Positions 1 to 64,000 of a stretch of 64,000 bases of DNA are shown piece after piece. Origin of the DNA: Bacteroidia bacterium (lineage in GTDB: Bacteria; Bacteroidota; Bacteroidia; M30B66). A model generated the notes under the pieces. The model saw only the letters and a list, made by a program, of their open reading frames with translations, had not been told where the DNA came from and made no database searches. The translations under genes were made by a program, and so were the position numbers. The stretch covers positions 3,424,001 through 3,488,000 of the forward strand of contig OZ257142.1 of the NCBI GenBank assembly GCA_965279035.1. The letters are read 5' to 3'. Positions within the stretch are counted from its first letter, which is position 1, and the number at the start of each line of letters is the position of its first letter.

Positions 1-212
1 TCCACTTCATGAAATGGTTCTTCCACCCACTTTTTCTCCCCTACTTTTCGATGTAGCAAGATTGCTCGAACGATGTCATGTCCATCTCCATATACATGCG
101 CCGTTACTGCAAGCGTTTCATTTGGAATACGTTTTACCGGAAATTGTCCCTCGTCTATTTGCGGACCGATATGTTCGATTACCGCTCGTGCTTTGGCTAT
201 TGCTCCTTTCAT
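1..212 (-). CDS. glgE: 5' end of alpha-1,4-glucan:maltose-1-phosphate maltosyltransferase (runs off window)
   Basis: Manual translation of minus strand from ATG at 212: MKGAIAKARAVIEHIGPQIDEGQFPVKRIPNETLAVTAHVYGDGHDIVRA..., resembling the GlgE N-terminal domain (xxFPVKR, DGHD). Not in the ORF track because it is truncated. Confidence 0.75.
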   Translation of the reverse strand, partial: MKGAIAKARAVIEHIGPQIDEGQFPVKRIPNETLAVTAHVYGDGHDIVRAILLHRKVGEKKWVEEPFHEV

Positions 213-607
213 ACTTCCAAATATAGGAGTTGATCTGAACGAGTCAAATAAAATGTTGTAAAAATGACACTTAGATGATGTGCTGGTTTGTTAATGTGCT
301 GGTGTGCTAGTGGCTTGGGGAAAGATGGATTAGAACGGTTGGGGTGATAGATTCATTTTTGATCCGATCGCTATCAGATAGAAAATTTGCTATTTATTAT
401 GAATTCGTGTTTAAGTGTTTCAAGGATGATCAGTTCTAGGTGAAAAAAATCCATATACGCTGTAAATGAGTAACATAGTAGATTCATATAGGAATAAAGG
501 GACTTAATTCAACATACGAAGCCGTTCTGTGTTATGTTTGCGCCCGTTTAGGTTGAAAGAATTAAGTATACCACTAATTCGGTGAGATTTGATTAGGAAA
601 ACTACGC

Positions 608-1483
608 ATGACGACACATCAAAGAGGTAAAATCAAACTTCTAGATTATTGGGGATTTATTGGAATTCACTTTGTTCCATTTTTAGCAATATTCACAGGA
701 ACGTTTGCATTCGATTGGTACTTGGCATTAGCACTTTACCTTATTCGTATGTTTTTTATTACCGCTGGATATCACCGATATTTTTCACATCGAACATTTA
801 AAACATCTCGGGTATTTCAGTTTATAATGGCTTTCATGGCTCAAACGAGCATGCAAAAAGGTGCATTATGGTGGGCTGCCAATCATCGAATTCACCACAA
901 ATACAGCGACACACCTGCCGATCCACATTCAGCCAAGTTGTTCGGATTCTGGTATGCACATGTAGGCTGGATTGTTGGTCCCGATTTTAAAGAAACTCGT
1001 TATGATCTGATAAAAGACATGGCGAAATACCCCGAATTAGTTTGGCTCAATAAATACCATTGGGTTCCAGCTGCTTCTTTAATGGCCTTTTGTTTATTCC
1101 TTGGGAATTATGTGAATGGTGCTGGATTACTTGATTTTCAAGCAGGTGTTAGCACTTTGTTAATTGGTTTCTTTTTGAGTACAGCTGTCCTATATCATGG
1201 AACGTTTACCATCAATTCACTCATGCACGAAATGGGCTTCCCTCGCTACAAAACTACCGACGAGAGTAAGAACAGCGTCATTCTTGCTTTAGTAACTTTA
1301 GGTGAAGGCTGGCACAACAATCACCATTACTATCAAAGCACTGCACGACAAGGTTTTTATTGGTGGGAAATTGATATTACCTATTACATTATTCGGCTAC
1401 TCGGATTCTTTAGAATAGTATGGAATATTCGAGAAGTACCGAAACATGTAAAAGATGGTAATCACTTGAAGAGCGCTGCTTAA
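608..1483 (+). CDS. Delta-9 acyl-CoA/acyl-lipid desaturase
   Basis: Three His boxes HRYFSH, HRIHH, HNNHH; GEGWHNNHH motif; hydrophobic segments. Confidence 0.92.
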   Translation: MTTHQRGKIKLLDYWGFIGIHFVPFLAIFTGTFAFDWYLALALYLIRMFFITAGYHRYFSHRTFKTSRVFQFIMAFMAQTSMQKGALWWAANHRIHHKYSDTPADPHSAKLFGFWYAHVGWIVGPDFKETRYDLIKDMAKYPELVWLNKYHWVPAASLMAFCLFLGNYVNGAGLLDFQAGVSTLLIGFFLSTAVLYHGTFTINSLMHEMGFPRYKTTDESKNSVILALVTLGEGWHNNHHYYQSTARQGFYWWEIDITYYIIRLLGFFRIVWNIREVPKHVKDGNHLKSAA

Positions 1484-2370
1484 ATAATAGTCGCAAGAGC
1501 AAATACGACATATTCGATAAAAAACAATCCCCAAAAAAGCATGTAAAATTGCTTGATGGATGTATCGTTTGTTAAATCGATTCGGTAAGCCATAAAGAGG
1601 AAAAGTGCCCATAATATTGCATGACTCGAAATCATGAAAATGGGTGATGGGATTTGGCTTATAGCAGCAAGAATTATTACACTCAAATACGCTAGTGAAA
1701 CCACGATTAAACCAGCTCTAAAAGCACCTGTTCGTCCTGTTTTAACTGCCAACGTTTGAAAAGAATATTCTGCATCACCAAGTGTATCGGGAATATCTTT
1801 GAACCAAGCAATTCCTAAGCTAAATGCTACCACAAAAATAATCAAGGAACTAATGAGAGCATTGACTTCGGTATGATGAAAAAATGCCTGTTGGAAATGC
1901 CAATAAAACCCCAAATTAACTAATACACCTCTGACCAAAGCAATAGCTGAAGCTGCAGCTAAATGACTGCGTTTTAATTTCAAGGGAGGAAGTGAATATG
2001 CAGTTCCGATAAGCATAATACTGGCTATTAGTCCTAAGAATGCGAGTGACAAATACGCAGCTGAAATCAAGGAAATTCCTCCACTAATCAACACGATAAT
2101 TAATCCTGCCTGTCTTGAAAGTTCGCCTGATGCGATGGGCAACCAAGGTTTATTGACTTTGTCGACATCCACATCGGACCATTGATTTAAACCGGTGATG
2201 TAAATATTACAGCCCCAAGCACTGATTAAACTAATACTTACAATACCGAGTTGCTCAATTGAAATCGCACTTTCATTGAGAGCAATAATATAGAGAGCAA
2301 TAATGCTGAGTGTACTTCCAATAATGGTATGCGGGCGACTAAATTGCCAGAGAATTTTGAGTTTATTCAT
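1480..2370 (-). CDS. UbiA-family prenyltransferase, homogentisate phytyltransferase-like
   Basis: FSRPHTIIGS, NIYITGLNQWSDVDVDKVNKPWLPIASG and KDIPDxxGD motifs typical of HPT/VTE2-type enzymes. Confidence 0.85.
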   Translation of the reverse strand: MNKLKILWQFSRPHTIIGSTLSIIALYIIALNESAISIEQLGIVSISLISAWGCNIYITGLNQWSDVDVDKVNKPWLPIASGELSRQAGLIIVLISGGISLISAAYLSLAFLGLIASIMLIGTAYSLPPLKLKRSHLAAASAIALVRGVLVNLGFYWHFQQAFFHHTEVNALISSLIIFVVAFSLGIAWFKDIPDTLGDAEYSFQTLAVKTGRTGAFRAGLIVVSLAYLSVIILAAISQIPSPIFMISSHAILWALFLFMAYRIDLTNDTSIKQFYMLFWGLFFIEYVVFALATII

Positions 2371-3124
2371 GATTTGCAGGCACTATATAAAACCAACTGA
2401 CAGGTGCCCACCAAGGCCCATGAATTCCAGATTTTATCAAACATCCAGTTGGTAGATGTTGTTTAGCATGAGCACTCATTTTAGTATGAGTTTCTGATTT
2501 TAATACACTAACAACTCCATCCCAAGTAATGGTGAAGAGGTTAATAGGAAGTATGTAAGTGAATAATAATCTTGTCCACGAAAAGGGTTTAACGAAAGGT
2601 GTTAATACGAGTTGACCAATTGTAGTAGTGAAAATAATTTTGAGAAAAACCAACACATTAGGCTGTAATACTTCAGCCACGAAAAATCCTTTTTTACCAT
2701 GTTGTTTGATTAATTGTGCCTTTTGTTTTGCATCGAAATGATGGTATGCATTAAAGAGTGTGCAGATATCTTGTTGCTGAGATTGCCAGGTTAATGCATC
2801 AACAGCCGTTTTGTTTGTATGTGCTTGATTGGGTAAATTATTTGGGAATTCTGGAAATAAATCGGTCAATTCCAAGGGAAATTGTTCCCATTTTTTATCC
2901 GATTTTCTTAGTTCTTTCAATAATGATAGTGCTGGCCCACCATTGCCTGATGCCAAATCTGTCCAACTGTTTGCTTGAGCTAAAACTACTGCTTCTACGA
3001 ATTTTTCTTTGATGGGTTTATACACACCAAATTGAGCTACTAACCAGCCTATATAGGTCGTTTGCATTCCTCGAAATACTTTTGGAAACCACGATTTATC
3101 CTCCCATTCAAACATCTTTAGCAT
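2363..3124 (-). CDS. Putative class I SAM-dependent methyltransferase-like protein
   Basis: DLASGNGGP motif I-like, LTDLFP, FNAYHHF; overlaps the prenyltransferase start (coupled). Confidence 0.6.
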   Translation of the reverse strand: MLKMFEWEDKSWFPKVFRGMQTTYIGWLVAQFGVYKPIKEKFVEAVVLAQANSWTDLASGNGGPALSLLKELRKSDKKWEQFPLELTDLFPEFPNNLPNQAHTNKTAVDALTWQSQQQDICTLFNAYHHFDAKQKAQLIKQHGKKGFFVAEVLQPNVLVFLKIIFTTTIGQLVLTPFVKPFSWTRLLFTYILPINLFTITWDGVVSVLKSETHTKMSAHAKQHLPTGCLIKSGIHGPWWAPVSWFYIVPANHE

Positions 3125-3147
3125 GTATCGGTTATCTTCACAAACCT

Positions 3148-4605
3148 ATGGATAAGGATTCAGTCATTTTAATTTTTTCGGGATTACTGGTGTTATTTAT
3201 ATCTATAACGCTCGAAATGCTTTCCCGTAAAGGAATTCTACCACAATGGATAGGGCGGAAATTACTGCATATTTCGGCCGTTAGCACCTGCGCTTTTGTA
3301 CCATTGTATTTAGAGGATTTATTGTTTCTTCAATATATAGTTGTCATCGCCGAAATCATCTTGATTTATTTGGTGTGGAAAGGAATTTTATTTGAAGAAG
3401 AGCATAAACGAAAAAGTTGGGGCATTGCTTTGTTTCCCTTACCATTTATCGCTTTTCTGCTTTTGTTTGAAGATCAACGTTGGTTAATTTCTTTTCCAAT
3501 GCTCATACTTGCTTGGAGTGATGCACTAGCCGCTATTGTTGGAATTGCTCTTGCTAAGCGATATTTTACAATGAGTGGTGATCCCAAATCCTTAGCTGGT
3601 AGTTTTGCTTTTTTTATTTCGTGTGTATTATTATTCTTCTTAGGTCGGTTCGGATTTTTCCCGCTTTTCCCCAATTGGTCTGCTATTCCAATTAGCAACT
3701 TCTTTGTATTAGCTGCTTTATTTTCGATAATTCTGTCAGCTGTTGAAGCACTAGGATCTCAAGGTTCCGATAATTTATTTATCCCCATTGCTGCACTAAT
3801 CTTGTTTTTGCGCATGGATGAAATCATCTCGCACTTACACGTATTTTCTATCCTTGTTTTATTTGCTGGATTATTCGTTTTAATTACCGTTAAGAAAAAT
3901 TCCTTAAGTCCGAGTGGTGCATTTACCGCAGCATTCATGGGGATTTCTGTGGCCGAATTTGCAGGTACAGAATGGTTGATTTTACCTGCTGTTTTTTTCT
4001 TAAGTAGTACGCTTATCGGTAGAATGTTCAAAGGAAAATCGACTCAAAGCGATTCAAAGCAGGGAAAAGCGCGTGATGCTGTTCAAGTAATATGTAATGG
4101 TGGCGTTTATTGGCTGATGGCTTTGTTATTTCCTTATTTCCCGGATTTAAGTTTAGTGATGATTGTGTCGATGGCGATTGCCACATCGGATACTTGGGCT
4201 TCGGAAATTGGTATTGGCTTGAAAGGAAAAACGTATGATATTATTTACTGGAAAAAGCTTCCTTCAGGAATTTCTGGAGGCGTTTCAATCATTGGCACTA
4301 TAGCAGGATTTATAGGTGCATTTATTATTGCATGCATCGGTTGTATTTTGATAGATCATGTTGAATTTACTTACATTCTTCTCCTTACTTCATTAGGCTT
4401 TTTAGGAATGTTATTAGATAGTTTTATCGGTTCCCTTTTTCAAGCACGCTATAAAAATTCGGAGGGCATTTCGGACGATAAAAAAGGAAATCATGTTCAA
4501 TTAATTCACGGATATTTATGGTTTAGTAATGATCTCGTTAATTTATTGAGTAATCTTATAGTAACAGCAATCGTTTTTACCTACTGTTATCAAATCCTAA
4601 AATAA
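3148..4605 (+). CDS. Fusion of phytol/dolichol kinase-like domain and DUF92 (VTE6-like) domain
   Basis: N-half: RKLLHIS, WSDALAAIVG, KSLAGS, GSDNLFIP. C-half: RDAVQVICNG, ATSDTWASEIG, GISGGVS, DSFIGS, NDLVNL. Start trimmed to MDKDS. Confidence 0.8.
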   Translation: MDKDSVILIFSGLLVLFISITLEMLSRKGILPQWIGRKLLHISAVSTCAFVPLYLEDLLFLQYIVVIAEIILIYLVWKGILFEEEHKRKSWGIALFPLPFIAFLLLFEDQRWLISFPMLILAWSDALAAIVGIALAKRYFTMSGDPKSLAGSFAFFISCVLLFFLGRFGFFPLFPNWSAIPISNFFVLAALFSIILSAVEALGSQGSDNLFIPIAALILFLRMDEIISHLHVFSILVLFAGLFVLITVKKNSLSPSGAFTAAFMGISVAEFAGTEWLILPAVFFLSSTLIGRMFKGKSTQSDSKQGKARDAVQVICNGGVYWLMALLFPYFPDLSLVMIVSMAIATSDTWASEIGIGLKGKTYDIIYWKKLPSGISGGVSIIGTIAGFIGAFIIACIGCILIDHVEFTYILLLTSLGFLGMLLDSFIGSLFQARYKNSEGISDDKKGNHVQLIHGYLWFSNDLVNLLSNLIVTAIVFTYCYQILK

Positions 4606-4737
4606 ATTCATTTAATTCCTCGATTTTTTTTGTAGAGTGATGTGTTTGAAAACCATGTTCATAGATTTTAATTTATCATTTTAAATCAAGGATAGATTGA
4701 GGATAAATTGCTTTACCTAATTTAACCTACGTCTAAA

Positions 4738-5715
4738 ATGAAACATTTTCTAACAGTTCTATTTGTTTGTGCTTGTCACATGCTATTTGCTCAACCCGAT
4801 TTTACTAGCTCTGATATGCCTAACATTGGCGATAATGATACAGTGATGTATCTAAATTATCAAGCAATTGACAATAATTTGGAAACTGAAACTGGAAACA
4901 ATTATTCCTGGGATTTTAGCTTTCTACCTTTTGCGACCTATCCCAATTTCATACGCCTTGATTCCTTTAGAGTGAAAACGCATTATTTAAGTCAATCGTT
5001 TCCAGATGCAACCATTGAAGAATTCATTTACGATGGAACAGCAGGCGACCTCAATCTCTTTAGTTATAGCAACGATACCTTAATGATACATCGATTAGGA
5101 GGTGTTGATGCAGGATTATCGATAATTCCGGCGATGCCTTCTATGGCATTCCCTTATTCTTTCAACGAAACATCCGATATCAATATGATTTTTCATGCGG
5201 GTCCTGTTACTACGGGAGAGCGAAGAACAACGGTTTCATACGATGGTTTTGGAACGCTTCATATGCCTTCTGGGAAAACGTATTCCAATGTATTTCGCAT
5301 TAAGAAAGTCGAACGTGATACCTCTTATGTTTTAAATACAACACAATCGAGCACGCGCTATATGTGGTACAAACAAGGTGGACAAATTCCGCTACTTGTA
5401 TTAACTTATTCAGGGGCACTTAATTTATATTTTGTATTAGGAAGTAAATCAAACAATACTTCTTTAGGAATTAATCCAGTGATTGAATTTCAATCAGAAA
5501 TTCGCATTTCGCCCAATCCTTCTCATGGAATTTTTCAGATTCAAACCAATGATATTCAACCTGATAAATTAGAGGTATTTACTGTTTTAGGTAAAAAGGT
5601 TTATTCCGGAAAATCAGAAAAACAACTCGATTTAAGCGGATATCCTCAAGGTGTTTATTTTGTTTCTGTAACTAAAAACCAAAAAATAATCACTAAGAAA
5701 ATTGTATTGAATTAA
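4738..5715 (+). CDS. Secreted protein with T9SS type A C-terminal sorting domain
   Basis: Signal peptide; C-terminal ISPNPS...GVYFV...KKIVLN. Confidence 0.85.
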   Translation: MKHFLTVLFVCACHMLFAQPDFTSSDMPNIGDNDTVMYLNYQAIDNNLETETGNNYSWDFSFLPFATYPNFIRLDSFRVKTHYLSQSFPDATIEEFIYDGTAGDLNLFSYSNDTLMIHRLGGVDAGLSIIPAMPSMAFPYSFNETSDINMIFHAGPVTTGERRTTVSYDGFGTLHMPSGKTYSNVFRIKKVERDTSYVLNTTQSSTRYMWYKQGGQIPLLVLTYSGALNLYFVLGSKSNNTSLGINPVIEFQSEIRISPNPSHGIFQIQTNDIQPDKLEVFTVLGKKVYSGKSEKQLDLSGYPQGVYFVSVTKNQKIITKKIVLN

Positions 5716-6236
5716 CCCATTATGCGGTTAAAAATTAAAAATATTCTTCAATAATGTTCATCACTTATGCCAATTTTCAACACTTGATAAAAGCTTTTAA
5801 ATAAAATTATTTTAAAGTAAAATTAGGTTTAAAAACGGATCAGTGCGATGGCTTTGTCTGGGCGGCGAGGGTGTGTTTCGACTTTGACTAGAAAATTGAA
5901 TGTCCGAGCAGAATGGTCGAAAAAAAGCCCTGCGGGTGAGCAGCATCGTCCAGACTTGAACTTTTTTATTCGTTCGTGTTTGTTTTTTAAAGGTACTCAT
6001 GAGGGCTTCGCCGTTGGTTAATTCTTGTTTCAAGACAAGAATTAACACGTCGTAGACAAACTTGAATGATGTAATGACAAGGTACTTAAACAGCCTTATT
6101 TCAATGATTGATATGAAATATTTATATATAAAAGTCAACCGCACAATAGGTTGAATTAATTTCATTTATTCAATTAAAAAAGGCTCATTTACTATCTAAC
6201 TAGTTAATGAGCCTTTTCATTTGAAGAATTTACAAA

Positions 6237-6677
6237 TCAACTTTTTCGCTTCCAATTCTCGGTTCGCCCTATGAGAGAAATGCCAATATATCCGCGTACA
6301 TCCAATGTATTTTTATCGGGCATAGTGATTTTGCAACTGTATGTTTTTCCTTCTTCCGGATCGTAAATAGTTCCGCCTTTCCAAACTTCATCATCGTAAA
6401 TAAAGTTCTTCAATAATAGATAACCCATTATAGGTGTGTTTCGCTTTGTTGGCTCAGGATTTTTCTTGTCAACTTTGGGTTTTCCAGTGATGGAATCGAG
6501 TGGTTCTTTTAACCAGATAATTGCACCGTAATAATGCTCCCCGCTTTTATAAATGCGAACATGAGCTTTTCCACTTTTGGGAATCCATGTTCCTTCTATA
6601 TCGCTTGCCTTTTGTGAATAGGCATGTTGAGTAGTTAAAACGAGTACAAATGAGAAAATTAAACTCAATAATTTCAT
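6237..6677 (-). CDS. DUF2147 family protein
   Basis: Signal peptide; GTIYDPEEGKTY and LDVRGYIGISLIGRT motifs. Confidence 0.85.
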   Translation of the reverse strand: MKLLSLIFSFVLVLTTQHAYSQKASDIEGTWIPKSGKAHVRIYKSGEHYYGAIIWLKEPLDSITGKPKVDKKNPEPTKRNTPIMGYLLLKNFIYDDEVWKGGTIYDPEEGKTYSCKITMPDKNTLDVRGYIGISLIGRTENWKRKS

Positions 6678-6717
6678 TTTTAATTCTGATTTTAATTTTT
6701 TAGATGATTTCCCAAAC

Positions 6718-8880
6718 TTATTTATTTCGTTTGAATATCCCTAGCACAGTTTTTCCAATTTCATCTAAACGAAGTAGATTCTCTGTTACAGAAGGCATCA
6801 TATTCAAATCCTTAAATCCCGAATCATTCAAATTAGAGGAAATTCCTTGAATTGGATAAATGAGTAAAACACTGTTTGACTTAAAATAGTTTTCAATTTG
6901 ACCAGGTATGCGCAACATAGCTGATTGGTATGAACGATGAAGCCTTCGACTCATTACAATCGTAAATAAATCATCTGGTTTTACATCACGTGAAAACAAT
7001 AAGAAATCATCCCAATTCGTAAAGGTTTCAAATTGAATATCAACCGGATGTTTTAATTGAATATCTCGGAAAAATTTGAGGCTGTTTTCATTTCCATAAA
7101 CAAGAAGTTTTGTTCCGGTATTTCGAGCTAAACTCCATACACGAATAAGCCATAATGCAAAACCAGCTTCGGTTTCGGAATTTGGTGGAATAACCAAAAT
7201 TTGCCGTTTGATTGTAGTTAAGGGCTGAGTAGGCCGATAAATAAATAATGTCGACTGAGTACTTTCCAAAATTTCTTCGACTAATTCTTTCGGAAATTTC
7301 TTCTCAATTCCTTCTCCAGCAGTAAATCCCAAAAGTATATCACTAATTTTTTGTTCTTGGATAACCGAAATGATTGCCTGACTTATACTACTATCATATC
7401 GCAATACAGGTTGTAATTTATGATCGGTTGCAGCTGCCGATTGAACAGCATGATCGAGAATTTTCTTGGCTGATTTCTCGTTTGATACTTCTGTTGGAGA
7501 ATTTCCTAACACCGATAATCCAAAGAAACCATTCGTATTTTTCTTTGATTTAATACTGATGCTAAGTTGAATTAATTCTTCAATTTGATTTTCGGAAAGA
7601 AGAGGAATGAGTATTTTTTCGGATTCAAGAACATTTCCATCTAATTGTTCTTCGGCTTCGAGCAAGGCAATGTTTCTACCGCCTTTTTGTGCAGCAAACG
7701 AAGCAATGGTGCAGGAAACTAGAATCATAAGAATAGTTCCATTAAGCACATATTCGTTAAGTAAACGAATAGGCTGACCATTTGCATCTGTTCCTAAAAT
7801 GATGTTGTAACCAACTAATACCGTTGCAAGCGTGGCGGCTGCTTGGGCATTACTAAGACTGAAAATAATACGACGTTCATCGCGTGAATAACCAAACGTT
7901 TTTTGTCCTAACCAAGAAGTTAAATATTTAGAACCCATGGCACAGAAAATCATGACAACAGCAACTTCTAATGTTTCCCAATCTTTAATAAATACGCGGT
8001 AATCGATTAACATTCCGATTCCAATGAGGAAAAATGGAATGAATAAAGCATTGCCAACGAATTCAATTCGATTCATTAATGCCGATGTATGGGGAATAAG
8101 TCGATTGAGTGCTAAACCGGCAAGGAATGCACCTATGATGGGTTCAATACCTGCAACTTCTGCAAGAAATCCTGCTAGAAAAACCATTCCCAAAACGAAG
8201 ATATATTGGGAAACACTTTCTTGATTGATTTTAAAAAACCATCGCCCAATGACGGGAAACAGGAAAAGTACAATCAATGCAAATAATAAAACTCCAATTC
8301 CTAACCGAATCCAGAATTCGTTATTTATTTCTCCGGTTGCCATTCCAGCTACAGCAGCCAAGACGAGCAATGCTAAAGTGTCGGTGATCATAGTTGCGCC
8401 CACCGTTACTGTAACAGCTCGGTTTTGTGCTACTCCTAATTTGCTGAGTAATGGATAAACAATGAGTGTGTGTGATGCAAACATACTCGCCAACAAAACC
8501 GATGTCATGAGCGAAAAATGCAGCACATAATATGTGACCGCCGTTCCAATAACCATCGGGAATATGAAGGTGTATAATCCTAAAATAACACTTTTCCCAC
8601 TGTTCTTTTTAAACTGAATTAAATCGATTTCAAGTCCGGCCATGAACATGATATACAGTAAACCAACTGTGCCGAAGAGCGTTACACTAGCATCGCGTAG
8701 CATGAGATTAAACCCAAATGGACCAATGAGTGCTCCTGCTATGATGAGGCCAATGAGTGGTGGTATTTTGACTCGATTAAGCAGTATCGGGACAAACAAG
8801 ACAATGAAAAGAATCAAGGAAAAAATGAGAACAGGATTCTTTAATGGAAGATTGAATTCGAGCGCGTTTAGAAAAAGCAT
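6718..8880 (-). CDS. Cation:proton antiporter (CPA2) with C-terminal USP-like region
   Basis: Many TM segments, MAGLEID, GAFLAGL, FIPFFL; start probably MLFLNALE. Confidence 0.85.
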   Translation of the reverse strand: MLFLNALEFNLPLKNPVLIFSLILFIVLFVPILLNRVKIPPLIGLIIAGALIGPFGFNLMLRDASVTLFGTVGLLYIMFMAGLEIDLIQFKKNSGKSVILGLYTFIFPMVIGTAVTYYVLHFSLMTSVLLASMFASHTLIVYPLLSKLGVAQNRAVTVTVGATMITDTLALLVLAAVAGMATGEINNEFWIRLGIGVLLFALIVLFLFPVIGRWFFKINQESVSQYIFVLGMVFLAGFLAEVAGIEPIIGAFLAGLALNRLIPHTSALMNRIEFVGNALFIPFFLIGIGMLIDYRVFIKDWETLEVAVVMIFCAMGSKYLTSWLGQKTFGYSRDERRIIFSLSNAQAAATLATVLVGYNIILGTDANGQPIRLLNEYVLNGTILMILVSCTIASFAAQKGGRNIALLEAEEQLDGNVLESEKILIPLLSENQIEELIQLSISIKSKKNTNGFFGLSVLGNSPTEVSNEKSAKKILDHAVQSAAATDHKLQPVLRYDSSISQAIISVIQEQKISDILLGFTAGEGIEKKFPKELVEEILESTQSTLFIYRPTQPLTTIKRQILVIPPNSETEAGFALWLIRVWSLARNTGTKLLVYGNENSLKFFRDIQLKHPVDIQFETFTNWDDFLLFSRDVKPDDLFTIVMSRRLHRSYQSAMLRIPGQIENYFKSNSVLLIYPIQGISSNLNDSGFKDLNMMPSVTENLLRLDEIGKTVLGIFKRNK

Positions 8881-9099
8881 ACAAGTTGGGTTAAACCAAA
8901 TGTAGGCTAAACGAAGCATGAGAATTGGACAATAAAATTAATCGGTGAACAAGTATGATGATTAATCAGAATCGAATATTCGTTTTTACAAATGAGCGGT
9001 AAGGATTGAATGGATAGCCCGCAGCGTAAGCCGAAGCAATTGCTAAGGCTTACAGTGAGGACTAGGAATGAAAGCCTGACTGACCGCCCAAAAAAAAAA

Positions 9100-11193
9100 T
9101 TATTTAGGATATTCTGTCCGCACATGATAAATATTCATAAGCATTTTCTTGAATAATTTTTTAATTGCGGTGATGTCTTTAAAAGTAATGTTGGCGTTGA
9201 TGTATTGATTGTCTTCGATTTGTTGACGAATAATGTCTTCGACTAATTTATCAATGGTTTCGCTGTTTATAATTTTGAGACTACGGGAAGTTGCTTCAAC
9301 TGCGTCTGCCATCATCACAACGGCGGTTTCGCGGGAGAATGGAATAGGGCCAGGATAGCGAAATGCAGCTTCATCTACTTCGGCATCGGGAAAATTTCGG
9401 AGGAAGGATTTATAGAAATATTGAACGCGTGAATTCCCATGATGCGTGCGAATAAAATCGATAATTTTTTCGGGTAATGAATGTTTTCGAGCGAGCTGAA
9501 TGCCGCGTTTAACGTGGGAAATAATGAGTCGGGCACTTTCGTCGAAATCGAGTTCATCGTGTGGATTTACACCTGTCACTTGATTTTCGATAAAATAACG
9601 CGCTAATTCCATTTTACCGATATCGTGGTAAAGTGCGCCAGTTCGGGTGAGTAGCGTGTTTCCACCAATACGAGAAATTCCAGCTTCCGCTAAATTTGCT
9701 ACTTGAAGCGAATGCTGAAATGTTCCGGGAGCCTGTAATGCCAATTGTTTGAGCAATGGATTGTTGGTATCGGAAAGTTCGAGCAGTGAAACATCACTCG
9801 TAAATCCAAATACTTTTTCGATGAAATAAATAATTGGATAGGAGAAAAGTGATAAGGCAGCACTAGCACATAACCAGGAAATCTCGCGGTATCGAATGGC
9901 ATGCGGTTGACCTTCGACCATGAGTGTAATGGCCATATAACACGCCAAATAAGCGATCGTTAACAGCGTGATTGTAATGAATAATTGCGAACGCTTACGC
10001 ATATTCACAATGCTGAAAATACAGGCAATACCACCCGTCATTTGAATGATAAAAAATTCGAATGGGTTGGGCACTAAAAATCCAATAATCATCATGGTAA
10101 GCAAATGGGCAAAAAGTGCCAAGCGCGTATCGAAAAATGATCGGATAATAATGGGCATGATGCAGAATGGAAAAATATACACACTCACTACATGCATGCG
10201 GGTTAGAAGGCTTACAAGTATTACCTCAACAACCACCAAACTAAATAGAAAACTCAATTTAATAGAGTCTTCAAATAAATCGCGTCGAAGCAAAATGAGA
10301 AACAAAAGGAGCATTGCCAAAAGCACTGTCACCATAGTTGTTTGACCTGCAATAACCCAAAACGGATCAATTTGCAAGGAACCTAATTGGGCTTCGTATT
10401 CTTGTCGTACAGATTCTAAAATCTGATATTTTTCTGGTGTAACGAGTTCTCCTTTAGAGATAACAAGTTCTCCTTTGCTCACCATTCCTCGGGTGAGGGA
10501 AATATTATTGATTGCTTTTTCGCGTGCCGATCGTGTTAATTGATCGCTGTAAAATACATTGGGAGTAATAAAACGTTCGAAGAATAATTTTAATTCAGGA
10601 TCTTTCCAATTGTCGCTACCATAGAGTTTTGTAGCGAATAATTTCATTGCGGCATCTTTGGTAAAATAATCAGAAACGCGTTTTTCTTCTGCAACATTTT
10701 CACGCATTTCAACAATTAAATTGGCTGATGCTTTTTCAGGACTATCAAGCATGTTTTGAAGCAAGCCACGGCTGTAAATTTCAGAAAGCCATTCCCGACC
10801 ATGTTCAATGATTTGCATCCGATCGTTACGAGCCGGAGCATATGCGCTGGCATCTACGCCCGTTACGCGACGAATAAATGTATCAAGTTCGACTGGAAGA
10901 TCGCGTTGCTTTTCATACAAAACAAGGTCATCGTGCACATAGTATTTTTTTCCAGCACGTTCGAGTAATGCTGTTTCATCGCGAATTTCGGCATCCGATT
11001 TATTGATGGCAAAATCGAAAGGAGCAATGAAATCGTTATGTAACCAGACTTTTCCTTTTACGAATTCATAACGAAATTTCCCTTCGCGAGGAAGTACATA
11101 CACCATGAGTGCAACACTGATGAAAAAGATCATCAGTTTAACAATCAGGTTGTGTTGATTAGAAAGATAGAATAGAATTTTCCGTGTTGCCAT
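9100..11193 (-). CDS. 7TM-HD phosphohydrolase (PgpH-like)
   Basis: Extracellular domain plus 7 TM; APGTFQHS, YHDIGK, THHG, MMADAVEA. Confidence 0.9.
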   Translation of the reverse strand: MATRKILFYLSNQHNLIVKLMIFFISVALMVYVLPREGKFRYEFVKGKVWLHNDFIAPFDFAINKSDAEIRDETALLERAGKKYYVHDDLVLYEKQRDLPVELDTFIRRVTGVDASAYAPARNDRMQIIEHGREWLSEIYSRGLLQNMLDSPEKASANLIVEMRENVAEEKRVSDYFTKDAAMKLFATKLYGSDNWKDPELKLFFERFITPNVFYSDQLTRSAREKAINNISLTRGMVSKGELVISKGELVTPEKYQILESVRQEYEAQLGSLQIDPFWVIAGQTTMVTVLLAMLLLFLILLRRDLFEDSIKLSFLFSLVVVEVILVSLLTRMHVVSVYIFPFCIMPIIIRSFFDTRLALFAHLLTMMIIGFLVPNPFEFFIIQMTGGIACIFSIVNMRKRSQLFITITLLTIAYLACYMAITLMVEGQPHAIRYREISWLCASAALSLFSYPIIYFIEKVFGFTSDVSLLELSDTNNPLLKQLALQAPGTFQHSLQVANLAEAGISRIGGNTLLTRTGALYHDIGKMELARYFIENQVTGVNPHDELDFDESARLIISHVKRGIQLARKHSLPEKIIDFIRTHHGNSRVQYFYKSFLRNFPDAEVDEAAFRYPGPIPFSRETAVVMMADAVEATSRSLKIINSETIDKLVEDIIRQQIEDNQYINANITFKDITAIKKLFKKMLMNIYHVRTEYPK

Positions 11194-11236
11194 CGACTGC
11201 CAAGATACGGCGAATCAGAAAATCACATCAAGAAAA

Positions 11237-12913
11237 TTAAGCGAGATGAAAAGCCATTTTACGAAACAGGTCATCTGGGTTGAAAGGCTTATGGATAAAG
11301 TCGTTCATGCCGCAGCGACTGTACATATCGCCCACTTCATTGGCTTCAGAAGCAGATAAAGCAATGATAGGAAGTTTGATAAATTGAGATCCAACCAAAC
11401 GTCGAATCGATCGAGTGGCTTCATAACCGTCCATTTCGGGCATTTGAAGATCCATTAAAACAAGATCCACTTCATGCTCTCGCACATGATCCAAGGCTTC
11501 GCGTCCATTATTGACTATTTTGAGATTAACGCCCCAACCTTCGAGGAATTTTCGTGCAACAAGCTGATTAATGGCATTGTCTTCGGCTAATAGAACACGT
11601 ACATTTCTTAATGAATCGGACGAAACTAAATTTGCATTTTGAGTCGATTCAGTTTGAAGAGCAAATTCGAAATCGAGTTCAAATTGAAATTCGGAGCCTT
11701 GACCTGGCATACTCGATAAATGAATTTTGCTTTGTTTCATTTCGAGTAAGCGTTTACTGATAGCAAGTCCGAGTCCTGTTCCTCCGTATTTGCGAGTTGT
11801 ATCGGGTGTTGCTTGTGTGAAACGTTCGAAGATAATTTCTTGTTTTTCAATGGGGATTCCAATCCCAGTGTCACGAATGATAAATTGAAGTTTACATGAT
11901 TTCTCTTGCAAGGACTTTTGAGTGACCGCAACTAAAACTTTTCCTTCGTTGGTAAATTTTATTGCGTTGTTGATGAGATTCATTAGCACTTGAGTGAGTC
12001 GATTGGGATCACCAATTATTTGAGTTGGAATCTTTTCATCGAGCTCAATAAATAATGCAATATTTTTTTCTTTAGCTAAATGTTGCATAGATGCGCGCAA
12101 ATTATAAATCAATTCAGGTAAATTAAATGATGTTTTTTCCCATACAATTTTACCTGCTTCAATACGCGAATAATCAAGTATATCGTTAATGATATGCAAT
12201 AAATTACCAGAAGAAAATTTCAACACATTTAAATGTTCCATTTGATCTTTTCGGGGCAATTCTTGAATTAATAAATCGGTCATCCCAACCACTGCATTCA
12301 ATGGTGTTCTAAGCTCATGGCTCATGTTGGATAAGAACTGAGTTTTTAATTCGGCTACTTCTTCGGCTTTCTTTAAAGCATCTTTTAAACGAATTTCAGA
12401 TTTTCGATAGGCATGAACCATAAAATAAACAACAGTAAACGTACATGCAGAAGCAATAATGAAATTAATCGTATATAAATGAAATTGGGTAATATCGAGA
12501 CCTTGAACTTGATTATAAAATCGAGGAGATGCTCCAGGAATATTGGTTAAAACAAGTGTCAATAATGAGATTCCAATGCCAATAGTTCGAAATGGAATTT
12601 CTTTACGTTCGAATAATATAAATCCGCATAATATTGTTGAAACGAGATAATAATATAAGCCTGTATTCCCACCAAAACCATCATCATACATATATACATT
12701 GAGGCTAGCAAATAACATGGTGCTTAGCGATGCCCAAGCCAATTTATTTTTGTGAATTAAATAAACTGTTATAATCAGAGGCAGTAAATTGAGAATACCG
12801 ATATAAAATAAAAGCATCTCATTTTTCATCCACCAAATGATAAAAAAAGGAATGAATGCAATAGCCGAAAAAAGGCAAATTTGTTTCAGGAACAATGATC
12901 GATTCTCAAGCAT
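11237..12913 (-). CDS. Hybrid sensor histidine kinase/response regulator
   Basis: MSHELRTPLN, NAIKFT, GGTGLGL, receiver LLAEDN..LMDLQMP. Confidence 0.95.
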   Translation of the reverse strand: MLENRSLFLKQICLFSAIAFIPFFIIWWMKNEMLLFYIGILNLLPLIITVYLIHKNKLAWASLSTMLFASLNVYMYDDGFGGNTGLYYYLVSTILCGFILFERKEIPFRTIGIGISLLTLVLTNIPGASPRFYNQVQGLDITQFHLYTINFIIASACTFTVVYFMVHAYRKSEIRLKDALKKAEEVAELKTQFLSNMSHELRTPLNAVVGMTDLLIQELPRKDQMEHLNVLKFSSGNLLHIINDILDYSRIEAGKIVWEKTSFNLPELIYNLRASMQHLAKEKNIALFIELDEKIPTQIIGDPNRLTQVLMNLINNAIKFTNEGKVLVAVTQKSLQEKSCKLQFIIRDTGIGIPIEKQEIIFERFTQATPDTTRKYGGTGLGLAISKRLLEMKQSKIHLSSMPGQGSEFQFELDFEFALQTESTQNANLVSSDSLRNVRVLLAEDNAINQLVARKFLEGWGVNLKIVNNGREALDHVREHEVDLVLMDLQMPEMDGYEATRSIRRLVGSQFIKLPIIALSASEANEVGDMYSRCGMNDFIHKPFNPDDLFRKMAFHLA

Positions 12914-13021
12914 AGTTTTGTTTCATGTGCGTTATTAGTACGCTTAAAACAAGTCCCCGTTCTTTGATTTAAACGGAGGATTACGTTATTACTTACACAA
13001 GTAACACATAACTTTATGAAT

Positions 13022-14143
13022 TCAATTCGAAGCCGAATACCATGATCGAATAGCTTGAACTTCATGTTCCCAACTTAGTTCTGACGAGGCTTTCAGACAA
13101 TTTCTTCGATAATGAATTAATTGATCATTATTTTCTTTCAAATCTTTAATAAGCTTAGCTAAATATACCGGATCGTGTTGAATGGCTATTTTTCCCACAT
13201 CATATCCTTCAATAATTTTTTTTAATTCAGGTAGATTACTCGATAATACTGGAATGCCAGCATGGATATAATCAAAAACTTTATTGGGTAAACTAAATCG
13301 GTAATTAATATTGGTGTCTTTATCGAGTGTTAATCCAAGATCACAACAATGAGTGTAACTCATTAATTCAGCATAAGGCATGCGATCCAGAAATAAAACA
13401 CGTTCAGATAAATGATGATTTAAAACATATTCTTTCAATTTAGGAATCACATCACCAGAGCCAGCAATTATTAATATGCAATCATCCAAAAATTCCATCA
13501 TTTGCACCGCTTCTTCACCACCTCGATCGACATTTATCCCATTGCCTTGAAGGATGATGAGAAATTTGTTTTCTGGAAGATTTAATTCTTTTCGTGTTGC
13601 TGATTTGATAGTAATACTTGAAGGAATATTTCGAATTACTTTTAGATTGACGCCATATTCTTTTTCATACAATTCGGCGATGGAGCGATTTACAGTAACG
13701 ATTCTTTTTAAACGAGGGAAGATAAATCGTTCGATGCTTTTCCAAATGGCTTGGATCCTTGGTCGAGCTTGAAGTTCGGGAACGCCTGTAAAGTATTCGT
13801 GTGTATCATAAACCAATTGCTTTTTACGAATTACCGAAACGAGATAAGCTGGCAAAAGAGTATCGAGATCATTTGCGTGAATGGCATCACAACGAGTAAA
13901 AAGTAAGCGAAAAAACAATCGAACGGTGAGTTCCGCATAAAAAAATGGTCCGGTTTCGAAGAATAAATTCATGCGAATTGCTCGGAATGACCAAGCTGGA
14001 AGTGGCAAACTTTGAGACCTTTTTCTGCCTATTAACACAGGTTCATAACCCCATTCAACAAGGGAAGAACATACCTTTTGAACTCGTTGATCAGTAACGA
14101 GATCATTGCTTAAGGTAACTAAAACCCGAAGTTTGCGTGCCAT
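13022..14143 (-). CDS. GT4-family glycosyltransferase
   Basis: DQRV, HANDLDTL, YDTHE, SLPNKVFDY motifs. Confidence 0.9.
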   Translation of the reverse strand: MARKLRVLVTLSNDLVTDQRVQKVCSSLVEWGYEPVLIGRKRSQSLPLPAWSFRAIRMNLFFETGPFFYAELTVRLFFRLLFTRCDAIHANDLDTLLPAYLVSVIRKKQLVYDTHEYFTGVPELQARPRIQAIWKSIERFIFPRLKRIVTVNRSIAELYEKEYGVNLKVIRNIPSSITIKSATRKELNLPENKFLIILQGNGINVDRGGEEAVQMMEFLDDCILIIAGSGDVIPKLKEYVLNHHLSERVLFLDRMPYAELMSYTHCCDLGLTLDKDTNINYRFSLPNKVFDYIHAGIPVLSSNLPELKKIIEGYDVGKIAIQHDPVYLAKLIKDLKENNDQLIHYRRNCLKASSELSWEHEVQAIRSWYSASN

Positions 14144-14178
14144 GGGGCGAAGTTAACTAAGGCATCGGTGCATGCAAG

Positions 14179-14778
14179 ATGGAATTTGTACCTTTCGCTT
14201 TTAATTTTTGGGTAATGGAAGATATGAAAGCAGAGTTACGTTCAGGTATAGCAATAGGAGTTTGTAGTTTTCTCTGGCTTCTACTTGAATTTTTTCTTGG
14301 ATTTCATTCTGTTCGTATCGATTATCAACCCTTCTTCAATTTAATCTCTTTTACGATTCCAATTATAGGAATTTACTGGGCCATGAAGGCGAAAAGAGAT
14401 CGCTATTATGCAGGGAAAATTAGTTTTATTCAAGCTTTGAAAACGGGCTTATTCATTACACTGGTCATGAGTGTAATTAGTCCAATCTTGATGTTTTTAT
14501 ATCTCACCGTCGTGAATCCGAATTATCAAGCAACCATGTTAGGACATGAACGTTTGTTTATTGATGGATTAAATCTATCTCCGGAAGATAAAAATTCAAT
14601 GTTAACGAACGCTATTCAAAATTATTCGTTACTCGCACTCTTGTTAAAATCGTTTTTGATATCCGCTATTTCAGGTGGAATTTTGAGTTTCTTAACAGCT
14701 GCATTGATGAAAAGGAACAATCATGCAAAAGAAAAGTCGTCGGATCATTCAGTTAGTGATTACACAAAATCGACTTAA
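14179..14778 (+). CDS. DUF4199-like membrane protein
   Basis: 4 TM segments, ISFxQALKTG. Confidence 0.7.
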   Translation: MEFVPFAFNFWVMEDMKAELRSGIAIGVCSFLWLLLEFFLGFHSVRIDYQPFFNLISFTIPIIGIYWAMKAKRDRYYAGKISFIQALKTGLFITLVMSVISPILMFLYLTVVNPNYQATMLGHERLFIDGLNLSPEDKNSMLTNAIQNYSLLALLLKSFLISAISGGILSFLTAALMKRNNHAKEKSSDHSVSDYTKST

Positions 14779-14843
14779 TTTATTTATTGAAATTTATTTT
14801 TTCAACCAGGATTACTCAGCTAGTTTTGATTTAGTTTCGAACT

Positions 14844-15863
14844 ATGTTTAAAGAAGAAAAAGTATCTATCAAAGCATACAATACATTCGGAATTGATGTG
14901 AGTTCAGATTGTTTTTCGATTGCTAAATCAGAAAACGATATTCATGAAGCATTAGCATTTCAGAATAAAAACAATCTTGCTTTATTGATCTTAGGCGGTG
15001 GTTCGAATATACTTTTTACTCGCAATGTTGAAGGACTTATTCTTCAAAATTCGTTAAAAGGAATTCGTTCAGAAATTCTCAATGATGATTCGATAATTGT
15101 AGAATCTGCAGCTGGTGAAAATTGGCACTCATTCGTTCAACATTGCATTGATCATAATTGGGGTGGATTAGAAAATCTATCATTAATTCCCGGAAATGTT
15201 GGTGCTTCACCCATGCAAAATATTGGCGCATATGGAGTGGAAATTAAAGATTCCTTTTATTCCCTTCGGGCGATGAAAATAGCTGATGGTAGCATACACG
15301 AATTTGATACTGCATCATGTAATTTTGGCTATCGGGAAAGTAGTTTCAAACGAGCATTGAAAGGACAATTCATCATCCTTTCGGTTCAATATAAATTGAG
15401 TAGAAGAAATCATGTGTTGAATACATCCTATGGAGCTATTTCACAAGAGATTGAAAAAATGTCGATTCAAAATCCGAGCATTCGAGATGTGAGTAATGCC
15501 GTAATAGCTATTCGTCGTTCTAAGCTTCCCAATCCTGCAGAAATTGGCAATGCAGGTAGCTTCTTCAAAAATCCAGTCGTTGAGAATTCACTACTTGAAA
15601 GCATTCGTTCAAATTATCCGAATGTTGTTGCTTATCCTGCCGGAGATAATCAATCTAAACTTGCAGCTGGCTGGCTCATTGAAACAGCTGGCTGGAAAGG
15701 ATATCGCCGCGCAGATGCAGGCGTCCACGCCTTTCAAGCACTCGTGCTCGTAAACTACGGCTCCGCTACTGGCGCACAAATCTGGCAACTATCTCAAGAT
15801 ATTGTCGACGATGTTCAATCTAAATTCGGTGTTGAACTCGAACGTGAGGTGAATGTGTATTGA
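14844..15863 (+). CDS. murB: UDP-N-acetylenolpyruvoylglucosamine reductase
   Basis: GGGSNILF, PMQNIGAYG, FGYRES, GNAGSFFKNP, LEREV. Confidence 0.97.
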   Translation: MFKEEKVSIKAYNTFGIDVSSDCFSIAKSENDIHEALAFQNKNNLALLILGGGSNILFTRNVEGLILQNSLKGIRSEILNDDSIIVESAAGENWHSFVQHCIDHNWGGLENLSLIPGNVGASPMQNIGAYGVEIKDSFYSLRAMKIADGSIHEFDTASCNFGYRESSFKRALKGQFIILSVQYKLSRRNHVLNTSYGAISQEIEKMSIQNPSIRDVSNAVIAIRRSKLPNPAEIGNAGSFFKNPVVENSLLESIRSNYPNVVAYPAGDNQSKLAAGWLIETAGWKGYRRADAGVHAFQALVLVNYGSATGAQIWQLSQDIVDDVQSKFGVELEREVNVY

Positions 15864-15998
15864 TGTGCTGGTGTGATGATGTGCTGGTGTGCTAGTGTTT
15901 TAATGTGCTGGTGTATTGGTTTGATTGGATCAGCACATCAACCAATCAGCACATCAACCAATCAGCACTTCAGCACATCAACTAATCAGCACACCATC
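15861..15998. repeat. Imperfect inverted array of short GTGCTG/CAGCAC units between convergent genes
   Basis: TGATGTGCTGGTGTG units followed by CAGCACATCAACCAAT units; related units at ~278-310 and ~23087-23131. Confidence 0.6.
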
Positions 15999-18102
15999 AA
16001 TGTTCCTCCCAAAAAATCTTCTTCATCCCCGTATGGTATAAAACCATTTTGCTTCCGGAAGTAAATTGAAAAACTTCCTTGTCACTTGTCCTTCGGATAT
16101 CATCCCAAATCACTTCTGATTGCAGATTCAATTGTGAATCAATTAAGACTTTCTTCCCATTTTTCACACCCACATACCATCCTGCATCTTCTTGCAATTC
16201 ATCCCATTCGAATGGCAATAACACTGCTCCATCAGTTGATATAAGTCCGAATTTTCCTTTCTTCTTCACGCGGGCACGGCTATCTATAAACGGATAAGCT
16301 TCATCAAACTGTGCTTCAACGGCAATTTTTCCTTGAGAAGTTAAATATCCCCAGCGATTCTTCTTTTTGTATGGAGCTCTTCCCCAAATAAAATATCCGC
16401 TTTCCTCCCACTCCATGGGGATTACCAATTTTCCTTTCCGGTTGATGTAGCCTTTTTTTCCTTTTTTCTCCACCCGAGCCAATCCTTCGCTAAAGCCATC
16501 TACACCTAAAACTGGAGAGGAACAGGTTGGTTGAAACGGAATGACTTCTTTCCCGTTAATATCATAAAATGCACATTTCCCATCGCGACTAACACGGGCT
16601 AATCCTTCTTGAAACTTACCAATACGATCATTTTTGAGGGAGATAATTTCTTTCCCCATTTGATCGATTAATCCAACACGATCGTTTTTCATCACACGAA
16701 CGCGACCATTTTCAAACAAGATCACATCCTCATACAAAAAAGGAATTACCAACATCCCTGTTGTATCGACAAATCCTGTTAATCCATCTTTGGTTACTGC
16801 TGCCAAACCTTCAGAAAATGGATCCATGTTCTCATAAACCGGTTCCTGAATTATTTTTCCTTTCGGATCAGCAAACCCATAAAACTCTCCCTTGCTAATG
16901 ATATAATACCCATTGTCAGGACCATCCACAATTTCATATTCCATTGGTAGAATAACTTTTCCCCGTTGATCAATTATCCCATATAAACCATTCTTCTCCA
17001 CAACAGCTAATTGATTGTGGAATGGTTCTCCATCGTTATAAATTGGCTGTACCACACGAATACCAGCTTTGTTGATATATCCAACTTTTCCATCGAATCG
17101 CACCATAGCAAGATTTTCAGAAAACGACCAAACCTCTTCATACTGATAGCTTAAAACAACCTTTCCAGTTGAATCGACAAATCCCCACAATTCTCCTTGA
17201 ACCGCAGGATAGAGATGAATTCCTGCTAATTTGAAATCGCGATTTAGACGATCTGGATAAGGATATTCGGGGAAGGCTTTTTTGAATGCTTCGAAACTTT
17301 CTACCCGCTGATCGGAAGTAAAATCAGCATAGATTAAATCCCAAGCTTCATCAGCATTTCGATTTTTAGGGAAAGCTTTAACAAATTCGTATAAAGTTTC
17401 TCGAGTACGTTGCGGTGCCATCAAAGCATACAACGCATCTTCCGCTTCTCCTTTGTGCGCTGATGCTGGATATTTAGTGATAAACGCCGCAAACTGTTCA
17501 CGCGATTGCTCCTTGGTTTCTTCTAAGAACAGCACATCATCGAGCCTTCGTAAAGCTTGTTCCTTTTGAATTGCTTCTGGATAATTACTAAGAAATGCTT
17601 TCAAATCACCCGATTTTCCCAAACTATCTGCTAGGAAATATGCACGTGCCATTTCTAATTTATAAGCCTCATCTAAGTGATTGGATTGTTTGAAAAATGA
17701 GCGAAAATAGGAGTAGCTTGATGGTGTATTTTGTTGTTTAGCTCGAAAAAAAGCTGCTTCCAAAACTCGGTTTTTCAATCCCGAAATAGCAGTATCGGAA
17801 ATACCATATTCTAAGAGATCAATTTTTTTCGAAGGAGTTAAAATCTTCCAAGCTGAATCAGCTTTGAGCATATTCACATAAGCCGAATCGAGTGAATGAA
17901 AATGATTCAGTTTATCGTATCGCACTTGAGCTAATCCGAAATATGCAGGAACTGGATTCTTTTTCAGTTTAGCTGTAAATACCTTTTTCGCTAAAAAAAA
18001 ATCATACTGCTTTAATGCCGCAAAGCCCTTTTCTAATGACTGTGAATAAGCTGACAGACTAAGAAAAAGCGATAAAAAAAGGATGACAACGCGAAAAAGC
18101 AT
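15997..18102 (-). CDS. WG-repeat (KWG) containing secreted protein
   Basis: Repeated FSEGLAxV..GKxGYI/WGFVD units; signal peptide from MLFRVV. Confidence 0.9.
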   Translation of the reverse strand: MLFRVVILFLSLFLSLSAYSQSLEKGFAALKQYDFFLAKKVFTAKLKKNPVPAYFGLAQVRYDKLNHFHSLDSAYVNMLKADSAWKILTPSKKIDLLEYGISDTAISGLKNRVLEAAFFRAKQQNTPSSYSYFRSFFKQSNHLDEAYKLEMARAYFLADSLGKSGDLKAFLSNYPEAIQKEQALRRLDDVLFLEETKEQSREQFAAFITKYPASAHKGEAEDALYALMAPQRTRETLYEFVKAFPKNRNADEAWDLIYADFTSDQRVESFEAFKKAFPEYPYPDRLNRDFKLAGIHLYPAVQGELWGFVDSTGKVVLSYQYEEVWSFSENLAMVRFDGKVGYINKAGIRVVQPIYNDGEPFHNQLAVVEKNGLYGIIDQRGKVILPMEYEIVDGPDNGYYIISKGEFYGFADPKGKIIQEPVYENMDPFSEGLAAVTKDGLTGFVDTTGMLVIPFLYEDVILFENGRVRVMKNDRVGLIDQMGKEIISLKNDRIGKFQEGLARVSRDGKCAFYDINGKEVIPFQPTCSSPVLGVDGFSEGLARVEKKGKKGYINRKGKLVIPMEWEESGYFIWGRAPYKKKNRWGYLTSQGKIAVEAQFDEAYPFIDSRARVKKKGKFGLISTDGAVLLPFEWDELQEDAGWYVGVKNGKKVLIDSQLNLQSEVIWDDIRRTSDKEVFQFTSGSKMVLYHTGMKKIFWEEH

Positions 18103-18208
18103 GCTGCAAATATAGGGCATGGGTAATTGCTCTTGGAAATTGAATGGTTACAATTAATACAAAAGCAAATTGAACTAGTCGCAACGCAGCTATTTTTTGA
18201 TAATATGT

Positions 18209-19579
18209 CACACCCGTCCAAGACGTTTTAAAATAGGGTAAAAAAATAGAGTTGGTCCGGATTAAATCCGGTATGTTTGAGTTACGACACAAAAACATAA
18301 ACCAACTCCGGCATGAAGATCACATTATTTGCTCAGATATTCCAAAAAATTAAGCGAGATTCTTTCAATAAACTAGTAGAAAAGTTTGAGTCCAATAAAC
18401 ATTGTAAAGGCAATGATGCTTGGTCTCACTTTGTGACAATGGTTTTTTGCCAGTTTTCCAAGTCTAATAGCTTAAATGACGTTTGCAATGGAATGCGATC
18501 AGCAACAGGCGATTTAAATCATCTGGGAGTGTCAAAAGCCATGAGGCGATCATCGTTGGCATATAATAACCAACATCGCAACTGGGAGCTGTTTCAAGCG
18601 ATGTATTTTAACTTGTATGAGCAGTTTGAATCAACCTTAAAAACAAGCCGAAAGCTGCTTCCCAAACGTAAAATCTATCTGCTCGATTCAACCACGATTG
18701 ACCTTTGTCTTAAAGTGTTCGACTGGGCACTATTTCGAAAGAAGAAGGGAGCTATAAAACTTCACACAGTCCTTGACTTTGACGGCTGTATGCCCGTTTT
18801 TGCTGATTTGAGTGATGGCAAAAAGCACGATGTAAATGCAGCACATGATATTGAATTTCCCACAGGAAGCATTGTTGTAGCTGATAGAGGATATGTCGAT
18901 TTTAACTGGATGAGAAAATTAGATGAACAAGGAGTATTCTTTGTTATTCGAGGAAAAGAAAACATTCAGTTTGAACTTTATGAGCGAACTAAGAGCCCAA
19001 CCGATGAAGCAAATCCAGACTTGCAATACGACTGGAAAGGCTTTTTGAGTTTACCTCAATCAAAAGAAAAATACCCGCAAAAGCTCCGAATGGTTCAGAT
19101 CTGGGATGAAGAACAACAGATATATCTTGAACTTCTTACAAACAATTTTTCTTGGACAGCATCGACCATTTCAGAACTATATAAACGTAGATGGAGCATC
19201 GAATCGTTCTTCAAGGAGATCAAAACACACCTGAAAATCAAGTCTTTCATAGGAACCAGCATGAATGCTGTTCTGATACAGATTTGGACAGCACTAATCA
19301 CCATACTGCTTTTAAAGACACTTCAAAAGGAAGCAAAACACTCTTGGCACCTCTCAAATTTGGTGTCCTTTATTCGATTAAATCTCTTTGTGAAAATTGA
19401 CCTCAAAAAATGGCTTGATAAACCCTTTTTAGATGATGACGAAATTGATAAACTGGAATTACAAATGTCCCTTTTTTAAATTATAGAGGGTTTAATTTTC
19501 AAAAGAGCGTTCTTTGATGAGTAATCTCGCATCAAATCAGGATTGTATTTTCGTTATACAAACGTCTTGGACGGGTGTG
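18209..19579 (+). mobile_element. Complete IS4-family insertion sequence (1371 bp)
   Basis: Perfect 20-bp terminal IRs CACACCCGTCCAAGACGTTT; 9-bp target duplication ATAATATGT at 18200-18208 and 19580-19588. Confidence 0.95.
18313..19479 (+). CDS. IS4-family DDE transposase
   Basis: LDSTTI, ADRGY, YKRRWSIESFFK (YREK signature). Confidence 0.95.
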   Translation: MKITLFAQIFQKIKRDSFNKLVEKFESNKHCKGNDAWSHFVTMVFCQFSKSNSLNDVCNGMRSATGDLNHLGVSKAMRRSSLAYNNQHRNWELFQAMYFNLYEQFESTLKTSRKLLPKRKIYLLDSTTIDLCLKVFDWALFRKKKGAIKLHTVLDFDGCMPVFADLSDGKKHDVNAAHDIEFPTGSIVVADRGYVDFNWMRKLDEQGVFFVIRGKENIQFELYERTKSPTDEANPDLQYDWKGFLSLPQSKEKYPQKLRMVQIWDEEQQIYLELLTNNFSWTASTISELYKRRWSIESFFKEIKTHLKIKSFIGTSMNAVLIQIWTALITILLLKTLQKEAKHSWHLSNLVSFIRLNLFVKIDLKKWLDKPFLDDDEIDKLELQMSLF

Positions 19580-19667
19580 ATAATATGTAACAATTAGAAC
19601 TATTAGCTTCGAATAATTAAAAATAATTTCTAAGTTTACTCATACTCAAAATTATAAACTCCATTTT

Positions 19668-20174
19668 ATGAAAATACGTCTGTTTGTTCTGTTAACATTA
19701 GCACTCACATCATTCAAAGTGAATGCACAACAACTCTATTTTTATTTGAATGATGGATCCATGCAAATGTATGCTATCGATGAAGTTCGTCGAATGGACT
19801 TTGATTCGACAAACATCAACATACGTTTGACCGATGAAAGTGTTGTTTCGATTGAGTTGGATGCTTTATTAAAATATCAATATTACCCTGGAAATATTAC
19901 TCAGGTTGAAGCAATTTCAGATCGCCCTTCATTAAATTTCTATCCTAATCCAGCAGATCAACAATTGAATGTTCGTTATGCATTACCCAATATTGCCTCA
20001 AATGTGCAAGTTCGCATTCATAATCTCAAAGGTGAAAAACTATTGGAACAAACAGTAAAATCAAGCCCTTCAGGTGAATTAGCTCTTGATTTAACCAAGT
20101 TCGCAGCCGGACAATACTTTTGCACACTTACTTCAGGTGAATTAGTGATTTCGAAAGCGTTTATGAAAAATTAA
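19668..20174 (+). CDS. Small secreted T9SS type A CTD protein
   Basis: Signal peptide; FYPNPA...GQYF...KAFMKN. Confidence 0.8.
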   Translation: MKIRLFVLLTLALTSFKVNAQQLYFYLNDGSMQMYAIDEVRRMDFDSTNINIRLTDESVVSIELDALLKYQYYPGNITQVEAISDRPSLNFYPNPADQQLNVRYALPNIASNVQVRIHNLKGEKLLEQTVKSSPSGELALDLTKFAAGQYFCTLTSGELVISKAFMKN

Positions 20175-20230
20175 TAGTAGAAAGTACAAAGTAGAAAGTG
20201 TAAAGTTGTTCACGGATAATATGAATTCTT

Positions 20231-20581
20231 ATGCGCATAGAAAGATTTGAGGATGCAATTGCATGGCAAAAGTCGAAAGTTTTGTGTGTAGAGGTTTATA
20301 AGCAATTTGAAAACAGCAAAGACTTTGGCTTCAAAGATCAAATTCAACGAGCTGCAGTATCTGTGATGAATAATATCGCTGAAGGTTTTGAGCGAAAAGG
20401 AAACAAGGAATTCGCTTATTTTCTATATGTCGCTAAAGGCTCCTGCGGAGAAGTTCGTTCAATGCTAATTCTGGCTAAAGAACTCAACAAAATTTCTGAA
20501 AACATTCAAAAATCACTTTCTGCTTTAGCCGAGGAAGTCTCCAAAATAATCTCCGGCCTAATCAAATCCATTACCACCTGA
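20231..20581 (+). CDS. Four-helix-bundle protein (23S rRNA IVP-like family)
   Basis: FEDAIAWQKS, DQIQRAAVSVMNNIAEGFER, AKGSCGEVRS. Confidence 0.9.
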   Translation: MRIERFEDAIAWQKSKVLCVEVYKQFENSKDFGFKDQIQRAAVSVMNNIAEGFERKGNKEFAYFLYVAKGSCGEVRSMLILAKELNKISENIQKSLSALAEEVSKIISGLIKSITT

Positions 20582-20705
20582 AAAACTTTCCAACCCTATA
20601 ACCATTCTACTTTCAACTTCATACTCTACACATTATACTCTCCCCTTTCCGCAAGCATTCCCCCTTTCTACTTTCCTCTTTTTACTTTATACTTAAGTGA
20701 AGCCC

Positions 20706-22829
20706 ATGAAAAACCTATATACCACATTTTTCCTCATAAGCTTTGGAATAATTGCTAGCCTCTCTGCCCAAACCCTCAAAAACATCCACCGTCACAACCA
20801 GCCGGTGCTGCGTATTCCAACGCATTTGATCGATAAGGTTGAAACCGCCGATATCAATGGAGAGCGGATGTTAAAGGTAATTCAGCTAAATGGCTTTGTT
20901 TCACAAATTCCACTTTCTCAAATCGATAGCATCACACACAGTGAAGGACAAGCGGTAGATCCAGCCCAACTCGGAAATCTGCGCACGGCTAGTGTAATGG
21001 GCGTGGTAACTGGCCCAACAGGCGCTCCGGAAATGAATGCAATCGTTCGTTCGCCCTATGGCGGCGAAGAAACCCGCACCGATCCCAATGGCGTGTTTTT
21101 CCTAAACAACATTTTGGTTTACGACAAACTCGGGTATATCACCATTACGAAACCGGGCTTTCACCAAGGCTCTCGTAGTTTTTTACCTTTAGAAAATGGC
21201 AGCAATCGGTTGAATGTGCAACTTTTATCGATGATACAGTCAGGTTCTTTCAGCGCTGTAACAGGTGGAACGGTCACATCCGGTTTATTGCAACTCAGCT
21301 TTCCTGCAAATGCCATCCAACTCAACGGACAACCATACTCTGGAACTGTTAATGTCTTTGCTGAGGCTTTAGACCCAACATCAACCGCCATGTTCGACCA
21401 AATACCAGGCGAATTGCTCGGTGGGATGAACGATTCACTTCGTTTACTTCGCTCTTTCGGCATGGCTGGTATTGAACTGCGCGATGAGAACATGAATGAA
21501 TTGCAATTGGCAGATAGTGTCTTTTCTACTTTAACTTTTACAATTCCTGCCTCATTACAAGCCGAAGCTCCAACAACAATCGATTGGTGGAGTTTTGATG
21601 AAGAACAGGGCATTTGGATTCATGAAGGAATGGCGCTTAAGCAGGGTAATCAATATGTAGGACAGGCAAGTCATTTTTCTTGGTGGAGCTTAGAGGTTCC
21701 GGGCACATTTAATGAGTTTTATGGTATTGTGAATTCAAGTTCAGGTGCTCCAGTTAGTGATGCACAATTAAAATTGATTTCTCCAACCAATGGAAATGCA
21801 TTTAATTATACAAGTTCTTTCGGTGAATTTAGTGGCCGTATACCAAAAAACCAAACTTTGATTCTAAACATCAATTTAATTTGTGACACATCAAACACAT
21901 GGGCATTAGCTCATTCTGAAGATATTATAAGTGATGATGCAACAATTTCAGGTAATTACATTGCTGAATTGAACGGATACTATCCAATAACTGGAATGGT
22001 TGTCGATTGTGAAAGTCAGCCGATTGAATCAGGTTATGTAAAAATAGGATTACAAGTATTTTTAACAATAAACGGAGAGTTTACTATTCAAACGTGCCAA
22101 ATTGGGGAGTATTCATTACGTGGATTTAACATAAGTAATCCAGACTCTATCCTAATAAGCGATTTGATGAATGTTCAAGTTGACATAGATGGAACCGATG
22201 CAGGGAATTTAGTTGCATGTTCAACTATGCTTAGCTCAGTAAATGACATTGATGGAAATGTTTATGAAACTGTACTAATTGGTGATCAATGGTGGATGGC
22301 AGAGAACTTACGCACCACTAGCTATTCCAATGGTGATGCTATACCAAATGTAACTAACAATACTGCTTGGACACAGGTCGGAAACGGTGCTTATTGCTAT
22401 TTAAATAACCTTTATGTTAATAATACTTTGTATGGTGCGCTCTACAATTGGTACACTACGGTTGACCCTAGAAATCTTTGCCCAGTAGATTGGCATGTTC
22501 CTACTGATCATGAATGGACAATATTAATAGAATATTTAGGTGGAGAATCGCTTGCTGGTGGGAAAATGAAATCAGTAACGAGTTGGGATTCGCCTAATAC
22601 GGCTGCAAACAACGAAAGTGGCTTTTCTGGTCTCGGCGGTGGTTGGCGTGCAAACGTTGATGGCACTTTTTCAAATGTTGGATTCGGCGGTTATTGGTGG
22701 AGCTCAACTGAAAACGTTATCCCAGGTTCCGGATCATTGGTCCGCGTTCTTAACAATTACACTGGTAATGTAAACAGATATTTCTTCGATAGCTGGATTG
22801 GTTTATCTGTCCGCTGCATCAAGGATTAA
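20706..22829 (+). CDS. Secreted protein with FISUMP (Fib_succ_major) C-terminal domain
   Basis: DIDGNVY, WMAENLRT, YGALYNWY, CPxxWHVP, SVRCIKD. Confidence 0.88.
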   Translation: MKNLYTTFFLISFGIIASLSAQTLKNIHRHNQPVLRIPTHLIDKVETADINGERMLKVIQLNGFVSQIPLSQIDSITHSEGQAVDPAQLGNLRTASVMGVVTGPTGAPEMNAIVRSPYGGEETRTDPNGVFFLNNILVYDKLGYITITKPGFHQGSRSFLPLENGSNRLNVQLLSMIQSGSFSAVTGGTVTSGLLQLSFPANAIQLNGQPYSGTVNVFAEALDPTSTAMFDQIPGELLGGMNDSLRLLRSFGMAGIELRDENMNELQLADSVFSTLTFTIPASLQAEAPTTIDWWSFDEEQGIWIHEGMALKQGNQYVGQASHFSWWSLEVPGTFNEFYGIVNSSSGAPVSDAQLKLISPTNGNAFNYTSSFGEFSGRIPKNQTLILNINLICDTSNTWALAHSEDIISDDATISGNYIAELNGYYPITGMVVDCESQPIESGYVKIGLQVFLTINGEFTIQTCQIGEYSLRGFNISNPDSILISDLMNVQVDIDGTDAGNLVACSTMLSSVNDIDGNVYETVLIGDQWWMAENLRTTSYSNGDAIPNVTNNTAWTQVGNGAYCYLNNLYVNNTLYGALYNWYTTVDPRNLCPVDWHVPTDHEWTILIEYLGGESLAGGKMKSVTSWDSPNTAANNESGFSGLGGGWRANVDGTFSNVGFGGYWWSSTENVIPGSGSLVRVLNNYTGNVNRYFFDSWIGLSVRCIKD

Positions 22830-23039
22830 CACTTAAGAAGACGATTCAATCGAATCGTAGAATAAATTACACAATACTAAAGGCTAAATCTGTTTAGTTT
22901 GAAGTTGTATGTTGCACACTACCGATAAATCCTCCTAAGGGATTGCCCATACGGACAAGTCGCGGAAAGCTAACAGCATATACCTTCGCTAAAGCTTCGG
23001 CATACACGAGCCCGACTCCTTTAGATGCAAGCCTACGCA

Positions 23040-23086
23040 TCGACAAGCTCAGCGTGCGGTACTCGCTCCCTGAGCCTGTCGAAGGG
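23040..23086. repeat. REP-like palindrome between convergent genes
   Basis: TCGACAAGCTCAG...CTGAGCCTGTCGA. Confidence 0.6.
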
Positions 23087-23132
23087 AGCACATCAAAAAT
23101 CACCAGCACATTAGCACACCAGCACACCAACT

Positions 23133-26100
23133 CTACATATTTCTCCGGTACTGCCCTCCAACCTCAAACAAGGAACTAGTAATTTGACCGAGTGATGCGT
23201 ATTTGCTCACTTCCATCAATTGTTCGAAAATGTTCTGGTTGAGGACTGCTGCTTCTTGGAGCTTGCGTAAAAGCTCGTCGATGCGGTTTGAGTTGCGGGT
23301 GTGAAGGTCCTTGAGCATATCGATTTGATACTGCTTTTCTTCTTCCGAAGCACGAATGACTTCTTTCGGTAAAACCGTTGGAGAACCTTTGGAACTGAGG
23401 AAAGTATTCACACCAATGATTGGGAATTCGCCTGTATGCTTTTGCATTTCGTAGTACATCGACTCTTCCTGAATCTTACTGCGCTGATACATGGTTTCCA
23501 TCGCTCCTAATACGCCTCCGCGCTCGGTAATGCGATCGAATTCGGCGTAGATGGCTTCTTCTACCAAATCAGTCAATTCTTCAATGATGAACGAACCTTG
23601 AATCGGGTTTTCGTTCTTCGCTAAACCAAGCTCTTTGTTGATGATGAGCTGAATGGCCATGGCACGACGAACAGATTCTTCCGTAGGCGTAGTAATCGCT
23701 TCATCGTAGGCATTGGTGTGCAAGGAATTACAGTTGTCGTATATCGCATACAAGGCTTGAAGCGTCGTACGAATATCATTGAAATCGATTTCCTGTGCGT
23801 GTAGCGAACGACCCGAGGTTTGGATGTGGTATTTCAACATCTGACTGCGTTCGTTTCCACCGTATTTCAACTTCATGGCTTTTGCCCAAATACGACGAGC
23901 TACTCGACCAATTACCGCATACTCAGGATCGATTCCGTTGCTGAAGAAGAAACTCAAATTCGGTGCAAAATCATCGATGTGCATTCCACGACTCAGGTAA
24001 TATTCCACGAACGTGAAACCATTCGAAAGCGTGAATGCCAGTTGCGTGATTGGATTCGCACCCGCTTCTGCAATGTGGTAACCAGAAATGGAAACGCTAT
24101 AGAAATTGCGGATTTTCTCGCTGATGAAATACTGCTGAATATCGCCCATCATTCGAAGCGCGAATTCGGTACTGAAAATACAAGTGTTTTGCGCCTGATC
24201 TTCTTTTAAAATATCTGCTTGAACGGTTCCGCGAACAACGCTCAATGTTTTGGCTTTGATGCCAGCATACACATCGGCAGGAAGCACCTGATCGCCCGTT
24301 ACGCCGAGAAGTAATAAACCCAATCCGTTATTGCCTTCTGGAAGTTCGCCTTGATACATCGGACGCTTCATTCCTTTAGCTGCAAAGAGCTCATCAATCT
24401 TGGCATTTACCTCATCTAGCAATCCATTTTGACGAATATAAACCTCGCATTGCTGATCAATAGCAGCATTCATGAAAAAGCCTAACAGCATCGGAGCCGG
24501 ACCGTTAATGGTCATCGAAACCGAAGTGCTTGGGGCACATAAATCGAAACCGGAATAGAGTTTTTTCGCATCATCGAGACAGCAAATACTCACACCCGAA
24601 TTCCCAATTTTCCCGTAAATATCAGGACGAAGATCGGGGTCATTTCCATAAAGCGTAACCGAATCAAATGCCGTCGACAAACGTGCTGCTGGCATGCCTT
24701 TGCTCACGTAATGGAAACGACGATTGGTGCGTTCTGGTCCACCTTCTCCAGCAAACATGCGTGTTGGATCTTCTCCTTCGCGTTTGAATGGATAAATTCC
24801 TGCAGCAAATGGAAATTCGCCTGGAACATTTTCGGTAAGCGACCAACGTAAAATTCCGCCCCAGTTCTTGTATGCTGGAGTAACAACTTTAGGAATGCGG
24901 CTTTGTGAAAGACTTACGGTATGTGTGGCAATCTTGAGTTCTTTGTCGCGCACTTTAAAGATGAAATATTCATCCTTGTAGCTTTGGCGTTTGGCTTCCC
25001 ATTGTTCGATGAGCAACCAATTTTTAGGATCGAGTTCGAGTTTCACGCGATCAAATTCCGCCTGAAGTACTTTTAGAATGTCAGCTTCAGCGCCCTTCTC
25101 CCCTCTCCCGAGGAGAGGGGCCGGGGGTGAGGTCCTCAAATGCCCCATTGTGACATTTATCGCATATAATTTCTCAGCTACTTCCGATTGTTTCTCTACC
25201 CAGCTATTGTAATTCCGATTGTTCTCGGTGATTTCGCTGAGGTAACGCGTACGATTCGGTGGAATGACATAAATCTTCTCGCTCATTTCTTGCGTAACCA
25301 CATAGCCCGACTTCAACTCAGCACCTGTGCGTTCCACAATGGTATCCATGATGCGACGATACAGGTTGTTCATGCCCGGATCGTTGAATTGAGAAGCGAT
25401 GGTACCAAAAACTGGCATTTCTTCCGGTGGTGTATCCCACAAATTATGATTGCGCTGGTACTGCTTTTTCACATCACGCAAGGCATCCAAGGCCCCACGT
25501 TTATCGAATTTATTGAGCGCGATTAAATCTGCAAAATCGAGCATGTCAATCTTCTCGAGTTGTGTGGCAGCGCCATATTCTGGCGTCATCACATACAAGC
25601 TCACATCGCTATGATCCAAGATTTCGGTATCACTTTGTCCAATTCCGGATGTTTCTAGAATGATTAAGTCATAGTTAGCTGCTTTCAGCACAGCTACTGC
25701 TTCTTTCACGTGCTTACTCAATGCCAAATTGCTTTGACGAGTAGCCAAAGAACGCATGTAGACACGTGGATTGCGAATGGCATTCATACGAATACGATCG
25801 CCTAGTAATGCCCCGCCCGTTTTGCGTTTAGAAGGATCAACTGAAATAACACCGATGTGTTTTTCCGGAAAATCGATTAGGAAACGACGTACTAATTCGT
25901 CCACCAAAGAACTCTTCCCTGCTCCACCCGTTCCTGTAATTCCCAGGACCGGTGATTTACTTGCAGCAGCTAATTCGTGAATACGATCGAAAGAATTACC
26001 CACCGCATCAGGATGATTTTCGGCCATGCTGATTAATCGCGCAATGGACTTCCAATCTTTCTCTGCCAAATGGTTGACTTCCCCATTGAGTTGAGAAACG

Positions 26101-26537
26101 GTATCAAAATCACAGCGCGACATTAAATCGTTGATCATGCCTTGTAATCCCATGCTTCGTCCGTCATCGGGATGATACAAGCGTGAAATTCCATATTGCT
26201 GCAATTCCTCAATTTCGGAAGGCAAAATAGTTCCGCCACCGCCACCTAAAATGCGGATATGACCAGCGCCTTTCTCATGAAGTAAGTCGTACATGTACTT
26301 GAAATACTCCACGTGACCACCTTGGTAGGAAGTCATAGCAATGGCTTGAGCATCCTCTTGAATGGCGCAATTCACGACTTCTTCCACCGAGCGGTCGTGA
26401 CCGAGGTGAATAACTTCGGCTCCTGAACTTTGGATGATACGGCGCATGATGTTAATGGCAGCATCGTGCCCATCGAAGAGGGAGGCTGCCGTAACGATAC
26501 GGATCTTATGCTGAGGCTGGTAAACAGATGTTTCCAT
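23133..26537 (-). CDS. icmF: Fused B12-binding / MeaB GTPase / acyl-CoA mutase (IcmF-type)
   Basis: [48 protein letters not shown]; start probably METSVY. Confidence 0.92.
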
Positions 26538-26820
26538 GCTAATCAATAGATTTTGGGGTGACAAAGATAAGCAGAAGGTGATTAGACATTAATAGTCAAA
26601 ATGAGTAAATAGACGTTAATATTAAAATCAAAAGAACAATAAACATATTGGTCAACACAAAACAAAAAACAAATACATCTATAAATTATATTTAATAATG
26701 AACATTATCACATCAACTATTCTTAATACTTTCGTCCAATTAACGAGAGAGCAAATGTCAAGAATTGCAAGGAGAATGAATTATTTGAAAATATCTAAAT
26801 AGAATATTTAAAACAAGATT

Positions 26821-28284
26821 ATGCTATTTAATTCATTTCATTTTGCTTTATTTCTACCAATTGTATTTATTATATATTGGTCACTATCTGATAAAAAATT
26901 ATGGATTCAAAATAGCTTGCTTTTAGTATCAAGCTATTTCTTTTATGCATGTTGGGATTGGAAATTTATGTTTCTACTAATATTTTCAACACTATTAGAT
27001 TATTTTACAGGAATTAAAATATACAATGCTAATTCAATAAAAAATAAATCTTTTTGGTTGTGGCTTAGTATCCTAATTAATTTAGGATTTCTTTGTGTTT
27101 TTAAATATTACAATTTTTTCATACATTCATTCGCAGAAGGAATTACAATACTAGGTTTAAAATCAAATTTTAGTTCTTTACAAATAATTTTACCAGTTGG
27201 AATATCATTTTATACTTTTCATGGATTATCTTATGTTATTGATATTTATAAGAATAGAATCAAACCTGAACGGAATTTTGTAGATTATTCCTTGTTTGTT
27301 AGTTTCTTTCCATTATTAGTAGCCGGACCAATAGAAAGAGCTACACATTTATTACCTCAAATTATTAATAAAAGGAAATTTGATTATACCAAAGCAGTAG
27401 ATGGATTACGTCAAATTTTATGGGGTTTATTCAAAAAGATTGTAATTGCAGATAATTGTGCAGAATATGCAAATTTAATTTTCAATAATTCAACAGATTA
27501 TTCTGGTAGTACCTTGGTTATAGGAGCAATATTTTTTGCAATTCAGATATATGGTGATTTTTCCGGATATTCTGATATCGCTTTAGGTACAGCAAGATTA
27601 TTTGGAATTGATTTGTTAAGAAATTTTGCTTTCCCCTACTTTTCAAGAGATATTGCTGAATTTTGGAGACGATGGCACATTTCTTTATCTTCTTGGTTTA
27701 AAGATTATTTATACATTCCATTAGGTGGAAGTAAAGGTGGAATGAAAATGAAAATCAGAAACACTTTTGCAATATTCTTAGTAAGTGGATTTTGGCATGG
27801 AGCTAATTGGACATTTTTAGTATGGGGTTTTCTTAATGCTTTATATATAATGCCTTCAATTATTTTTAACACCAATAGAAATAATTTAGATAGTGTGGCT
27901 AAAGGGAAATTAATACCATCTTTAAAAGAATTATTTCAAGTAACAATTACATTCATATTGACAGTTTTTGCATGGATATTCTTTAGAGCAAGCAATATGA
28001 CTCACGCAATTAATTATGTTAAAAAAATAGGTGAAGGGATCTTTAAAAAATCATCTTATATAGAATCATTGAATTTATTGCGTTGGGAAATTGGATATGC
28101 TATTCCAATACTGATAGTAATTTTTTTCATAATAGAATGGATTGGAAGAGAGCGTCAGTTTGCAATTGCACATTTAGGATTAAATTGGTACAGACCTGTT
28201 AGATGGCTAATGTATTCATCAATAATAATTGGGATTTTTTATTTTACAGGGAAAGAACAACAATTCATTTACTTTCAATTTTAA
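26821..28284 (+). CDS. MBOAT O-acyltransferase (AlgI/DltB-like)
   Basis: MLFNS, LPVGISFYTF, DFSGYSD, FWRRWHISLS, SGFWHGA. Confidence 0.93.
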   Translation: MLFNSFHFALFLPIVFIIYWSLSDKKLWIQNSLLLVSSYFFYACWDWKFMFLLIFSTLLDYFTGIKIYNANSIKNKSFWLWLSILINLGFLCVFKYYNFFIHSFAEGITILGLKSNFSSLQIILPVGISFYTFHGLSYVIDIYKNRIKPERNFVDYSLFVSFFPLLVAGPIERATHLLPQIINKRKFDYTKAVDGLRQILWGLFKKIVIADNCAEYANLIFNNSTDYSGSTLVIGAIFFAIQIYGDFSGYSDIALGTARLFGIDLLRNFAFPYFSRDIAEFWRRWHISLSSWFKDYLYIPLGGSKGGMKMKIRNTFAIFLVSGFWHGANWTFLVWGFLNALYIMPSIIFNTNRNNLDSVAKGKLIPSLKELFQVTITFILTVFAWIFFRASNMTHAINYVKKIGEGIFKKSSYIESLNLLRWEIGYAIPILIVIFFIIEWIGRERQFAIAHLGLNWYRPVRWLMYSSIIIGIFYFTGKEQQFIYFQF

Positions 28285-28289
28285 TAAAA

Positions 28290-29243
28290 ATGAAAATATT
28301 CTTGAAATCTTTATTGCTATTTTCATTTTTCCTCTTAACAATCATTGTAATTGATCTTTTATTTTTTTGCTATAAAAATGATATTACACAAAATGATATT
28401 CCGGCATTAAATTTTTCTGATAGTTACTCTTTTAATGAAAAGATTCGATTCATAAAAACATTAAATAAAGAAGATTCAATCTTTGTTTTTGGCTCATCAA
28501 TGTCCTTAAATAATCTTCATTCACAAACTGTATTAAATAATTTTAATTGCCAACATTATTTAAATACCTCATCTTGGGGTATGACTATGTGCGATAATTA
28601 TAGATTATTAAAATCTCTATCTACTATTTATAAAATTAAAAAGATATTAATGGTGAGTAATATTGTAGATTTTAAATTGACTGACAAAAAAATTAATTTT
28701 GAATATATGGAAAGCTATTTAAATTCAAATTATTTAAATACTATATACAGAATCGCAGATAATTTTGATTTGAACTATTATATGGAGAACGCAATTTTCG
28801 CTAAGAAAGCAAGAGCTTGTTTAAGTGAATATTGGTATTTGAAATTTGACAAATGTGGCACAATTAATTTAAATTTAAAACCTGATGATATTGATAAAAA
28901 AAGATGGAATAATGATTATTTAAATGAAAATGGATCAAAAACCCAATATAAATATTTAGATAGTATATCCAACTATTGCAAGAATAATAAGATAGAACTT
29001 ATTATTTTCCAAAGTCCATTAAGGGAAGGTATAATGCAAAATTTAAATCAAACCAAGATGTATACTCTAAATAACCATATAAATAAAGTGGATTCAATTT
29101 TAAAAATAAATCATCAAGTGTTTGTAGATTCAAATAATAGTTTTTGGCCAGATTCATTATTTGCTGATGCTATTCATTTTAATAAAGGAGGCGCAAAATT
29201 ATTTACAGAATTTTGCTTTAATAAAATCAAATTGAAAAATTAA
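28290..29243 (+). CDS. SGNH-like partner of the MBOAT enzyme
   Basis: FGSS and FADAIHFNxxGA motifs; directly downstream of MBOAT; start MKIFLK. Confidence 0.65.
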   Translation: MKIFLKSLLLFSFFLLTIIVIDLLFFCYKNDITQNDIPALNFSDSYSFNEKIRFIKTLNKEDSIFVFGSSMSLNNLHSQTVLNNFNCQHYLNTSSWGMTMCDNYRLLKSLSTIYKIKKILMVSNIVDFKLTDKKINFEYMESYLNSNYLNTIYRIADNFDLNYYMENAIFAKKARACLSEYWYLKFDKCGTINLNLKPDDIDKKRWNNDYLNENGSKTQYKYLDSISNYCKNNKIELIIFQSPLREGIMQNLNQTKMYTLNNHINKVDSILKINHQVFVDSNNSFWPDSLFADAIHFNKGGAKLFTEFCFNKIKLKN

Positions 29244-29497
29244 ATTTTATTTATTAATATTTTATAGTATTATTTATATTAAGAAAAGGAAAAAATGCTA
29301 TTTGATAAAGAATCTTAATTCAACATAAAATGAGGATTACCGCTTAAGTACTATCACCACTAAAATCGAAAATCTTACTTAAATAATTAATACTTCAACA
29401 TAAATAGCTATAAAACGAATGAATGAATTTTCATTTGGTACATACAATAAGAATATTGCTAAATGAACATTTTTATTATTGTAATAAAAAAAACATT

Positions 29498-30625
29498 CTA
29501 AATAGGTCTTGAATTGATAACTTCAAATTTCTTCTTTAATTTTAAAAAAGGTGTCTCAATAAACTTATATGAAATTATTGATACGATAACAGTAAAAGAC
29601 AGAGAATATATAAAAGAAACGAGCGAATTCGAAGGCAAAACAGAAATACGCGCAGTCATATAATCAGCAACTCCATTCCCCAATAAATGATATAAGTAAA
29701 GCCCGTATGACCTTTTGCCTAAAAAAACAAATATTTCTTTTGAAAAAATAAATTTCAAATATTTGCTGTGTAATACTGAGTATAATACCATTGAAGTTGA
29801 AATTCCTACCAAAGTATAGCTTAAGACTAACCAGTATGATATATTATCTAAGTTTGGTAGAAAGCATAATAAAATGAAATTTAATATCCCCAAAAAACCT
29901 ATCAATAAAGGCTTCATTCTTTTTAATAAATAATCGAAACCTCCAAAGCCAATTACTATGCCCAAGATAATTGATTCAAAATGAGTAATTGGCAAAACCC
30001 AAATGGCAGGATGAGGAATATTGATAGCAATTAATGCACACCTGATAATATTAAAAAAAACAAAAACAGAGATTAGGGAAATTATCCTAATCTTAAAAGA
30101 GGAGCGAATTAAAAATAAAATAATAATCGGAATAAATATATAAAACTGTTCTTCATAAGTAATTGTCCATAGATGAGCAAGATATGGCAATGGGTTATAT
30201 CCATAAATAGCAGTAAATATATTATCAGAAAATGTGAATAATCCAATAATTCTGATTCCGATATTATCTCTAATAGGACCTATAAACAAGCTATAAAGTG
30301 CTACTGAAAATCCTATTAAAAGAAAGTAAATTGGCCAAATTCGGAAAATTCTCCTCAAATAAAATTTCTTGAAATTTATTTCATTCGTTTTATAAAATTC
30401 AGCGATAAGAAGTTTAGTAAATAAAAAGGCGGATAATGCAAAGAATAAATCAACACCTATCCAACCATTAGAATGCAAAATTGATAGAAAGGGTATTTTA
30501 GAAAATAAACTATGATGATGAACAAAAACTAATAAAAAAGCAAAAAATCTTAATCCATCCAATTCAGGAAAATAAATTCTTTCAATTCCTTTATCATTTT
30601 TATTTAAAATTTTGTTCATGAACAT
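29498..30625 (-). CDS. Acyltransferase 3 (OafA-like)
   Basis: LDGLRF, GVDLFFxLS, RRIFRIWP, HLWTxxYEEQFY, SYGLYLYH. Confidence 0.92.
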   Translation of the reverse strand: MFMNKILNKNDKGIERIYFPELDGLRFFAFLLVFVHHHSLFSKIPFLSILHSNGWIGVDLFFALSAFLFTKLLIAEFYKTNEINFKKFYLRRIFRIWPIYFLLIGFSVALYSLFIGPIRDNIGIRIIGLFTFSDNIFTAIYGYNPLPYLAHLWTITYEEQFYIFIPIIILFLIRSSFKIRIISLISVFVFFNIIRCALIAINIPHPAIWVLPITHFESIILGIVIGFGGFDYLLKRMKPLLIGFLGILNFILLCFLPNLDNISYWLVLSYTLVGISTSMVLYSVLHSKYLKFIFSKEIFVFLGKRSYGLYLYHLLGNGVADYMTARISVLPSNSLVSFIYSLSFTVIVSIISYKFIETPFLKLKKKFEVINSRPI

Positions 30626-30835
30626 TTTTGTTATTAAAAACTAACAGAGAAGCTTTTGCTATAAATCTAGTGCAAAACAATCTGCTTTCCAATCAATTTT
30701 AAAAAAGGTGAACCTAAATTTATACCTGACAAATATAACAAGAAAAACAAAATACTTTAAACTTACAAAATGAATAAATCTTGAGATTATGCTCTAAATC
30801 ATAAGTGTTTTATTAATACTATCTTTTATAAAAAT

Positions 30836-31843
30836 TTATTCTAAGTTTAAATTCAGCCATTTTAACCAATCATTTGCTATATTGTCCCAATTATTATTTT
30901 CAAAATCAATTTCGCCAGTTTTATTAACTCCAAAAAAATTATGATCTAAACCAATATAAGCCTGAAATCTAAAATTATTTTTCCTTTTTCTAATAATTTC
31001 TGTATGCAAATAATCATTGAAAGGTGTGCTCGGATCCATAGTTCCATAGCAAACTAATACAGGAATTTTCAATTTTGAAAAGGAGCTAATTGAAGATTTT
31101 GAGAAACTATAAGTTGATTTATATAAATCATAGTACTTCCCATCAATGTTGTCAATGTTTTCTACAACTTCTTCATAATATTGAAATTCATCATCTGCAT
31201 ATTTTGTAGAATCTGCAAGATTTTCTCTTTGTCTTGATTTTGATACCATAGACATTATTTGGCCACATGGATTTCCGCATGCGTATATTAAGTGTGTTAT
31301 TCTTTTAGATTTCAAAGCCATTTCAATAGCAACTCGTGCACCTTGAGAATGACCGGCAACTATTAAGTTACACACATTAACATATTTTTGGTGAGTCAAA
31401 TAGTCAATTATATAAAGATTTCTTTTTACATAATATTCAAGGTAATTATTTTTGGAATACTTAATGGGTGGCTTTTGAGAATTGCTTTCAAAATATGAAT
31501 AATCAGATTGTAAATCTTTTGAATCAATTATAAAAGGAATTCCAGGCTTGCCAACTAATACAAGGTGATATTTCTCACAAATTGCATTTGTATTGAATGG
31601 GAATTGAGGGAAATATTCTTTGCCTTCTTTAATTAATAAGGGAATTGGTAAGCTACCTTGGCAGAAGAAAAATAATGGTTTAGACTTCATTTCATCACCG
31701 CTTTTAGATTTTATTAATATGTTGATGCTATCATTATTATATAAAATACTAATTCGTTTGAAGCCCTGAATATCAAGGAAATTAGTTTGTCCAAAAACTT
31801 TAACAGTTAATAATAATATTATTATAAAAGAGCTATTTTTCAT
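30836..31843 (-). CDS. Secreted alpha/beta hydrolase
   Basis: GHSQG nucleophile motif, YGTMD, LDHNF; true start MKNSSF (the track's N-terminal extension overlaps IS3). Confidence 0.8.
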   Translation of the reverse strand: MKNSSFIIILLLTVKVFGQTNFLDIQGFKRISILYNNDSINILIKSKSGDEMKSKPLFFFCQGSLPIPLLIKEGKEYFPQFPFNTNAICEKYHLVLVGKPGIPFIIDSKDLQSDYSYFESNSQKPPIKYSKNNYLEYYVKRNLYIIDYLTHQKYVNVCNLIVAGHSQGARVAIEMALKSKRITHLIYACGNPCGQIMSMVSKSRQRENLADSTKYADDEFQYYEEVVENIDNIDGKYYDLYKSTYSFSKSSISSFSKLKIPVLVCYGTMDPSTPFNDYLHTEIIRKRKNNFRFQAYIGLDHNFFGVNKTGEIDFENNNWDNIANDWLKWLNLNLE

Positions 31844-31881
31844 TCTACTTGTCTGATAATATTTTAAAATAATGTTCCTTA

Positions 31882-33122
31882 TGTAAGCTCCCCCGAAAAT
31901 AGTACAGTTTGAAAAAAGAATTTCTAATTTTAAAACTGTAATATGAGAAAGACAAGATTCACCCCGACGCAGATTGCAAAGATCCTTAAAGAGTTTGAAC
32001 AAGGAAAAGATGTTGAAACAATTAGCAGAGAGCATGGAGTATCGAAGGCTACTTTTTACAAGTGGCGACAACGATACGGTGGCATGGAGGCTAGTGAGTT
32101 GAAGAATATAAAACGGCTAGAAGAGGAAAATGCAAAGTTAAAGCGCATGTATACAGATTTAGCTTTAGAGCTAGATATGGCAAAGTATATAATCGAAAAA
32201 AAGCTTTAAAGCCTTGCCACAAAAGAGCGATTGTAGAAGAGCTCAAGCATCATTATCCTCATGGCATAAGCAAGGCGTGTCGTATTTTACAAACAAGCAG
32301 GAGTAGTTTAAACTATCGTTCCCAAAAGGATGATTCGTTTTTAAATGATGCTTTAAGTAAACTAAGCATTGAACACCCCAGAGAAGGCTTTTGGAAGAGT
32401 TATTATCGTTTACGCAACAAGAGTGTCAAAGTAAACCACAAACGCCTCCACAGGGTTTATAAGCAAATGGGTCTACCATTAAGACGCAAGGCAAAAAAGC
32501 GTTTGCCAGCAAGAGTAAAAGAACAAATCGTAATACCAAGTGAATTTAACCATACTTGGAGTATTGATTTTGTACATGACGTTCTCAGCAATGGTCGCAA
32601 GTTCAGATCCTTTAATGTTATAGATGATTACAATCGTGAGGTATTATTTATCGAAACAGATTATTCATTAAAAAGTAGCAGAGTAATCTGGGTGCTAAAC
32701 CACCTAATCAATAAACATGGAAAACCTAAAAAAATACGAATGGATAACGGACCTGAATTTATCGCCAAGCTTTCGAAAGAATGGAGTGAAATAAAAGAAA
32801 TAGACTTTCATTACATACAGCCTGGAAAGCCAACACAAAATGCATTGATAGAAAGATTTAATAAAACCTTTAGAGGAGGAATCCTTGATAATTATATTTT
32901 TGAATCTCTCTATGAGGTAAGAAGCATCACTGAAACATGGATGCAAGACTACAATGAAGAAAGGCCACATGATGCTTTGGGTGGCTTAAGTCCAGTGATG
33001 TATAAACGTAAAAATCAGACTCTTCTTGGCCTCCGTTCCGCTACGCTTCACTCCAGCCAAGAAGAGTTAATCAATGATAATAAATTGTAATTTAGAACCG
33101 TACTAAAAATGGGGAGCCTACA
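31882..33122 (+). mobile_element. IS3-family insertion sequence (~1241 bp)
   Basis: TG...CA ends; imperfect IRs TGTAAGCTCCCC..TAGTACAGTT / AACCGTACTA..GGGGAGCCTACA; orfA/orfB; no target duplication visible. Confidence 0.9.
31943..33090 (+). CDS. IS3 transposase OrfA (31943-32209) / OrfB joined by -1 programmed frameshift
   Basis: HTH orfA; A7G slippery site at 32196-32203; [26 protein letters not shown]. Confidence 0.9.
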
Positions 33123-33358
33123 AACTAGCAAAGGCATTTTCATTCGATTTCATTCTAGTAAAATATCAAGCAAACAAAGCCGTGAAAAATATTTCAGCTG
33201 ATTTTGACTTCTGCCCTATTCTTGGCTTATTTTGAACTTGCAAAATCTAAGGCGATTTTTTCTACTCGATTCCAGCTAAAAACAGTTTTACAAATTGCAT
33301 GAATAACTCATTTGTGCAAAATGTTAGCCGACTTTGCGGAAGAGATTCGCGTTTCTTA

Positions 33359-33484
33359 TAACGTTCCGCACACACCTGAAGAGCCAAATGAGGTGAACGG
33401 AATGCTTTAGATTAGACGAATATAACAAGAAAATCGAATGCCTCAAACTCCCGAAATGCTTGGCTTTGCTGGTGTGTGCTGTTA
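33359..33484 (-). repeat. attC-like site 1 (resident family, empty)
   Basis: TAAC-GTTCC-GCACACACC..AGCCAA...TTGGCT..GGTGTGTGC-T-GTTA; the PIN gene stop overlaps its GTTA. Confidence 0.9.
33417..33447 (-). promoter_or_regulatory. Putative Bacteroidetes promoter inside the attC-like loop (representative copy)
   Basis: Minus strand TTTG-N19-TATATTCG versus consensus TTTG-N19-21-TAnnTTTG. Confidence 0.6.
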
Positions 33485-33904
33485 GCGGATGTCACCTATC
33501 CGTAAATATGTTTCTGGAGTCATTACTGATAAACTACTTTCCTTAAAATCTTTAATGTTTCTTGTCACGATTACTTTAATCTCTTTGTCATATTGCGCTG
33601 AGAAATTCTGTATCGCATCTTCAAAATCCTTAAATTCAGAATTTAGAGCTGCTAATATCGTTTCTTTATTTATTATCGCAATATCAATCATATTAATTAA
33701 CATCTTCAGATTCTCAATGACCTTCTCGTGTTTCGCTGTCTTTCTCAAAAGATAATACACATTACTTATTATCACAGGTGTTACAAAACCTGATATAACT
33801 TTCTTTTCACATAACATCAATATTTTAGTGGCATCGTCCGAAAATGGTTTTCTGTCAAAAAAGAAGTCGAGTATTACATCTGTATCAATTAAAACTTTAT
33901 TCAT
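33482..33904 (-). CDS. PIN-domain toxin (VapC-like)
   Basis: LIDTDVILD, DFEDA, IVTRNxKDF. Confidence 0.9.
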   Translation of the reverse strand: MNKVLIDTDVILDFFFDRKPFSDDATKILMLCEKKVISGFVTPVIISNVYYLLRKTAKHEKVIENLKMLINMIDIAIINKETILAALNSEFKDFEDAIQNFSAQYDKEIKVIVTRNIKDFKESSLSVMTPETYLRIGDIR

Positions 33905-33906
33905 AC

Positions 33907-34164
33907 TTACAAATATTTTTTGGCAATTGCATCTGTAAGTTCTTTCTTGTAATCAAAATCTTTTGGTAATTTAAATGAACCTCGTAATTGCTTTACAGTT
34001 GGACTCAAATCTTTATCATCAATCTCCTTTTCATTAGTTAAAGCTTTAAGATAATTTTCTATTAGGTCAGACAGACTTCTTTCCCGTTCCCGCGCATATC
34101 TTTTAGCCTTCTCAATTATTGATTGCTCAATCGTAAGCGTTAGTTTCGTATTCATAACCTTCAT
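33907..34164 (-). CDS. Antitoxin, DUF6364-like ribbon-helix-helix
   Basis: TKLTLTI..IEKAKRYA..SLSDLIENYL; immediately upstream of the PIN gene. Confidence 0.8.
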   Translation of the reverse strand: MKVMNTKLTLTIEQSIIEKAKRYARERERSLSDLIENYLKALTNEKEIDDKDLSPTVKQLRGSFKLPKDFDYKKELTDAIAKKYL

Positions 34165-34267
34165 TTTTCACAAAAGTAATAAAATTTTCAATATACACGT
34201 GCAAATATATCCAAATGAATACGTGTCGTTTGTTGGTGATTTCCGCTAACCTTTAGACTTGCAGTCA

Positions 34268-34457
34268 AAGATTTTAGCTGATAAATTTACCATAAATAAA
34301 TGTAGTTAACCGAAAGCAGGGCGACCTATGCGCTAACAAGGATAATAGGCCTATGGAACGATATAGTGCCCTACTTTCTGGTTATTTAAGCCTCAGATAG
34401 ATATTCGGGATTCAGGCCCATTATAAAGGTTTTGAGGTACAAATAACCATTGGTTAA
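34268..34457 (+). ncRNA. Predicted IS110 bridge RNA (copy 1; 5' end approximate)
   Basis: Two stem-bounded internal loops. LTG CGCTAAC 34331-34337; RTG GGAACG(AT) 34355-34362; LDG ATAGATAT 34397-34404; RDG TAAAGG(TT) 34424-34431. Confidence 0.85.
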
Positions 34458-34480
34458 TCCGTTTTGCTAATTATAAAATT

Positions 34481-35494
34481 ATGAATTCAAACCAGAACAA
34501 CCAAAAACATTTTGTAGGAACAGATGTTTCAAAAGAAACACTTGATGTAACGATCTTTTTCAACTCCTCAATGCATTTTCATCAGCAATTTTCAAATGAC
34601 AGCAAGGGCTTTAAGCAATTGCTGAAATGGCTAGAAACCTATCCTGAATTCAGTTTTGAAAATACTTTATTCTGCATGGAACATACAGGAATTTACACTC
34701 GTCAGTTTGTTGAATTCCTCCTTTCGAAAGAAGCAAAGGTATGGATGGAGTCGGCACTGCATTTAAAGCGTTCTATGGGCATGACAAGGGGCAAAAGTGA
34801 TAAGATCGATTCACTGCGAATTGCACGCTATGCAATGACTCATCAGGACCAAGCCAGGCTCGTAAATCTTTCCAATAAAACATTGTTGCTTATCAAAGAC
34901 CTTATGAGTGCAAGAGAGCGGAGTAAAAAGGCCTACCAGTCCATAAAAGTCTCCATTGATGAAATGCAAAGAGTCGATGCAGCAACAGCAAAAGAGCTCT
35001 TGAGGATTAATAAACCAGCCCTTTCTGGATTATTGAAAAGCAAGATGGCGTTGGAAAAACGGATGATGGAATTAATAGCGATGGATCCTGAACTGAACGA
35101 GCTATTTGAGCTGGTTACTTCTGTCAAAGGTGTGGGTAATGTATTGGCAACCGAACTGATTGTTTATACACATGCATTTAAAAGAATGGATGAAGCCAAA
35201 CAACTGGCCTGCTATTGCGGAGTCGCTCCTTTTTCTCATACTTCCGGCACGAGTGTGCATGGAAGAAATGGAACTTCAAACTTTGCTAACATGGGACTTA
35301 AATCAACTTTACACTTGGCTGCACTTTCTTCAATTCGTTACGTACCTGAGCTTAAAACATATTATCAGAGGAAAGTAGCTGAGGGAAAATCCAAAATGAG
35401 CGTAATTAATGCCGTGCGGAATAAACTGTTGCAACGTGTCTTAGCAGTGGTAAAAAGAGGAACGCCTTACCAAGAAAATTATCAAGTAAATTAA
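34481..35494 (+). CDS. IS110-family DEDD recombinase
   Basis: GTDVSK, CMEHTG, KSDKIDS (DEDD RuvC-like); C-terminal YCGVAP..SGTS. Confidence 0.95.
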   Translation: MNSNQNNQKHFVGTDVSKETLDVTIFFNSSMHFHQQFSNDSKGFKQLLKWLETYPEFSFENTLFCMEHTGIYTRQFVEFLLSKEAKVWMESALHLKRSMGMTRGKSDKIDSLRIARYAMTHQDQARLVNLSNKTLLLIKDLMSARERSKKAYQSIKVSIDEMQRVDAATAKELLRINKPALSGLLKSKMALEKRMMELIAMDPELNELFELVTSVKGVGNVLATELIVYTHAFKRMDEAKQLACYCGVAPFSHTSGTSVHGRNGTSNFANMGLKSTLHLAALSSIRYVPELKTYYQRKVAEGKSKMSVINAVRNKLLQRVLAVVKRGTPYQENYQVN

Positions 35495-35514
35495 TTTGGA
35501 AAACTCATAGATAT

Positions 35515-35637
35515 CGTTCCGCACACACCTGAAGAGCCAAATGAGATGAACGAAATGCTTTATATTAGACGAATATAACAAGAAAAACGAATGCCTCATA
35601 CTCCCGAAATGCTTGGCTTTGCTGGTGTGTGCTGTTA
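35515..35637 (-). repeat. attC-like site 2 (resident family, interrupted by IS110)
   Basis: Same repeat as site 1; its TAAC lies at 34247-34250. Confidence 0.9.
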
Positions 35638-35645
35638 GCTGTAGT

Positions 35646-36287
35646 TTATTTATTACTCCAGAATTCTTCAGTTAAATAAAAAACAGTGTCAATAAAATAA
35701 AGGACATTATTTCTAGTCAACACATTTTCATCATGCAAATCTTCGAGTATAATTCCTAAATTTTGATTAAAGTAATCGTTGTTTCTAGTATTTTGAAATC
35801 CATTTGAAGTCAAAAACTCTTTTAATTGATTTAAATCTGTATTACTTGTTATTGTAACATATGATTGTTGAACAACAGCATAAAGAATTTCATTCTCCTT
35901 GGTAAATCCAAGCAATTCATATGCAGTATCTTCAAAAAAAAAATTATGAATCAACAAATTATAAAAGTAATCTCTCCAACTGCTATAATAAATTCCATCA
36001 TTTAACTTTAAAACATGATCAGAGTTTTTGAGATACACTCTTTGCTCTGCTCCTTCACTTACATACTGAGTAAAATCAATATCAGATATCCAAAGCTTAT
36101 TTTCTGAAACAAAGATTTCTAATCTCTTTGCTTCTTGTTCTTTGAATTGCTTTGAGTTTTCAATTTTTGAGCCTGGTTGCGAGCCTTTGCTAAGGTAACT
36201 GGCGACTGATTGGATAGTTGTTCCAAACCTAACTTGGCTCTTTCCTGAAATGACATCATAAAGTTCTTGTTTAAGTTGGTCTTGCAT
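35646..36287 (-). CDS. Protein kinase-like protein (polyvalent-protein kinase type)
   Basis: EGAEQRVY, VLKLN, DLHDENVL, FIDT kinase-fold motifs. Confidence 0.65.
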   Translation of the reverse strand: MQDQLKQELYDVISGKSQVRFGTTIQSVASYLSKGSQPGSKIENSKQFKEQEAKRLEIFVSENKLWISDIDFTQYVSEGAEQRVYLKNSDHVLKLNDGIYYSSWRDYFYNLLIHNFFFEDTAYELLGFTKENEILYAVVQQSYVTITSNTDLNQLKEFLTSNGFQNTRNNDYFNQNLGIILEDLHDENVLTRNNVLYFIDTVFYLTEEFWSNK

Positions 36288-36356
36288 TAAAGCAAAGATA
36301 AGAAATGATTTTATAAGTCGGAATGCTTGTTTATCAGCGATTTACTAAATTACAGC

Positions 36357-36482
36357 TAACGTTTCGGGGGTTTGCGATGGCGGGGAGTTTTAGCACTAAA
36401 CTTCATTCGGAGAACTGAACTTCCACTAACCACAAATGTGTCTGCGAAGCACGGAACCCCCGCTATCGCAAACCCCATGTTA
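36357..36482 (-). repeat. attC-like site 3 (divergent family)
   Basis: TAAC..GGGGTTTGCGATGGCGGGG...CCCCGCTATCGCAAACCCC..GTTA. Confidence 0.9.
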
Positions 36483-36586
36483 GCGGATGCCCTTCTTCCC
36501 ATTCCACGAAGGTATGCACTTTATTTTGTCGCACAATTGTCTGATTAAATTTTTTGTCGTCAAAAGTTGTCAGCAAGTAACCACAC

Positions 36587-36620
36587 AAAAAATAAGCAGG
36601 GGTGGCGAAGCCACCCCTGC
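36587..36620 (-). terminator. Intrinsic terminator of the viperin unit
   Basis: 11-bp stem GCAGGGGTGGC/GCCACCCCTGC followed by TTATTTTTT on the minus strand. Confidence 0.8.
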
Positions 36621-36625
36621 CTTTA

Positions 36626-36784
36626 CTACTTGTCTTTTCCCTTTGGCGGCACAGGAGGCTGCTGTTTAGGGTCAAGTTGTTTGCCTCTGTTACCTTGATT
36701 TTTGTCATAGGTTTCGTTTGTGCCAGAGGTCCCTTTGTTCGGATTTTTTATGTCCGCTTCGTGATTTTTTTCTTTCTCACTCAT
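36626..36784 (-). CDS. Small 52-aa hydrophilic protein downstream of viperin
   Basis: Manual translation MSEKEKNHEADIKNPNKGTSGTNETYDKNQGNRGKQLDPKQQPPVPPKGKDK; ends just before the terminator. Confidence 0.6.
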   Translation of the reverse strand: MSEKEKNHEADIKNPNKGTSGTNETYDKNQGNRGKQLDPKQQPPVPPKGKDK

Positions 36785-36872
36785 TGTTTTTGGATTTAAC
36801 TGTGATGCTTCAATTTCTGCGTTTCTGCTTCCGCCCCTTAGTTTTAGTTGGACTTCGGTTTAACCAATATTT

Positions 36873-37739
36873 TTAGTTAACCGTTGTCCAGTTGTAGATG
36901 CCGCCTCTTGAAACAAACTTTGAAAAGTCGTAGCTCATTTGCTGAATAGCAAGTCTTGCCCCGATGTCTAAAATTGGTTTGCTGTAAATGTGTCCGCCTG
37001 TTGTGTTGTCGTAAAACCTGCCTGCTGGGTCAACCATAGCATAAGAACCAGTCATTTGATTGTTGTTCTCGGGAACTATGCTTGTAATGTCCAGAAGTCC
37101 TTTGTGGTTATCAATAAAAAATTGAAATTGCTCGTTTGTGATTTTGAATTTGTCAATGTTCAAATCGTTCTGTCCTTTCATTGGCAAAACTTGGAATAGT
37201 TTCCATCGTTTTGGTTTTGCATAACGGATAAACTCGCTCAAGTTTTCGTTGCAGTTCTTGCTACTTACAACTGTATTTATTTTTAGTCCATAACCGTGTT
37301 CTTTTATTCTGTCAACAAGCGAAGTGTAGTAGTCAATTTGTAAAGGTGTCTTGCCCGAAATTGCTCTGCCGGTTTCAATGTTTGTGTTAGCGTTTAAACT
37401 GTCAATGCTTACGGAAATCCAGTCAAGGTGCTGCTGATTAGCTTGCAAAAAACTGTCAGTAAGTTTACTGCCGTTGCTCACAATCATTGTTGTAAGTCCT
37501 GCTTGCTTGGCGGTTGTAATTAAATCGGGAAGCCAAGGGCAAAGAGTTGGTTCGCCTCCTGCGAAAGTGATTTTCTCAAAGCCAATTTCAGCAAGATGAA
37601 GGACTACTTCAATTGCTTGTTCTTTTGGTAAATGTCCTTTTGGTAAAATGCTTTGCTTAACATCTTGAAAGGTTGCGAAGCAAAACTTGCAACGCATGTT
37701 GCATGGCTCCCATAAATGAAAATTGACTGCTGGAATCAT
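36873..37739 (-). CDS. pVip: Prokaryotic viperin (radical SAM antiviral nucleotide dehydratase)
   Basis: VNFHLWEPCNMRCKFCFATF, KITFAGGEPTL, KINTVV, RWKLFQVL, SYAMVDPAGRF, RGGxYxW. Confidence 0.92.
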   Translation of the reverse strand: MIPAVNFHLWEPCNMRCKFCFATFQDVKQSILPKGHLPKEQAIEVVLHLAEIGFEKITFAGGEPTLCPWLPDLITTAKQAGLTTMIVSNGSKLTDSFLQANQQHLDWISVSIDSLNANTNIETGRAISGKTPLQIDYYTSLVDRIKEHGYGLKINTVVSSKNCNENLSEFIRYAKPKRWKLFQVLPMKGQNDLNIDKFKITNEQFQFFIDNHKGLLDITSIVPENNNQMTGSYAMVDPAGRFYDNTTGGHIYSKPILDIGARLAIQQMSYDFSKFVSRGGIYNWTTVN

Positions 37740-37821
37740 TTGTGTGTTTTTTAGTTTAACGACACAAATATTCAGCGACTTTTTAGGTCAGATTCTATTT
37801 GGAAAATAGAAACTTATTGAA

Positions 37822-37850
37822 AGTAATGAGTTGGCTTTTTTGAGTAATGA
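37822..37850 (-). promoter_or_regulatory. Candidate LytTR operator upstream of viperin
   Basis: Direct repeat AGTAATGA at 37822 and 37843 (21-bp period). Confidence 0.5.
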
Positions 37851-37856
37851 AATAGG

Positions 37857-38597
37857 TCAAGGCATCCGAAAATTCTCTGAGGTTTTTAAAAGTTTTGTTT
37901 CAATTTTTCCATTTTGGTTCATCACTTCAACTTCAATCTCACGACTTCCTTTCTTTCTTGGTTTAACATGCTTTTCGTTCACCACAACACCTCTGATAAT
38001 TTCCAAAAACTTTTGTTTGCTAAATCCTTTCTCGTGCATTTTAGCTATTGTAAAATCAATAAGTATTTCTGGTTTTCGGTCTATGAAGTAAATGATTTTG
38101 TTGTTTGATTCCGCACCATTTGCCTTGTCTGAACATAGATAAACTATAGTGTCAACCACTATTTTATTTTTTTTGCTCTCTGCAAAATCAAGGTTAATGT
38201 ATTTGGAAGTTATTTCTTCTCTCACTTCGTTGAGAAACTTTGTCGCCTTTTTAAGAAACTCCTTTTCCGTAAATGGTTTTGTAATGTGGTCAACAATTAA
38301 ATCAAATTCGCTTTCCAATTTTTCAATCTCTTTCAAATTCGCTGCGTTGTGTCCGCTAACAAACAATACTGGAAGTTTAAGTTTGTAAGCTACCTCTAAA
38401 CCATTCATGTTACTGCCACCGCCTAAATCAATGTCAAGAAGCAAAGCGTCAGCTTTGCTTGTTTTTTCATTGTTTAAAAAGTCGGTGGAGTTTGTTGCGA
38501 AAGCAACAACTTCAACTAACTCTGTCGCTTCCAAATTTTGTTTATGGTCTTTCAGTAGCGAAGGATTGTCTTCTAAAATTGCAACTTTAAGTTTCAT
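37857..38597 (-). CDS. LytTR-type response regulator
   Basis: Receiver domain VAILED, LLDIDL, ITKPF; degenerate LytTR C-terminus; start MKLKV overlaps the kinase stop (TAATG). Confidence 0.8.
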   Translation of the reverse strand: MKLKVAILEDNPSLLKDHKQNLEATELVEVVAFATNSTDFLNNEKTSKADALLLDIDLGGGSNMNGLEVAYKLKLPVLFVSGHNAANLKEIEKLESEFDLIVDHITKPFTEKEFLKKATKFLNEVREEITSKYINLDFAESKKNKIVVDTIVYLCSDKANGAESNNKIIYFIDRKPEILIDFTIAKMHEKGFSKQKFLEIIRGVVVNEKHVKPRKKGSREIEVEVMNQNGKIETKLLKTSENFRMP

Positions 38598-39310
38598 TAA
38601 AAGCGAATGATTAAAGTTGAAATATACTGTTGCTCGTTGCAACTATTTTTAAGGTCAAATTTTCCTGTCAGCAGAAGGTCTAATCGTTTTCTCATGTTGC
38701 TCAATCCAATTCCGCCTTTCGTTTCTCTTGGGTTTGGAATAATTCTGTTTACCACATTCAATTCAAAAGTTGTGTCCGAAAGTTTGAGTGTGATTTTCAA
38801 AAACTCTGGATGGTTTCTATCTCCGTGTTTGAAAGCGTTCTCAACGAAGTAAGCCGTTATCAGGTGAGGAACGCAAGCCGTTGTAAAAAATTTTGAGTTT
38901 GTATTCACTTGCGACTTGTCAATTTTTATGCTGTCAATTTGATAAACAAAATTTCCTTGAAGTGCTTTATACTTTTCAAGAAAGTTCAACTCCTCTTGAA
39001 TACTTACAAGATGTTTGTTGCCGTGATATAAAATGTAGTCAAGCGTTTCAGCAAGCGATTCAGAACCTTTGTAAAGATTTTTGGCTGCAACATTAAGCGT
39101 TGAAACCATGTTGCGTAGAGTGTGAGGTTGCAACTGAAATTTCAAATGCTCTGCCTCAAGTAAAGCGTTGTCGGCAATGAGTTTTGCGTTTTCCCTTGCA
39201 AGTTTGTCCCGCTGCTTTTTCTCTGCTTTCAGTTTGGAGTAAAGCCAAATACTGAGAACAATGAAAACTACAATTATGAAAATTAGTCCTTCGTTATCTT
39301 CCATTGTCAA
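38597..39310 (-). CDS. LytS-type histidine kinase with one TM and no obvious sensor domain
   Basis: LKFQLQPHTLRN, ENAFKHG, GGIGLSNMRKRL. Confidence 0.85.
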   Translation of the reverse strand: MTMEDNEGLIFIIVVFIVLSIWLYSKLKAEKKQRDKLARENAKLIADNALLEAEHLKFQLQPHTLRNMVSTLNVAAKNLYKGSESLAETLDYILYHGNKHLVSIQEELNFLEKYKALQGNFVYQIDSIKIDKSQVNTNSKFFTTACVPHLITAYFVENAFKHGDRNHPEFLKITLKLSDTTFELNVVNRIIPNPRETKGGIGLSNMRKRLDLLLTGKFDLKNSCNEQQYISTLIIRF

Positions 39311-39380
39311 GTTTACTAAAAGTCGTCATATTTTGCTGTCGGTTGATGGTTGCACGGTCGCTCATAGGGTTTCCGCTAAC

Positions 39381-40645
39381 CTTTAGACTTGCAGTCAAAG
39401 ATTTTAGCTGATAAATTTACCATAAATAAATGTAGTTAACCGAAAGCAGGGCGACCTATGCGCTAACAAGGATAATAGGCCTATGGAACGATATAGTGCC
39501 CTACTTTCTGGTTATTTAAGCCTCAGATAGATATTCGGGATTCAGGCCCATTATAAAGGTTTTGAGGTACAAATAACCATTGGTTAATCCGTTTTGCTAA
39601 TTATAAAATTATGAATTCAAACCAGAACAACCAAAAACATTTTGTAGGAACAGATGTTTCAAAAGAAACACTTGATGTAACGATCTTTTTCAACTCCTCA
39701 ATGCATTTTCATCAGCAATTTTCAAATGACAGCAAGGGCTTTAAGCAATTGCTGAAATGGCTAGAAACCTATCCTGAATTCAGTTTTGAAAATACTTTAT
39801 TCTGCATGGAACATACAGGAATTTACACTCGTCAGTTTGTTGAATTCCTCCTTTCGAAAGAAGCAAAGGTATGGATGGAGTCGGCACTGCATTTAAAGCG
39901 TTCTATGGGCATGACAAGGGGCAAAAGTGATAAGATCGATTCACTGCGAATTGCACGCTATGCAATGACTCATCAGGACCAAGCCAGGCTCGTAAATCTT
40001 TCCAATAAAACATTGTTGCTTATCAAAGACCTTATGAGTGCAAGAGAGCGGAGTAAAAAGGCCTACCAGTCCATAAAAGTCTCCATTGATGAAATGCAAA
40101 GAGTCGATGCAGCAACAGCAAAAGAGCTCTTGAGGATTAATAAACCAGCCCTTTCTGGATTATTGAAAAGCAAGATGGCGTTGGAAAAACGGATGATGGA
40201 ATTAATAGCGATGGATCCTGAACTGAACGAGCTATTTGAGCTGGTTACTTCTGTCAAAGGTGTGGGTAATGTATTGGCAACCGAACTGATTGTTTATACA
40301 CATGCATTTAAAAGAATGGATGAAGCCAAACAACTGGCCTGCTATTGCGGAGTCGCTCCTTTTTCTCATACTTCCGGCACGAGTGTGCATGGAAGAAATG
40401 GAACTTCAAACTTTGCTAACATGGGACTTAAATCAACTTTACACTTGGCTGCACTTTCTTCAATTCGTTACGTACCTGAGCTTAAAACATATTATCAGAG
40501 GAAAGTAGCTGAGGGAAAATCCAAAATGAGCGTAATTAATGCCGTGCGGAATAAACTGTTGCAACGTGTCTTAGCAGTGGTAAAAAGAGGAACGCCTTAC
40601 CAAGAAAATTATCAAGTAAATTAATTTGGAAAACTCATAGATATC
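39381..40645 (+). mobile_element. IS110 copy 2 in attC-like site 4 (bridge RNA ~39398-39587)
   Basis: Same ends and junctions as copy 1. Confidence 0.95.
39611..40624 (+). CDS. IS110 recombinase
   Basis: Identical translation to copy 1. Confidence 0.95.
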   Translation: MNSNQNNQKHFVGTDVSKETLDVTIFFNSSMHFHQQFSNDSKGFKQLLKWLETYPEFSFENTLFCMEHTGIYTRQFVEFLLSKEAKVWMESALHLKRSMGMTRGKSDKIDSLRIARYAMTHQDQARLVNLSNKTLLLIKDLMSARERSKKAYQSIKVSIDEMQRVDAATAKELLRINKPALSGLLKSKMALEKRMMELIAMDPELNELFELVTSVKGVGNVLATELIVYTHAFKRMDEAKQLACYCGVAPFSHTSGTSVHGRNGTSNFANMGLKSTLHLAALSSIRYVPELKTYYQRKVAEGKSKMSVINAVRNKLLQRVLAVVKRGTPYQENYQVN

Positions 40646-40767
40646 GTTCCGCACACACCTGAAGAGCCAAACGAGGTGAACGAAATGCTTTAGATTAGAC
40701 GAATATAACAAGAAAAACGGATGCTTCAAACTCCCGAAATGCTTGGCTTTGCTGGTGTGTGCTGTTA
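40645..40767 (-). repeat. attC-like site 4 (interrupted by IS110)
   Basis: Resident family repeat. Confidence 0.9.
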
Positions 40768-40929
40768 TGGGCTGGTTTTCTTTCTTTATAGACAGTAAAG
40801 GCAAGTTGTTCTGTCTTGTGAGCCTCAATTAATTCTGTAGTGTCCTTGTCAGGAAAAGCAACAATCAGATAATTTCCTCTTGCCAAAATCTAATTTCCCA
40901 TGCCAATTTGATCTTGGTGGGACTGTTGA

Positions 40930-41340
40930 TTATTCATAGCGGTGTGATTTTTCACTAAATTTTATATCGTAAATTGTCACAAGGCCATTTTTATTTTTAA
41001 TAATAATATTGTTTCCACATACATTTTTTACGCTATCACCATCATATAAATATTTATTAGATATTTCATTAAATTTTTGGTCATAAATTGTTACTCGATT
41101 ATCTTTAGATGTTACCACAATAATCTCAGGCGAGAAACCTGAGAGTTCGTCACCATCGAAAATATATTTACGAGATATTTCACTATAATTTGAATTCCAC
41201 ACAGTCAATCTTCCATCACTTGATTTTGAAATATCAGCTATGTCTTGACCATATGATAAAATTGTAGTTAACGCTAAGGCGGAAACTAAAAGAAACTTCT
41301 TCATTTTTATTTGAATTAAATTTTTGTTGCTATTCCTCAT
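40930..41340 (-). CDS. Small secreted protein with three internal repeats
   Basis: Signal peptide MKKFLLVS; repeats of RxTxx(D/N)xxFxEIS..Y. Confidence 0.7.
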   Translation of the reverse strand: MRNSNKNLIQIKMKKFLLVSALALTTILSYGQDIADISKSSDGRLTVWNSNYSEISRKYIFDGDELSGFSPEIIVVTSKDNRVTIYDQKFNEISNKYLYDGDSVKNVCGNNIIIKNKNGLVTIYDIKFSEKSHRYE

Positions 41341-41454
41341 GATGTTCGGAATACTCTCTGTTTTTTTGGTGGTTATATTGTATCAACTATTCAGTTGTTT
41401 GTCTCTTTTTATGGTCAATCTTTCTTGAACTGCGATGTCTTTTAAACTTGCCCA

Positions 41455-41579
41455 TAACGGTCCGGCGATTTGCGAATGCGCGGAACAGTTTACCCAAATG
41501 TATCAAAACAAACGAAATGTTTCAATCAGAAAAATGACTTATAGAACGAAAATGCCCGCGTATCGCAGATTGCCTGTTA
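41455..41579 (-). repeat. attC-like site 5 (divergent)
   Basis: TAAC-GGTCC-GGCGATTTGCGA...TCGCAGATTGCC-T-GTTA. Confidence 0.88.
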
Positions 41580-41960
41580 TTTGATGCGCGCCAAGTCCGA
41601 TTCAGTTCTAGCAAAGTTTCCAAGCAAAAAAAGCGACTTGAATACACATTCTGAAATAAGGCCAAAAACCATTCTGCAAATATTCTGTGTTTGTCGCCAT
41701 CAATTCTCTAGTTGATTTCATCAATCCATTAATTTGATTTTATCAGCAGTTCATTCCAGGCATATGGCGACAAACTTTTCAAAAACCTCTCAAATGGTTT
41801 TTGCCTATCCCTCAAATGCCGAGCTTTTTTTATCAAAAACGATTAGACATTCGTTTATTACTTTATTGTTTCCTGATAGCCGAAACTTCCTTTCGCCTTT
41901 AATGAATTATCTGACCACAATGCGAATGGCGAGTTTGGAAAATTTCGCGTTTCAAATAAC
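41576..41960. other. Non-coding structured cassette, copy A
   Basis: Ends GTTATTTGA/TCAAATAAC; no self-contained ORF >=60 aa; nested inverted repeats. Confidence 0.75.
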
Positions 41961-42082
41961 GTTCCGCACACACCTGAAGAGCCAAACGACGTGAACGGAT
42001 AGCTTTAGATTAGACGAATATAACAAGAAAAACGAATGCCTCAAACTCCCGAAATGCTTGGCTTTGCTGGTGTGTGCTGTTA
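41957..42082 (-). repeat. attC-like site 6 (resident family, empty)
   Basis: Same repeat as site 1. Confidence 0.9.
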
Positions 42083-42131
42083 GCGGATCGCCCGGCACTC
42101 ACATTTTCGCAGTTGTGAAGTCGAACTGAAC

Positions 42132-42578
42132 TTATTTAACTTTTGATAAGCTTACAATCAAGGAATCTGGAATTTTCAAATCGTTAACCTTCCTAATGTA
42201 TCTCATACTGTCTTTAGTCGAAAAATACTCATCACCGGCGTCTCCTCCTTTTTTCATTAAGATCCATTCATGTCGCCTTCCTTTTTGGTGCTTAATAATA
42301 AAAAATTGTTTATTAAAAGAATATTCGAACGGATTGCTTGCGATTTTTATATAGTCAGTATCTGTTTTTAATTCATAGTTCTGAATAAAATCTTTTCTTA
42401 ACCAGATTCCGCAATCATTGTTATTGCAGCCTAAATAATATTCATTCCAAATTTGTTTCTGAACTCTAATGTTTATTGCACTCGTGCCGCATCCTGAAAG
42501 AAGGAACAATAGGCCAGTTCCAGTCAGACCTTTCTTAACAAATTTTAGATATTTATGAGAGATGTTTAGCTTCTTCAA
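42132..42578 (-). CDS. Hypothetical lipoprotein-like cassette gene
   Basis: LLSGC lipobox; fills its cassette; start uncertain. Confidence 0.55.
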   Translation of the reverse strand: MKKLNISHKYLKFVKKGLTGTGLLFLLSGCGTSAINIRVQKQIWNEYYLGCNNNDCGIWLRKDFIQNYELKTDTDYIKIASNPFEYSFNKQFFIIKHQKGRRHEWILMKKGGDAGDEYFSTKDSMRYIRKVNDLKIPDSLIVSLSKVK

Positions 42579-42663
42579 AAGTATTTAATTACAGGTGACT
42601 TATTGATACTGATTTTCAAATGTTCAAAGTGACGTGATTGCTTTATGTAGGGTGTCCGCTAAC

Positions 42664-43928
42664 CTTTAGACTTGCAGTCAAAGATTTTAGCTGATAAATT
42701 TACCATAAATAAATGTAGTTAACCGAAAGCAGGGCGACCTATGCGCTAACAAGGATAATAGGCCTATGGAACGATATAGTGCCCTACTTTCTGGTTATTT
42801 AAGCCTCAGATAGATATTCGGGATTCAGGCCCATTATAAAGGTTTTGAGGTACAAATAACCATTGGTTAATCCGTTTTGCTAATTATAAAATTATGAATT
42901 CAAACCAGAACAACCAAAAACATTTTGTAGGAACAGATGTTTCAAAAGAAACACTTGATGTAACGATCTTTTTCAACTCCTCAATGCATTTTCATCAGCA
43001 ATTTTCAAATGACAGCAAGGGCTTTAAGCAATTGCTGAAATGGCTAGAAACCTATCCTGAATTCAGTTTTGAAAATACTTTATTCTGCATGGAACATACA
43101 GGAATTTACACTCGTCAGTTTGTTGAATTCCTCCTTTCGAAAGAAGCAAAGGTATGGATGGAGTCGGCACTGCATTTAAAGCGTTCTATGGGCATGACAA
43201 GGGGCAAAAGTGATAAGATCGATTCACTGCGAATTGCACGCTATGCAATGACTCATCAGGACCAAGCCAGGCTCGTAAATCTTTCCAATAAAACATTGTT
43301 GCTTATCAAAGACCTTATGAGTGCAAGAGAGCGGAGTAAAAAGGCCTACCAGTCCATAAAAGTCTCCATTGATGAAATGCAAAGAGTCGATGCAGCAACA
43401 GCAAAAGAGCTCTTGAGGATTAATAAACCAGCCCTTTCTGGATTATTGAAAAGCAAGATGGCGTTGGAAAAACGGATGATGGAATTAATAGCGATGGATC
43501 CTGAACTGAACGAGCTATTTGAGCTGGTTACTTCTGTCAAAGGTGTGGGTAATGTATTGGCAACCGAACTGATTGTTTATACACATGCATTTAAAAGAAT
43601 GGATGAAGCCAAACAACTGGCCTGCTATTGCGGAGTCGCTCCTTTTTCTCATACTTCCGGCACGAGTGTGCATGGAAGAAATGGAACTTCAAACTTTGCT
43701 AACATGGGACTTAAATCAACTTTACACTTGGCTGCACTTTCTTCAATTCGTTACGTACCTGAGCTTAAAACATATTATCAGAGGAAAGTAGCTGAGGGAA
43801 AATCCAAAATGAGCGTAATTAATGCCGTGCGGAATAAACTGTTGCAACGTGTCTTAGCAGTGGTAAAAAGAGGAACGCCTTACCAAGAAAATTATCAAGT
43901 AAATTAATTTGGAAAACTCATAGATATC
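42664..43928 (+). mobile_element. IS110 copy 3 in attC-like site 7 (bridge RNA ~42681-42870)
   Basis: Same ends and junctions as copy 1. Confidence 0.95.
42894..43907 (+). CDS. IS110 recombinase
   Basis: Identical translation to copy 1. Confidence 0.95.
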   Translation: MNSNQNNQKHFVGTDVSKETLDVTIFFNSSMHFHQQFSNDSKGFKQLLKWLETYPEFSFENTLFCMEHTGIYTRQFVEFLLSKEAKVWMESALHLKRSMGMTRGKSDKIDSLRIARYAMTHQDQARLVNLSNKTLLLIKDLMSARERSKKAYQSIKVSIDEMQRVDAATAKELLRINKPALSGLLKSKMALEKRMMELIAMDPELNELFELVTSVKGVGNVLATELIVYTHAFKRMDEAKQLACYCGVAPFSHTSGTSVHGRNGTSNFANMGLKSTLHLAALSSIRYVPELKTYYQRKVAEGKSKMSVINAVRNKLLQRVLAVVKRGTPYQENYQVN

Positions 43929-44050
43929 GTTCCGCACACACCTGAAGAGCCAAACGAGGTGAACGAAATGCTTTAGATTAGACGAATATAACAAGAAAAA
44001 CGAATGCCTCAAACTCCGGAAATGCTTGGCTTTGCTGGTGTGTGCTGTTA
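43928..44050 (-). repeat. attC-like site 7 (interrupted by IS110)
   Basis: Resident family repeat. Confidence 0.9.
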
Positions 44051-44089
44051 TAGGCTGCCATATTTTCAACCTAAATATCACAAGTTATT

Positions 44090-44698
44090 TTACTTTCTCT
44101 TGAAACTACAAAACAAGAAATTCTGTTTCGTATTAAATGGAGTTATATGATCTTCAGTAACACATTTTATTTTATCAAAACCAATTTCAAGCTGCTGTTG
44201 CAATTCTTCTTCGGTGTATTGGTGAACATCAAGCATTGAACATTTCGTAGGTCCGTGGTCACTAAAAGTTCCAATTGCCATAAAACCTTTTACAGCTTGT
44301 TGTGCAATTGTCAGATATGAATTTATATCTGTTGTGCTAGTTAGAAAATGAAAAGTTGCTCTGTCGTGCCAGCAATCGTAAGTTGTTGAAGGATGAAACT
44401 CTGTTACATCACTTACAATCCAATTTACTTTGGTTCCTTTGTCGCCTAAGCGTTGCTTTGCTCTTTCGATTGCATTCTCTGATATGTCAAGTACAGAAAT
44501 ATTTTCAAAACCTTCGTCAAGTAAATAGTCAACAAGCTTGCTGTCGCCACCACCAACATCAATGATACTTGCATTCTTAGGTAAATTAAAACTATGAATG
44601 AAATCCAAAGATGTTTTTGGTAATTCTTGCGTCCAGCTTACTTCATTAGGTTGCTTTGTTGCGTATACTTTTTCCCAATGCTCTTTTCTTGTTGTCAT
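44090..44698 (-). CDS. Class I SAM-dependent methyltransferase
   Basis: HWEKVY, IIDVGGGDS, LDIS, WHDRATFHFL. Confidence 0.9.
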   Translation of the reverse strand: MTTRKEHWEKVYATKQPNEVSWTQELPKTSLDFIHSFNLPKNASIIDVGGGDSKLVDYLLDEGFENISVLDISENAIERAKQRLGDKGTKVNWIVSDVTEFHPSTTYDCWHDRATFHFLTSTTDINSYLTIAQQAVKGFMAIGTFSDHGPTKCSMLDVHQYTEEELQQQLEIGFDKIKCVTEDHITPFNTKQNFLFCSFKRK

Positions 44699-44703
44699 AA
44701 ATT

Positions 44704-45267
44704 TTATTGTTTTGGCAATTTATAATCAATACCAAAGAATTTTGCATATTCTTCAATTGATTGTAATCCTGCTTTTGTTCTCCTCAAATTTACATTTTTC
44801 TCATCTTCAATTGGATAAAATTCTTGACCACCAGTTTCATTAAAAACGATTTGTGACCCATAAATTTGTTTTTTCCCTTGTCGCATTAATATTCTATCAT
44901 GCATTAGCGCTTCATCAGATGCTGAAGATTCACCTTTTCTAACAGATTCTTGAAGTAAAGGAAAGTAGAATTCTTGCGTTATTAAATCTGCATGTTGAAT
45001 AACAAGAAACAAAACCTGATTATGATTACCAACTACATTTCTACCTAACCAACCATGCTTTGCAATTAAAGATTTAATCAGAACTAAGTTACAACTATCA
45101 ATGTAATCAATGAATTCAACAGAATCTAAACCTTTTCGTGTCTTTTGATCTCGTTCATATATAAACTTCAATTCAGCTTTAATTGCTGTAGTATCAATAT
45201 TTGATTGTGCGAAAGCTAATTCACAACAAATGAAATTTAATAGAATAATGAAAATGTTCTTAGTCAT
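44704..45267 (-). CDS. DUF6624-like secreted protein
   Basis: DQKTR, FLVIQHAD, DRILMRQGKKQIYGSQ, VNLRRxxAGL. Confidence 0.75.
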   Translation of the reverse strand: MTKNIFIILLNFICCELAFAQSNIDTTAIKAELKFIYERDQKTRKGLDSVEFIDYIDSCNLVLIKSLIAKHGWLGRNVVGNHNQVLFLVIQHADLITQEFYFPLLQESVRKGESSASDEALMHDRILMRQGKKQIYGSQIVFNETGGQEFYPIEDEKNVNLRRTKAGLQSIEEYAKFFGIDYKLPKQ

Positions 45268-45304
45268 AATGAAGTCAATAGTAATTGTATTTTATGGTTG
45301 CCTA

Positions 45305-45430
45305 TAACGTTTTCGGGCTTGGCGAAGGTGGCGATTTTCACCACAAATGTTAATGCGGAGAACCAAACTTTGATTAACCACAAATGTGTCTACGGTGCAC
45401 TGAACCGCCACTTTTGCCAAACCCGTGTTA
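45305..45430 (-). repeat. attC-like site 8 (divergent)
   Basis: TAAC-GTTTT-CGGGCTTGGCGAAGGTGGCG...CGCCACTTTTGCCAAACCCG-T-GTTA. Confidence 0.9.
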
Positions 45431-45442
45431 GCGGTTCGTTGT

Positions 45443-46834
45443 TTAATATACCTGATATCTGCACCATTTAATAATTTCTGGATACAGGTCAGCTATGGTC
45501 GCTCCACTAATTCTGTTTTTATAGAGCCTTATGAGTTCTTTGTTAAATTCAGGAAACCTTGAAAACCCGCGGTTGTATTTCATATTTTTTTCTATTTTAT
45601 TGATTAAAGTTTCTTGTTCGTCTATTGGTGCATAGTCCAGATAATATAGCGACACCAAAGCCCAATTCATATATTCTTCAAAACATGATAAGGCCTTTGG
45701 ATAGCCCATAACTGCTGCTGAATTTTCAGCTTCCCAATTTTTTAAGTCCTTAAACGCTGTAATGAAATTTTCATCCATTGAATATTTTTCTGCTTCTGGA
45801 TTAATATACGAATGGTTTAATTCGGTAAAAGCAATGCTTCCGTTTCTTAACTGATTTGACTTTGCGGAATAATTCTTATCAGATTTGTCTGAATACGGGA
45901 AATTAATATGCACCTGAGCTTCTTTAAATCCATTATTGTCAAATTTATTTGCAGATTGACTTCCGCCTACAAGTGGTGAGAAAATTACTTTGTAACAATT
46001 ATATGAAGTAGAAGGGAAATTTTTATTTAACCATTGTTGCATTTCCGAAATATTTATGCTGTCTTTAAAATACATGATTTGTGAATTATACAATGGTATG
46101 TGATTTTTATAGAATTTTGAAAAATTGGTTTTCATATAGAAATTTTCTAATTCTGCAGTAAACGGTAAAATTGTATTTGTATATTCCCAATTTACCCTAT
46201 TATATACACCATTATTGATTATTTTCCCTTTGTTAGTTACAAACGCATAGGCATCCATTTTAAGATAAAAATATTTCCACCATTCTTTTTGCAAAACTGC
46301 ATTAAAAGACAAAACTACTTTCTCGTTTTTAAACTTTTCGAAATATTTAATCACATCCTTATAATATTCTGTTTCATGATTGACCAAATCACTGTCATTT
46401 AAACCTTTATTTGTAAGCGCTATTATCACATTGACTAATTCGTAAACTTCTGGAGCTTCAATAACGGTTTTATTATCATAAAGTTTTTTATATTCATTTG
46501 AAAAGGTTGCCGGTTCTGGATGCCCTGCAATTCTTGTTATGGCGCTGTCTTTTCCTAGAAGTACAACAAAATCATAATTTCTATTCGATTCGACATTAAA
46601 GGCTATAGAATCCTTGTCGGTAATAAATACCACTTTTGTCAATTTGGATTTAGGTACTACTACATCCCAAACATCTGGGCGAACCTCTGGTGAAATAGTC
46701 CATTCGGATGTGCCATTGTTCCCATTTCGAATGTATGCAAGCGTTTTAGATGCCTTTATAATTGGGACCTTTGTCTGCGCATAAGAAACGAAAAAAAAGG
46801 TCAAACTTAGAATGGTAAATAATACTCTTTTCAT
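45443..46834 (-). CDS. Secreted DUF4932-like protein
   Basis: Signal peptide; PEVYELVN, FTELNHSYINP, FEEYMNWA. Confidence 0.65.
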   Translation of the reverse strand: MKRVLFTILSLTFFFVSYAQTKVPIIKASKTLAYIRNGNNGTSEWTISPEVRPDVWDVVVPKSKLTKVVFITDKDSIAFNVESNRNYDFVVLLGKDSAITRIAGHPEPATFSNEYKKLYDNKTVIEAPEVYELVNVIIALTNKGLNDSDLVNHETEYYKDVIKYFEKFKNEKVVLSFNAVLQKEWWKYFYLKMDAYAFVTNKGKIINNGVYNRVNWEYTNTILPFTAELENFYMKTNFSKFYKNHIPLYNSQIMYFKDSINISEMQQWLNKNFPSTSYNCYKVIFSPLVGGSQSANKFDNNGFKEAQVHINFPYSDKSDKNYSAKSNQLRNGSIAFTELNHSYINPEAEKYSMDENFITAFKDLKNWEAENSAAVMGYPKALSCFEEYMNWALVSLYYLDYAPIDEQETLINKIEKNMKYNRGFSRFPEFNKELIRLYKNRISGATIADLYPEIIKWCRYQVY

Positions 46835-46892
46835 AATATTCTTGTTGTTTTATCTATTTGATGGTCGTGGTGCCAGTCTTTACAATGACCGC

Positions 46893-47019
46893 TAACGCTC
46901 CGCGTGCAACTCGAGGTTTGGGAATTGGTGAACTGAATGCTTTAGATTAGACGAATATAGCAAGAAAATTGAAATGTTTTAACCAAGCAAAATGCCCAAA
47001 TCTTGAGTGCACGCTGTTA
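46893..47019 (-). repeat. attC-like site 9 (variant stem, resident-type loop)
   Basis: TAAC-GCTCC-GCGTGCAACTCGAGGTTTGGG...CCCAAATCTTGAGTGCACGC-T-GTTA. Confidence 0.9.
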
Positions 47020-47400
47020 TTTGATGCGCGCCAAGTCCGATTCAGTTCCAGCAAACTTTCCAAGCAAAAAAAGCGACTTGAATACACATTCTGAAATAAG
47101 GCCAAAAACCATTCATCAAATTATCAATGTTTGTCGCCATCAATTCTCAAGTTGATTTCATCAATCCATTAACTTGATTTCATCTACAGTTCATTCCAGG
47201 CATATGGCGACAAACTTTTCAAAAACCTCTCAAATGGTTTTTGCCTTTCCCTCAAATGCCGAGCTTTTTTTATCAAAAACGATTAGACATTCGTTTATTA
47301 CTTTATTCTTTCCTGATAGCCGAAACTTCCTTTCGCCTTTAATGAATTATCTGACAATAATGCGAATGGCGTGTTTGGAAAATTTCGCGTTTCAAATAAC
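47016..47400. other. Non-coding structured cassette, copy B
   Basis: Near-identical to 41576-41960. Confidence 0.75.
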
Positions 47401-47522
47401 GTTCCGCACACACCTGAAGAGCCAAACGAGGTAAACGAAATGCTTTAGATTAGACGAATATAACAAGAAAAACGGATGCCTCAAACTCCCGAAATGCTTG
47501 GCTTTGCTGGTGTGTGCTGTTA
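47397..47522 (-). repeat. attC-like site 10 (resident family, empty)
   Basis: Same repeat as site 1. Confidence 0.9.
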
Positions 47523-47602
47523 GCCACTGGCACATGTTAAACTACAGAATAACTTATTTAAATGGAAATTATATATAAGATTTAAATTTATTTCAATCAA
47601 GT

Positions 47603-48952
47603 TTATCTAATCAAATGCACTACTCCTTTTTTCGATTTATTAATTCCCACTGATGATTCATAATTAACAATCCAAAAGTAAGTTCCATCTGGACATTGTT
47701 TATCAACATGATTTCCATTCCAACCTTGATTTGGAATGCTTGTTTGAAATAATTGTATGCCCCAACGATTATAAATTGTTAAAGAAAAGTTTTTCACTTG
47801 TTGAATTTTGATTGGTAAAAACTCTTCATTGATTCCATCGCTATTGGGTGTGAATACATTGGGCATTTCTAATAATGTTGTACAATTGGTGTCTACTTGT
47901 ATTGTGTCACTTCTAACAGCGCAAGCGTTTGAAAGTGTAACAAAATAGGTACCTGGTTGTGTTATCAGAAAAGTTGGATTTGTTGAGCCATCTTGCCAAT
48001 AAATGTTGGTCGCATTTGTTTTTTGCGCTTCAAGTAGAATCGGTTGGTCAAAACATATTGATGTGTTTGATGGAAAAACTTGTTTCAAAGGTAGATCTAC
48101 ATTGATGGGGAATTCTATAGTATCGCCATCGGTGAACAACAAGTAGGTTGTGTTAAATTCAGGAGAAACAGTGAGCGTTTTTTGATTTGAAATACTCACA
48201 TTGGGATCATCTGCTTCTACCCATTTAAAAATGCTATCGCGACTAAAATGTTCAAGTGTTATACTTTGCCCACGGCAAATGCTGTAATCCATTTGAACAA
48301 GCTCAATTTTATCAATAAAATAATATGCTTCAGAGTTTAATGTTGGATTGTTTAAAAGGGTGTGTAAATCATCGTGGAAATTGCCAAAAGTAACATAGTG
48401 AAAAGTGTCTTGTGCAGTAAATACAAAAGATAGTAATGTCCAATCATTATAAGATTCTAACATTTCAGTGTATTCAATTTGAGGCTCCAATAAAATTACA
48501 TCATGTCCACCATTACCTGGTGGTTGGTTTAATGGTAATATGCTAAAATTCGCACCAATGTTGTTGGTAGTAATATGGAAGGCTAAAGAGTTTAATTTTT
48601 TTCCATTTGTAATATAAAACTGAAGTCTATATTTTTCACCTTTCGCTAGTGGTTCAATTAATTGAATACCAAGGTATTCTCGTTTATTATTTGTGTTTGA
48701 AGCTTTATAATATGTAAAAAAGCCAGCCTGACCAAGTCCTGAATATGGTTGAAGTCTATGACCTATATTAAAACCTGATTCATGGTTGTAATCTGGAGAA
48801 CCACTCGTTCGAATCCAACCTGTAGCAAGCTCTATTTCACTCCATTGGGTTGGTAATGAAGTGTATTCTTCAAAATCTCCATTGGGAATTAAATTTTGTG
48901 ATTGGGCAGGTATAACTAGCCACAGCATAAGTATGATGGATATATATTTCAT
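47603..48952 (-). CDS. Secreted protein with T9SS type B (gliding-motility-associated) CTD
   Basis: QNLIPNGDFE; MPNVFTPNSDGINE..IYNRWG..GWNG..GTYFW..KGVVHLIR. Confidence 0.9.
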   Translation of the reverse strand: MKYISIILMLWLVIPAQSQNLIPNGDFEEYTSLPTQWSEIELATGWIRTSGSPDYNHESGFNIGHRLQPYSGLGQAGFFTYYKASNTNNKREYLGIQLIEPLAKGEKYRLQFYITNGKKLNSLAFHITTNNIGANFSILPLNQPPGNGGHDVILLEPQIEYTEMLESYNDWTLLSFVFTAQDTFHYVTFGNFHDDLHTLLNNPTLNSEAYYFIDKIELVQMDYSICRGQSITLEHFSRDSIFKWVEADDPNVSISNQKTLTVSPEFNTTYLLFTDGDTIEFPINVDLPLKQVFPSNTSICFDQPILLEAQKTNATNIYWQDGSTNPTFLITQPGTYFVTLSNACAVRSDTIQVDTNCTTLLEMPNVFTPNSDGINEEFLPIKIQQVKNFSLTIYNRWGIQLFQTSIPNQGWNGNHVDKQCPDGTYFWIVNYESSVGINKSKKGVVHLIR

Positions 48953-49170
48953 AATACGACATAAAATTCATGAAACTTTGTCTTTTCTCGAGGAATGGAA
49001 ACGTTATTTGGTTGATTAAATTGCTCATGCATGGTTTAATTATTTTTACGGTCATATCTTGCAAAGTATAGTTCCTTGAGTTGATAATATTTCCAAAAGA
49101 AGAGATATCTAATACTCCGAATGTTCTCTGCTTGTTTCTATTTGAGTCAACAGTTGTTCTTGTGGCTAAC

Positions 49171-50435
49171 CTTTAGACTTGCAGTCAAAGATTTTAGCTG
49201 ATAAATTTACCATAAATAAATGTAGTTAACCGAAAGCAGGGCGACCTATGCGCTAACAAGGATAATAGGCCTATGGAACGATATAGTGCCCTACTTTCTG
49301 GTTATTTAAGCCTCAGATAGATATTCGGGATTCAGGCCCATTATAAAGGTTTTGAGGTACAAATAACCATTGGTTAATCCGTTTTGCTAATTATAAAATT
49401 ATGAATTCAAACCAGAACAACCAAAAACATTTTGTAGGAACAGATGTTTCAAAAGAAACACTTGATGTAACGATCTTTTTCAACTCCTCAATGCATTTTC
49501 ATCAGCAATTTTCAAATGACAGCAAGGGCTTTAAGCAATTGCTGAAATGGCTAGAAACCTATCCTGAATTCAGTTTTGAAAATACTTTATTCTGCATGGA
49601 ACATACAGGAATTTACACTCGTCAGTTTGTTGAATTCCTCCTTTCGAAAGAAGCAAAGGTATGGATGGAGTCGGCACTGCATTTAAAGCGTTCTATGGGC
49701 ATGACAAGGGGCAAAAGTGATAAGATCGATTCACTGCGAATTGCACGCTATGCAATGACTCATCAGGACCAAGCCAGGCTCGTAAATCTTTCCAATAAAA
49801 CATTGTTGCTTATCAAAGACCTTATGAGTGCAAGAGAGCGGAGTAAAAAGGCCTACCAGTCCATAAAAGTCTCCATTGATGAAATGCAAAGAGTCGATGC
49901 AGCAACAGCAAAAGAGCTCTTGAGGATTAATAAACCAGCCCTTTCTGGATTATTGAAAAGCAAGATGGCGTTGGAAAAACGGATGATGGAATTAATAGCG
50001 ATGGATCCTGAACTGAACGAGCTATTTGAGCTGGTTACTTCTGTCAAAGGTGTGGGTAATGTATTGGCAACCGAACTGATTGTTTATACACATGCATTTA
50101 AAAGAATGGATGAAGCCAAACAACTGGCCTGCTATTGCGGAGTCGCTCCTTTTTCTCATACTTCCGGCACGAGTGTGCATGGAAGAAATGGAACTTCAAA
50201 CTTTGCTAACATGGGACTTAAATCAACTTTACACTTGGCTGCACTTTCTTCAATTCGTTACGTACCTGAGCTTAAAACATATTATCAGAGGAAAGTAGCT
50301 GAGGGAAAATCCAAAATGAGCGTAATTAATGCCGTGCGGAATAAACTGTTGCAACGTGTCTTAGCAGTGGTAAAAAGAGGAACGCCTTACCAAGAAAATT
50401 ATCAAGTAAATTAATTTGGAAAACTCATAGATATC
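49171..50435 (+). mobile_element. IS110 copy 4 in attC-like site 11 (bridge RNA ~49188-49377)
   Basis: Same ends; target GGCTAAC|GTTTCG. Confidence 0.95.
49401..50414 (+). CDS. IS110 recombinase
   Basis: Identical translation to copy 1. Confidence 0.95.
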   Translation: MNSNQNNQKHFVGTDVSKETLDVTIFFNSSMHFHQQFSNDSKGFKQLLKWLETYPEFSFENTLFCMEHTGIYTRQFVEFLLSKEAKVWMESALHLKRSMGMTRGKSDKIDSLRIARYAMTHQDQARLVNLSNKTLLLIKDLMSARERSKKAYQSIKVSIDEMQRVDAATAKELLRINKPALSGLLKSKMALEKRMMELIAMDPELNELFELVTSVKGVGNVLATELIVYTHAFKRMDEAKQLACYCGVAPFSHTSGTSVHGRNGTSNFANMGLKSTLHLAALSSIRYVPELKTYYQRKVAEGKSKMSVINAVRNKLLQRVLAVVKRGTPYQENYQVN

Positions 50436-50557
50436 GTTTCGCACACACCTGAAGAGCCAAATGAGTTGAACGAAATGCTTTAGATTAGACGAATATAACA
50501 AGAAAAACGAATGCCTCAAACTCCCGAAATGCTTGGCTTTGCTGGTGTGTGCTGTTA
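50435..50557 (-). repeat. attC-like site 11 (interrupted by IS110)
   Basis: Resident family repeat. Confidence 0.9.
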
Positions 50558-50572
50558 TAGGCTGGCATTCTA

Positions 50573-51280
50573 TCAATTGTCTATTGGTTTGTCAAGTTTT
50601 CTGAAATTCCAATTCTTTTTAATTGTCTTTCCTGTCGCAAATTCATTTAGCCATACATCTTTAAATTTTGGGTTTAAATAGGTGTTGTCGGGCAAATAAG
50701 TTAGAATATGCTGTGAGGACAAATAGAACTGAATAAAGTTTCCAATATCTGGCCTATAGAAATTACCTAATATACCTATGCTGTCTTTTAAATCGCATAG
50801 ATATTTGAATTTTTCAAACGGATCGTTTGTCGCAAACAATTCATTTAAGGGAATATTTTGAACAATGATTTGGCTTTGTCCGTAATTATCAACAGTCGAG
50901 ATGCGGACAGATTCATTTTTAAATTTAGTAAAGTCAACTTCGTAAAATTTTGAAGTATCAATTTGTATGTTGCAAGGAAAGTCTTTTTTGAAGTTCTCGA
51001 AACGACTTATTGAAAGTTTGATACTGTCAATGTTGTTAAAATAAAAACAACTGTAACTATAAAAACCGCTGTCTGGGTTGTCCGAGTGTTTGGTAAAAAT
51101 ATCTGCTTCACCACGATGTCCAAAACCCCATTCATAAAATGTCTTAATATTAATTCTATCAAGTTTATCGGTAATATTCAGAGCTTTATCTTTAATATTA
51201 TTATCCGAAAATTTAGAGTTCGAACAAGCAAATAATGCAGTCAGAATAATAAAGGTCAATATTGTCGTGTAATGTTTCAT
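50573..51280 (-). CDS. Hypothetical lipoprotein
   Basis: LFAC lipobox; fills its cassette. Confidence 0.75.
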   Translation of the reverse strand: MKHYTTILTFIILTALFACSNSKFSDNNIKDKALNITDKLDRINIKTFYEWGFGHRGEADIFTKHSDNPDSGFYSYSCFYFNNIDSIKLSISRFENFKKDFPCNIQIDTSKFYEVDFTKFKNESVRISTVDNYGQSQIIVQNIPLNELFATNDPFEKFKYLCDLKDSIGILGNFYRPDIGNFIQFYLSSQHILTYLPDNTYLNPKFKDVWLNEFATGKTIKKNWNFRKLDKPIDN

Positions 51281-51292
51281 TATGCTTGCCTA

Positions 51293-51417
51293 TAACGCTC
51301 CGCAGCTATCGGCTGAACCGGAGAACGGAACGTGATGCTTTAGATTATACGAATGTAATATAGAATTACCAATGTATCAACTTACCCAAATGCCGGTTTT
51401 GCCGATAGCTGCTGTTA
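51293..51417 (-). repeat. attC-like site 12 (variant stem)
   Basis: TAAC-GCTCC-GCAGCTATCGGC..ACCGG...CCGGT..GCCGATAGCTGC-T-GTTA. Confidence 0.9.
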
Positions 51418-51519
51418 TACGCTGCCAAGATTTTCGCTCGGAGTTTGTCAGCCCAGAATTCGTATAAAGGATGTTCAAAGTGATTTACATTCATTGATAT
51501 GTCGGTCTGGGTTTGCATT

Positions 51520-51972
51520 TTACTTTTTGAATGCGTCTTTGATTTTAGATGAATGTGCTTTTAATCCTTGGCCTACAATTGAATTTGTTCCAAGCGAAAG
51601 GTCAATTTTCTTTTGGTCATTGTCAAGCCAAAGAATAAGTTTTCCATTTGAGAAATAATATTGGTTACTAACCACACCTTTTTTGTTTTTGTCATAATTG
51701 TAGTCAATAGCAAAGTATAATTGTCCGTTGCTGAAGTAGTAGTCCACACCGTTTTTCTCTGCTTCACCAAACACAATTAATTTAATCTGATTGCCCTCAT
51801 AATATGCGGTTGCTGGGTCCTTAATCTTGGCTGTATTGTAGGACTTAAGATTGTCCTGAATGAAATGATATTGTTTCTTGATATTATTAATAATTGAATC
51901 AGTTGCAGGTTCTGTCTGTCCGAAACAACCAAACGAAAAAGTTAGAAATATTGTAACCAAAATATTTTTCAT
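51520..51972 (-). CDS. Hypothetical secreted protein
   Basis: Signal peptide; YYFSNGxL motif twice. Confidence 0.7.
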   Translation of the reverse strand: MKNILVTIFLTFSFGCFGQTEPATDSIINNIKKQYHFIQDNLKSYNTAKIKDPATAYYEGNQIKLIVFGEAEKNGVDYYFSNGQLYFAIDYNYDKNKKGVVSNQYYFSNGKLILWLDNDQKKIDLSLGTNSIVGQGLKAHSSKIKDAFKK

Positions 51973-52008
51973 TGCTTGATTTGTTTTTTATTTTCTGATT
52001 TCACAAAT

Positions 52009-52386
52009 CTAAGTTCTAGTGGCAGCATTTCCATTTATGTCAAAGAAATAATTTTCGCCTGTTGGAACTCCGTCTTTGTAAAAAACGATTTCTTTTATTA
52101 CACCATTCTCAAAATATTCAATATTTTTTCCCTGATATTTCTCGTCCACAATTTCACCTCGTTTGTCGTAACCCAAGTAATAATAAAACCCTTCTGCTCG
52201 TTTTGTTCCGTCCTTAAACAAGTATTGGTAAGGTTTTCCTTCTCCGTCAAAATATTCTTCCGTTACAGTTTCTAATTCCTTGTTGTGTTTGTCTATCTGC
52301 TCAATTAGCCGCTTTGCCTCTGCACTGTTTTTAAACTCATCAGAGTTGGTGTTTTTGTTTCGTTTTAAAAAGTCAAAGAGTCCCAT
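52009..52386 (-). CDS. Hypothetical protein with MORN-variant-like repeats
   Basis: MGLFDFLKR; YFENGVIK..YKDG..G. Confidence 0.6.
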   Translation of the reverse strand: MGLFDFLKRNKNTNSDEFKNSAEAKRLIEQIDKHNKELETVTEEYFDGEGKPYQYLFKDGTKRAEGFYYYLGYDKRGEIVDEKYQGKNIEYFENGVIKEIVFYKDGVPTGENYFFDINGNAATRT

Positions 52387-52452
52387 GGTTGTAATTTTAA
52401 GTATTTGTCAAAGTTAATTTCTTGCTGAATGTTTCAAATTAGCCCAGTTGCT

Positions 52453-52905
52453 TCAAATCCTGTCCAACATTGACTTGTCAATTATTTCCTTTAATTCGTT
52501 TTTGTCATCGTCACTAAGCCCTAAGACAAAGCTATTCATAATCTCAATGGCGTCTAAAATCTCTAATCTTGATTTGATAAACCCTTTCTTCTTAATTGTA
52601 TTATAAAGTTTAATCTTCTTATTAATAAAAGCAACACCATCTTCACCCATTTTGTCTTTTAGAAAATTTAACGCACTAAGTTGTTCGTCTTTTGTAAGCG
52701 AATTATTTCCAATTATCAGGTTGTTAATTATGTTGTCAAATATCCTCATTCTTCTTAAACTCCCGCTTTGTATTCGCTGCTCCAACTCTTTGTTTGAAGC
52801 ATCTCTATAAGGGAATATTTTATCAATTTTATTCAGTTCTAAAAACTCCATAAAATAATTGGCTCGCCTCACTAAAAATTCAAATTCATGATTCTTTTGT
52901 TGCAT
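52453..52905 (-). CDS. Hypothetical protein
   Basis: 150-aa ORF co-oriented within a multigene cassette. Confidence 0.6.
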   Translation of the reverse strand: MQQKNHEFEFLVRRANYFMEFLELNKIDKIFPYRDASNKELEQRIQSGSLRRMRIFDNIINNLIIGNNSLTKDEQLSALNFLKDKMGEDGVAFINKKIKLYNTIKKKGFIKSRLEILDAIEIMNSFVLGLSDDDKNELKEIIDKSMLDRI

Positions 52906-52933
52906 AATTTTTCCAGGTCGTTATTATTAGTCA

Positions 52934-53308
52934 TTACTTGAATTGATAATCATATTGATATTTCTTGTCCAATTTAAAAAACTGTCCGCTTGAACCTGAA
53001 CCAAAAACTTTTCCATTTGTGCATAATATAATTGTTTTGTCGCTACATACAATCAGTATTTCATCCCAATTTGCACCTTTCCAAGGTCCGTCCATTTCGG
53101 ATTCGTTAAGGTCTATCACAAAGGTTTTAATTGAGTCCTTGTCAGAAATAAGTTTTGTAAACTGTTGGGCGGCACGATGAGTTGTAATAGATATTTGATT
53201 TACTGTTTCATAATTTATCATTCCGTTAATTTCAGAAAAGGTCTTGCTGGACATACAACTACTTAAAGAAATAATTGTCAGCAGTAATGGCATTAAAAGT
53301 TTGTTCAT
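52934..53308 (-). CDS. Hypothetical lipoprotein
   Basis: LSSC lipobox. Confidence 0.7.
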   Translation of the reverse strand: MNKLLMPLLLTIISLSSCMSSKTFSEINGMINYETVNQISITTHRAAQQFTKLISDKDSIKTFVIDLNESEMDGPWKGANWDEILIVCSDKTIILCTNGKVFGSGSSGQFFKLDKKYQYDYQFK

Positions 53309-53332
53309 TGCTCGTCTGTTTAAGTTCTTAAT

Positions 53333-54247
53333 TTAATCTCTGCACCACACCTCATTTACTTTGTTTGTTGTAGTGTCAAAATGCACTGTCATAAAGAATA
53401 ACCAAGTTCCACCCAAACCTAATGGTCCATTTTTTTTCCCCAAGTCAACCTCATAAACTAAAGGTGATGTCGTGTCACTTGCAGTTGGGCTTCCCAACAT
53501 TTGCAAAACATCTGATTTTGATTTACCAATTAAAATACTGTCAGCAATAAGTTTGTCAACCATTTCGCCTCTTACTCTTCTGTCGCCATTCAACCATTTT
53601 GCTTTGTCAAAGTTTAAGGCAACACCATTAAGATATTTTCTTACCCAAACTTCACCTCCTTTGTTCTTGTAAGCAATTAGCCCTTCTTTTTTTGTCCAAT
53701 AAAGTTCTGTAACATCACTTTCGTTTTTTATTCTTTCAGGATAGCTGTGTTTAATCAGATAATAATTCCAAAACTTACTGTCGTTTAACTTTACTGTGTC
53801 TGTATGCAGTTCGCCTATTGTTAAATCGTGTTTTGAGTAAAATCCTTTAAAGTTAAAACTGAACTCAAGTTGTTTGGGTTTTGGCGACTTTGATATGGAA
53901 AACAAACTTTGATAGTCAATTTTTGTTTTTGCATTTACTGTTGAAGTTCCATGCCAAATGTCAACAGGAAGATGTTTAATTAGGTACGATAAATTATTTG
54001 TTGGTCTTGGTGACATAAAAAATCCTCCTCCTTTAACCTGCTCCGAAAGAGTATCAATAATCAATAATGTGTCAATGTCATGCAAGTTGCTTTCGTAATA
54101 AATTGTATCACCCAGATGCAATGAAGAAGCAAATGTTAACTCGTCATTTGAGAAATCAAAATCTTTTTGGTCATAAGAGTTGCAAGCAGACAATAGGGCT
54201 GTCAAAAGTGTGAATACTATAAACGTTGTCTTGCTGTTATTTTTCAT
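53333..54247 (-). CDS. Lipoprotein with C-terminal SmpA/OmlA-like region
   Basis: LSAC lipobox; LIGKSKSDVLQMLGSP. Confidence 0.65.
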   Translation of the reverse strand: MKNNSKTTFIVFTLLTALLSACNSYDQKDFDFSNDELTFASSLHLGDTIYYESNLHDIDTLLIIDTLSEQVKGGGFFMSPRPTNNLSYLIKHLPVDIWHGTSTVNAKTKIDYQSLFSISKSPKPKQLEFSFNFKGFYSKHDLTIGELHTDTVKLNDSKFWNYYLIKHSYPERIKNESDVTELYWTKKEGLIAYKNKGGEVWVRKYLNGVALNFDKAKWLNGDRRVRGEMVDKLIADSILIGKSKSDVLQMLGSPTASDTTSPLVYEVDLGKKNGPLGLGGTWLFFMTVHFDTTTNKVNEVWCRD

Positions 54248-54317
54248 TGTGGTTGTAACTGTTCATTTATTGCAGGATGTTCAAAGTTAGCACTGTCGCC
54301 AATTGGTTGCGTATAAC

Positions 54318-55582
54318 CTTTAGACTTGCAGTCAAAGATTTTAGCTGATAAATTTACCATAAATAAATGTAGTTAACCGAAAGCAGGGCGACCTATGCGC
54401 TAACAAGGATAATAGGCCTATGGAACGATATAGTGCCCTACTTTCTGGTTATTTAAGCCTCAGATAGATATTCGGGATTCAGGCCCATTATAAAGGTTTT
54501 GAGGTACAAATAACCATTGGTTAATCCGTTTTGCTAATTATAAAATTATGAATTCAAACCAGAACAACCAAAAACATTTTGTAGGAACAGATGTTTCAAA
54601 AGAAACACTTGATGTAACGATCTTTTTCAACTCCTCAATGCATTTTCATCAGCAATTTTCAAATGACAGCAAGGGCTTTAAGCAATTGCTGAAATGGCTA
54701 GAAACCTATCCTGAATTCAGTTTTGAAAATACTTTATTCTGCATGGAACATACAGGAATTTACACTCGTCAGTTTGTTGAATTCCTCCTTTCGAAAGAAG
54801 CAAAGGTATGGATGGAGTCGGCACTGCATTTAAAGCGTTCTATGGGCATGACAAGGGGCAAAAGTGATAAGATCGATTCACTGCGAATTGCACGCTATGC
54901 AATGACTCATCAGGACCAAGCCAGGCTCGTAAATCTTTCCAATAAAACATTGTTGCTTATCAAAGACCTTATGAGTGCAAGAGAGCGGAGTAAAAAGGCC
55001 TACCAGTCCATAAAAGTCTCCATTGATGAAATGCAAAGAGTCGATGCAGCAACAGCAAAAGAGCTCTTGAGGATTAATAAACCAGCCCTTTCTGGATTAT
55101 TGAAAAGCAAGATGGCGTTGGAAAAACGGATGATGGAATTAATAGCGATGGATCCTGAACTGAACGAGCTATTTGAGCTGGTTACTTCTGTCAAAGGTGT
55201 GGGTAATGTATTGGCAACCGAACTGATTGTTTATACACATGCATTTAAAAGAATGGATGAAGCCAAACAACTGGCCTGCTATTGCGGAGTCGCTCCTTTT
55301 TCTCATACTTCCGGCACGAGTGTGCATGGAAGAAATGGAACTTCAAACTTTGCTAACATGGGACTTAAATCAACTTTACACTTGGCTGCACTTTCTTCAA
55401 TTCGTTACGTACCTGAGCTTAAAACATATTATCAGAGGAAAGTAGCTGAGGGAAAATCCAAAATGAGCGTAATTAATGCCGTGCGGAATAAACTGTTGCA
55501 ACGTGTCTTAGCAGTGGTAAAAAGAGGAACGCCTTACCAAGAAAATTATCAAGTAAATTAATTTGGAAAACTCATAGATATC
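54318..55582 (+). mobile_element. IS110 copy 5 in attC-like site 13 (bridge RNA ~54335-54524)
   Basis: Same ends; target GTATAAC|GTTCCG. Confidence 0.95.
54548..55561 (+). CDS. IS110 recombinase
   Basis: Identical translation to copy 1. Confidence 0.95.
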   Translation: MNSNQNNQKHFVGTDVSKETLDVTIFFNSSMHFHQQFSNDSKGFKQLLKWLETYPEFSFENTLFCMEHTGIYTRQFVEFLLSKEAKVWMESALHLKRSMGMTRGKSDKIDSLRIARYAMTHQDQARLVNLSNKTLLLIKDLMSARERSKKAYQSIKVSIDEMQRVDAATAKELLRINKPALSGLLKSKMALEKRMMELIAMDPELNELFELVTSVKGVGNVLATELIVYTHAFKRMDEAKQLACYCGVAPFSHTSGTSVHGRNGTSNFANMGLKSTLHLAALSSIRYVPELKTYYQRKVAEGKSKMSVINAVRNKLLQRVLAVVKRGTPYQENYQVN

Positions 55583-55704
55583 GTTCCGCACACACCTGAA
55601 GAGCCAAATGAGATGAACGGAATGCTTTAGATTAGACGAATATAACAAGAAAAACGAATGCCTCAAACTCCCGAAATGCTTGGCTTTGCTGGTGTGTGCT
55701 GTTA
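55582..55704 (-). repeat. attC-like site 13 (interrupted by IS110)
   Basis: Resident family repeat. Confidence 0.9.
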
Positions 55705-55717
55705 TGCCATGTGCAAA

Positions 55718-55885
55718 TTATGCTTTGACTTTCTTCTTTTTATCAGCCGGTTTTCTTGATAAAATACGGTTACGTTCAATTCGTTTTTGAGCAAAGTAAT
55801 TACTCAGTGCTAATTCTTCTTCTTTTGTTAATTTATCTTGCCCTCCGATGAAATCAACATCTAATTCAACAGATTTCTTTTTCAT
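55718..55885 (-). CDS. Small 55-aa basic protein, partner of the upstream GNAT-like gene
   Basis: Manual translation MKKKSVELDVDFIGGQDKLTKEEELALSNYFAQKRIERNRILSRKPADKKKKVKA; starts 2 nt after the upstream stop. Confidence 0.65.
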   Translation of the reverse strand: MKKKSVELDVDFIGGQDKLTKEEELALSNYFAQKRIERNRILSRKPADKKKKVKA

Positions 55886-55887
55886 GA

Positions 55888-56418
55888 TTAAAAAATTGGG
55901 AAATATTTACCAATCAATTTCAAAGCTGCTTGAGTCTCAATAATCATAACACGATTACTTAAATGAAATGCACCAAGTGTCTTTTCATAATGTTCTATTA
56001 ATTGTGATTTCGATAAAAATGAAATAGCTCCTTGAAATCCTCTTTGAAATGACAATTTGCATGCAAATGCTACTAAATTGCCAGGCACGCCATTATACAT
56101 TTTATTCTTTCCTTTATTAAAATGCGCACTTTCTATTAAGTGCATATAAACATGATCAGGTTTTACTTCGATACTAACTAATCCTTGAATTATATTTGGA
56201 TTACCGACAATCGTTAATTTAAAAACTTCTCTTAATGGATTCTTAAGTTCAAGTTTCCAATCAAAATCCCAGTCCTTTTTTTTGCTTATTGCTTTAATAT
56301 CAACTGCTGTCAATACAGAAACCTCCGTTTGAAAACTATCGCCAGAAATAGTATTTTCAATCGAATTGGTCAACTTATCGACTATAAAGTCTAATCCAGT
56401 ATCTTTTTGATGTTTCAC
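55888..56418 (-). CDS. GNAT-fold-like protein (possible toxin)
   Basis: VYMHLIESA, YNGVPGNLVAFACKLS, LIEHYEKTLGA. Confidence 0.55.
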   Translation of the reverse strand: MKHQKDTGLDFIVDKLTNSIENTISGDSFQTEVSVLTAVDIKAISKKKDWDFDWKLELKNPLREVFKLTIVGNPNIIQGLVSIEVKPDHVYMHLIESAHFNKGKNKMYNGVPGNLVAFACKLSFQRGFQGAISFLSKSQLIEHYEKTLGAFHLSNRVMIIETQAALKLIGKYFPIF

Positions 56419-56486
56419 AAGTGAAAGTTAAGCATTACAAATTGTACTGCCAAATCTCATCTTGTCGATATCATTTGCATTGGGCA

Positions 56487-56612
56487 TAACGTTTTGCAGC
56501 TACCCGAAGGGCGGGACTTTTACCACAAAACTTGATTTGAAAAGCTAAAGTTTGATTAACCACAAAACTGTCATTGGAACACGAAACCCCGCTTTTTGGG
56601 TAGGTGCTGTTA
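56487..56612 (-). repeat. attC-like site 14 (divergent)
   Basis: TAAC-GTTTT-GCAGCTACCCGAAGGGCGGG...CCCGCTTTTTGGGTAGGTGC-T-GTTA. Confidence 0.9.
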
Positions 56613-56752
56613 GGTGCTGGCGTTCTGTCTGTCGTTGCTCTGTTGTCCATTGTTTGCAGTGTCTTTGGTGCGTTGGCTTGGTGGCTCTTTTGCATTTTTT
56701 GTTTGGCTTTGTGCGTTTGAAAAAAATGCAAATGTGCCACCAAATGCGTTGG

Positions 56753-59700
56753 CTATTGTCCTTCAATTATTTTCTGTTCTTCTGGTGTAATGTCGTAAAG
56801 CTTATAAACTAATTGGTCAATTTTCCTTTCAAGGTCGGTAGTTGAAGTTCCTTTTTTGCTTATTATTTTTCTACCAAATCTATAAATGGTTGTTGTTCTG
56901 TTGGGCTAATTTTTTTAACAGGAATTTCTGTCAGTGGTGTATAATACAACTCTAAACTTTCTCCTTTTCTTTTGCCTTTATTGTAAAGCCAAAAGAAGTA
57001 AAGTTTTGAATTTAACAATGCAAGAATATATTTGAGACTAAAGTCTTTTTTTGCATTGGTTATATAGTAAACATCTGCACTAGAATACCATATACTATTG
57101 TTGTAACCAAAAACATTCGATTTAGTCCTTTGAGGGCAAACAATTTTTTCACCTTCAAAAACTGATTTTGTTCTTGCTGCAAAAATAACCCACCATTTAC
57201 CAAGTTTTACTGCCGCTTGCATTTCTCCTCTTTCTTGGCTTCTGTTTTTTATTACAGCCTCAAACTTTTCAAAATGTTTTTTAATTGTTGGATAATTTCC
57301 TATTTAAATATCCCTTGTTGCATATATTACTTGATACTTTGATTCATCAGAAGTCCAATATTTGTGAATGTCAGAGTTCTTAAACCAAGGTCTAATTAAT
57401 TCTAATTCTTGTTTTGAAAATTTTTTATTATTTACTTCTTCATTTGTAAGAACATAAACACCTTGATTGATATTTTCAACTTGTGTTAGTTCATTTTCAA
57501 TATGCTTATTTGAAATTCTATCCACGCCACTTAAAATTCCTTGACTAATGTCACAAATTTCAATTAACGGAGTTCCTTGATCAATTATTTTATTGAAAAT
57601 TGAATTATCTTTAGTAGAATTTTCTTTATTTCCTAAGCCCTGTAAGCGGATATAATTGTTTGTCGTTTCATATAGTTCAGTTTGTGGTGCTAAATAAATT
57701 TTTGAATTTTCGTTCTGTGCTGAGATAACTTTATCAAACAGTTCTTGATTACAGTCGCCAGTTTCAGATGTTACAAGATTATGTGCTAGTGAAGTAGCAT
57801 TTATTCCTTTGGTTAAAAATGTTATTAAGTTATGTTGACCTTTAGCAGATTCAAATATTCTTAGCTCATTCAAATTAACTAAACCGTTTATAGTTGCACT
57901 ATTTTTAAAGTCGGTTCGTAAATTTTCACCTCCGTCACTTGTTAAATAGTAGTTTGTTGTGATGTAAGCCAGTTTCCCATTTTCTTTAAGCAATTGCAGT
58001 CCCAAATGAAAAAAGAAATAAAATATATCCATTTTCCTTTGATAAAAATTTGCAAGGTTGCCTTGGCGAATAATTCTGAATACTTCTTTATGACCTTTTT
58101 CTCCGATGTATGGTGGATTTCCAATTATAGCGTCAAAGCCTTCAAATTCGCCATTATTATTAAGAACTTCTGGAAATTCAAATCGCCATTCAAATGCACT
58201 TTTATAGATTACGTTATTTTTTATTTCCTCAATTTCTTTGGAAAGAATATTGATGTCAGCTTCTAATTTTATTTGATTATCCTTTTGTATCTTTTTCTGT
58301 TTACTATCAAGTTCAAATAATTTTCCTTGATTTAGCAAATTAAAAAGGTCTCCGCTAAGTTTTCTGAGTTTAATTTGTTTGGGGTCATTGTTGCCAATTT
58401 CAGTTCGAAAATCAGATTTAATACTGTCAATGATTTTTTGCAAACCTCTTTTAACATCACGACTTTTTTCGTTTTTGTAATCGTTTACAAATCCTCTGTA
58501 TGCTTTTACATCGTATTTGATGCTTTTCAAAGCTTTGCTTAAATCTGAATCAAACGTAAACCTACTTAACAAACTATTTCCACATTTAATATTGATGTCA
58601 ATATTTGGAAGTGTTTCAAGTTCAGCATAATTCGTTTCTGCTTTGTAATAAGCATTTTTTAAAAGCTCTATCCACAAACGTAAACGGCAAATTTTTACGG
58701 AGTTTGGATTGATATCAACGCCAAACAAGCAGTTTTCGATTATTGTTTGCTTTTCGTGGAAAAGTGTTTTTTGAATCCTATTGCTTTCTTTATTTAATGG
58801 ATTGTATGCAAAAATGTTGCTGTTTTCATCAGTAATAATAAGTTCATCATTTATTATTTCAATTTCATAATCTCTAAGAGTTTTCCCTTTCTCGTCCATT
58901 AGTATACCGAGTTCACTTTTTACCGCTATTATTTCGTTAAGTGCAGAAACTAAAAAGTGACCAGAGCCGACTGCTGGGTCGCAAATTTTAATTGAATTAA
59001 TTATTTCGTTTGCTTCTTTTTTGTCTTCAATTTTATTGTAAAGTTCATCGAATTGCTTAATGTTCCATTTTTTATTTACATTGAATTTCTCAACAACAGC
59101 AAGGCGAATTGATTGTTTACACATATACATCGTGATAAATGCTGGCGTGAAAATCGAACCGTCTTTGTAACCATTAATTTTTTCAAATACTTTACCAAGA
59201 ACCGAGGCATTAATAATTGTTTTATTGTCTTCTTGAACATCTTCAGTTCCTTCACTTGCAAAGTCGTAAGCATCTAAAAACTGAAAAAGATAATCCAAAG
59301 TGGGCAGCGAAGCTGCCTTCTTTTTTGTATCTTTTAATATTGTTGTTCCAATTATTTCAAGTTGTCCGTTGTTATCAAGTGAATTTATTTTAATCGTTAA
59401 GTCTTCTAATTCGCTTATCTCAAAAAGTGAACTATTTAAGTATGGAACTTTGCTATACTTAATTTTAATTGCATCAGTTCTTTCTGTTAGATTTATAGCT
59501 AAAACTTTATGAAACAGTTTAAACAATTCATCAAAATCATTTATCATTGATGAATTTAGGAAGCGATACTCCTTATTACCTTGATGATAAGTTATGAGTT
59601 GACCTTCTAATAATTTTAGAAACAGGATTCTGTTTATCCAAGTAATACAAAGCTCAAGCGAAATATTATATATCCTTTCTTCTTTATTTTCTCCATATAA

Positions 59701-60621
59701 AGATTGGTCGGGAATTCTATGTAAAACATCTTCTGTATTTAATGCTTCTATAGTTGCTTCAAAAAGTGAAGCTAGGTTCCGGTTTTCTTTTTTACGCCTA
59801 ATTATATTCCTACCACCTTCCTTAACTTCTTCAAGTCCGATTATGTGAAGTAGTTCTCTATAGAACTTTTCGTTAAGAGAGTTACTATCGTTTGGTGTTG
59901 CTACTTTTAATAAGTGTGTTGGTGAAAGAATTTTGAATAATGCAATTAATTCTTTGTCGTCCTCTTTATTGTTGTTTCTTAAAACCTTATCATATTCTCT
60001 GATGTCGAAGTAAACACAAGGTATTTCAACTTCAATTTTGGCAACTATTTTGGCTATTTCTTCATAAAAAAACGGGTTATCTTTTTTGTCGTTGAGTTTG
60101 GTTTCGTATAGTTTTTTTATTTGTGTATTTCGGTAAATATGTTTGTCGAAATAATTTGCGTCAATAATAAACCATTGGTTTACATTGGTCATTACCAACT
60201 GTTTTAGTTGGTTGTTTCCTGCTTGGTTTCTCTCGTCTAAGTAATAAAGTATAAGTTCGTGAAGTGCTTTTTTGTTAGGGTTGTCAGCCGTTACCATTTC
60301 ACCAATATTGGTAGGCCGTTTGGCTTCTATAATTACTCCAACCTCGCTGTCAGTTGTCTTGCCGAGATGAATTACAAGGTCTTTTTTGTCTTTGGTGTTG
60401 ATTGCGTTGGTGTCACGATAGTATGTGTCCCGCAGAAAGTCACGTAAGTCGTTTTTTAAATGTTCTTCACTTTCGTCTTTAGGTCGTTTTTCTATAACGC
60501 TGATTTTGTCGAGTAAAGCAATGAGGTTTGTTTTAAAAACGTCAATTTCGCTTCTCAAAGGTTTTTGCTTTAAGAAGGCTTTTAGTGCTTTTTTCGGTGT
60601 TTGCGTTATTAGTTTCATCAA
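56753..60621 (-). pseudogene. Type IIG (Eco57I-like) fused restriction-modification enzyme with an in-frame stop and a frameshift
   Basis: IIEAK, ICDPAVGSGHFL, IIGNPPY; in-frame TAA at 57304-57306; frameshift near 56866 before IDQLVYKLYDITPEE tail. Confidence 0.85.
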
Positions 60622-60869
60622 ATTTTCTATGTCAATTATTAAGCTCGCTAAGTTAAGTTTTAAAACCGTTTTTCAGTCCAAAGTTGTCGGCAAATTGTCA
60701 ACCTGCTGAATGTCTTGGTGCGGTTGGGCAAAATTAAATGTGCTGCAATTTGGGTCGGCTTGTGCGGTTGCATTGCAGCTCTTTTAATTTTGCGAAGCGT
60801 TGGCATTTTGTCGTCTGTTTTAATGTTAGTTTGTTGTCTGTTGTGTCGTCCTTTACGCTTGCACCTAAC

Positions 60870-62134
60870 CTTTAGACTTGCAGTCAAAGATTTTAGCTGA
60901 TAAATTTACCATAAATAAATGTAGTTAACCGAAAGCAGGGCGACCTATGCGCTAACAAGGATAATAGGCCTATGGAACGATATAGTGCCCTACTTTCTGG
61001 TTATTTAAGCCTCAGATAGATATTCGGGATTCAGGCCCATTATAAAGGTTTTGAGGTACAAATAACCATTGGTTAATCCGTTTTGCTAATTATAAAATTA
61101 TGAATTCAAACCAGAACAACCAAAAACATTTTGTAGGAACAGATGTTTCAAAAGAAACACTTGATGTAACGATCTTTTTCAACTCCTCAATGCATTTTCA
61201 TCAGCAATTTTCAAATGACAGCAAGGGCTTTAAGCAATTGCTGAAATGGCTAGAAACCTATCCTGAATTCAGTTTTGAAAATACTTTATTCTGCATGGAA
61301 CATACAGGAATTTACACTCGTCAGTTTGTTGAATTCCTCCTTTCGAAAGAAGCAAAGGTATGGATGGAGTCGGCACTGCATTTAAAGCGTTCTATGGGCA
61401 TGACAAGGGGCAAAAGTGATAAGATCGATTCACTGCGAATTGCACGCTATGCAATGACTCATCAGGACCAAGCCAGGCTCGTAAATCTTTCCAATAAAAC
61501 ATTGTTGCTTATCAAAGACCTTATGAGTGCAAGAGAGCGGAGTAAAAAGGCCTACCAGTCCATAAAAGTCTCCATTGATGAAATGCAAAGAGTCGATGCA
61601 GCAACAGCAAAAGAGCTCTTGAGGATTAATAAACCAGCCCTTTCTGGATTATTGAAAAGCAAGATGGCGTTGGAAAAACGGATGATGGAATTAATAGCGA
61701 TGGATCCTGAACTGAACGAGCTATTTGAGCTGGTTACTTCTGTCAAAGGTGTGGGTAATGTATTGGCAACCGAACTGATTGTTTATACACATGCATTTAA
61801 AAGAATGGATGAAGCCAAACAACTGGCCTGCTATTGCGGAGTCGCTCCTTTTTCTCATACTTCCGGCACGAGTGTGCATGGAAGAAATGGAACTTCAAAC
61901 TTTGCTAACATGGGACTTAAATCAACTTTACACTTGGCTGCACTTTCTTCAATTCGTTACGTACCTGAGCTTAAAACATATTATCAGAGGAAAGTAGCTG
62001 AGGGAAAATCCAAAATGAGCGTAATTAATGCCGTGCGGAATAAACTGTTGCAACGTGTCTTAGCAGTGGTAAAAAGAGGAACGCCTTACCAAGAAAATTA
62101 TCAAGTAAATTAATTTGGAAAACTCATAGATATC
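60870..62134 (+). mobile_element. IS110 copy 6 in attC-like site 15 (bridge RNA ~60887-61076)
   Basis: Same ends; target ACCTAAC|GTTCCG. Confidence 0.95.
61100..62113 (+). CDS. IS110 recombinase
   Basis: Identical translation to copy 1. Confidence 0.95.
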   Translation: MNSNQNNQKHFVGTDVSKETLDVTIFFNSSMHFHQQFSNDSKGFKQLLKWLETYPEFSFENTLFCMEHTGIYTRQFVEFLLSKEAKVWMESALHLKRSMGMTRGKSDKIDSLRIARYAMTHQDQARLVNLSNKTLLLIKDLMSARERSKKAYQSIKVSIDEMQRVDAATAKELLRINKPALSGLLKSKMALEKRMMELIAMDPELNELFELVTSVKGVGNVLATELIVYTHAFKRMDEAKQLACYCGVAPFSHTSGTSVHGRNGTSNFANMGLKSTLHLAALSSIRYVPELKTYYQRKVAEGKSKMSVINAVRNKLLQRVLAVVKRGTPYQENYQVN

Positions 62135-62256
62135 GTTCCGCACACACTTGAAGTGCCAAATGAAATGAGCAGAATGCTTTAGATTAAACGAAAGTAACAA
62201 AGAAAACGGATGATTCAATACAGCGGAAAGCTTGGCATTTCTAGTGTGTGCTGTTA
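62134..62256 (-). repeat. attC-like site 15 (diverged resident family, interrupted by IS110)
   Basis: GCACACACT..TGCCAA...TTGGCA..AGTGTGTGC-T-GTTA with compensatory stem changes. Confidence 0.9.
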
Positions 62257-62293
62257 GCAGATGTGCCTAAACTAAAATCTAATCATGATAAAG

Positions 62294-62324
62294 TTTGCAA
62301 TTTGAAAACATTTGATTACTTTTG
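62294..62324 (+). promoter_or_regulatory. Bacteroidetes promoter for higBA
   Basis: TTTG-N19-TACTTTTG, exact consensus. Confidence 0.7.
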
Positions 62325-62328
62325 CCTT

Positions 62329-62655
62329 GTGAAAGTTCTTGTCAAGAAAACGATTCTATTTTATATCAAAAAATATCCAATGGCTGAAACTCAGCTAATG
62401 ATTTGGTATACGGAATTTTCAAGACATCAATTTTCTAATTTCAATGAACTTAAAAAGGTTTATGGAAATGCTAGCATTGTCAATAATAATAGAGTTGTTT
62501 TCAATATTAAAGGCAATGACTTTAGATTGGTAATTTCAATAAACTTTTTACAAGCTGCATCTTATGTGATTTGGTTTGGAACTCATAAAGAATATGATAA
62601 AATTGATGTTCAAACTATTTCTTTCGACACAGCCATTCTAACAAATAAAAAGTGA
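62329..62655 (+). CDS. higB: HigB-family toxin
   Basis: RVVFNIKGNDFRLV, WFGTHKEYDKID; probable GTG start at 62329. Confidence 0.9.
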   Translation: MKVLVKKTILFYIKKYPMAETQLMIWYTEFSRHQFSNFNELKKVYGNASIVNNNRVVFNIKGNDFRLVISINFLQAASYVIWFGTHKEYDKIDVQTISFDTAILTNKK

Positions 62656-62659
62656 AACT

Positions 62660-63016
62660 ATGAATTGGAAAGTATTGAAAACTGAAGACGATTATAACAA
62701 AGCTTCAATTCGTATGATGGAAATATTTCATGCTGAGCCTAATACTCCTGAAAAAGATGAATTAGACCTGTTGCTTTTGCTTGTAAAAGATTTTGATGAC
62801 AAACATTATCAATTACCAGAGCTTGATGCATTGGAAGTCATTAAATACAAAATGAAAGAAAAAGGAATGAAAGCAAAAGATCTAGAGCCGATAATTGGAA
62901 GCAAAGGTCATGTTTCTGCAATTCTTTCTGGTAAACGTGAGATTACATTAAAAATGGCTCAAAAGCTGAAAAATTACTTTAGCCTTCCAGCTGAAGTTTT
63001 CTTGCATGGTGCTTAA
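62660..63016 (+). CDS. higA: HigA-family HTH antitoxin
   Basis: KTEDDY, DLEPIIGSKGHVSAILSGKREITLKM. Confidence 0.9.
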   Translation: MNWKVLKTEDDYNKASIRMMEIFHAEPNTPEKDELDLLLLLVKDFDDKHYQLPELDALEVIKYKMKEKGMKAKDLEPIIGSKGHVSAILSGKREITLKMAQKLKNYFSLPAEVFLHGA

Positions 63017-63057
63017 TAATGTTTCTTAGTAACGTGATGATAATTTGGCATTTCTGC

Positions 63058-63182
63058 TAACGTTCCGTGGCTTTGCGATGTGCGGAATAGATTAACGTAA
63101 TGCCTCAGATTAGACGAATCTACCCAACAATACGGATGATTCAAAGTAGCTGAAATGCCCGCATATAGCAAAGCCACTGTTA
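63058..63182 (-). repeat. attC-like site 16 (variant stem, empty)
   Basis: TAAC-GTTCC-GTGGCTTTGCGATGTGCGG...CCGCATATAGCAAAGCCAC-T-GTTA. Confidence 0.9.
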
Positions 63183-63195
63183 GAGGCTGACAATT

Positions 63196-64000
63196 TCACT
63201 CCACAATAAATCTTCTAATAAAACTTTCATTTCCATTGATAACTTTTACCCAATACAAACCACATGAAAAATTTAATTCTTTGAGTTGGATTGAATATAA
63301 CAAACTAGAACACTTCGCTTCATAAACAATTGCTCCTTGTGCATTGAAAAGGTATATACTTGGATTTTGAAGATGCGTATTCAATAAACGGATATTCAAA
63401 ATATCTTTTGAAGGATTTGGATAGATTGAAATATCAGACTTAGGTTTTTCAATATACTCAGTATTATTAATTCCAAGTGTATCACAAAAACTTCCATCAA
63501 TTGGCCCTAACCTAAAATTGGCAAAGTTTGAGGGAGAAACGAAGGTTGTTACGTTTTCGGTTGTATCTGAATTAAAAACAAAATCACAAGCAAAGCCAGG
63601 CAAATTAGGTTTACGAATTCTACATAAAGTATTGATTACCGTTGTGTCATTTTCTACAATTTGCCCTGCAAGAAATATTTCTTTTCCATTAGGAGCTATT
63701 TGTGGTGAGTTCGTAATTGTTGTTGATAACAAAGTCCAATTTGAACTATTTAAATCGTATTGCAAGAGAGCTCGACTTAGATCTAAATCAGGCCACGATG
63801 ATCTTCGAATATAAAGCTTAGAGCCATCAGGGCTAATGTTACAGGCATTATGGTCACCATAAGGAATTGAATCTGTTAAATCGTGTACTATTGGATTGCT
63901 TAAAGTGCCCGAACAACGGTCAAAATCGTATTCGTGAAGGTATTTATAACGCTTGCCAGTAAAGTGTAGGAATTTCAATCCATCGAAGGAAAAATATGAA
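63196..64000 (-). CDS. 3' part of a T9SS type A CTD secreted protein (runs off window)
   Basis: IYPNPS...GLYWV..RRFIVE; reading frame open towards the window edge. Confidence 0.8.
   Translation of the reverse strand, partial: SYFSFDGLKFLHFTGKRYKYLHEYDFDRCSGTLSNPIVHDLTDSIPYGDHNACNISPDGSKLYIRRSSWPDLDLSRALLQYDLNSSNWTLLSTTITNSPQIAPNGKEIFLAGQIVENDTTVINTLCRIRKPNLPGFACDFVFNSDTTENVTTFVSPSNFANFRLGPIDGSFCDTLGINNTEYIEKPKSDISIYPNPSKDILNIRLLNTHLQNPSIYLFNAQGAIVYEAKCSSLLYSIQLKELNFSCGLYWVKVINGNESFIRRFIVE

Follow-up and report, generated by a model that had tools for sequence, protein, structure and literature searches.

A cassette array on asymmetric hairpin sites in a Flavobacteriales-type chromosome, probably a variant class of integron-like platform

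Integrons are regarded as rare among Bacteroidota, and their defining integrase possesses a special domain by which extrahelical bases are read. The window studied here (the whole 64-kb stretch of DNA analysed, from a freshwater Flavobacteriales-type chromosome, i.e., from a Flavobacteriales-like member of the Bacteroidota) raises the question of whether its right-hand part is an array of the integron kind, and which recombinase would act on it. A first-pass annotation had described an integron-like array there with no integrase in view. The array is real: positions 33359-64000 comprise at least 16 swappable gene cassettes, 15 of them complete and the 16th running off the window, with genes and polarity on the minus strand; what that annotation overlooked are six copies of an insertion sequence (IS) and the minus-strand location of the cassette genes. 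Its statement about the integrase is borne out, as a search throughout the 64-kb window found no tyrosine recombinase. Our literature search, mostly on Bacteroidota integrons, found no description of this class, and the IntegronFinder survey, as far as its account of Bacteroidota goes, records integrase-alone elements only, plus one complete integron in Salinibacter.

Cassettes and their hairpin sites

Each cassette holds one to five genes, with few exceptions coded on the minus strand (so in 12 of the 13 complete cassettes with ORFs), and the cargo is defence-rich, with toxin-antitoxin and anti-phage genes. Two cassette bodies, A (41580-41956) and B (47020-47396), contain no ORF and are 95% identical to each other.

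The 16 sites, assigned like the array to the minus strand, lie within 33359-63182, and each, counted from the T of TAAC through the A of GTTA, measures 125-127 nt, which is the count and the length that the first-pass annotation had given. The same annotation had suggested a custom covariance model, and the one built from the 16 window sites recovers those same 16 and no others within the window, each on the plus strand, with no site in 1-33353; an Rfam search of the sites at the gathering score gave no match. One near-identical type accounts for nine sites: among eight of them the differences number 2-8 over 118 positions, and o62, the ninth, shows 23-27 differences from those eight. To this GCACACACC type belong a33 (33359-33484; the distal-most site in view, with a covariance-model score of 146 bits), f41b (41957-42082), j47 (47397-47522) and the six sites split by the IS. 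A second family comprises c36 (36357-36482), h45 (45305-45430) and n56 (56487-56612), the last with 90% identity to one site of a related genome (G003, locus L105). Site e41 (41455-41579) is of a unique type, i46 (46893-47019) combines unique stems with a family-1 loop, and l51 (51293-51417) and p63 (63058-63182) complete the set.

All 16 sites have an inverse core RYYYAAC and a core GTTRRRY, and their anatomy is that of an R-box pair (TAAC/GTTA), an asymmetric internal loop of 5x1 nt, a stem of ~20 bp and a loop of ~70 nt. The geometry previously read as TAAC-N5-stem...stem-N1-GTTA is found in 15 of the 16 and is replaced by N6/N2 in c36, so that the constant 4-nt asymmetry of the earlier description, an unpaired surplus beside one R box, is present in every site (16/16). 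No single-base bulges were found in the stems inspected. Between site families, 15 of the 16 consensus stem pairs show compensatory changes on both sides, in agreement with the earlier remark that stems differ between families with pairing kept, and the sites would be expected to fold as single strands. The classical folded attC, in the description of Nivina 2016, leaves 5-6 nt unpaired as a central spacer on each arm and has 2-3 extrahelical bases, which lie on the arm opposite the cleaved AAC; the present sites differ from that description, as had been claimed, in having spacers of 5 + 1 nt (6 + 2 in c36) and no bulges.

The reverse-complementary cassette ends reported earlier (GTTAyyyyy ... 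y'y'y'y'y'TAAC) are found in all 15 complete cassettes. Past GTTA/TAAC the complementary run extends for 4-6 nt per cassette and sums to 75 nt over the 15. With partners permuted 10,000 times, the total averaged 17.8 and never exceeded 42, and a comparison within the same site gave 10.

An IS110-family element in six of the sites

Identical 1265-bp elements split six of the 16 sites, all at the same insertion point, TAAC|GTTCC. Because the IS parts the TAAC box from the rest, these sites are not contiguous; the 16 hairpins listed by the first-pass annotation do exist, but six of them are contiguous only once the IS is removed. The copies, all on the plus strand, are found at 34251-35515 (copy 1, in b35, with its hairpin at 35516-35637 and its TAAC box at 34242-34250), 39381-40645 (copy 2, in d40; 40646-40767 and 39372-39380), 42664-43928 (copy 3, in g43; 43929-44050 and 42655-42663), 49171-50435 (copy 4, in k50; 50436-50557 and 49162-49170), 54318-55582 (copy 5, in m55; 55583-55704 and 54309-54317), and 60870-62134 (copy 6, in o62, a diverged GCACACACT variant; 62135-62256 and 60861-60869). 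In each case the insertion falls at the crossover point proposed below and separates an R box from its hairpin, which would disable the six sites.

The element belongs to the IS110 family: its transposase (337 aa, 34481-35494 in copy 1) has the DEDD/RuvC-like N-terminal domain (DEDD_Tnp_IS110, PF01548) together with Transposase_20 (PF02371), and scores 157 bits against NCBIfam NF033542 (IS110 RNA-guided transposase; cut-off 140). The 230-nt 5' non-coding region (34251-34480, plus strand) is a candidate bridge/seek RNA, as it holds target-matching CGCTAAC and GGAACG, IS-end-matching ATAGATAT and TAAAGG, and two stem-loops, and its folding gives z = -2.65. The IS1111-attC group (ISPst6, ISKpn4) likewise consists of insertion sequences that target cassette sites. 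That group is recognised by subterminal inverted repeats and by a non-coding stretch past the 3' end of its transposase gene. Such a stretch is absent here, where only ~21 nt separate the stop codon from the IS end; the long non-coding region lies upstream, as in the IS110 rather than the IS1111 type, and the targets are non-canonical sites of a Bacteroidota array.

Recombinase and attI-like junction in related genomes

Of 80 loci fetched by the loop motif, nine gave strong covariance-model matches, all in Flavobacteriales or Bacteroidia MAGs, and arrays were present in each of the five genomes of those loci that were searched (5, 1, 9, 9, and 8 matches). The 4-nt surplus recurs in 28 of the 35 related sites that could be scored. 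In none of these five genomes does an IntI exceed the TIGR02249 cut-off, and the best matches to that model (G001:C17 and G005:C4) adjoin the arrays and skip model positions 181-238. The array-adjacent recombinase has NF040815 as its best NCBIfam match (227 bits, as compared to 204 bits for TIGR02249, below the cut-off of 265), has 19 residues in place of 61 in the V. cholerae IntI4 (PDB 2a3v), and can be aligned with archaeal XerA over its full length with no insertion. Judging from these alignments, the enzyme is Xer-like and lacks the IntI-specific domain; recombinases without this additional domain are counted as not IntI in the scheme given by Cury 2016. The loss of that domain and the loss of extrahelical bases and of a symmetric spacer fit each other.

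With this query, an array-adjacent recombinase was found in two of the five array-bearing MAGs and in none of G002-G004, which are incomplete. In a wider sample, the recombinase was present in 38 of 151 Flavobacteriales genomes (E<=1e-60), nine of the 38 at 60% identity or more. Hairpin matches at E<0.02 were obtained at 8 of 25 recombinase loci, in all eight downstream of the 3' end of the gene and on the opposite strand; the other 17 had no match at this threshold within the 1.5-kb flank, a figure to be read with the bias of the covariance model towards the hairpin families of the window. Because the recombinase of the relatives is upstream of the array and co-oriented with the cassettes, the array starting past the 3' end of the gene, one would expect the integrase to the right of the window. 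The divergent tyrosine recombinase that the first-pass annotation had suggested as a possibility, there or elsewhere, is thus found in relatives at the matching end, and in the window's own genome, by analogy, one of this kind is to be expected. The segment 33359-64000 would then be the integrase-distal part of a chromosomal array, which we consider probable together with the integron-like explanation as a whole.

At 9 of 10 related loci, a conserved block that follows the stop codon of the recombinase gene ends at GTT, with unrelated sequence beyond. In both L101 and L102, the hairpin of the first cassette is on the far side from the integrase, and that cassette has complementary ends; two G001 contigs share the flank and attI region, carry different cassettes, and part at the TAAC-side box. 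These junctions (9/10 loci) point to an attI-like site beside the recombinase gene and place the main crossover at TAA|C on the plus strand of the window, i.e., at G|TT on the coding minus strand. The first-pass annotation had put the crossover at G|TT on the plus strand; the main crossover is at the other R box, although some homology breaks do fall where it had been placed.

Taken together, the site anatomy, the complementary ends, the covariation, the IS insertions, and the linkage of sites to recombinase and attI junction in relatives make it likely that this is an integron-like platform of a variant class, made up of cassettes, hairpin sites of ~125 nt, an Xer/XerA-like recombinase and an attI-like site. 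Extrapolating from the relatives, the recombinase would excise cassettes as circles and insert them at the attI-like site just past its own stop codon, by an exchange at G|TT of the coding strand (TAA|C on the plus strand), beside the 5-nt spacer; both the circular intermediate and the choice of cut strand are predictions from sequence.

Hairpin inheritance, alternative readings and known systems

Classically, one would expect a hairpin to be inherited with one of the bodies beside it, but in a small sample this expectation fails in three clear comparisons. The hairpins to the left of bodies A and B, which are themselves 95% alike, are 50% alike, and the homology of the two bodies begins at T-GTTA, right of these hairpins. 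In L105, duplicate bodies are 82% alike and the three surrounding hairpins 54-64% alike. The third comparison is that of the cassette-12 body, which recurs in metagenome contigs of three runs, with one contig 99.8% alike over 2006 nt; all of these begin 8 nt to the left of G|TTA, and neither of the hairpins beside the body is covered. Besides these three, the left body is 98.1% alike between L048 and L074 and the hairpin 84.3%, so the hairpin was not inherited with the left body. As homology breaks at both R boxes, the hairpin cores are not inherited with either neighbouring cassette. In run X19, the joints, which fall at repeated boxes, have short sides of 20-36 nt, and they are not counted as rearrangements.

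One could envision a more far-reaching version, possible though only tentatively held, in which Flavobacteriales have a second integron-type gene-capture lineage, independent of or ancestral to classical integrons and served by an Xer/XerA-like recombinase without the IntI domain. The 125-nt hairpin would be an exchangeable 'overlap' module outside the cassettes, between crossovers at each R box, and the IS110 element would be specialised on the crossover of one hairpin type. Such a module, exchanged either by recombination of both strands or by two staggered strand exchanges, would account for the shuffling of hairpin cores without regard to the genes.

Alternatively, the hairpin may stand in front of its own gene, belonging to the next gene on the coding strand, with the coding (top) strand folded and cut at the R box beside the 1-nt spacer or, equivalently, with both strands used. 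The start of A/B homology right of the left-hand hairpins and the common start of the cassette-12 contigs in all three runs agree with this, and in the folded coding strand AAC lies opposite the extra bases, as in the recombined-strand rule for classical attC described by Nivina 2016. We nevertheless think it unlikely: the attI junctions set the integrase-side crossover at the other box, with the hairpin of the first cassette integrase-distal, the common flank of L102 and L110 stops at the TAAC-side box, the L048/L074 hairpin does not follow the left body, and in L105 the body is followed by neither flanking hairpin.

Still less probable is an ordinary integron remnant (CALIN) with divergent attC sites, a canonical IntI elsewhere in the genome and the Xer-like gene as a mere bystander. 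The R boxes match RYYYAAC/GTTRRRY, the cassettes have complementary ends, as classical ones do, site length is like that of sedentary chromosomal integron repeats (roughly 120-130 nt in Vibrio cholerae), and the evidence on the integrase comes from relatives rather than from the window's own genome. Against it, a conserved block ending at a G|TT cassette junction follows the Xer-like gene (9/10 loci), the hairpins downstream of that gene keep a single fixed orientation (8/8 loci matching at E<0.02), IntI is not above the family cut-off in any of the five related array-bearing genomes, and the sites are without the symmetric spacer and without the extrahelical bases read by IntI. Like a CALIN, the window holds a cluster of sites without integrase (16 sites, 64 kb), but CALINs are defined through the IntegronFinder attC model, and the present array continues past the window edge at the end where the recombinase is found in relatives. 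That there is no recombination system at all, the sites being repetitive extragenic palindromes or MITE-like elements spread by the IS110-family element or merely its targets, is very improbable, since, although folded repeats, REP and attC among them, do serve as targets of IS110/IS1111 elements (as reported by Siddiquee 2024) and nine sites are of one near-identical type, it predicts neither cassette-specific complementary ends in 15/15 units, nor arrays kept strictly in one orientation next to a recombinase that has a conserved junction, nor covarying stems across unrelated families, and the IS was not found in the five related array-bearing genomes.

As in sedentary chromosomal integrons, the cassettes of the preferred integron-like platform are small, have complementary ends and form a long array in one orientation, the hairpin sites are long, locally homogeneous and equipped with RYYYAAC/GTTRRRY boxes, and the cargo includes toxin-antitoxin and anti-phage genes (as described by Darracq 2024). 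The platform differs from them in that the recombinase of related arrays lacks the additional domain of IntI, in a 5x1 loop instead of a 5-6 x 5-6 spacer, in the absence of extrahelical bases, and in a hairpin core that is not inherited with the neighbouring cassette. The inverted-integrase integrons of the Treponema group likewise have a co-oriented integrase with the array past its 3' end, but their integrases, in the accounts of Cury 2016 and Ghaly 2022, are identified as IntI by both IntegronFinder profiles, whereas in the present class the domain is absent and the geometry is different. The recombinase of the relatives resembles XerA end to end without insertion. Xer sites (dif, and the pdif modules and IMEXs) are short and double-stranded, whereas the sites here are covarying hairpins of 125 nt in an array with, in relatives, an attI-like site.

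If confirmed, this platform would widen the definition and the host range of integron-type gene capture, and would imply that a whole class probably goes undetected by standard tools. It would also offer a natural test of how the strand is chosen without extrahelical bases. The IS110 element, directed at the crossover point, adds a second, independent case in which RNA-guided insertion sequences target cassette sites.

Hairpin sites, cassettes and surroundings

A scan for TAAC...GTTA with complementary arms, followed by inspection, yielded 16 hairpin sites (33359–63182), each 125–127 nt from TAAC to GTTA, and the custom covariance model suggested as a check by the first-pass annotation, built from the alignment of these sites, found the same 16 and no others in the window, every one of them on the + strand, with 1–33353 free of matches. 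The hairpins of that annotation were thus all recovered by scan, inspection and covariance model; a search of Rfam with them gave 0 matches. The annotated geometry, TAAC-N5-stem...stem-N1-GTTA, holds for 15 sites, with five unpaired bases after TAAC and one before GTTA, but not for c36 (N6/N2); the 4-nt surplus is constant across all 16. Folding gave an unbroken stem of ~20 bp in which mismatches are present and single-base bulges absent, and compensatory changes across hairpin families in 15 of 16 consensus stem pairs bear out the earlier view that stems differ between families while pairing is kept. The reverse-complementary ends ascribed to every complete cassette were found in 15/15, the 4–6 bases after GTTA being matched to those before the next TAAC over a total of 75 nt, as against 17.8 nt on average and 42 at most when partners were permuted (10,000x) and only 10 nt when the two boxes of one site were compared. 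This pattern of complementary ends and arrayed hairpins is far beyond chance.

The stems of site h45 (45331–45408) also occur on metagenome contigs of sequencing runs X2 and X4, where 76 nt of the loop are replaced by 37 other letters, and loops of one stem type thus vary in nature. In the related locus L108 (2340–2500; contig G005:C75), a decayed site with GAAC/GTTG instead of TAAC/GTTA and poorly pairing arms has a PIN/DUF6364 cassette on one side and another small gene pair on the other.

Coding is on the minus strand in 12 of the 13 complete ORF-bearing cassettes; the sole + strand cassette (62248–63016) carries a PD-Lambda-2-like pair, a HigB-like toxin and an HTH protein matching PD-Lambda-2 A and B, and two cassettes of ~380 nt have no convincing ORF. 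The cargo further includes a PIN/DUF6364 toxin-antitoxin pair, methyltransferases, type IX-secreted proteins, a polyvalent-protein kinase (35646–36287), a minus-strand prokaryotic viperin (36873–37739), with a response regulator and a histidine-kinase-like ORF in the same cassette, and a type IIG restriction-modification enzyme of 1105 aa (within 56863–60621; PADLOC, 735 bits). The viperin matches the PADLOC pVip-kinase model (470 bits) in its viperin half only, and the kinase and viperin cassettes adjoin (35646–39310), so that a known fusion is represented here by its two halves in adjacent cassettes. A separate ORF of 119 aa with a TaqI-like specificity domain comes after the type IIG enzyme (both in 56863–60621), and the two may represent a split or frameshifted gene. 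Cassette 14 contains two inverted repeats with arms of 22–23 nt (56678–56743 and 60728–60793), the first of which is kept in the homologous body of the related locus L025.

The left edge of the array adjoins an IS3-type integrase-core fragment (207 aa, 32467–33090); farther left is an IS4-type DDE transposase (18313–19479), and a block of low GC (28000–32000; 0.25–0.27 vs about 0.36 elsewhere) containing MBOAT and acyltransferase genes and a hydrolase stands just to the left of the array. Because the final bases before site a33 resemble the ends of the ORF-less cassette bodies A (41580–41956) and B (47020–47396), a truncated cassette may stand at this edge. An attempt to extend the window rightward through its last ORF in a metagenome collection returned only relatives 57–69% identical and no extension; at one of 8 loci with such relatives a hairpin of a different type follows the gene, at a protein identity (65%) that is uninformative on linkage.

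Recombinase, attI-like block and array polarity

As the first-pass annotation had stated, no integrase is in view: a scan of 52 ORFs from the whole window revealed no tyrosine recombinase. Its further proposal, that a divergent tyrosine recombinase may serve these sites, finds its support in relatives, where an XerA-type enzyme adjoins arrays. A loop-motif scan of a genome collection gave 90 stretches, most of them a lone chance match in an unrelated phylum, and 9 of the 80 loci fetched had strong covariance-model matches (E below 1e-15), all in Flavobacteriales or Bacteroidia MAGs. Arrays of the same site class were present in all five genomes of those loci that were searched (5, 1, 9, 9 and 8 matches), and of 35 related sites that could be scored, 28 again show the 4-nt surplus and 7 were mis-anchored by the script.

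In none of these five genomes did an IntI exceed the TIGR02249 cut-off; the highest-scoring matches, on contigs G001:C17 and G005:C4, directly adjoin arrays and skip model positions 181–238. The recombinase of genome G005 has its best match in NF040815 (XerA-type, 227 bits), aligns along its whole length with archaeal XerA structures and has its catalytic R, H-x-x-R and Y positions aligned, with 19 residues vs 61 in V. cholerae IntI4, the 61 including the IntI-specific domain. Public labels on close homologues read 'site-specific tyrosine recombinase/integron integrase' or XerD. A homologue occurs in 38 of 151 sampled Flavobacteriales genomes (E<=1e-60), with at least 60% identity in 9 of the 38, and the distribution is thus patchy. 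Hairpin matches (E<0.02, 1.5-kb flank) were found at 8 of 25 recombinase loci, always 3' of the gene and on the strand opposite to it; at the remaining 17, the family-biased model gave zero matches in that flank.

At 9 of 10 loci the recombinase stop codon is followed by a common block, with a small conserved hairpin (ATCTACCCA..TGGGTG) in it and ...ATATAAAnnA-GTT at its end; past the GTT, the sequences are unrelated. At loci L113–L121 (40–140 nt after the stop codon) this attI-like block is structured, its small hairpin standing between the arms of a long inverted repeat that varies in sequence from locus to locus while pairing is kept. The unit that directly follows the attI GTT at loci L101 and L102 has complementary ends, with its hairpin on the integrase-distal side. 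Contigs C17 and C30 of genome G001 (L102 and L110) have the outer flank and the attI/recombinase 3' end in common (94–96% alike) and carry different cassettes, the flank homology ending at the TAAC-side box; both contigs being from a single MAG, the difference looks like strain-level cassette turnover within one population. The block, the first units and the G001 contigs together give, on the coding strand, the order integrase, attI, G|TT, gene, TAAC-N1-stem...stem-N5-G|TT, a polarity newly established in this analysis, from which it follows that the integrase side of the window array should lie to the right of 64000. The strand bearing the AA|C at which cleavage is expected is the window + strand, and on it the extra bases share an arm with that triplet. 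A first reading of the A/B duplication, with the window + strand as 'top' strand, was dropped as a general rule after the attI junctions, and the PIN + DUF6364 cassette shared with L108 (68% identical) proved too diverged to serve as a polarity test, one flanking site having decayed. The linking of a recombinase and attI to this site class in relatives is new here.

IS110-family insertions in the hairpins

Six sites are broken up by identical 1265-bp elements (34251–35515, 39381–40645, 42664–43928, 49171–50435, 54318–55582 and 60870–62134), overlooked in the first-pass annotation. Each codes for a 337-aa IS110-family transposase (DEDD_Tnp_IS110 and Transposase_20 in Pfam; 'IS110 family RNA-guided transposase' in NCBIfam, 157 bits), and all six lie, in one orientation and with a 1-nt ambiguity, between TAAC and GTTCC of a GCACACACC-type hairpin. 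The split hairpins are non-identical (o62 differs from the others at 23–27 of 118 positions), which argues that the IS entered pre-existing sites and did not bring the hairpin along. In run X19, its depth is ~10x that of single-copy DNA (6398 vs about 570–700); X19 to X22 resemble isolate data and contain 95% of the sampled words. The IS was not found in the five related MAGs, an uninformative result because repeats of this kind tend to drop out of short-read MAGs.

A seekRNA/bridge RNA pattern with guide segments to the target and to the IS ends is reportedly described in Durrant 2024 and Hiraizumi 2024. Here, the 230 nt that precede the transposase gene form two stem-loops on folding (z = -2.65) and contain four guide-like segments: CGCTAAC matches the left target (top strand), GGAACG the right target (bottom strand), ATAGATAT the right IS end and TAAAGG the left IS end (bottom strand). 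The arrangement of these putative guides is that described in the accessible portion of Siddiquee 2024. Protection of the three IS-free GCACACACC sites by their left flanks was set aside as unproven, as the occupied m55 mismatches the putative left guide as often as the empty sites do. Six insertions of an RNA-guided IS at the crossover point are new here.

Uncoupled hairpin cores and the comparison with integrons

Were the hairpin inside the cassette, which is the arrangement of classical integrons, it should be common to homologous bodies; we observed that it is not. Bodies A and B are 95% alike and their left hairpins 50%, with homology beginning at T-GTTA; duplicate bodies of the related locus L105 are 82% alike and the three surrounding hairpins 54–64%; and loci L048 and L074 are 98.1% alike in the left body and 84.3% in the hairpin, with the right side unrelated. 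The cassette-12 body recurs in contigs from three metagenome runs of two studies (the longest, from X1, with 4 differences in 2006 nt), all of which begin 8 nt left of G|TTA and stop at TAAC; neither flanking hairpin is covered, and such contigs cannot prove absence, just as uncovered array parts in runs X1, X2 and X4 do not count as absence. Homology in these comparisons thus breaks at both R boxes, the TAAC and GTTA of the site ends, and the hairpin cores appear to be uncoupled from the cassettes, which is new here.

One could envision that both strands are recombined, hairpin by hairpin, strand choice being weak without extrahelical bases; the EHB-deletion mutants in the available text of Nivina 2016 likewise show weak strand choice. 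We also considered two staggered strand exchanges with the hairpin as the overlap region, and gene conversion among hairpins. Joints between R boxes in run X19 were rejected as excision circles, since their sides of 20–36 nt and chromosome-like depth point to repeated-box effects in short contigs.

The annotated departure from classical attC is upheld: as far as the available text of Nivina 2016 describes them, classical sites have a 5–6 nt spacer on both arms and extrahelical bases opposite the triplet, whereas here the spacers are 5/1 (6/2 in c36), single-base bulges are lacking and the extra bases are on the same arm. For Bacteroidetes, the accessible parts of the IntegronFinder papers list only integrase-alone elements and one complete integron in Salinibacter, and they treat recombinases without the IntI C-terminal profile as not IntI. 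The literature on Bacteroidota integrons, in a search that excluded most subscription journals and all supplements, yielded no description of this site or recombinase class. Because both the IntI domain and classical attC geometry of integrons proper are missing, we do not file the system as an integron in the strict sense. The array itself is real and was correctly read as integron-like with non-canonical sites, and the system resembles, in how it works, a sedentary chromosomal integron whose integrase is inverted (co-oriented).

Follow-up and report, generated by a model that had tools for sequence, protein, structure and literature searches.

The window, by which we mean the whole 64-kb stretch of DNA analysed here, contains six copies of an IS110-family insertion sequence that are 100% identical, lie in the same orientation and interrupt the same point of an attC-like repeat of ~125 nt. 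They occupy 6 of the 16 attC-like sites scored in the window, within a cassette array whose ORFs are nearly all on the minus strand. The features of the locus are as follows:

30640-64000, minus strand: cassette array with 16 attC-like sites and a decayed one at ~30640-30810, running past the right window end (site and ORF comparison).
34243-34250, plus strand: left half of the interrupted cassette site, box CCGCTAAC (site alignment).
34251-35515, plus strand: insertion sequence copy 1, 1265 bp (no mismatch among the six copies over this length; single C in empty sites).
34259-34289, plus strand: candidate Bacteroidota-type promoter, with TTG (34259-34261), a 20-nt spacer and TAAATTTA (34282-34289), proposed from the motif.
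34302-34461, plus strand: bridge RNA core, with target-binding and donor-binding loops enclosed by an outer stem (covariance model, 180.9 bits; fold; covariation).
34312-34378, plus strand: target-binding loop, with left target guide (LTG) GCGCUAAC at 34330-34337, right target guide (RTG) GGAACG at 34355-34360 and handshake AU at 34361-34362.
34380-34448, plus strand: donor-binding loop, with guides LDG AUAGAUAU(U) at 34397-34405 and RDG UAAAGG at 34424-34429, and handshake UU at 34430-34431.
34481-35494, plus strand: IS110-family DEDD/Ser recombinase gene, 337 aa (Pfam PF01548 and PF02371; alignment with IS621, 8wt6).
35495-35515, plus strand: short right end, 21 nt, ending CATAGATAT-C (end sequences, copy comparison).
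35516-35640, plus strand: right half of the interrupted site, with the GTTCC spacer, an imperfect palindrome with conserved centre, then ..GCTGTTAGC (site alignment).
39381-40645, plus strand: copy 2 (identical-copy comparison).
42664-43928, plus strand: copy 3 (identical-copy comparison).
49171-50435, plus strand: copy 4; its right flank GTTTC has one mismatch to the RTG.
54318-55582, plus strand: copy 5; its left box CGTATAAC matches the LTG at only 4 of 8 positions.
60870-62134, plus strand: copy 6 (identical-copy comparison).

The initial annotation, made from the letters of the window, had placed the element at 34251-35515. These limits are right, with one ambiguous base: a C stands at both 34250 and 35515, and empty sites have a single C. 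The gene follows a left end of 230 nt and is followed by a right end of 21 nt; a long right end with a downstream guide RNA and subterminal inverted repeats, as in IS1111-type elements, is not present. The predicted protein is, as had been proposed, an IS110 recombinase. It matches DEDD_Tnp_IS110 (PF01548, 68.5 bits) and Transposase_20 (PF02371, 70.5 bits), and its residues D15, E67, D107, D110 and S255-G256 align with the catalytic residues of IS621 (PDB 8wt6; 95.8 bits, E = 2.7e-26) as these are named in PMC11208158. All of them (D, E, D, D, S-G) are invariant in our protein alignment A1. The nearest relative in a plasmid collection is 41% identical and carries no annotation beyond IS110 family transposase. 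For the recombinase itself, 28 identical proteins from a single contig of 4.2 Mb are recorded as one cluster. A Bacteroidetes host, likewise proposed from the letters, agrees with the Bacteroidota labels on 79 of 80 related loci (the other, L062, is labelled Candidatus Nomurabacteria) and with type IX secretion sorting domains on two cassette proteins.

The left end had been described as two loops closed by TTAACC/GGTTAA. RNAfold of 34241-34480 gave this architecture, an outer UUAACC/GGUUAA stem around two internal-loop hairpins, at -60.8 kcal/mol (z = -3.19; 0 of 200 shuffles as stable). Apart from the outer stem, all the other stems named in that description pair as well (GAAAG/CTTTC, AGGGC/GCCCT, CTAT/ATAG and AGG/CCT; GGTTATTT/AAATAACC, CCTCA/TGAGG and GGG/CCC). 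An Rfam scan of 33500-36500 at E <= 1 returned no family. A covariance model, R1, made from 8 close sequences with the structure set by hand, gave 81 matches: 6 belong to the window and 75 to the related loci, of which 74 of 80 are represented. All lie directly upstream of a recombinase gene. In the R1 alignment, A4, 86.2% of cells pair as against 59.3% in shuffles, and double changes occur in 39 of 39 stem pairs, counts that lean towards the structure because A4 was fitted to the model. The covariation score was 0.601 compared with 0.175 in shuffles, none of 500 of which reached it; with slid partners it did not exceed 0.13. An RNAalifold consensus from 24 diverse sequences aligned with MAFFT had shown no more than 7 pairs, its variable stems being misaligned, and R1 took its place.

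The bridge RNA is probably made from the internal promoter candidate, whose motif resembles the published Bacteroidota consensus TAnnTTTG (PMC7366714). This motif lies 10-20 nt ahead of the RNA model start in 12 of 12 upstream rows of the close group; it is conserved in that group only, its overall frequency being 22 of 72 upstream regions against 14% of shuffles. In one lake metatranscriptome run (X20), a single 151-nt contig covers 34300-34450 only, at a depth of 2.3; it could be DNA and is a weak hint of transcription. A natural guide variant of the form GGCACG also occurs in that run. The contigs of runs X1, X5, X19 and X20, which cannot show absence, held no joint of the predicted circle junction. 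Read by eye, that junction would itself form a predicted promoter, with TTTG from the right end and TAGACTTG from the left end separated by 20 nt.

All four guide matches claimed for the RNA are present. CGCTAAC at 34331-34337 equals the left flank at 34244-34250; GGAACG (34355-34360) corresponds in reverse complement to CGTTCC (35515-35520); ATAGATAT at 34397-34404 recurs at the element's right end (35507-35514); and TAAAGG (34424-34429) corresponds, again in reverse complement, to CCTTTA (34250-34255). In 20,000 shuffles that preserved the dinucleotides of the left-end interior, these strings were found singly 119, 405, 414 and 3687 times and at least two together 197 times, but all four never. 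The LTG and LDG have the sequence of the top strand and therefore pair with the bottom strand, the RTG and RDG complement the top strand, and the core position falls inside all four. The strand logic is that published for IS621 (PMC11208160), in keeping with the bispecific, IS621-type RNA of the initial annotation.

Covariation among homologues, which had been named there as a check, proved strongly positive not only for the stems but also for the RTG, LTG and LDG. At 68 sites the RTG matched its own right flank at 6 of 6 positions in 36 cases, at 5 in 24 and at 4 or fewer in 8; the mean was 5.31 against 2.61 for non-cognate pairs (permutation, 0 of 20,000), and 20 of the 32 distinct RTGs have an exact flank. 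The LTG matched the left flank at a mean of 5.8 of 8 positions over 65 sites, compared with 4.6 (0 of 20,000 permutations). A GCTAAC left guide is kept by nearly all relatives of at least ~50% identity, a guide that matches the ..AAC box conserved in cassette sites; where distant relatives have a different LTG, their flank differs to match it (for instance 12 nt in L063 and 10 nt in L058). In the donor loop, the octamer of the cognate right end is contained in the LDG for 29 out of 35 distinct pairs, as against 5 of 280 non-cognate ones. The RDG, full in the window, is short in many relatives, with the core plus 4 nt in only 17 of 39 pairs, and in 30 of 41 pairs the handshake bases beside the RTG agree with the right end. 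Within the window, the guide match averages 11.83/14 at occupied and 10.3/14 at empty sites (p = 0.023 by exact permutation). Each of the three 13/14 sites carries a copy; the exceptions are two empty 12/14 sites and an occupied 10/14 site (54317).

The shared core of one nucleotide that had been read from copy 1 is found at the crossover point in each of the six copies of the window. The donor ..TAT-C-CTTTAG and the target TAA-C-G.. have only this C in common, here and across the clade, in place of the CT core dinucleotide of the IS621 type. The flank adjoining the left end finishes in AAC at 48 of 48 GCTAAC-guide sites, and distant relatives keep the same ends and one-base overlap despite quite different targets.

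The interrupted repeats have the make-up of integron recombination sites, being imperfect palindromes with RYYYAAC/GTTRRRY boxes and complementary cassette ends. Their stems covary between sites while the TAAC/GTTA boxes stay fixed, the centre is conserved, and the two arms have spacers of unequal length, 5 nt and 1 nt. The unique segments between sites carry 0 to 5 co-oriented ORFs, with stop codons abutting a site, and are bounded by complementary boxes of 7-9 nt (e.g. GTTAGCGGA ... TCCGCTAAC); these were read from site ends for eight segments, three further segments being explained by internal sites. The 64-kb window holds no array recombinase gene. Of 9 related genomes searched, 5 have members of a single Xer/IntI-like recombinase family at one array end, in one fixed geometry and co-directional with the cassettes. 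TIGR02249 matches these array-linked proteins in two pieces, leaving positions 179-239, the IntI-specific insert, unmatched, with scores of 192-199 bits against a cut-off of 265 and no match above it in the five genomes. "Integron-like", the wording of the initial annotation, is thus the correct one, since the linked recombinase of the relatives has no IntI-specific insert. Such arrays were found in Cytophagales, Hymenobacteraceae and relatives, and few integrons are reported in Bacteroidetes by the IntegronFinder 2.0 preprint.

The insertion point of the element is most probably the crossover point of the array's own tyrosine recombinase. In genome G003 a cassette start is duplicated beside the recombinase gene and beside a site, and the duplication breaks at G|TT; the element inserts within one base of this box. 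An insertion at the G|TT crossover box is favoured by ORF direction, stop-codon abutment and the decayed terminal site at ~30.64-30.81 kb, by recombinase polarity in five genomes and by the G003 breakpoint. The opposite site orientation is favoured by a duplicated unit (41574-42084 = 47014-47524) bounded at the other box, and by the longer arm lying on the side expected of a canonical top strand.

We regard as very probable that the element is an IS110-group insertion sequence whose left-end bridge RNA is directed at the cassette recombination sites of its host. The target could instead be a REP-like palindromic repeat, addressed by a genuine bridge RNA in an array that is not integron-like. 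The recombinase missing from the window, the relatives' array-linked recombinases without the IntI-specific insert, the unusual conserved site centre and arm spacers of 5 and 1 nt, where canonical attC sites are described with 5-6 nt per arm (PMC5027507), would all suit such a repeat, and REP sequences are reported to harbour other IS110 members (PMC12288879; 10.64898/2026.03.19.712850). We nevertheless consider this unlikely, given the complementary 7-9-nt boxes that flank unique segments, the covarying stems with their fixed TAAC/GTTA boxes, segments of 0 to 5 co-oriented ORFs with stops abutting a site, the recombinase family in fixed geometry at one array end in 5 of 9 genomes, and the cassette-start duplication of G003 with its G|TT breakpoint.

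Less probable still is recognition of the site by protein or DNA structure, such as a hairpin (as in IS200/IS605 or integron integrases), with the guide matches as functionless leftovers. Targets are indeed palindromic, an inverted-repeat arm followed by GTT is present at 24 of 44 GCTAAC-guide sites, and the bridge RNA is a prediction from sequence; but RTG and flank change together over 32 distinct guides, the RNA stems covary, the LTGs of distant relatives vary with flanks that are quite different, and some copies, such as L008, L026 and L044, sit at sequence-matched places without a detectable hairpin. The position at a cassette boundary, no more than one base from the G|TT box of the G003 duplication break, would also agree with a passenger or pseudo-cassette moved by the array's tyrosine recombinase. 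This we hold to be the least credible explanation: comparison of the element sequence with the sites found no attC-like site inside it, it encodes its own recombinase and guides, relatives also insert outside arrays at guide-matched sequences, and ends and one-base overlap are unchanged at the quite different targets of distant relatives.

Under the preferred reading, a bridge RNA aimed at cassette sites, the LTG GCGCUAAC corresponds to the ..GCTAAC box at one end of host sites, and the RTG GGAACG complements the C plus the neighbouring 5-nt spacer GTTCC. The donor-loop guides are written for the joined element ends (..ATAGATAT-C-CTTTA..), and the two-base handshake extensions 3' of the right guides agree with the product junctions. 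As in the IS621 mechanism, the DEDD/Ser recombinase and the RNA would then join the excised circular element, with a predicted junction ..CATAGATAT-C-CTTTAGAC.., to the site at the shared C. Insertion would leave the element antisense to the cassette genes, the arrangement observed for 6 of 6 window copies and likewise for L089, L090 and L091. It is possible, though we put it somewhat below an even chance, that the element belongs to a Bacteroidota-wide IS110 bridge-RNA clade in which the left guide is fixed on the invariant ..GCTAAC/AAC box, only the 5-nt right guide is retuned to the host site spacer, and recombination proceeds via a single-base core at the crossover nucleotide of the array recombinase; the parasitised arrays would then form a largely unrecognised integron-like system run by an Xer/IntI-related recombinase without the IntI insert.

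The family offers a natural, multi-genome demonstration of bridge-RNA programming, in which one guide is held constant on a conserved box and the other is rewritten per host, and it makes 32 natural right-guide/target pairs available. The six identical copies probably disable their sites and offer homology for rearrangements, and therefore the element may shape the evolution of the cassette array. A single-base core, if real, bears on the minimum overlap in bridge recombination, a limit that matters to design rules for bridge recombinases as genome-editing tools.

Among the closest known systems is IS621, whose guide logic and two-loop bridge RNA were described by Durrant et al. (2024; PMC11208160) and Hiraizumi et al. 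(2024; PMC11208158). Both proteins combine a DEDD RuvC-like domain with a Tnp domain bearing the catalytic Ser-Gly; in both elements the RNA occupies the long left end and has two internal loops with the same strand logic for LTG/RTG and LDG/RDG, all four pairings include the core position, and two-base handshakes 3' of the RTG and RDG match the product junctions. The present element differs in its low protein similarity (the 95.8 bits given above), a single base C common to donor and target instead of the CT core, a U in the LDG opposite the core position, an outer stem that in its close group closes both loops, a candidate Bacteroidota-type promoter internal to the left end, and a cassette recombination site as target.

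The array resembles integrons (PMC5027507, PMC8876359, IntegronFinder 2.0 preprint) in its co-oriented cassettes, in imperfect-palindrome sites of 60-230 nt whose structure is better conserved than their sequence, in RYYYAAC/GTTRRRY-like boxes and complementary cassette-end boxes, and in a tyrosine recombinase gene at one array end. Unlike those of integrons, the array-linked recombinase has no IntI-specific insert and is co-directional with the cassettes, the arm spacers are unequal (5 and 1 nt), and the site centre is conserved in the host genome.

RNA-guided targeting of attC is itself already known from IS1111 elements, the group that the initial annotation had also named for attC targeting: ISKpn4 and ISPst6 target attC sites with a seekRNA (PMC11187229), and the IS1111-attC group further includes ISPa21 and ISPa25 (Siddiquee et al. 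2024, PMC11187229; PMC3001079). The titles and abstract openings searched mention no IS110-group element aimed at attC sites or Bacteroidota arrays; such cases may appear in the ISfinder-wide tables that accompany Durrant et al. and Siddiquee et al. Like the IS1111-attC group, our element is an RNA-guided DEDD element specialised on one end of cassette sites and inserts in a single orientation, antisense to cassette transcription, a likeness of function only. That group is reportedly also treated by Tetu and Holmes (2008) and Post and Hall (2009). The long non-coding end and the RNA lie upstream of the gene in the IS110 group, and the reverse holds in IS1111 (PMC11208160, PMC11187229). IS1111-attC elements have a seekRNA downstream of the gene and subterminal inverted repeats and reside in proteobacterial integrons, whereas ours has an upstream RNA, a 21-nt right end and a Bacteroidota host. 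Their reported location is close to the 5' end of attC, and ours lies at the site end distal to the preceding ORF, if the ORFs orient the site. The IS110 group appears to have reached the niche of the IS1111-attC elements, cassette recombination sites, independently and in another phylum.

The insertion sequence at 34251..35515 (1265 bp) carries a single ORF and looks recently active, since the window has six identical copies within about 28 kb.

34481..35494, + strand: recombinase ORF, 337 aa, with the IS110-family transposase domains PF01548 (68.5 bits) and PF02371 (70.5 bits; Pfam)
34251, 39381, 42664, 49171, 54318 and 60870 (start positions), all + strand: IS copies, full length, 0 mismatches

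All six share an identical insertion point within a repeat of ~125 nt, reading ..YTAAC, then the element, then GTTCCGCACACACC... Empty copies of the repeat have a single C at this point, so that one C is common to the target and the joined ends of the element, as the 1-nt core proposed in the initial annotation had it.

Folding of 34241-34480 with RNAfold (-60.8 kcal/mol, z = -3.19; no equally stable structure in 200 shuffles) returned the two-loop architecture described in that annotation for the left end. All eight stems named there pair, and the four guide strings are found at 34331, 34355, 34397 and 34424. Dinucleotide shuffling of the left-end interior (20,000 shuffles) produced the individual strings in 119, 405, 414 and 3687 cases, and never all four together. 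The left target and donor guides (LTG, LDG) have the sense of the top strand and the right ones (RTG, RDG) are complementary to it; the IS621 bridge RNA is described with the same strand logic and with the core within every guide pairing (PMC11208160). The two bases that follow each right guide, AU for RTG and UU for RDG, agree with the product junctions (AT-C-GTTCC and AA-C-CTTTA); extensions of this kind are termed 'handshake guides' in an account of IS621 (PMC11208158).

Among the candidates scored, 4728 homologues of the element protein were found at E <= 0.001, and proteins identical to it make up one 28-member cluster, all on one 4.2-Mb contig. Related loci were the best 80 of 332 confirmed in a scan of species-representative genomes; these 80 are labelled Bacteroidota, in keeping with the proposed Bacteroidetes host, except L062 (Candidatus Nomurabacteria). 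A covariance model built from the window and seven close loci, with the structure set by hand, gave 81 matches at E <= 0.01, 6 of them from the window and the other 75 from 74 of the 80 loci; every match is just upstream of the recombinase gene and on its strand. No match was obtained in six loci (L024, L042, L050, L054, L066 and L073), where the upstream region is replaced, short or truncated. Over 67 distinct aligned rows, 86.2% of pairing cells were paired against 59.3% after shuffling, and both-sided changes were seen in 39 of 39 stem pairs. The covariation score was 0.601 against 0.175 shuffled (0/500 shuffles) and 0.055-0.13 with slid partners, in an alignment that is biased towards the structure by fitting to the model, a bias shared by the slid controls. 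The covariation among homologues named as a check in the initial annotation was thereby found; its observation as a whole is confirmed and its interpretation supported.

Guide columns from the covariance alignment were compared with the flanks of the loci (80 distinct rows). RTG could be scored in the 68 rows that had both a right flank and a guide region of 17 nt. It matched the flank at 6/6 positions in 36, 5/6 in 24, 4/6 in 4, 3/6 in 2, and 2/6 and 1/6 in one each, a mean of 5.31 compared with 2.61 across 2108 non-cognate pairs. An exact flank was present for 20 of the 32 distinct RTG guides, and permutation over distinct guides gave 0/20,000. LTG matched the left flank at a mean of 5.8/8 versus 4.6 (65 usable rows; permutation 0/20,000), and in the 17 rows with other LTGs the flanks differ correspondingly (e.g. 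TATAACACCAAC in L063 and TGCGCACAAC in L058). On the donor side, LDG contains the right-end octamer of its own element in 29 of 35 distinct pairs and that of a non-cognate element in 5 of 280; RDG is weaker family-wide (core plus 4 nt in 17/39 pairs). The handshake bases next to RTG agree with the right end in 30 of 41 pairs.

Nearly all relatives at or above ~50% protein identity carry GCTAAC in LTG (exceptions L014, L049, L058 and L059), and within this clade RTG differs from host to host. All 48 scored insertions of GCTAAC-guide elements have a flank ending in AAC, preceded by T in 38 and, one position further out, by C or A in 42. Among the 44 such sites whose flank spans 120 nt or more, 24 have an inverted-repeat arm with GTT after it, compared with 1 of 17 for elements with other LTGs and 3% of shuffles; the detector is crude and missed sites visible by eye (such as L043, L017 and L004). 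Sites in Hymenobacteraceae are about 55-65 nt long and have the appearance of textbook attC, as in locus L020 (..CCGCTAAC directly followed by GTCTAGTGCATGAG...CTTATGCACAATGTTAGCGG). Some insertions (L008, L026, L044) are at guide-matched places without a detected hairpin, which argues for recognition of the target by sequence rather than by shape.

The window holds sixteen array sites and one decayed site at about 30640-30810. Their stems vary yet pair (GCACACACC../..GGTGTGTGC, GCGTGCAACTCGAGG../..CTTGAGTGCACGC, GCAGCTATCGGC../..GCCGATAGCTGC) while the TAAC and GTTA boxes stay constant, and unique segments are flanked by complementary boxes of 7-9 nt (read from the site ends, G then TTAGCGGA ... 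TCCGCTAAC, and G then TTATACGC ... GCGTATAAC). The site centre (..GCTTTAGATTAGACGAATATAACAAGAAAAACGAA..) is conserved even between sites of quite different stem sequence. The centre of attC sites is normally variable, and a conserved one is unusual. Each segment contains between 0 and 5 ORFs; almost all of them run on the minus strand, and their stop codons lie within a few bases of a site. We regard the Eco57I/MmeI-type, radical-SAM/histidine kinase/response regulator and Kinase-PolyVal cassettes as defence-like.

33395-33461, with 11 further copies and a remnant at 30719-30751: conserved site centre
35646-36287, - strand: Kinase-PolyVal protein
36873-39310, - strand: radical-SAM protein beside a histidine kinase and a response regulator
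57304-60621, - strand: Eco57I/MmeI-type enzyme, 1105 aa, with DUF7149 and DUF7814
Other cassette contents: PIN toxin and partner; methyltransferase; two proteins with type IX secretion sorting domains

By eye, two + strand ORFs (88 and 207 aa) in the last cassette region, 31943-33090, resemble IS3-family transposase halves; outside the array, tandem 8-nt units (GTGCTGGT-like) occur in two intergenic places, 258-318 and 15843-15927. Guide match was 11.83 of 14 at occupied and 10.3 at empty sites (exact permutation 183/8008, p = 0.023): the element is present at all three 13/14 sites and at one 10/14 site, and absent from two 12/14 sites.

No recombinase gene lies within the window, and the array continues past its right end. 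In none of five related genomes did the top match to the integron-integrase model TIGR02249 reach its cut-off; in three of them (G002, G003 and G004) the matching gene is about 1-10 kb away from a copy of the element. The array-linked recombinases score 219-227 bits on NF040815 (XerA / integron integrase, cut-off 220) and 192-199 bits on TIGR02249 (cut-off 265), the latter match being split in two around unmatched model positions 179-239, which we take to be the IntI-specific domain; the IntI4 structure (PDB 2a3v) is also matched in two stretches. A search with one of them gave 46-49% identical homologues in four further genomes, those of G008 and G009 lying 3-7 kb from the element. In the ORF maps of G002, G003 and G004 the array starts with the recombinase gene, which points the same way as the cassette ORFs; relative to the element, this gene is on the side of the right end and is encoded on the opposite strand. 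Coordinates in G008 and G009 likewise place it on that side and strand. The array is integron-like, and its recombinase is not a canonical IntI. Tyrosine recombinase genes head attC-like arrays in Cytophagales and Hymenobacteraceae genomes; they are nearest to XerA/IntI models, lack the IntI-specific insert, are co-directional with the cassettes and may, with these arrays, constitute an unrecognised integron-like system in Bacteroidota. For Bacteroidetes, the IntegronFinder 2.0 preprint records a single complete integron, that of Salinibacter ruber, and before it only In0 elements.

L081:1210-2187, - strand: tyrosine recombinase heading an attC-like array
L083:1135-2304, + strand: tyrosine recombinase heading an attC-like array
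L092-L095 and L097: further tyrosine recombinases of this kind

The insertion point probably coincides with the crossover point of the array recombinase. In G003 the recombinase gene is followed by a hairpin with a 12-bp stem, a 5-nt spacer and G then TTGTCATG..., and this cassette start is found a second time following an ordinary site (..CCTGGCC G then TTGTCATG..), so that the homology breakpoint is the element's insertion box to within one base. This perfect hairpin (GTTATGTTGCAC / GTGCAACATAAC; spacer, G then TTGTC), directly after the recombinase stop codon at L089:2497-2545, is a candidate attI-like primary site. Two observations point the other way. A duplicated unit (41574-42084 and 47014-47524, 95% identical), consisting of a 378-nt segment in which no ORF is convincing, together with the site to its right, has differing sites to the left of its copies and is bounded at the other box, in conflict with the cassette orientation inferred from ORFs. 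The site arm with extra bases also lies on the side expected for a canonical attC top strand, as its placement is described in PMC5027507, which counts against the G003 breakpoint reading.

In the close group, TA(A/C/T)ATTT(G/A) ends 10-20 nt before the RNA model start in 12 of 12 upstream rows, with TTG ~20 nt upstream of it. As a predicted promoter this motif fits the Bacteroidetes consensus given in PMC7366714 (TAnnTTTG at -7, TTTG near -33); family-wide it is not conserved (22/72 upstream regions versus 14% of shuffles). Contigs of four sequencing runs were compared with 34151-35610. An isolate-like run (X1) holds the element with several different left flanks, a lake metagenome (X5) a contig with 19 differences over 1197 aligned bases, none within LTG or RTG, and an RNA library (X19) the gene 3' end, the right end and a flank starting CGTTCCGC. 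A lake metatranscriptome (X20) gave one 151-nt contig exactly on 34300-34450, whose A>C at 34357, possibly an error at depth 2.3, lies inside RTG and would retarget the guide to CGTGCC; the contig hints only weakly at a discrete RNA and at natural variation in the guide. No circle junction was present among the contigs of these runs.

By mechanism and family the element is an IS110-group bridge-RNA element: its protein domains, the layout of its ends, the covarying two-loop fold and the guide matches agree with that group, and the dinucleotide core does not. Our literature search found no description of an IS110-group element aimed at cassette sites; supplementary tables, outside the search, may hold one. 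Cassette sites are the target of the IS1111-attC group as well, whose members are described as lying near the 5' end of attC, antisense to cassette transcription (PMC3001079), and whose seekRNA is placed downstream of the gene (PMC11187229). The present element differs from that group in that its RNA lies upstream of the gene, its hosts are Bacteroidota and the array recombinase is not a canonical IntI. This kind of system is thus already known, and the element is a new variant of it.

Follow-up and report, generated by a model that had tools for sequence, protein, structure and literature searches.

Six copies of an IS110-family insertion sequence (IS) lie in the window, the whole 64,000-nt stretch of DNA analysed here, where they are set into an array of gene cassettes. 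The copies (starts 34247, 39377, 42660, 49167, 54314 and 60866) run for 1272 nt without a difference, with the first mismatch at offset 1272, and this common stretch consists of a shared TAAC, an element of 1265 nt (CTTTAG...GATATC) and a shared GTT. All six copies are on the + strand, antisense to the cassette genes, each with one + strand open reading frame (ORF) of 337 amino acids, and no further matches to the element were found within the window.

34251..35515, + strand: IS copy 1, 1265 nt; transposase (tnp) ORF 34481-35494; bridge-RNA model match 34309-34444
39381..40645, + strand: IS copy 2, identical; tnp 39611-40624; bridge RNA 39439-39574
42664..43928, + strand: IS copy 3, identical; tnp 42894-43907; bridge RNA 42722-42857
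49171..50435, + strand: IS copy 4, identical; tnp 49401-50414; bridge RNA 49229-49364; flanks GGCTAAC/GTTTC
54318..55582, + strand: IS copy 5, identical; tnp 54548-55561; bridge RNA 54376-54511; flanks GTATAAC/GTTCC
60870..62134, + strand: IS copy 6, identical; tnp 61100-62113; bridge RNA 60928-61063; flanks ACCTAAC/GTTCC; in a diverged resident attC member

The transposase matches the Pfam domains DEDD_Tnp_IS110 and Transposase_20 (PF01548, E 7.3e-19; PF02371, E 1.6e-19), reaches 157 bits with NCBIfam NF033542 ('IS110 family RNA-guided transposase'; cut-off 140), and has IS621 (E 2.7e-26) and ISCro4 (E 8.2e-26) as its best relatives of solved structure. These results bear out an initial annotation of the same DNA, which had described an IS110-family element with identical proteins (100% identity), a common orientation (all + strand) and a common insertion point in all six copies. 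The non-coding ends of the element measure 230 nt on the left and 21 nt on the right, and a comparison of the ends found no terminal inverted repeat at the tips and no long subterminal inverted repeats, the only sequences in inverted sense being two 7-mers located 24-62 nt from the tips. A long left end combined with a short right end is the IS110-group pattern according to the available text of PMC11208160. Domains, end layout and the predicted bridge RNA described below all fit the IS110 group of the IS110/IS1111 family, to which we assign the element on these sequence features.

The cassette array and the point of insertion

Using nhmmer together with a hairpin scan, 16 attC-like sites of 123-125 nt were identified in the window, with stems that differ yet stay complementary. 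Nine of these belong to one near-identical resident family, and it is this family that the element occupies (six of nine sites, versus none of the seven others; hypergeometric p = 84/8008 = 0.0105), as the initial annotation had claimed.

33360..33483, - strand: empty site 1, resident family; TTATAAC/GTTCC; last site, at the array's distal end
35516..35647, - strand: body of occupied site 2, resident family; R'-type box ..CGCTAAC at 34244-34250, left of the IS
36358..36481, - strand: empty site 3; AGCTAAC/GTTTC, a right-flank variant shared with occupied site 11
40646..40778, - strand: body of occupied site 4, resident family
41456..41580, - strand: empty site 5, other stem family; CCATAAC/GGTCC
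41958..42081, - strand: empty site 6, resident family; AAATAAC/GTTCC
43929..44060, - strand: body of occupied site 7, resident family
45306..45429, - strand: empty site 8; CTATAAC/GTTTT
46894..47018, - strand: empty site 9; CGCTAAC/GCTCC, left half perfect, right half with a mismatch at position 2
47398..47521, - strand: empty site 10, resident family; AAATAAC/GTTCC
50436..50568, - strand: body of occupied site 11, resident family
51294..51416, - strand: empty site 12; CTATAAC/GCTCC
55583..55714, - strand: body of occupied site 13, resident family
56488..56611, - strand: empty site 14; GCATAAC/GTTTT
62135..62267, - strand: body of occupied site 15, diverged resident family
63059..63181, - strand: empty site 16, other stem family; TGCTAAC/GTTCC, 11/12, the best unoccupied guide match

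Each IS copy lies between ..TAAC and GTTCC.. (GTTTC at copy 4), at one end of an attC-like hairpin of ~124 nt. The junction can be read as TAA-C-GTT, with a 1-nt ambiguity at C, and is compatible with zero duplication beyond this one ambiguous base. The left flanks of the copies are unique cassette sequences with a common part of only 4-8 nt, while on the right all copies are flanked by a near-identical repeat of ~125 nt. Two earlier statements about the effect on the hairpin hold: on the cargo strand GTTA becomes GATA (AACGTTA to AACGATA), and the flank said to be displaced by 1.27 kb, an R'-type box, now lies 1265 nt from the rest of the hairpin.

The array fits the layout of integron attC sites: every cassette is followed by an imperfect hairpin with inverted ..AAC and GTT.. 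boxes, always in one orientation, and one end of a cassette is the inverted repeat of its other end. In the folds, the stem bulges by 5 nt on one side and by 1 nt on the opposite side, and extrahelical bases are not evident. Most ORFs of the array are on the - strand, a HigB/HTH pair (62248-63016) being on the + strand; apart from this toxin-antitoxin pair, the cassette ORFs are all on the - strand with their stops at or near the high-coordinate box. No recombinase gene was found in the window, including at the low-coordinate end of the array, and the polarity of the array was read from relatives. At least 14 of 21 tyrosine-recombinase orthologue loci have hairpins of ~120-126 nt directly 3' of the gene and on the opposite strand, and these share the asymmetric AAC-5 nt-stem...stem-1 nt-GTT pattern. 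In the array of a relative (L090), the cassette nearest the recombinase gene meets a junction without a hairpin beside that gene and has its hairpin on the far side only.

A cassette of 377 nt, cassette X, is present twice (41581-41957 and 47019-47397, 95% identical), with a resident-family hairpin on the high-coordinate side of both copies and different hairpins (sites 5 and 9) on the low-coordinate side. The polarity assumed here does not predict these differing downstream hairpins. They would suit a reversed polarity, in which the + strand is the top strand and the IS separates the R'' box from the spacer and lies, like IS1111-attC elements, at the 5' end of attC and off the crossover; the sole asymmetry of the hairpins, a 5-nt versus a 1-nt spacer, would fit as well if read like extrahelical bases. 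We nevertheless consider a reversed polarity unlikely, in view of the strand of the cassette ORFs and the position of their stops, the missing recombinase at the low-coordinate end, and the relatives, whose recombinase gene is always on the side that the other polarity predicts, with arrays directly 3', and where the L090 cassette nearest the gene carries its hairpin on the far side.

Because the polarity read from relatives puts the insertion at the boundary between attC and the next cassette, the 'plug' proposed in the initial annotation is physically real. The same annotation had placed the insertions at the crossover point; of this claim, the boundary between attC-like hairpin and next cassette stands, whereas the polarity comes from relatives only and duplicated cassette X does not fit it in a simple way. 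The L090 recombinase scores 199 bits with TIGR02249 (cut-off 265), leaving profile positions 179-237 unmatched, passes NF040815 (XerA / integron integrase; 223.5, cut-off 220), and resembles XerA structures more closely than it does IntI4. The signature insert of integron integrases (the IntI-specific additional domain) is missing from this array-adjacent recombinase, and the canonical G/TT crossover is therefore an analogy.

A predicted bridge RNA and its targets

The left end of the element folds as two stem-loops (z -2.65). A bridge-RNA covariance model built from eight close sequences matches the left end only, with 73 matches in total, exactly one per IS copy in the window and 67 in the loci of relatives. 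In the alignment of these 73 matches, which was fitted to the model and is thus biased towards structure, 87.3% of cells pair, compared with 60.7% for shuffled alignments, compensatory change is seen in every one of the 28 pairs, and the covariation score is 0.681 versus 0.209 (reached by 0/500 shuffles; slid controls ≤0.172). The guides in copy 1 are the following:

34330-34337, + strand: left target guide (LTG), GCGCTAAC
34355-34360, + strand: right target guide (RTG), GGAACG, then ATAT at 34361-34364
34397-34405, + strand: left donor guide, ATAGATATT
34424-34431, + strand: right donor guide, TAAAGG(TT)

The left target guide GCGCTAAC is the same as the left flank at 7/8 positions, and the right junction ATATCGTTCC reads, in reverse complement, as GGAACGATAT (34355-34364). 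ATAGATAT and TAAAGGTT correspond to the ends of the element itself and to the left junction. The target guides GCGCUAAC (left) and GGAACG (right) are thus predicted to read the target, and the other guides of the RNA the ends of the element. A guide matching CGCTAAC, as anticipated by the initial annotation, is present in the left end, and the second guide, GGAACG, also matches GTTCC. We conclude from these sequence matches that the element encodes a putative two-loop bridge RNA with guides for the target and for its own ends.

Across Bacteroidota relatives the left target guide is constant on a conserved (Y)TAAC box, and the left flank ends in AAC at 50 of 51 loci (≥50% identity, left end found). 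Variation in the right guide follows that of the 5 nt past the insertion point: at the 41 loci in which both guide and right flank are readable, 179 of 205 positions agree, compared with a mean of 99 and a maximum of 130 in 10,000 guide-flank shuffles. The match is perfect at 22 of the 41 loci, and there are 19 distinct guides. A metagenome transposase that is 98% identical now has the guide GAAACG and sits at GTTTT of another hairpin, such that even between elements this similar a one-base guide change accompanies a different target. The fixed left guide and the co-evolving right guide amount to a natural experiment in bridge-RNA re-programming, and the 19 distinct right guides supply natural guide-target pairs for studying the mismatch tolerance of bridge recombinases.

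Within the window, the left flanks at occupied sites are CGCTAAC (three times), GGCTAAC, GTATAAC and ACCTAAC, and those at the three empty resident-family sites are TTATAAC, AAATAAC and AAATAAC. The view that these empty members match the left guide poorly is supported, with 4/7 positions as against 7, 7, 7, 6, 5 and 4 for the occupied sites, that is, below most of them. Site 16, previously named as the next target, does read TGCTAAC/GTTCCG and is the best unoccupied match at 11/12. It is nonetheless empty, as are site 9 (11/12) and site 3 (10/12), whereas occupied site 13 matches at only 9/12; about 20 other positions in the window match the 12-mer with ≤3 mismatches and all are empty. Occupancy cannot be accounted for by guide match alone.

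Probable spread of the element and possible effects on the array

Contigs from two sequencing runs of the same organism contain the element. Its contig depth was 2245.7 in run X1, compared with 170-240 for unique flanks, and 7166.9 in run X2, compared with 548-762. Contig depth is not copy number, and the assembly may itself have been made from these runs; a total of about ten copies in the genome is probable. The X1 contig spans 34247-35528, then ends, and therefore takes in TAAC on the left side and GTTCCGCACACAC on the right side. In both runs an 808-nt contig bridges copy 1's left junction. No empty allele, circle junction or transcript was seen, and rare empty or circular forms would have escaped detection in the contigs.

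The 100% identity of the copies and the ~125-nt near-identical right flank at every one of them would also be expected if the copies had spread by homologous recombination or gene conversion between near-identical hairpins, or if they were an assembly artefact of collapsed or expanded repeats. Both are highly unlikely: conversion would lack homology on the left, since the left flanks are unique cassette sequences sharing only 4-8 nt, and an artefact is at odds with the bridging of the copy 1 left junction by an independent contig in two runs and with an IS depth around tenfold that of unique sequence (in runs that are possibly the assembly's own). A recent selfish burst is the simplest reading of six copies, and copy identity by itself suggests that the element is active or was very recently.

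We favour, with a probability of roughly 0.8, the reading that the six copies represent one (recently) active IS110-group IS, guided by a bridge RNA to hairpin/cassette boundaries and multiplied in a recent burst. The bridge RNA would be encoded in the left end, with both target guides in its target loop; the left guide GCGCUAAC would read the conserved (Y)TAAC box, and the right guide GGAACG the C plus the 5-nt spacer GTTCC, which occurs on one side only of the host's attC-like hairpins. Jointly, the two guides would set the position (hairpin/next-cassette boundary) and the orientation (antisense to cassettes) of each insertion, and the element would then have multiplied inside the array. Each insertion shifts the R'-type box by 1265 nt, leaving a split site that would not fold into a complete recombination substrate and may no longer recombine. 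By hand count, 12 of the 15 cassettes in the window touch at least one split flanking site; over 30 kb such a burst leaves the majority of boundaries split, which should restrict the shuffling of cassettes and may alter expression.

A TAnnTTCG box is conserved in the hairpin loop, with TTTG 19 nt upstream, on the cargo strand; the loop may hold a promoter, and this candidate would plausibly read antisense into the transposase gene. Element identity, guides, covariation, the geometry of insertion and site preference are results of the analysis, and from them we infer activity, loss of recombination, polar expression effects and reversibility. The last three could be combined in a regulated reversible lock, along the lines of the lock/switch suggested in the initial annotation, in which the copies freeze a cassette boundary and silence the downstream cassette until signal-driven scarless excision restores both. 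According to the available text of PMC11208160, IS110-family elements excise scarlessly via a circle; the insertions here leave at most a 1-nt ambiguity, 12 of 15 cassette intervals adjoin a split site, and the conserved -7-like box in the loop points towards the IS. Such a lock is nevertheless improbable. No signal, regulator or population heterogeneity was observed, the loop promoter is only a candidate, and the identical copies, together with a whole clade of relatives having the same insertion habit in many genomes, fit a selfish element on a repeated, harmless target. We are similarly doubtful of the broadest version, namely a Bacteroidota-wide bridge-RNA IS110 lineage on integron-like arrays, with one guide fixed on (Y)TAAC and the other re-tuned per host spacer, that forms here a reversible plug freezing boundaries and cutting off loop promoters, in arrays run by a Xer-like recombinase without the IntI-specific domain.

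Comparison with known systems

IS elements specialised on attC and antisense to cassettes are already described as the IS1111-attC group (ISPa21, ISPst6, ISKpn4, ISPa25), which, in the available portions of PMC11187229 and PMC3001079, resembles the element here in its IS110/IS1111-superfamily DEDD transposase, element-encoded guide RNA, and insertion at one fixed attC position in one antisense orientation (6/6 copies here). The predicted insertion point here is the 3' (R') boundary, whereas IS1111-attC elements insert near the 5' end of attC (PMC3001079, in part). The guide RNA is upstream of the transposase gene here and downstream in IS1111-attC, and the hosts are Bacteroidota as opposed to Pseudomonas or enterobacterial class 1 integrons. 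IS1111-attC elements have subterminal inverted repeats of 7-17 bp; the lack of such repeats here, together with the 21-nt right end and the left-only RNA match, does not fit an IS1111 architecture. Tetu and Holmes (2008) reportedly found that a single chromosomal array can hold several IS1111-attC copies and that their history is one of boom and bust.

As in IS621 and ISCro4, the left end of the element is long and each of the two RNA loops carries one left and one right guide overlapping a short core, and IS110 elements are reported in REP-type sequences (available text of PMC11208160), whereas the target here is the end of an attC-type hairpin. The shared core here is possibly one base (C). 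That of IS621 is a dinucleotide. Group IIC-attC introns are likewise mobile, attC-specialised and antisense to cassette transcription (PMC3001079, in part). They differ in being retroelements with a different mechanism and an outward promoter able to drive downstream cassettes. IS492 of Pseudoalteromonas atlantica, an IS110-family element whose precise excision restores an interrupted function, is a precedent for a switch, but is a single insertion in a gene, in contrast to the burst in recombination sites seen here. The element is thus best described as a new lineage doing what IS1111-attC elements already do in Pseudomonas integrons, and would represent a second, independent specialisation of RNA-guided IS110/IS1111 recombinases on integron-type sites.

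Element copies and the cassette array

A total of six direct repeats, identical over 1272 nt and starting at 34247, 39377, 42660, 49167, 54314 and 60866, were found in the window. Based on comparison with unoccupied sites, each repeat comprises a common TAAC, a 1265-nt element (CTTTAG...GATATC) and a common GTT, so that an emptied site would read TAACGTTCC; the insertion has a 1-nt ambiguity at the junction C. Each element has one 337-aa ORF on the + strand, which contains both Pfam domains of IS110-family transposases and scores 157 bits (cut-off 140) on the NCBIfam "IS110 family RNA-guided transposase" model; among solved structures, the transposases of IS621 and ISCro4 are the closest. The non-coding ends span 230 nt on the left and 21 nt on the right, with tips that have no inverted repeats, and such a long-left, short-right layout is described as the IS110-group pattern, unlike IS1111 (PMC11208160). 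The initial annotation had reported six identical copies at one insertion point, and this observation was confirmed, with identical repeats and flanks exactly as listed at all sites. No remnants of the element were detected elsewhere in the window or inside cassette X, a duplicated 377-nt cassette, and the element was absent from the plasmid collection searched. A candidate circle-junction promoter was also noted, with TTTG 17 nt from the right tip (35495-35498) and TAGACTTG 3 nt from the left tip (34254-34261); in an IS circle the two would be 19-20 nt apart, both are retained in close relatives, and the circle junction would be like a promoter of the Bacteroidota type.

The copies lie in an array of 16 attC-like hairpin sites (33360-63181), identified by combining two HMMs, one of them built on the repeat that follows the IS, with a hairpin scan. 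On the + strand, a site consists of (Y)TAAC, a 5-nt spacer (GTTCC or a variant), a stem of 9-20 bp, a loop, the complementary stem, one base and GTTA; the stems vary between sites yet remain complementary. Nine near-identical sites (1, 2, 4, 6, 7, 10, 11, 13 and 15) constitute a resident family. Cassette ends are mutually inverted repeats, for example GTTAGCGGATGTCACC ... GGTGATTTCCGCTAAC between sites 1 and 2, which is also a property of integron cassettes. Neighbouring genes are nearly all on the - strand, and the gene content is a typical cassette mix.

Features of the array and its distal end
32467-33090, + strand: IS3-type integrase-core (rve) ORF, 207 aa, beyond the last hairpin at the distal array end
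33482-34164, - strand: PIN/DUF6364 toxin-antitoxin cassette
56863-60621, - strand: 1105-aa MmeI/Eco57I-type restriction-modification protein and adjoining separate 119-aa TaqI_C specificity-domain ORF, one cassette interval
62248-63016, + strand: HigB/HTH toxin-antitoxin cassette, opposite to the other cassettes
Array cassette: polyvalent-protein kinase
Array cassette: radical SAM protein with two-component pair
Array cassettes: methyltransferases
Array cassettes: type IX secretion substrates

The low-coordinate end of the array adjoins the IS3-type transposase fragment and ordinary genes. Outside the recognised array, a weak attC-HMM match between acyltransferase and hydrolase genes (30706-30763, + strand; E 0.48 and 1.9) may be chance or an old site. 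CHU_C and Por_Secre_tail domains, together with all relatives found, point to a Bacteroidota host. Contigs from wastewater, sludge and lake metagenomes (runs X5 and X6, compared with 35626-39297) were 90-98% identical to single cassettes (the kinase cassette, and the radical SAM and two-component cassette) and to site 3; homology stops at the boxes, and individual cassettes therefore circulate beyond this strain.

A two-loop RNA with one fixed and one variable guide

The left end of the element folds as two stem-loops. The 5' side of the first loop, GCGCUAAC, is identical at seven of eight positions to the left flank CCGCTAAC, junction C included, and the 3' side, GGAACGAUAU, is perfectly reverse-complementary to the right junction ATATC|GTTCC. 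The second loop contains AUAGAUAU, identical to the element's right tip, and UAAAGGUU, which is reverse-complementary to the left junction AAC|CTTTA. A covariance model, for which the window and seven close relatives supplied the sequences, had one match per copy (6/6) and no other match in the window; loci of relatives also had matches, upstream of their transposase genes (73 matches in total, including the window). Paired cells made up 87.3% of the model alignment compared to 60.7% after shuffling, and compensatory changes were present in all 28 pairs of an alignment that was fitted to the model and hence favours the structure. The covariation score of 0.681 (vs 0.209) was reached in none of 500 shuffles, and structures slid by 1-3 columns scored at most 0.172. 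A MAFFT alignment of the target loop (A2) had a one-column shift between clades and was excluded from the pair counts. Despite the model-fitted alignment, the effect size and the slid controls leave no reasonable reading other than a conserved two-loop RNA; Rfam had no match to positions 28000-64000 at gathering thresholds.

A search of genome contigs with the single transposase protein recovered no close relatives, and an alignment-based search covering a single genome of each species recovered 80 loci, every one a Bacteroidota record. Of 51 loci with ≥50% identity and a located left tip CTTTAG, 50 have a left flank with AAC at its end, in most cases (Y)TAAC, and the left guide of the RNA, (Y)CGCUAAC, is constant throughout. 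The right guide is variable, with 19 distinct guides. For the 41 loci in which guide and flank were both readable, the 5 nt predicted by the guide agreed with the right flank at 179 of 205 positions, perfectly so in 22 loci, compared to a mean of 99 and a maximum of 130 positions in 10,000 shuffles. Guide and flank pairs include CAAACG/GTTTG, AAAACG/GTTTT, AGACCG/GGTCT, UAGACG/GTCTA and GGGCCG/GGCCC. On one metagenome contig, a transposase 98% identical to that of the window accompanies a guide changed by one base to GAAACG, located at GTTTT in a different, shorter hairpin. Where the relatives tolerate a mismatch, it is usually at right-flank position 4 or 5 and seldom at position 2. The targeting mechanism is well supported.

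The right flanks of the relatives are likewise hairpins, with a ..TGTTA end. Under a strict minimum free energy test in which AAC had to pair with a downstream GTT, 20 of 36 reconstructed empty sites closed (16 at ≤-10 kcal/mol) compared to 68 of 227 control AAC sites of the same loci (44 at ≤-10 kcal/mol), an enrichment of only about twofold in a conservative test with controls drawn from the same arrays. The attC HMM of the window matched a single relative locus (L005), because hairpin families differ between hosts. (Y)TAAC is present at both hairpin ends, on one strand or the other, and the element's choice of end and orientation follows from the 5-nt spacer read by the right guide, which exists at only one end.

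Within the window, occupancy is confined to the resident family (6/9 sites vs 0/7 others; hypergeometric p = 84/8008 = 0.0105, calculated by hand). The guide-read target is 12 nt, CGCTAA-C-GTTCC.

Guide match and occupancy of array sites
Sites 2, 4, 7: occupied, 12/12
Sites 11, 15: occupied, 10/12
Site 13: occupied, 9/12
Sites 1, 6, 10: resident family, empty, 9/12, mismatched at the three outermost left-flank positions
Site 16: empty, 11/12
Site 9: empty, 11/12, with the mismatch at right-flank position 2
Site 3: empty, 10/12, with the same right flank as occupied site 11

Among resident sites, matches to the seven left-guide positions were 7, 7, 7, 6, 5 and 4 when occupied and 4, 4 and 4 when empty; by chance, all three empty sites would be among the four lowest values with a probability of 4/84 = 0.048 (calculated by hand). 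Since relatives tolerate mismatches at right-flank positions 4 and 5 but rarely at 2, we rank the next targets as site 16, then 3, then 1, 6 and 10, then 9. Site 16, the next target predicted by the initial annotation, therefore retains first place as the best unoccupied match (11/12). Guide match explains occupancy only in part. Approximately 20 other places in the window match the 12 nt with three or fewer mismatches and all are empty; with so few events, chance, local hopping and a preference for hairpin context cannot be separated.

Array polarity and predicted effects of insertion

No recombinase gene was found in the window. In a relative's locus (L090, 853-5190), the gene for a 382-aa tyrosine recombinase is followed closely on its 3' side by three hairpins with the same asymmetry, and the genes lying between these hairpins share its direction. 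The cassette closest to the recombinase ends in ..GCTATAAC, followed by hairpin-free sequence, a junction that looks like an attI type. Searching this recombinase against 301 genomes of the phylum (orthologue threshold E 1e-100 or better) identified orthologues in about 26, of which 20 loci (L125-L144) were examined along with L090. In at least 14 of these 21 loci, 120-126-nt hairpins with this pattern follow the gene on its 3' side, on the strand opposite to it, and several of the loci hold three to twelve. Such arrays, directly 3' of recombinases of about 340-400 aa and co-directional with them, occur across many genomes of Bacteroidota. Two other candidate pairings of recombinase and array were set aside, L091 for a context resembling a different mobile region and L082 for being too short to tell. 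The L090 recombinase scores 199 bits on TIGR02249 (cut-off 265) with profile positions 179-237 unmatched, passes NF040815 (XerA/integron-integrase) and is closer to XerA structures than to IntI4. Such a recombinase, lacking the IntI-specific insert, is no canonical integron integrase, and the Bacteroidota arrays may represent an integron-like system whose integrase is non-canonical.

Following the position of hairpins in these relatives, the recombinase of the window is predicted beyond the 64 kb on the - strand. Cassettes would therefore run from high to low coordinates and TAAC|GTTCC would be the 3' (R'-type) end of a site, which places the IS on a cassette boundary. The opposite polarity would agree better with cassette X (41581-41957 and 47019-47397; 95% identical, no - strand ORF ≥70 aa), both copies of which have a resident-family hairpin upstream and differing hairpins downstream (sites 5 and 9), an arrangement not predicted by simple duplication under the assumed polarity. 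Set against the consistent side of the hairpins in the recombinase loci, we regard this reversal as improbable. The last ~20 nt to the left of site 1 (33340-33359) also resemble the end of cassette X. In canonical integrons the cassette boundary is the G|TT exchange point. With cassettes running from high to low coordinates, insertion would by analogy be at the exchange point or, given the ambiguous C, one base off; the exact point is placed by analogy only, because the recombinase is not a canonical integron integrase.

Insertion would place 1265 nt between the R'-type box and the remainder of the hairpin, and the sequence next to the spacer becomes ..GATATC, changing the conserved AAC to ATC. 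A site split in this way would probably no longer form a complete folded recombination site. Split sites border 12 of the 15 intervals between neighbouring sites (hand count); larger segments between intact sites could still move, carrying the IS along. The plug proposed in the initial annotation is therefore physically real, in that the IS lies on the cassette boundary and displaces the R'-type box by 1265 nt. To call it a lock is a reasonable inference, and to call it a switch is speculation.

The same proposal involved a promoter in the hairpin loop. Twelve of the 16 loops carry TAnnTTCG on the cargo strand at the same aligned position (e.g. 33415-33440, - strand; the box as written is TATATTCG), with two variable central bases (TATA, TACA, TACT or TAGA), and the box is conserved where stems differ. 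The loop is of another kind at sites 3, 5, 8 and 14. Resident-family sites have TTTG 19 nt upstream of the box, and the flavobacterial sigma-A -7 box is given as TAnnTTTG (PMC9723704). These motifs lend some support to a putative promoter of the Bacteroidota sigma-A type inside the recombination site. If active, it would read across the boundary into the next cassette, and at occupied sites it would enter the IS through its right end and run antisense to the transposase gene. A similar box, TAAATTTA (about 34282-34289), lies ~20 nt before the start of the bridge-RNA model, and this position reads TAnnTTT(G/A) in all ten aligned close relatives.

Copies in sequencing runs and comparison with known attC-targeting elements

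The stretch is present in four sequencing runs of one study, and depths were obtained from two of them. Word depth of the IS contig was 2245.7 in run X1 (unique flanks 170-240) and 7166.9 in run X2 (548-762), an excess of roughly 9-13 fold, depth not being equal to copy number. The high-depth contig of X1 corresponds to 34247-35528 and passes through TAAC and GTTCCGCACACAC before ending, as would be expected of a de Bruijn assembly if all copies shared these flanks; the assembly may itself derive from this run. In both X1 and X2, the left junction of copy 1 is spanned by an 808-nt contig. No contig in the four runs compared joins across the IS at copy 1, and as contigs drop rare variants they are silent on empty alleles. 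Joints from 33429, 33486 and 33490 to about 34245, and one leading back from 35648 to 34239, rest on sides of 30-37 nt that fall in repeated boxes. A lake-water metagenome contains a 98.4% identical IS with another left flank, ..GCCCT before TAAC. Copies in unrelated sequences, which the initial annotation had held would count against its proposal, were thus not encountered: the X1 contig runs through TAAC and GTTCCGCACACAC, and the lake copy is also at TAAC.

IS elements that hunt attC are established, and the seekRNAs of IS1111-attC elements match their attC target (PMC11187229). A full-text literature search found no attC-specialised element of the IS110 group and none such in Bacteroidota; the supplementary tables of PMC11208160 and PMC11187229, outside that search, may hold cases. 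IS1111-attC elements and group IIC-attC introns are both described as lying near the attC 5' end, in antisense orientation to the cassettes (PMC3001079), and by analogy with this Pseudomonas precedent the plug biology would be expected. The present element shares with IS1111-attC the attC habit and the enzyme superfamily. It differs from IS1111 in architecture, with the guide RNA in its left end and no subterminal repeats, and from IS1111-attC in occupying the opposite end of the site. What is new and useful here is a fixed-plus-tunable guide pair across a phylum.

Follow-up and report, generated by a model that had tools for sequence, protein, structure and literature searches.

Right-guide bases cross-matched at position 8 in the bridge RNA of an IS110-family element found in attC-like repeats: a probable variant of the IS621 handshake

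Introduction

The closest described system to the element analysed here is IS621 of E. coli, whose bridge RNA and handshake guides have been reported by Durrant et al. 2024 (PMC11208160), Hiraizumi et al. 2024 (PMC11208158) and Hiraizumi et al. 2026 (PMC13626964), papers on which we draw for their text on guide architecture and handshake pairing. How efficiently bridge recombination proceeds, and in which direction, is known to be controlled by handshake pairing, which also serves as a design rule for genome editing. In the IS621 RNA's target-binding loop, as laid out in the text of PMC11208158, the left target guide (LTG) occupies nucleotides 50-58 (9 nt, A50-U58, reading target positions t1-t9) and is followed by a 1-nt linker (U59), a stem-loop and a 2-nt linker; nucleotides 74-80 then read t14-t8, the handshake guide (HSG) 81-82 takes up donor positions 7 and 6 after exchange, and a 4-nt linker leads back into the stem. 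The donor-binding loop is described in the same text as carrying a left donor guide (LDG) at 123-130 (8 nt, A123-C130, reading donor positions d1-d8) together with the right donor guide (RDG) at 157-165 (9 nt, down to d8), with HSG 166-167, a 1-nt linker (U168) and the stem at its 3' end. The handshake guides of IS621 accordingly pair with positions 7 and 6 (PMC11208158).

When more handshake pairs are formed after strand exchange than before it, the IS621 reaction is reported to be favoured and its reverse to be hindered (PMC11208158, PMC13626964), and the wild-type system has one handshake pair before exchange and three after it (PMC13626964). According to the text of PMC11208158, pairing at positions 6-7 before exchange (tested at position 7) inhibits exchange, the bottom strands are cut between the complements of positions 5 and 6, and positions 6-9 then make up an overlap of four bases, where donor and target need not agree; what becomes of the mismatches is left open by its authors. 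A 2026 preprint argues for a single-strand, copy-and-paste behaviour of IS621 (10.64898/2026.08.31.748434). A second group of relevance, the IS1111-attC group (ISKpn4, ISPst6), goes back to Tetu & Holmes 2008 and Post & Hall 2009, as cited in PMC11187229 and PMC11208160.

Here we describe an insertion sequence present in a window of Bacteroidia DNA (the window being the whole stretch analysed, 64,000 nucleotides in length). A sequence-only reading of the window had proposed that the bases 3' of each right guide of an apparent bridge RNA match the insertion junctions, and act as handshake guides in the manner of IS621.

Results

The window was found to contain six copies of the insertion sequence, 100% identical over the 300 bases compared, with left ends (TAAC plus left end) that start at 34247, 39377, 42660, 49167, 54314 and 60866. 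The encoded recombinase (Table 1) matched the Pfam families PF01548 (DEDD_Tnp_IS110, E 7e-19) and PF02371 (Transposase_20, E 2e-19), and could be aligned to the IS621 transposase 8wt6 (E 2.7e-26) and to ISCro4 9t56 (E 8.2e-26). Its residues D15, E67, D107, D110 and S255 stand opposite D13, E62, D104, D107 and S243 of the 8wt6 chain, which we take to be D11, E60, D102, D105 and S241 of IS621, on the assumption of a two-residue tag (328 versus 326 aa). The D, E, D, D and S residues of the recombinase were invariant across 19 homologues.

The identical recombinase is recorded as 28 member sequences on one 4.2-Mb contig, and in four public runs the word depth of the element contig was roughly tenfold that of the flank; the element therefore appears to be high-copy genome-wide. 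A repeat contig spanning 34247-35528 (copy 1 region) was present among the assembled contigs of public runs. The assembled contigs of four public runs, all of one organism, showed no joints over 34150-35650; as only contigs were searched, this speaks neither for nor against a circular junction of right end (RE) to left end (LE) or an excised site.

In copy 1, joining RE to LE would place TTTG (35495-35498) 20 nt upstream of TAGACTTG (34254-34261), an arrangement that constitutes a candidate junction promoter. Among relatives the left end reads TAGATTTG or TAGTTTTG, and a TTG/TTTG motif is kept in the right end. The Bacteroidetes promoter consensus has TTTG at -33 and TAnnTTTG at -7, and the end motifs resemble it to a degree that is suggestive at most. 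A predicted junction promoter like that of IS621 could explain the strong conservation of the donor ends.

All six copies sit inside one repeat family, at about 135 nt per repeat, which occurs 12 times from 33.3 kb to the window end in a single orientation throughout (12 matches to the conserved repeat centre, 0.15 being expected). The repeat centres lie at 33404, 35557, 40687, 42002, 43970, 46939, 47442, 50477, 51337, 55624, 62176 and 63102 (array within 33346-64000). The repeats have complementary outer arms (YTAAC / GTTAGC or GTTATR) as well as inner arms, they separate units of one or two genes, and they look like integron attC sites, a label taken from their form alone and carrying no database assignment. 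An empty repeat folded as single-stranded DNA gave a long imperfect hairpin (z = -1.5, not significant alone). By appearance the array, which runs off the window end, is an integron cassette array or an integrase-less attC cluster; no integron integrase was found among the seven neighbouring ORFs scanned, which carries little weight as the array continues past the window end. The product of one cassette-like unit, at 36873-37739 on the reverse strand, is an antiviral radical SAM protein of the prokaryotic viperin family (E 3.6e-96 to NCBIfam NF038283, above its cut-off); judged by its annotation, this unit would represent a cassette-borne defence gene. A 207-aa ORF at 32467-33090 (+), immediately ahead of the array's first repeat, is probably a fragment, its match to IS3-family transposases being confined to their C-terminal part (profile positions 197-368 of 369) and falling below the curated cut-off.

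Six of the 12 repeats are occupied by the element and six are empty. Every empty site (6/6) reads TAAC followed by G(T/C)TCC; the occupied sites read ..YTAAC then CTTTAG.. on the left and ..ATAGATATC then GTTCC.. on the right, and the flanks of the six copies diverge 5' of TAAC. From these empty and occupied sequences it follows that the uninserted target is ..TAAC / GTTCC and that the donor, RE joined to LE, is ..ATAGATATC / CTTTAG... C9 is common to donor and target, and the preceding base is A in the target and T in the donor; over positions 6-9 the target is T6 A7 A8 C9 and the donor T6 A7 T8 C9, with position 8 as the sole difference.

To describe the RNA across relatives, homologues of the recombinase were collected (4,701 proteins at E ≤ 1e-20) and one genome per species was scanned, giving 556 encoding loci of which 80, all Bacteroidota, were kept. 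A covariance model, R1, built from the window and seven close relatives with stems only, matched at six places in the window and, among the 80 related loci, gave 74 hits in 73, always just upstream of the recombinase gene. Compensatory changes were seen at 30/30 stem pairs, and 89.8% of cells were paired compared with 62.3% when shuffled and ≤46.5% when the partners were slid, figures from an alignment that was fitted to the R1 model and so biased toward its structure. A scan of 33800-35900 against Rfam at E up to 1 returned no family match. RNAalifold, run on eight close sequences, paired the guide regions together (for example UAU 34327-29 with AUA 34361-63) in a helix that is broken in 3/8 of them, and the stems-only structure was preferred.

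Table 1. Positions in the window of the element, its bridge RNA and the sites that it occupies or could occupy
Feature	Position	Strand	Details
IS110-family element, copy 1	34251..35515	+	1,265 bp; shared C9 makes each boundary ambiguous by one base
IS110-family DEDD/Ser recombinase	34481..35494	+	337 aa; Pfam PF01548, PF02371
Bridge RNA, target-binding and donor-binding loops within a closing stem	34303..34460	+	covariance model R1, 176.6 bits
LTG UGCGCUAAC	34329..34337	+	sense of t1-t9, pairs with bottom strand; includes the target's own A8 and C9; matches 8/9 positions at copy 1
Target loop, 3' side, AU-GGAAC-G-A-UA-UAGU	34353-34367	+	15 nt
Right target guide (RTG) GGAAC	34355..34359	+	pairs with t14-t10 (GTTCC, 35516-35520)
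Complement of position 9 (G), target loop	34360..34360	+	pairs with C9 of donor and target
Complement of position 8 (A), target loop	34361..34361	+	mismatches target A8 (34249), pairs donor T8 (35514); discriminating, handshake-like
Equivalents of HSG 81-82 (UA), target loop	34362..34363	+	pair A7/T6 of donor and target equally
Linker UAGU before basal stem	34364..34367	+	4 nt; U34364 is the tenth base of the 10-mer in the sequence-only reading
LDG AUAGAUAU	34397..34404	+	sense of d1-d8 (35507-35514)
Donor loop, 3' side, AU-UA-UAAAG-G-U-UU	34420-34432	+	
RDG UAAAG	34424..34428	+	pairs with d14-d10 (CTTTA, 34251-34255)
Complement of position 9 (G), donor loop	34429..34429	+	
Complement of position 8 (U), donor loop	34430..34430	+	mismatches donor T8, pairs target A8 (34249); discriminating, handshake-like
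Equivalents of HSG 166-167 (UU), donor loop	34431..34432	+	U34431 pairs A7 of both substrates; U34432 pairs neither T6
Left target t1-t9 (TCCGCTAAC), left junction of copy 1	34242..34250	+	t6-t9 TAAC; t8 is A34249, t7 is A34248
Right junction	35507..35520	+	d1-d8 ATAGATAT 35507-14, shared C9 35515, right target GTTCC 35516-20
Empty attC-like repeat site, one of six	33350..33492	.	uninserted target TAAC-G
Other five empty repeat sites	near 41957, 46893, 47397, 51293, 63058	.	uninserted target TAAC-G

Across the loci the RTG 5-mer tracks the right flank (GTTCC, GGTCT, GTTTG, GTTTT, GGCCC, GAGGA, AGGGC, AAATA and others), the LDG 8-mer equals the right end where the junction was found, and the LTG resembles the left flank across the family; in most loci having a right junction, the RTG 5-mer and the LDG 8-mer showed 0-1 mismatch to the junctions. 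In one close relative (L001, 3440-3520) the right end, ATAGATAATCGGG, is mismatched to its own right target guide, and another (L002) is without a recognisable right end downstream of the gene; both copies may have decayed or been rearranged. The assignment of the RNA as a bridge RNA, made in the sequence-only reading, is borne out by the homology of the recombinase to IS621, by the covarying pairs of the two-loop RNA and by guides that covary with the flanks in 73 related loci. Judged on these features, the element is to be regarded as a genuine bridge-RNA IS110 system with a DEDD/Ser recombinase. The features of an IS110-group bridge system that were found are the DEDD plus Ser recombinase, the two-loop RNA upstream of the gene and the covarying guides; a core dinucleotide common to donor and target, with which all four guides pair, was absent, the core being AC in the target and TC in the donor.

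Within the window, the LTG matches the left flanks of the six copies at 8, 8, 8, 6, 4 and 5 of 9 positions, and the empty site at 63058 is matched at 5/5 positions by the RTG and at 7/9 by the LTG. The insertions at 49167, 54314 and 60866, with LTG matches of only 6, 4 and 5 of 9, nevertheless have the full TAAC and an RTG match of 4-5/5. Insertion thus seems, from these site sequences, to depend mostly on the right half-site plus TAAC, and the weak-LTG insertions are reminiscent of the 'half-match' behaviour reported for IS621.

The sides of the two loops agree with those of IS621 in length, nucleotide for nucleotide, as far as the IS621 layout is given in its published description. In the target loop an LTG of 9 nt with a 1-nt linker is found on one side and a 2-nt linker, 7 nt (t14-t8), two HSG bases and a 4-nt linker on the other; in the donor loop the LDG of 8 nt is faced by an RDG of 9 nt, two HSG bases and a 1-nt linker, and base 34433 is unpaired in 44/66 distinct rows, like the U168 linker of IS621. 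Two bases 3' of the core complement are thus present in the RTG and RDG arms alike (34362-63 and 34431-32), at the spacing to the stems described for IS621. As loop spacing is identical to that of IS621, G34360 and G34429 are assigned to position 9, A34361 and U34430 to position 8, and 34362-63 and 34431-32 to the HSG equivalents. By the same spacing the dinucleotides 34361-62 and 34430-31, which had been put forward as handshake guides of the IS621 type, turn out to be complements of positions 8 and 7 and not of 7 and 6, one step closer to the right guide than in IS621.

An alternative placing of the core was also tried and rejected. A TA core (target CCGC-TA-TCGTTCC) needs no mismatch, but it requires TAT targets and 6/6 empty sites read TAA; it would leave the RDG mismatched to its own core; and its targets, TATCGTTCC, are absent from the window outside the element's own right junctions, bar two sites in unrelated coding contexts (TATCGTT[CT]C was found at the six right junctions and at these two sites).

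The matches to the junctions on which the sequence-only reading was founded are exact, and are present in all six copies. The extended right target guide GGAACGATAT (34355-34364) is the reverse complement of the right junction ATATCGTTCC (35511-35520), and the extended right donor guide TAAAGGTT (34424-34431) is that of the left junction AACCTTTA (34248-34255); the reverse complement of TATCGTTCC is present once in each bridge-RNA copy, which makes six occurrences within the window. The longest contiguous matches of the four guides (7, 8, 8 and 10 nt) all fall on integrated junctions.

Counted over positions 6-9, the target loop (GAUA) forms three pairs and the donor loop (GUUU) two with their own substrates before exchange, 5 in total; with the partner segments after exchange they form four and three, 7 in total. 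Both gained pairs are at position 8 (A34361:T35514 and U34430:A34249), whereas U34362, A34363 and U34431 pair with either partner and U34432 with neither. The proposal that the bases 3' of the right guides pair with the partner DNA only after exchange is consequently upheld for A34361 and U34430, which lie directly 3' of the 6-nt right guides, and fails for U34362, A34363 and U34431, which pair with their own DNA equally. A handshake in the strict sense, pairing positions 6-7 of the non-cognate and not of the cognate top strand, was not seen in the window, where t6-7 and d6-7 are both TA; since donor equals target there, the canonical handshake positions contribute nothing. The bias toward insertion that had been predicted would still be expected, with the rise from 5 to 7 pairs over positions 6-9 having the direction that favours insertion in IS621, as reported in the handshake text of PMC13626964. 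By arithmetic, both position-8 bases would complement the partner DNA by chance about once in 16, and the junction-specific part of the match, taken alone within the window, is small; it is family-wide conservation and covariation that raise the observation above chance.

Both junctions could be located in 55 of 79 rows, which gave 42 distinct configurations (L069 was dropped, its target loop being unaligned, and L068, with a linker one base shorter, was kept apart). Position 9 is C in all 42. At position 8, target and donor differ in 39/42 configurations. The target-loop base is Watson-Crick to d8 in 38/39 of these (36 without pairing to their own target, 2 with a wobble), the exception being L012, whose right end has a G at d8 that neither guide base pairs with. 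In the donor loop, Watson-Crick pairing of the base to t8 is seen in 35/39, with three wobbles and one unpaired case; the latter, L059, fits only with the donor-loop register shifted by one base, and in L057 and L066 the donor-loop U makes a wobble to t8 = G and a Watson-Crick pair to its own d8 = A. A further exception is L062/L063, where the site has G and the LTG has A. Position 7 was informative in 20/42 configurations, where the target-loop base pairs with the donor in 13/20 and with its own target only in 7/20, and the donor-loop base pairs with the target only in 18/20 and, in 2/20, wobbles to the target with a Watson-Crick pair to its own donor. Position 6, the second handshake base, differs in 16/42 configurations and gave no consistent pairing signal in either loop. 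Covariation with the junctions of homologues, the absence of which had been named beforehand as a possible refutation, is therefore seen at position 8, where it is strongest, and at position 7, but not at position 6.

The tenth base of the extended target guide, U34364, pairs with A35511, yet it belongs to the 4-nt linker and is not conserved. The family-wide form of this linker is T/C/A-A/G-G-N; among close relatives it differs, with d5 constant as A. At 34363-64 the nine closest relatives have AT (four), TA (two), TT (one) or TC (two), and the right end is ATAGATAT in 7/7 of the closest relatives with a right junction found; the last two bases of the 10-mer, varying while the right end is constant, thus carry no family signal.

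Changes at position 8 were placed on a tree of the recombinase (61 distinct proteins, FastTree, midpoint root, without support values). Two lineages (L070; L065/L079/L080/L068) have T at t8 and, in each case, A as the donor-loop base; two (L068; L057/L066) have A at d8 and, again in each case, U as the target-loop base. L068 is a full reciprocal swap relative to the window, with target AATC, donor ATAC, target loop G-U-A-A and donor loop G-A-U-U. The independent evidence amounts to about four compensated co-changes, as most of the 39 configurations share one inherited state (A/T).

Discussion

The junction matches noted in the sequence-only reading have been confirmed, their interpretation was partly right, and what emerges is a variant of a known mechanism. 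On the observed sequences, architecture and conservation, we consider it probable that the bridge RNA of this IS110-family insertion sequence, which inserts into attC-like repeats, has cross-matched right-guide bases at position 8 that favour insertion, with cleavage, transfer and direction taken over from IS621. By homology to IS621, each right guide would be made up of five bases (14-10), one base for C9, one for position 8 and two handshake-position bases (7 and 6). The left guides carry their own substrate's base at position 8, and the right guides are cross-matched. The top strands would be cut 3' of position 9, by IS621 analogy, and the released 3' segments (positions 6-9) would each move to the other loop, where each loop would gain one Watson-Crick pair at position 8, taking the total from 5 to 7. 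A gain of two pairs would favour the forward exchange, that is insertion, and disfavour reversal on integrated junctions; the same net gain after top-strand exchange can be counted for wild-type IS621 from its published handshake pairs.

A four-base overlap of the IS621 kind would here hold a single difference, at position 8. In the six copies, as in every relative examined, both junctions are of the top-strand version (left TAAC, right TATC). Such uniformity is consistent with a route by which the top-strand product alone is passed on, and top-strand inheritance would be in line with the copy-and-paste view of IS621 argued in the 2026 preprint (10.64898/2026.08.31.748434). The window element has three pre-exchange pairs at positions 6-7, yet it has multiplied, and for this reason the rules of IS621 may not transfer directly: either the pre-exchange inhibition is weaker here, or the gain at position 8 suffices. 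A broader proposal, to which we would give about even weight, is that in this Bacteroidota clade the shared core has shrunk to the single C and position 8 has become a programmable handshake position, the right guides being programmed to the partner's position 8 and the left guides to that of their own substrate.

Three other explanations of the cross-match were weighed. The right guides might not read position 8 at all, and the cross-complementarity would then be a tolerated coincidence without a role in strand exchange. We judge this unlikely, even though the discriminating signal in the window is one base per loop, to be expected about once in 16 by chance, and one inherited state is common to most family members; the first core position of IS621 is, moreover, described as less conserved and without protein contact (PMC11208158). 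Recombinases of as little as about 42% identity still show the state, which has undergone compensated change in four lineages, including the reciprocal swap in L068, and a base fixed by a protein contact should be identical in the two pseudo-symmetric loops, where A is found in one and U in the other.

It is also quite improbable, in our view, that the extended complementarity was selected for recognition of integrated junctions, in excision or copy-out from the chromosome, and not for driving insertion. Maximal handshake pairing before exchange is inhibitory in IS621 according to the text of PMC11208158 and PMC13626964, so that full pairing on the junctions should hinder excision, and the 2026 preprint reports that IS621 excision is independent of target-side complementarity (10.64898/2026.08.31.748434). 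What such junction recognition does account for is that all four guides have their longest matches (7, 8, 8 and 10 nt) on integrated junctions, and it has a parallel in the IS621 excision complex, in which the RTG is described as pairing with the core and RT of the right junction, and the RDG with the core and RD of the left junction (PMC13626964).

Very improbable is a mirrored arrangement with TATC as the true target and ..ATA-AC-CTTTA as the donor, in which position 8 would be paired by the right guides on their own substrates, as it is in IS621, and the left guides would be the cross-matched ones: integrated junctions alone cannot place the crossover within TA[A/T]C, and the RTG would pair with seven contiguous bases of its own target, but 6/6 empty sites have TAAC then G and none TATC then G, the far arm of every repeat carries GTTA, complementary to TAAC, the LTG (UAAC) and LDG (AUAU) are the sense of their own substrates under a TAAC target, and the two further occurrences of TATCGTT[CT]C are in unrelated coding contexts.

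If the reading that we prefer, of right guides cross-matched at position 8, is extended to a core of a single C with a programmable position 8, donor and target would not have to share a core dinucleotide. The six copies, the six empty sites and the 73 related loci provide a well-controlled natural data set for testing the model.

Among described systems, the window element is most like IS621, as that system is presented in its main published accounts. It has a homologous DEDD/Ser recombinase, a left-end RNA with two internal loops and the same guide, linker and handshake spacing; its left guides read the bottom strand and its right guides the top strand; and the bases 3' of its right guides complement the partner DNA, the pairing increasing by two base pairs once the top strands have been exchanged. 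In IS621 the core is CT in donor and target alike and all four guides pair with it, positions 6-7 being those that discriminate. Unlike IS621, the window element shares only C9 between donor and target, is discriminated at position 8 (target A, donor T) and has identical positions 6-7, and its invariant core base is C, not T as in IS621. The design rules set out for IS622 (Perry et al., bioRxiv 10.1101/2025.05.14.653916) hold the shared handshake logic as a design principle, and demand identical cores together with non-matching positions 6-7; the window element breaks both rules, and has still multiplied. A widespread natural clade that breaks both and has clearly been mobile suggests that the identical-core constraint may be relaxable to one base, and that position 8 in the pair of right guides may offer a further means of biasing insertion versus excision.

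Members of the IS1111-attC group, also of the IS110/IS1111 superfamily, insert at one end of integron attC sites and in one orientation (PMC11187229), much as the window element does in its attC-like repeats. Their guide RNA (seekRNA) is described as lying downstream of the gene (PMC11187229), whereas that of the window element lies upstream, in the IS110-group layout. In the text on handshake pairing in the primary bridge-recombinase papers, we found no description of non-identical cores with cross-matched right guides, and the covariation maps in Extended Data Fig. 7 of PMC11208158 may already show the signal. We would describe the element as carrying a modified version of the known handshake mechanism, its discriminating base displaced into the core by one position relative to IS621.
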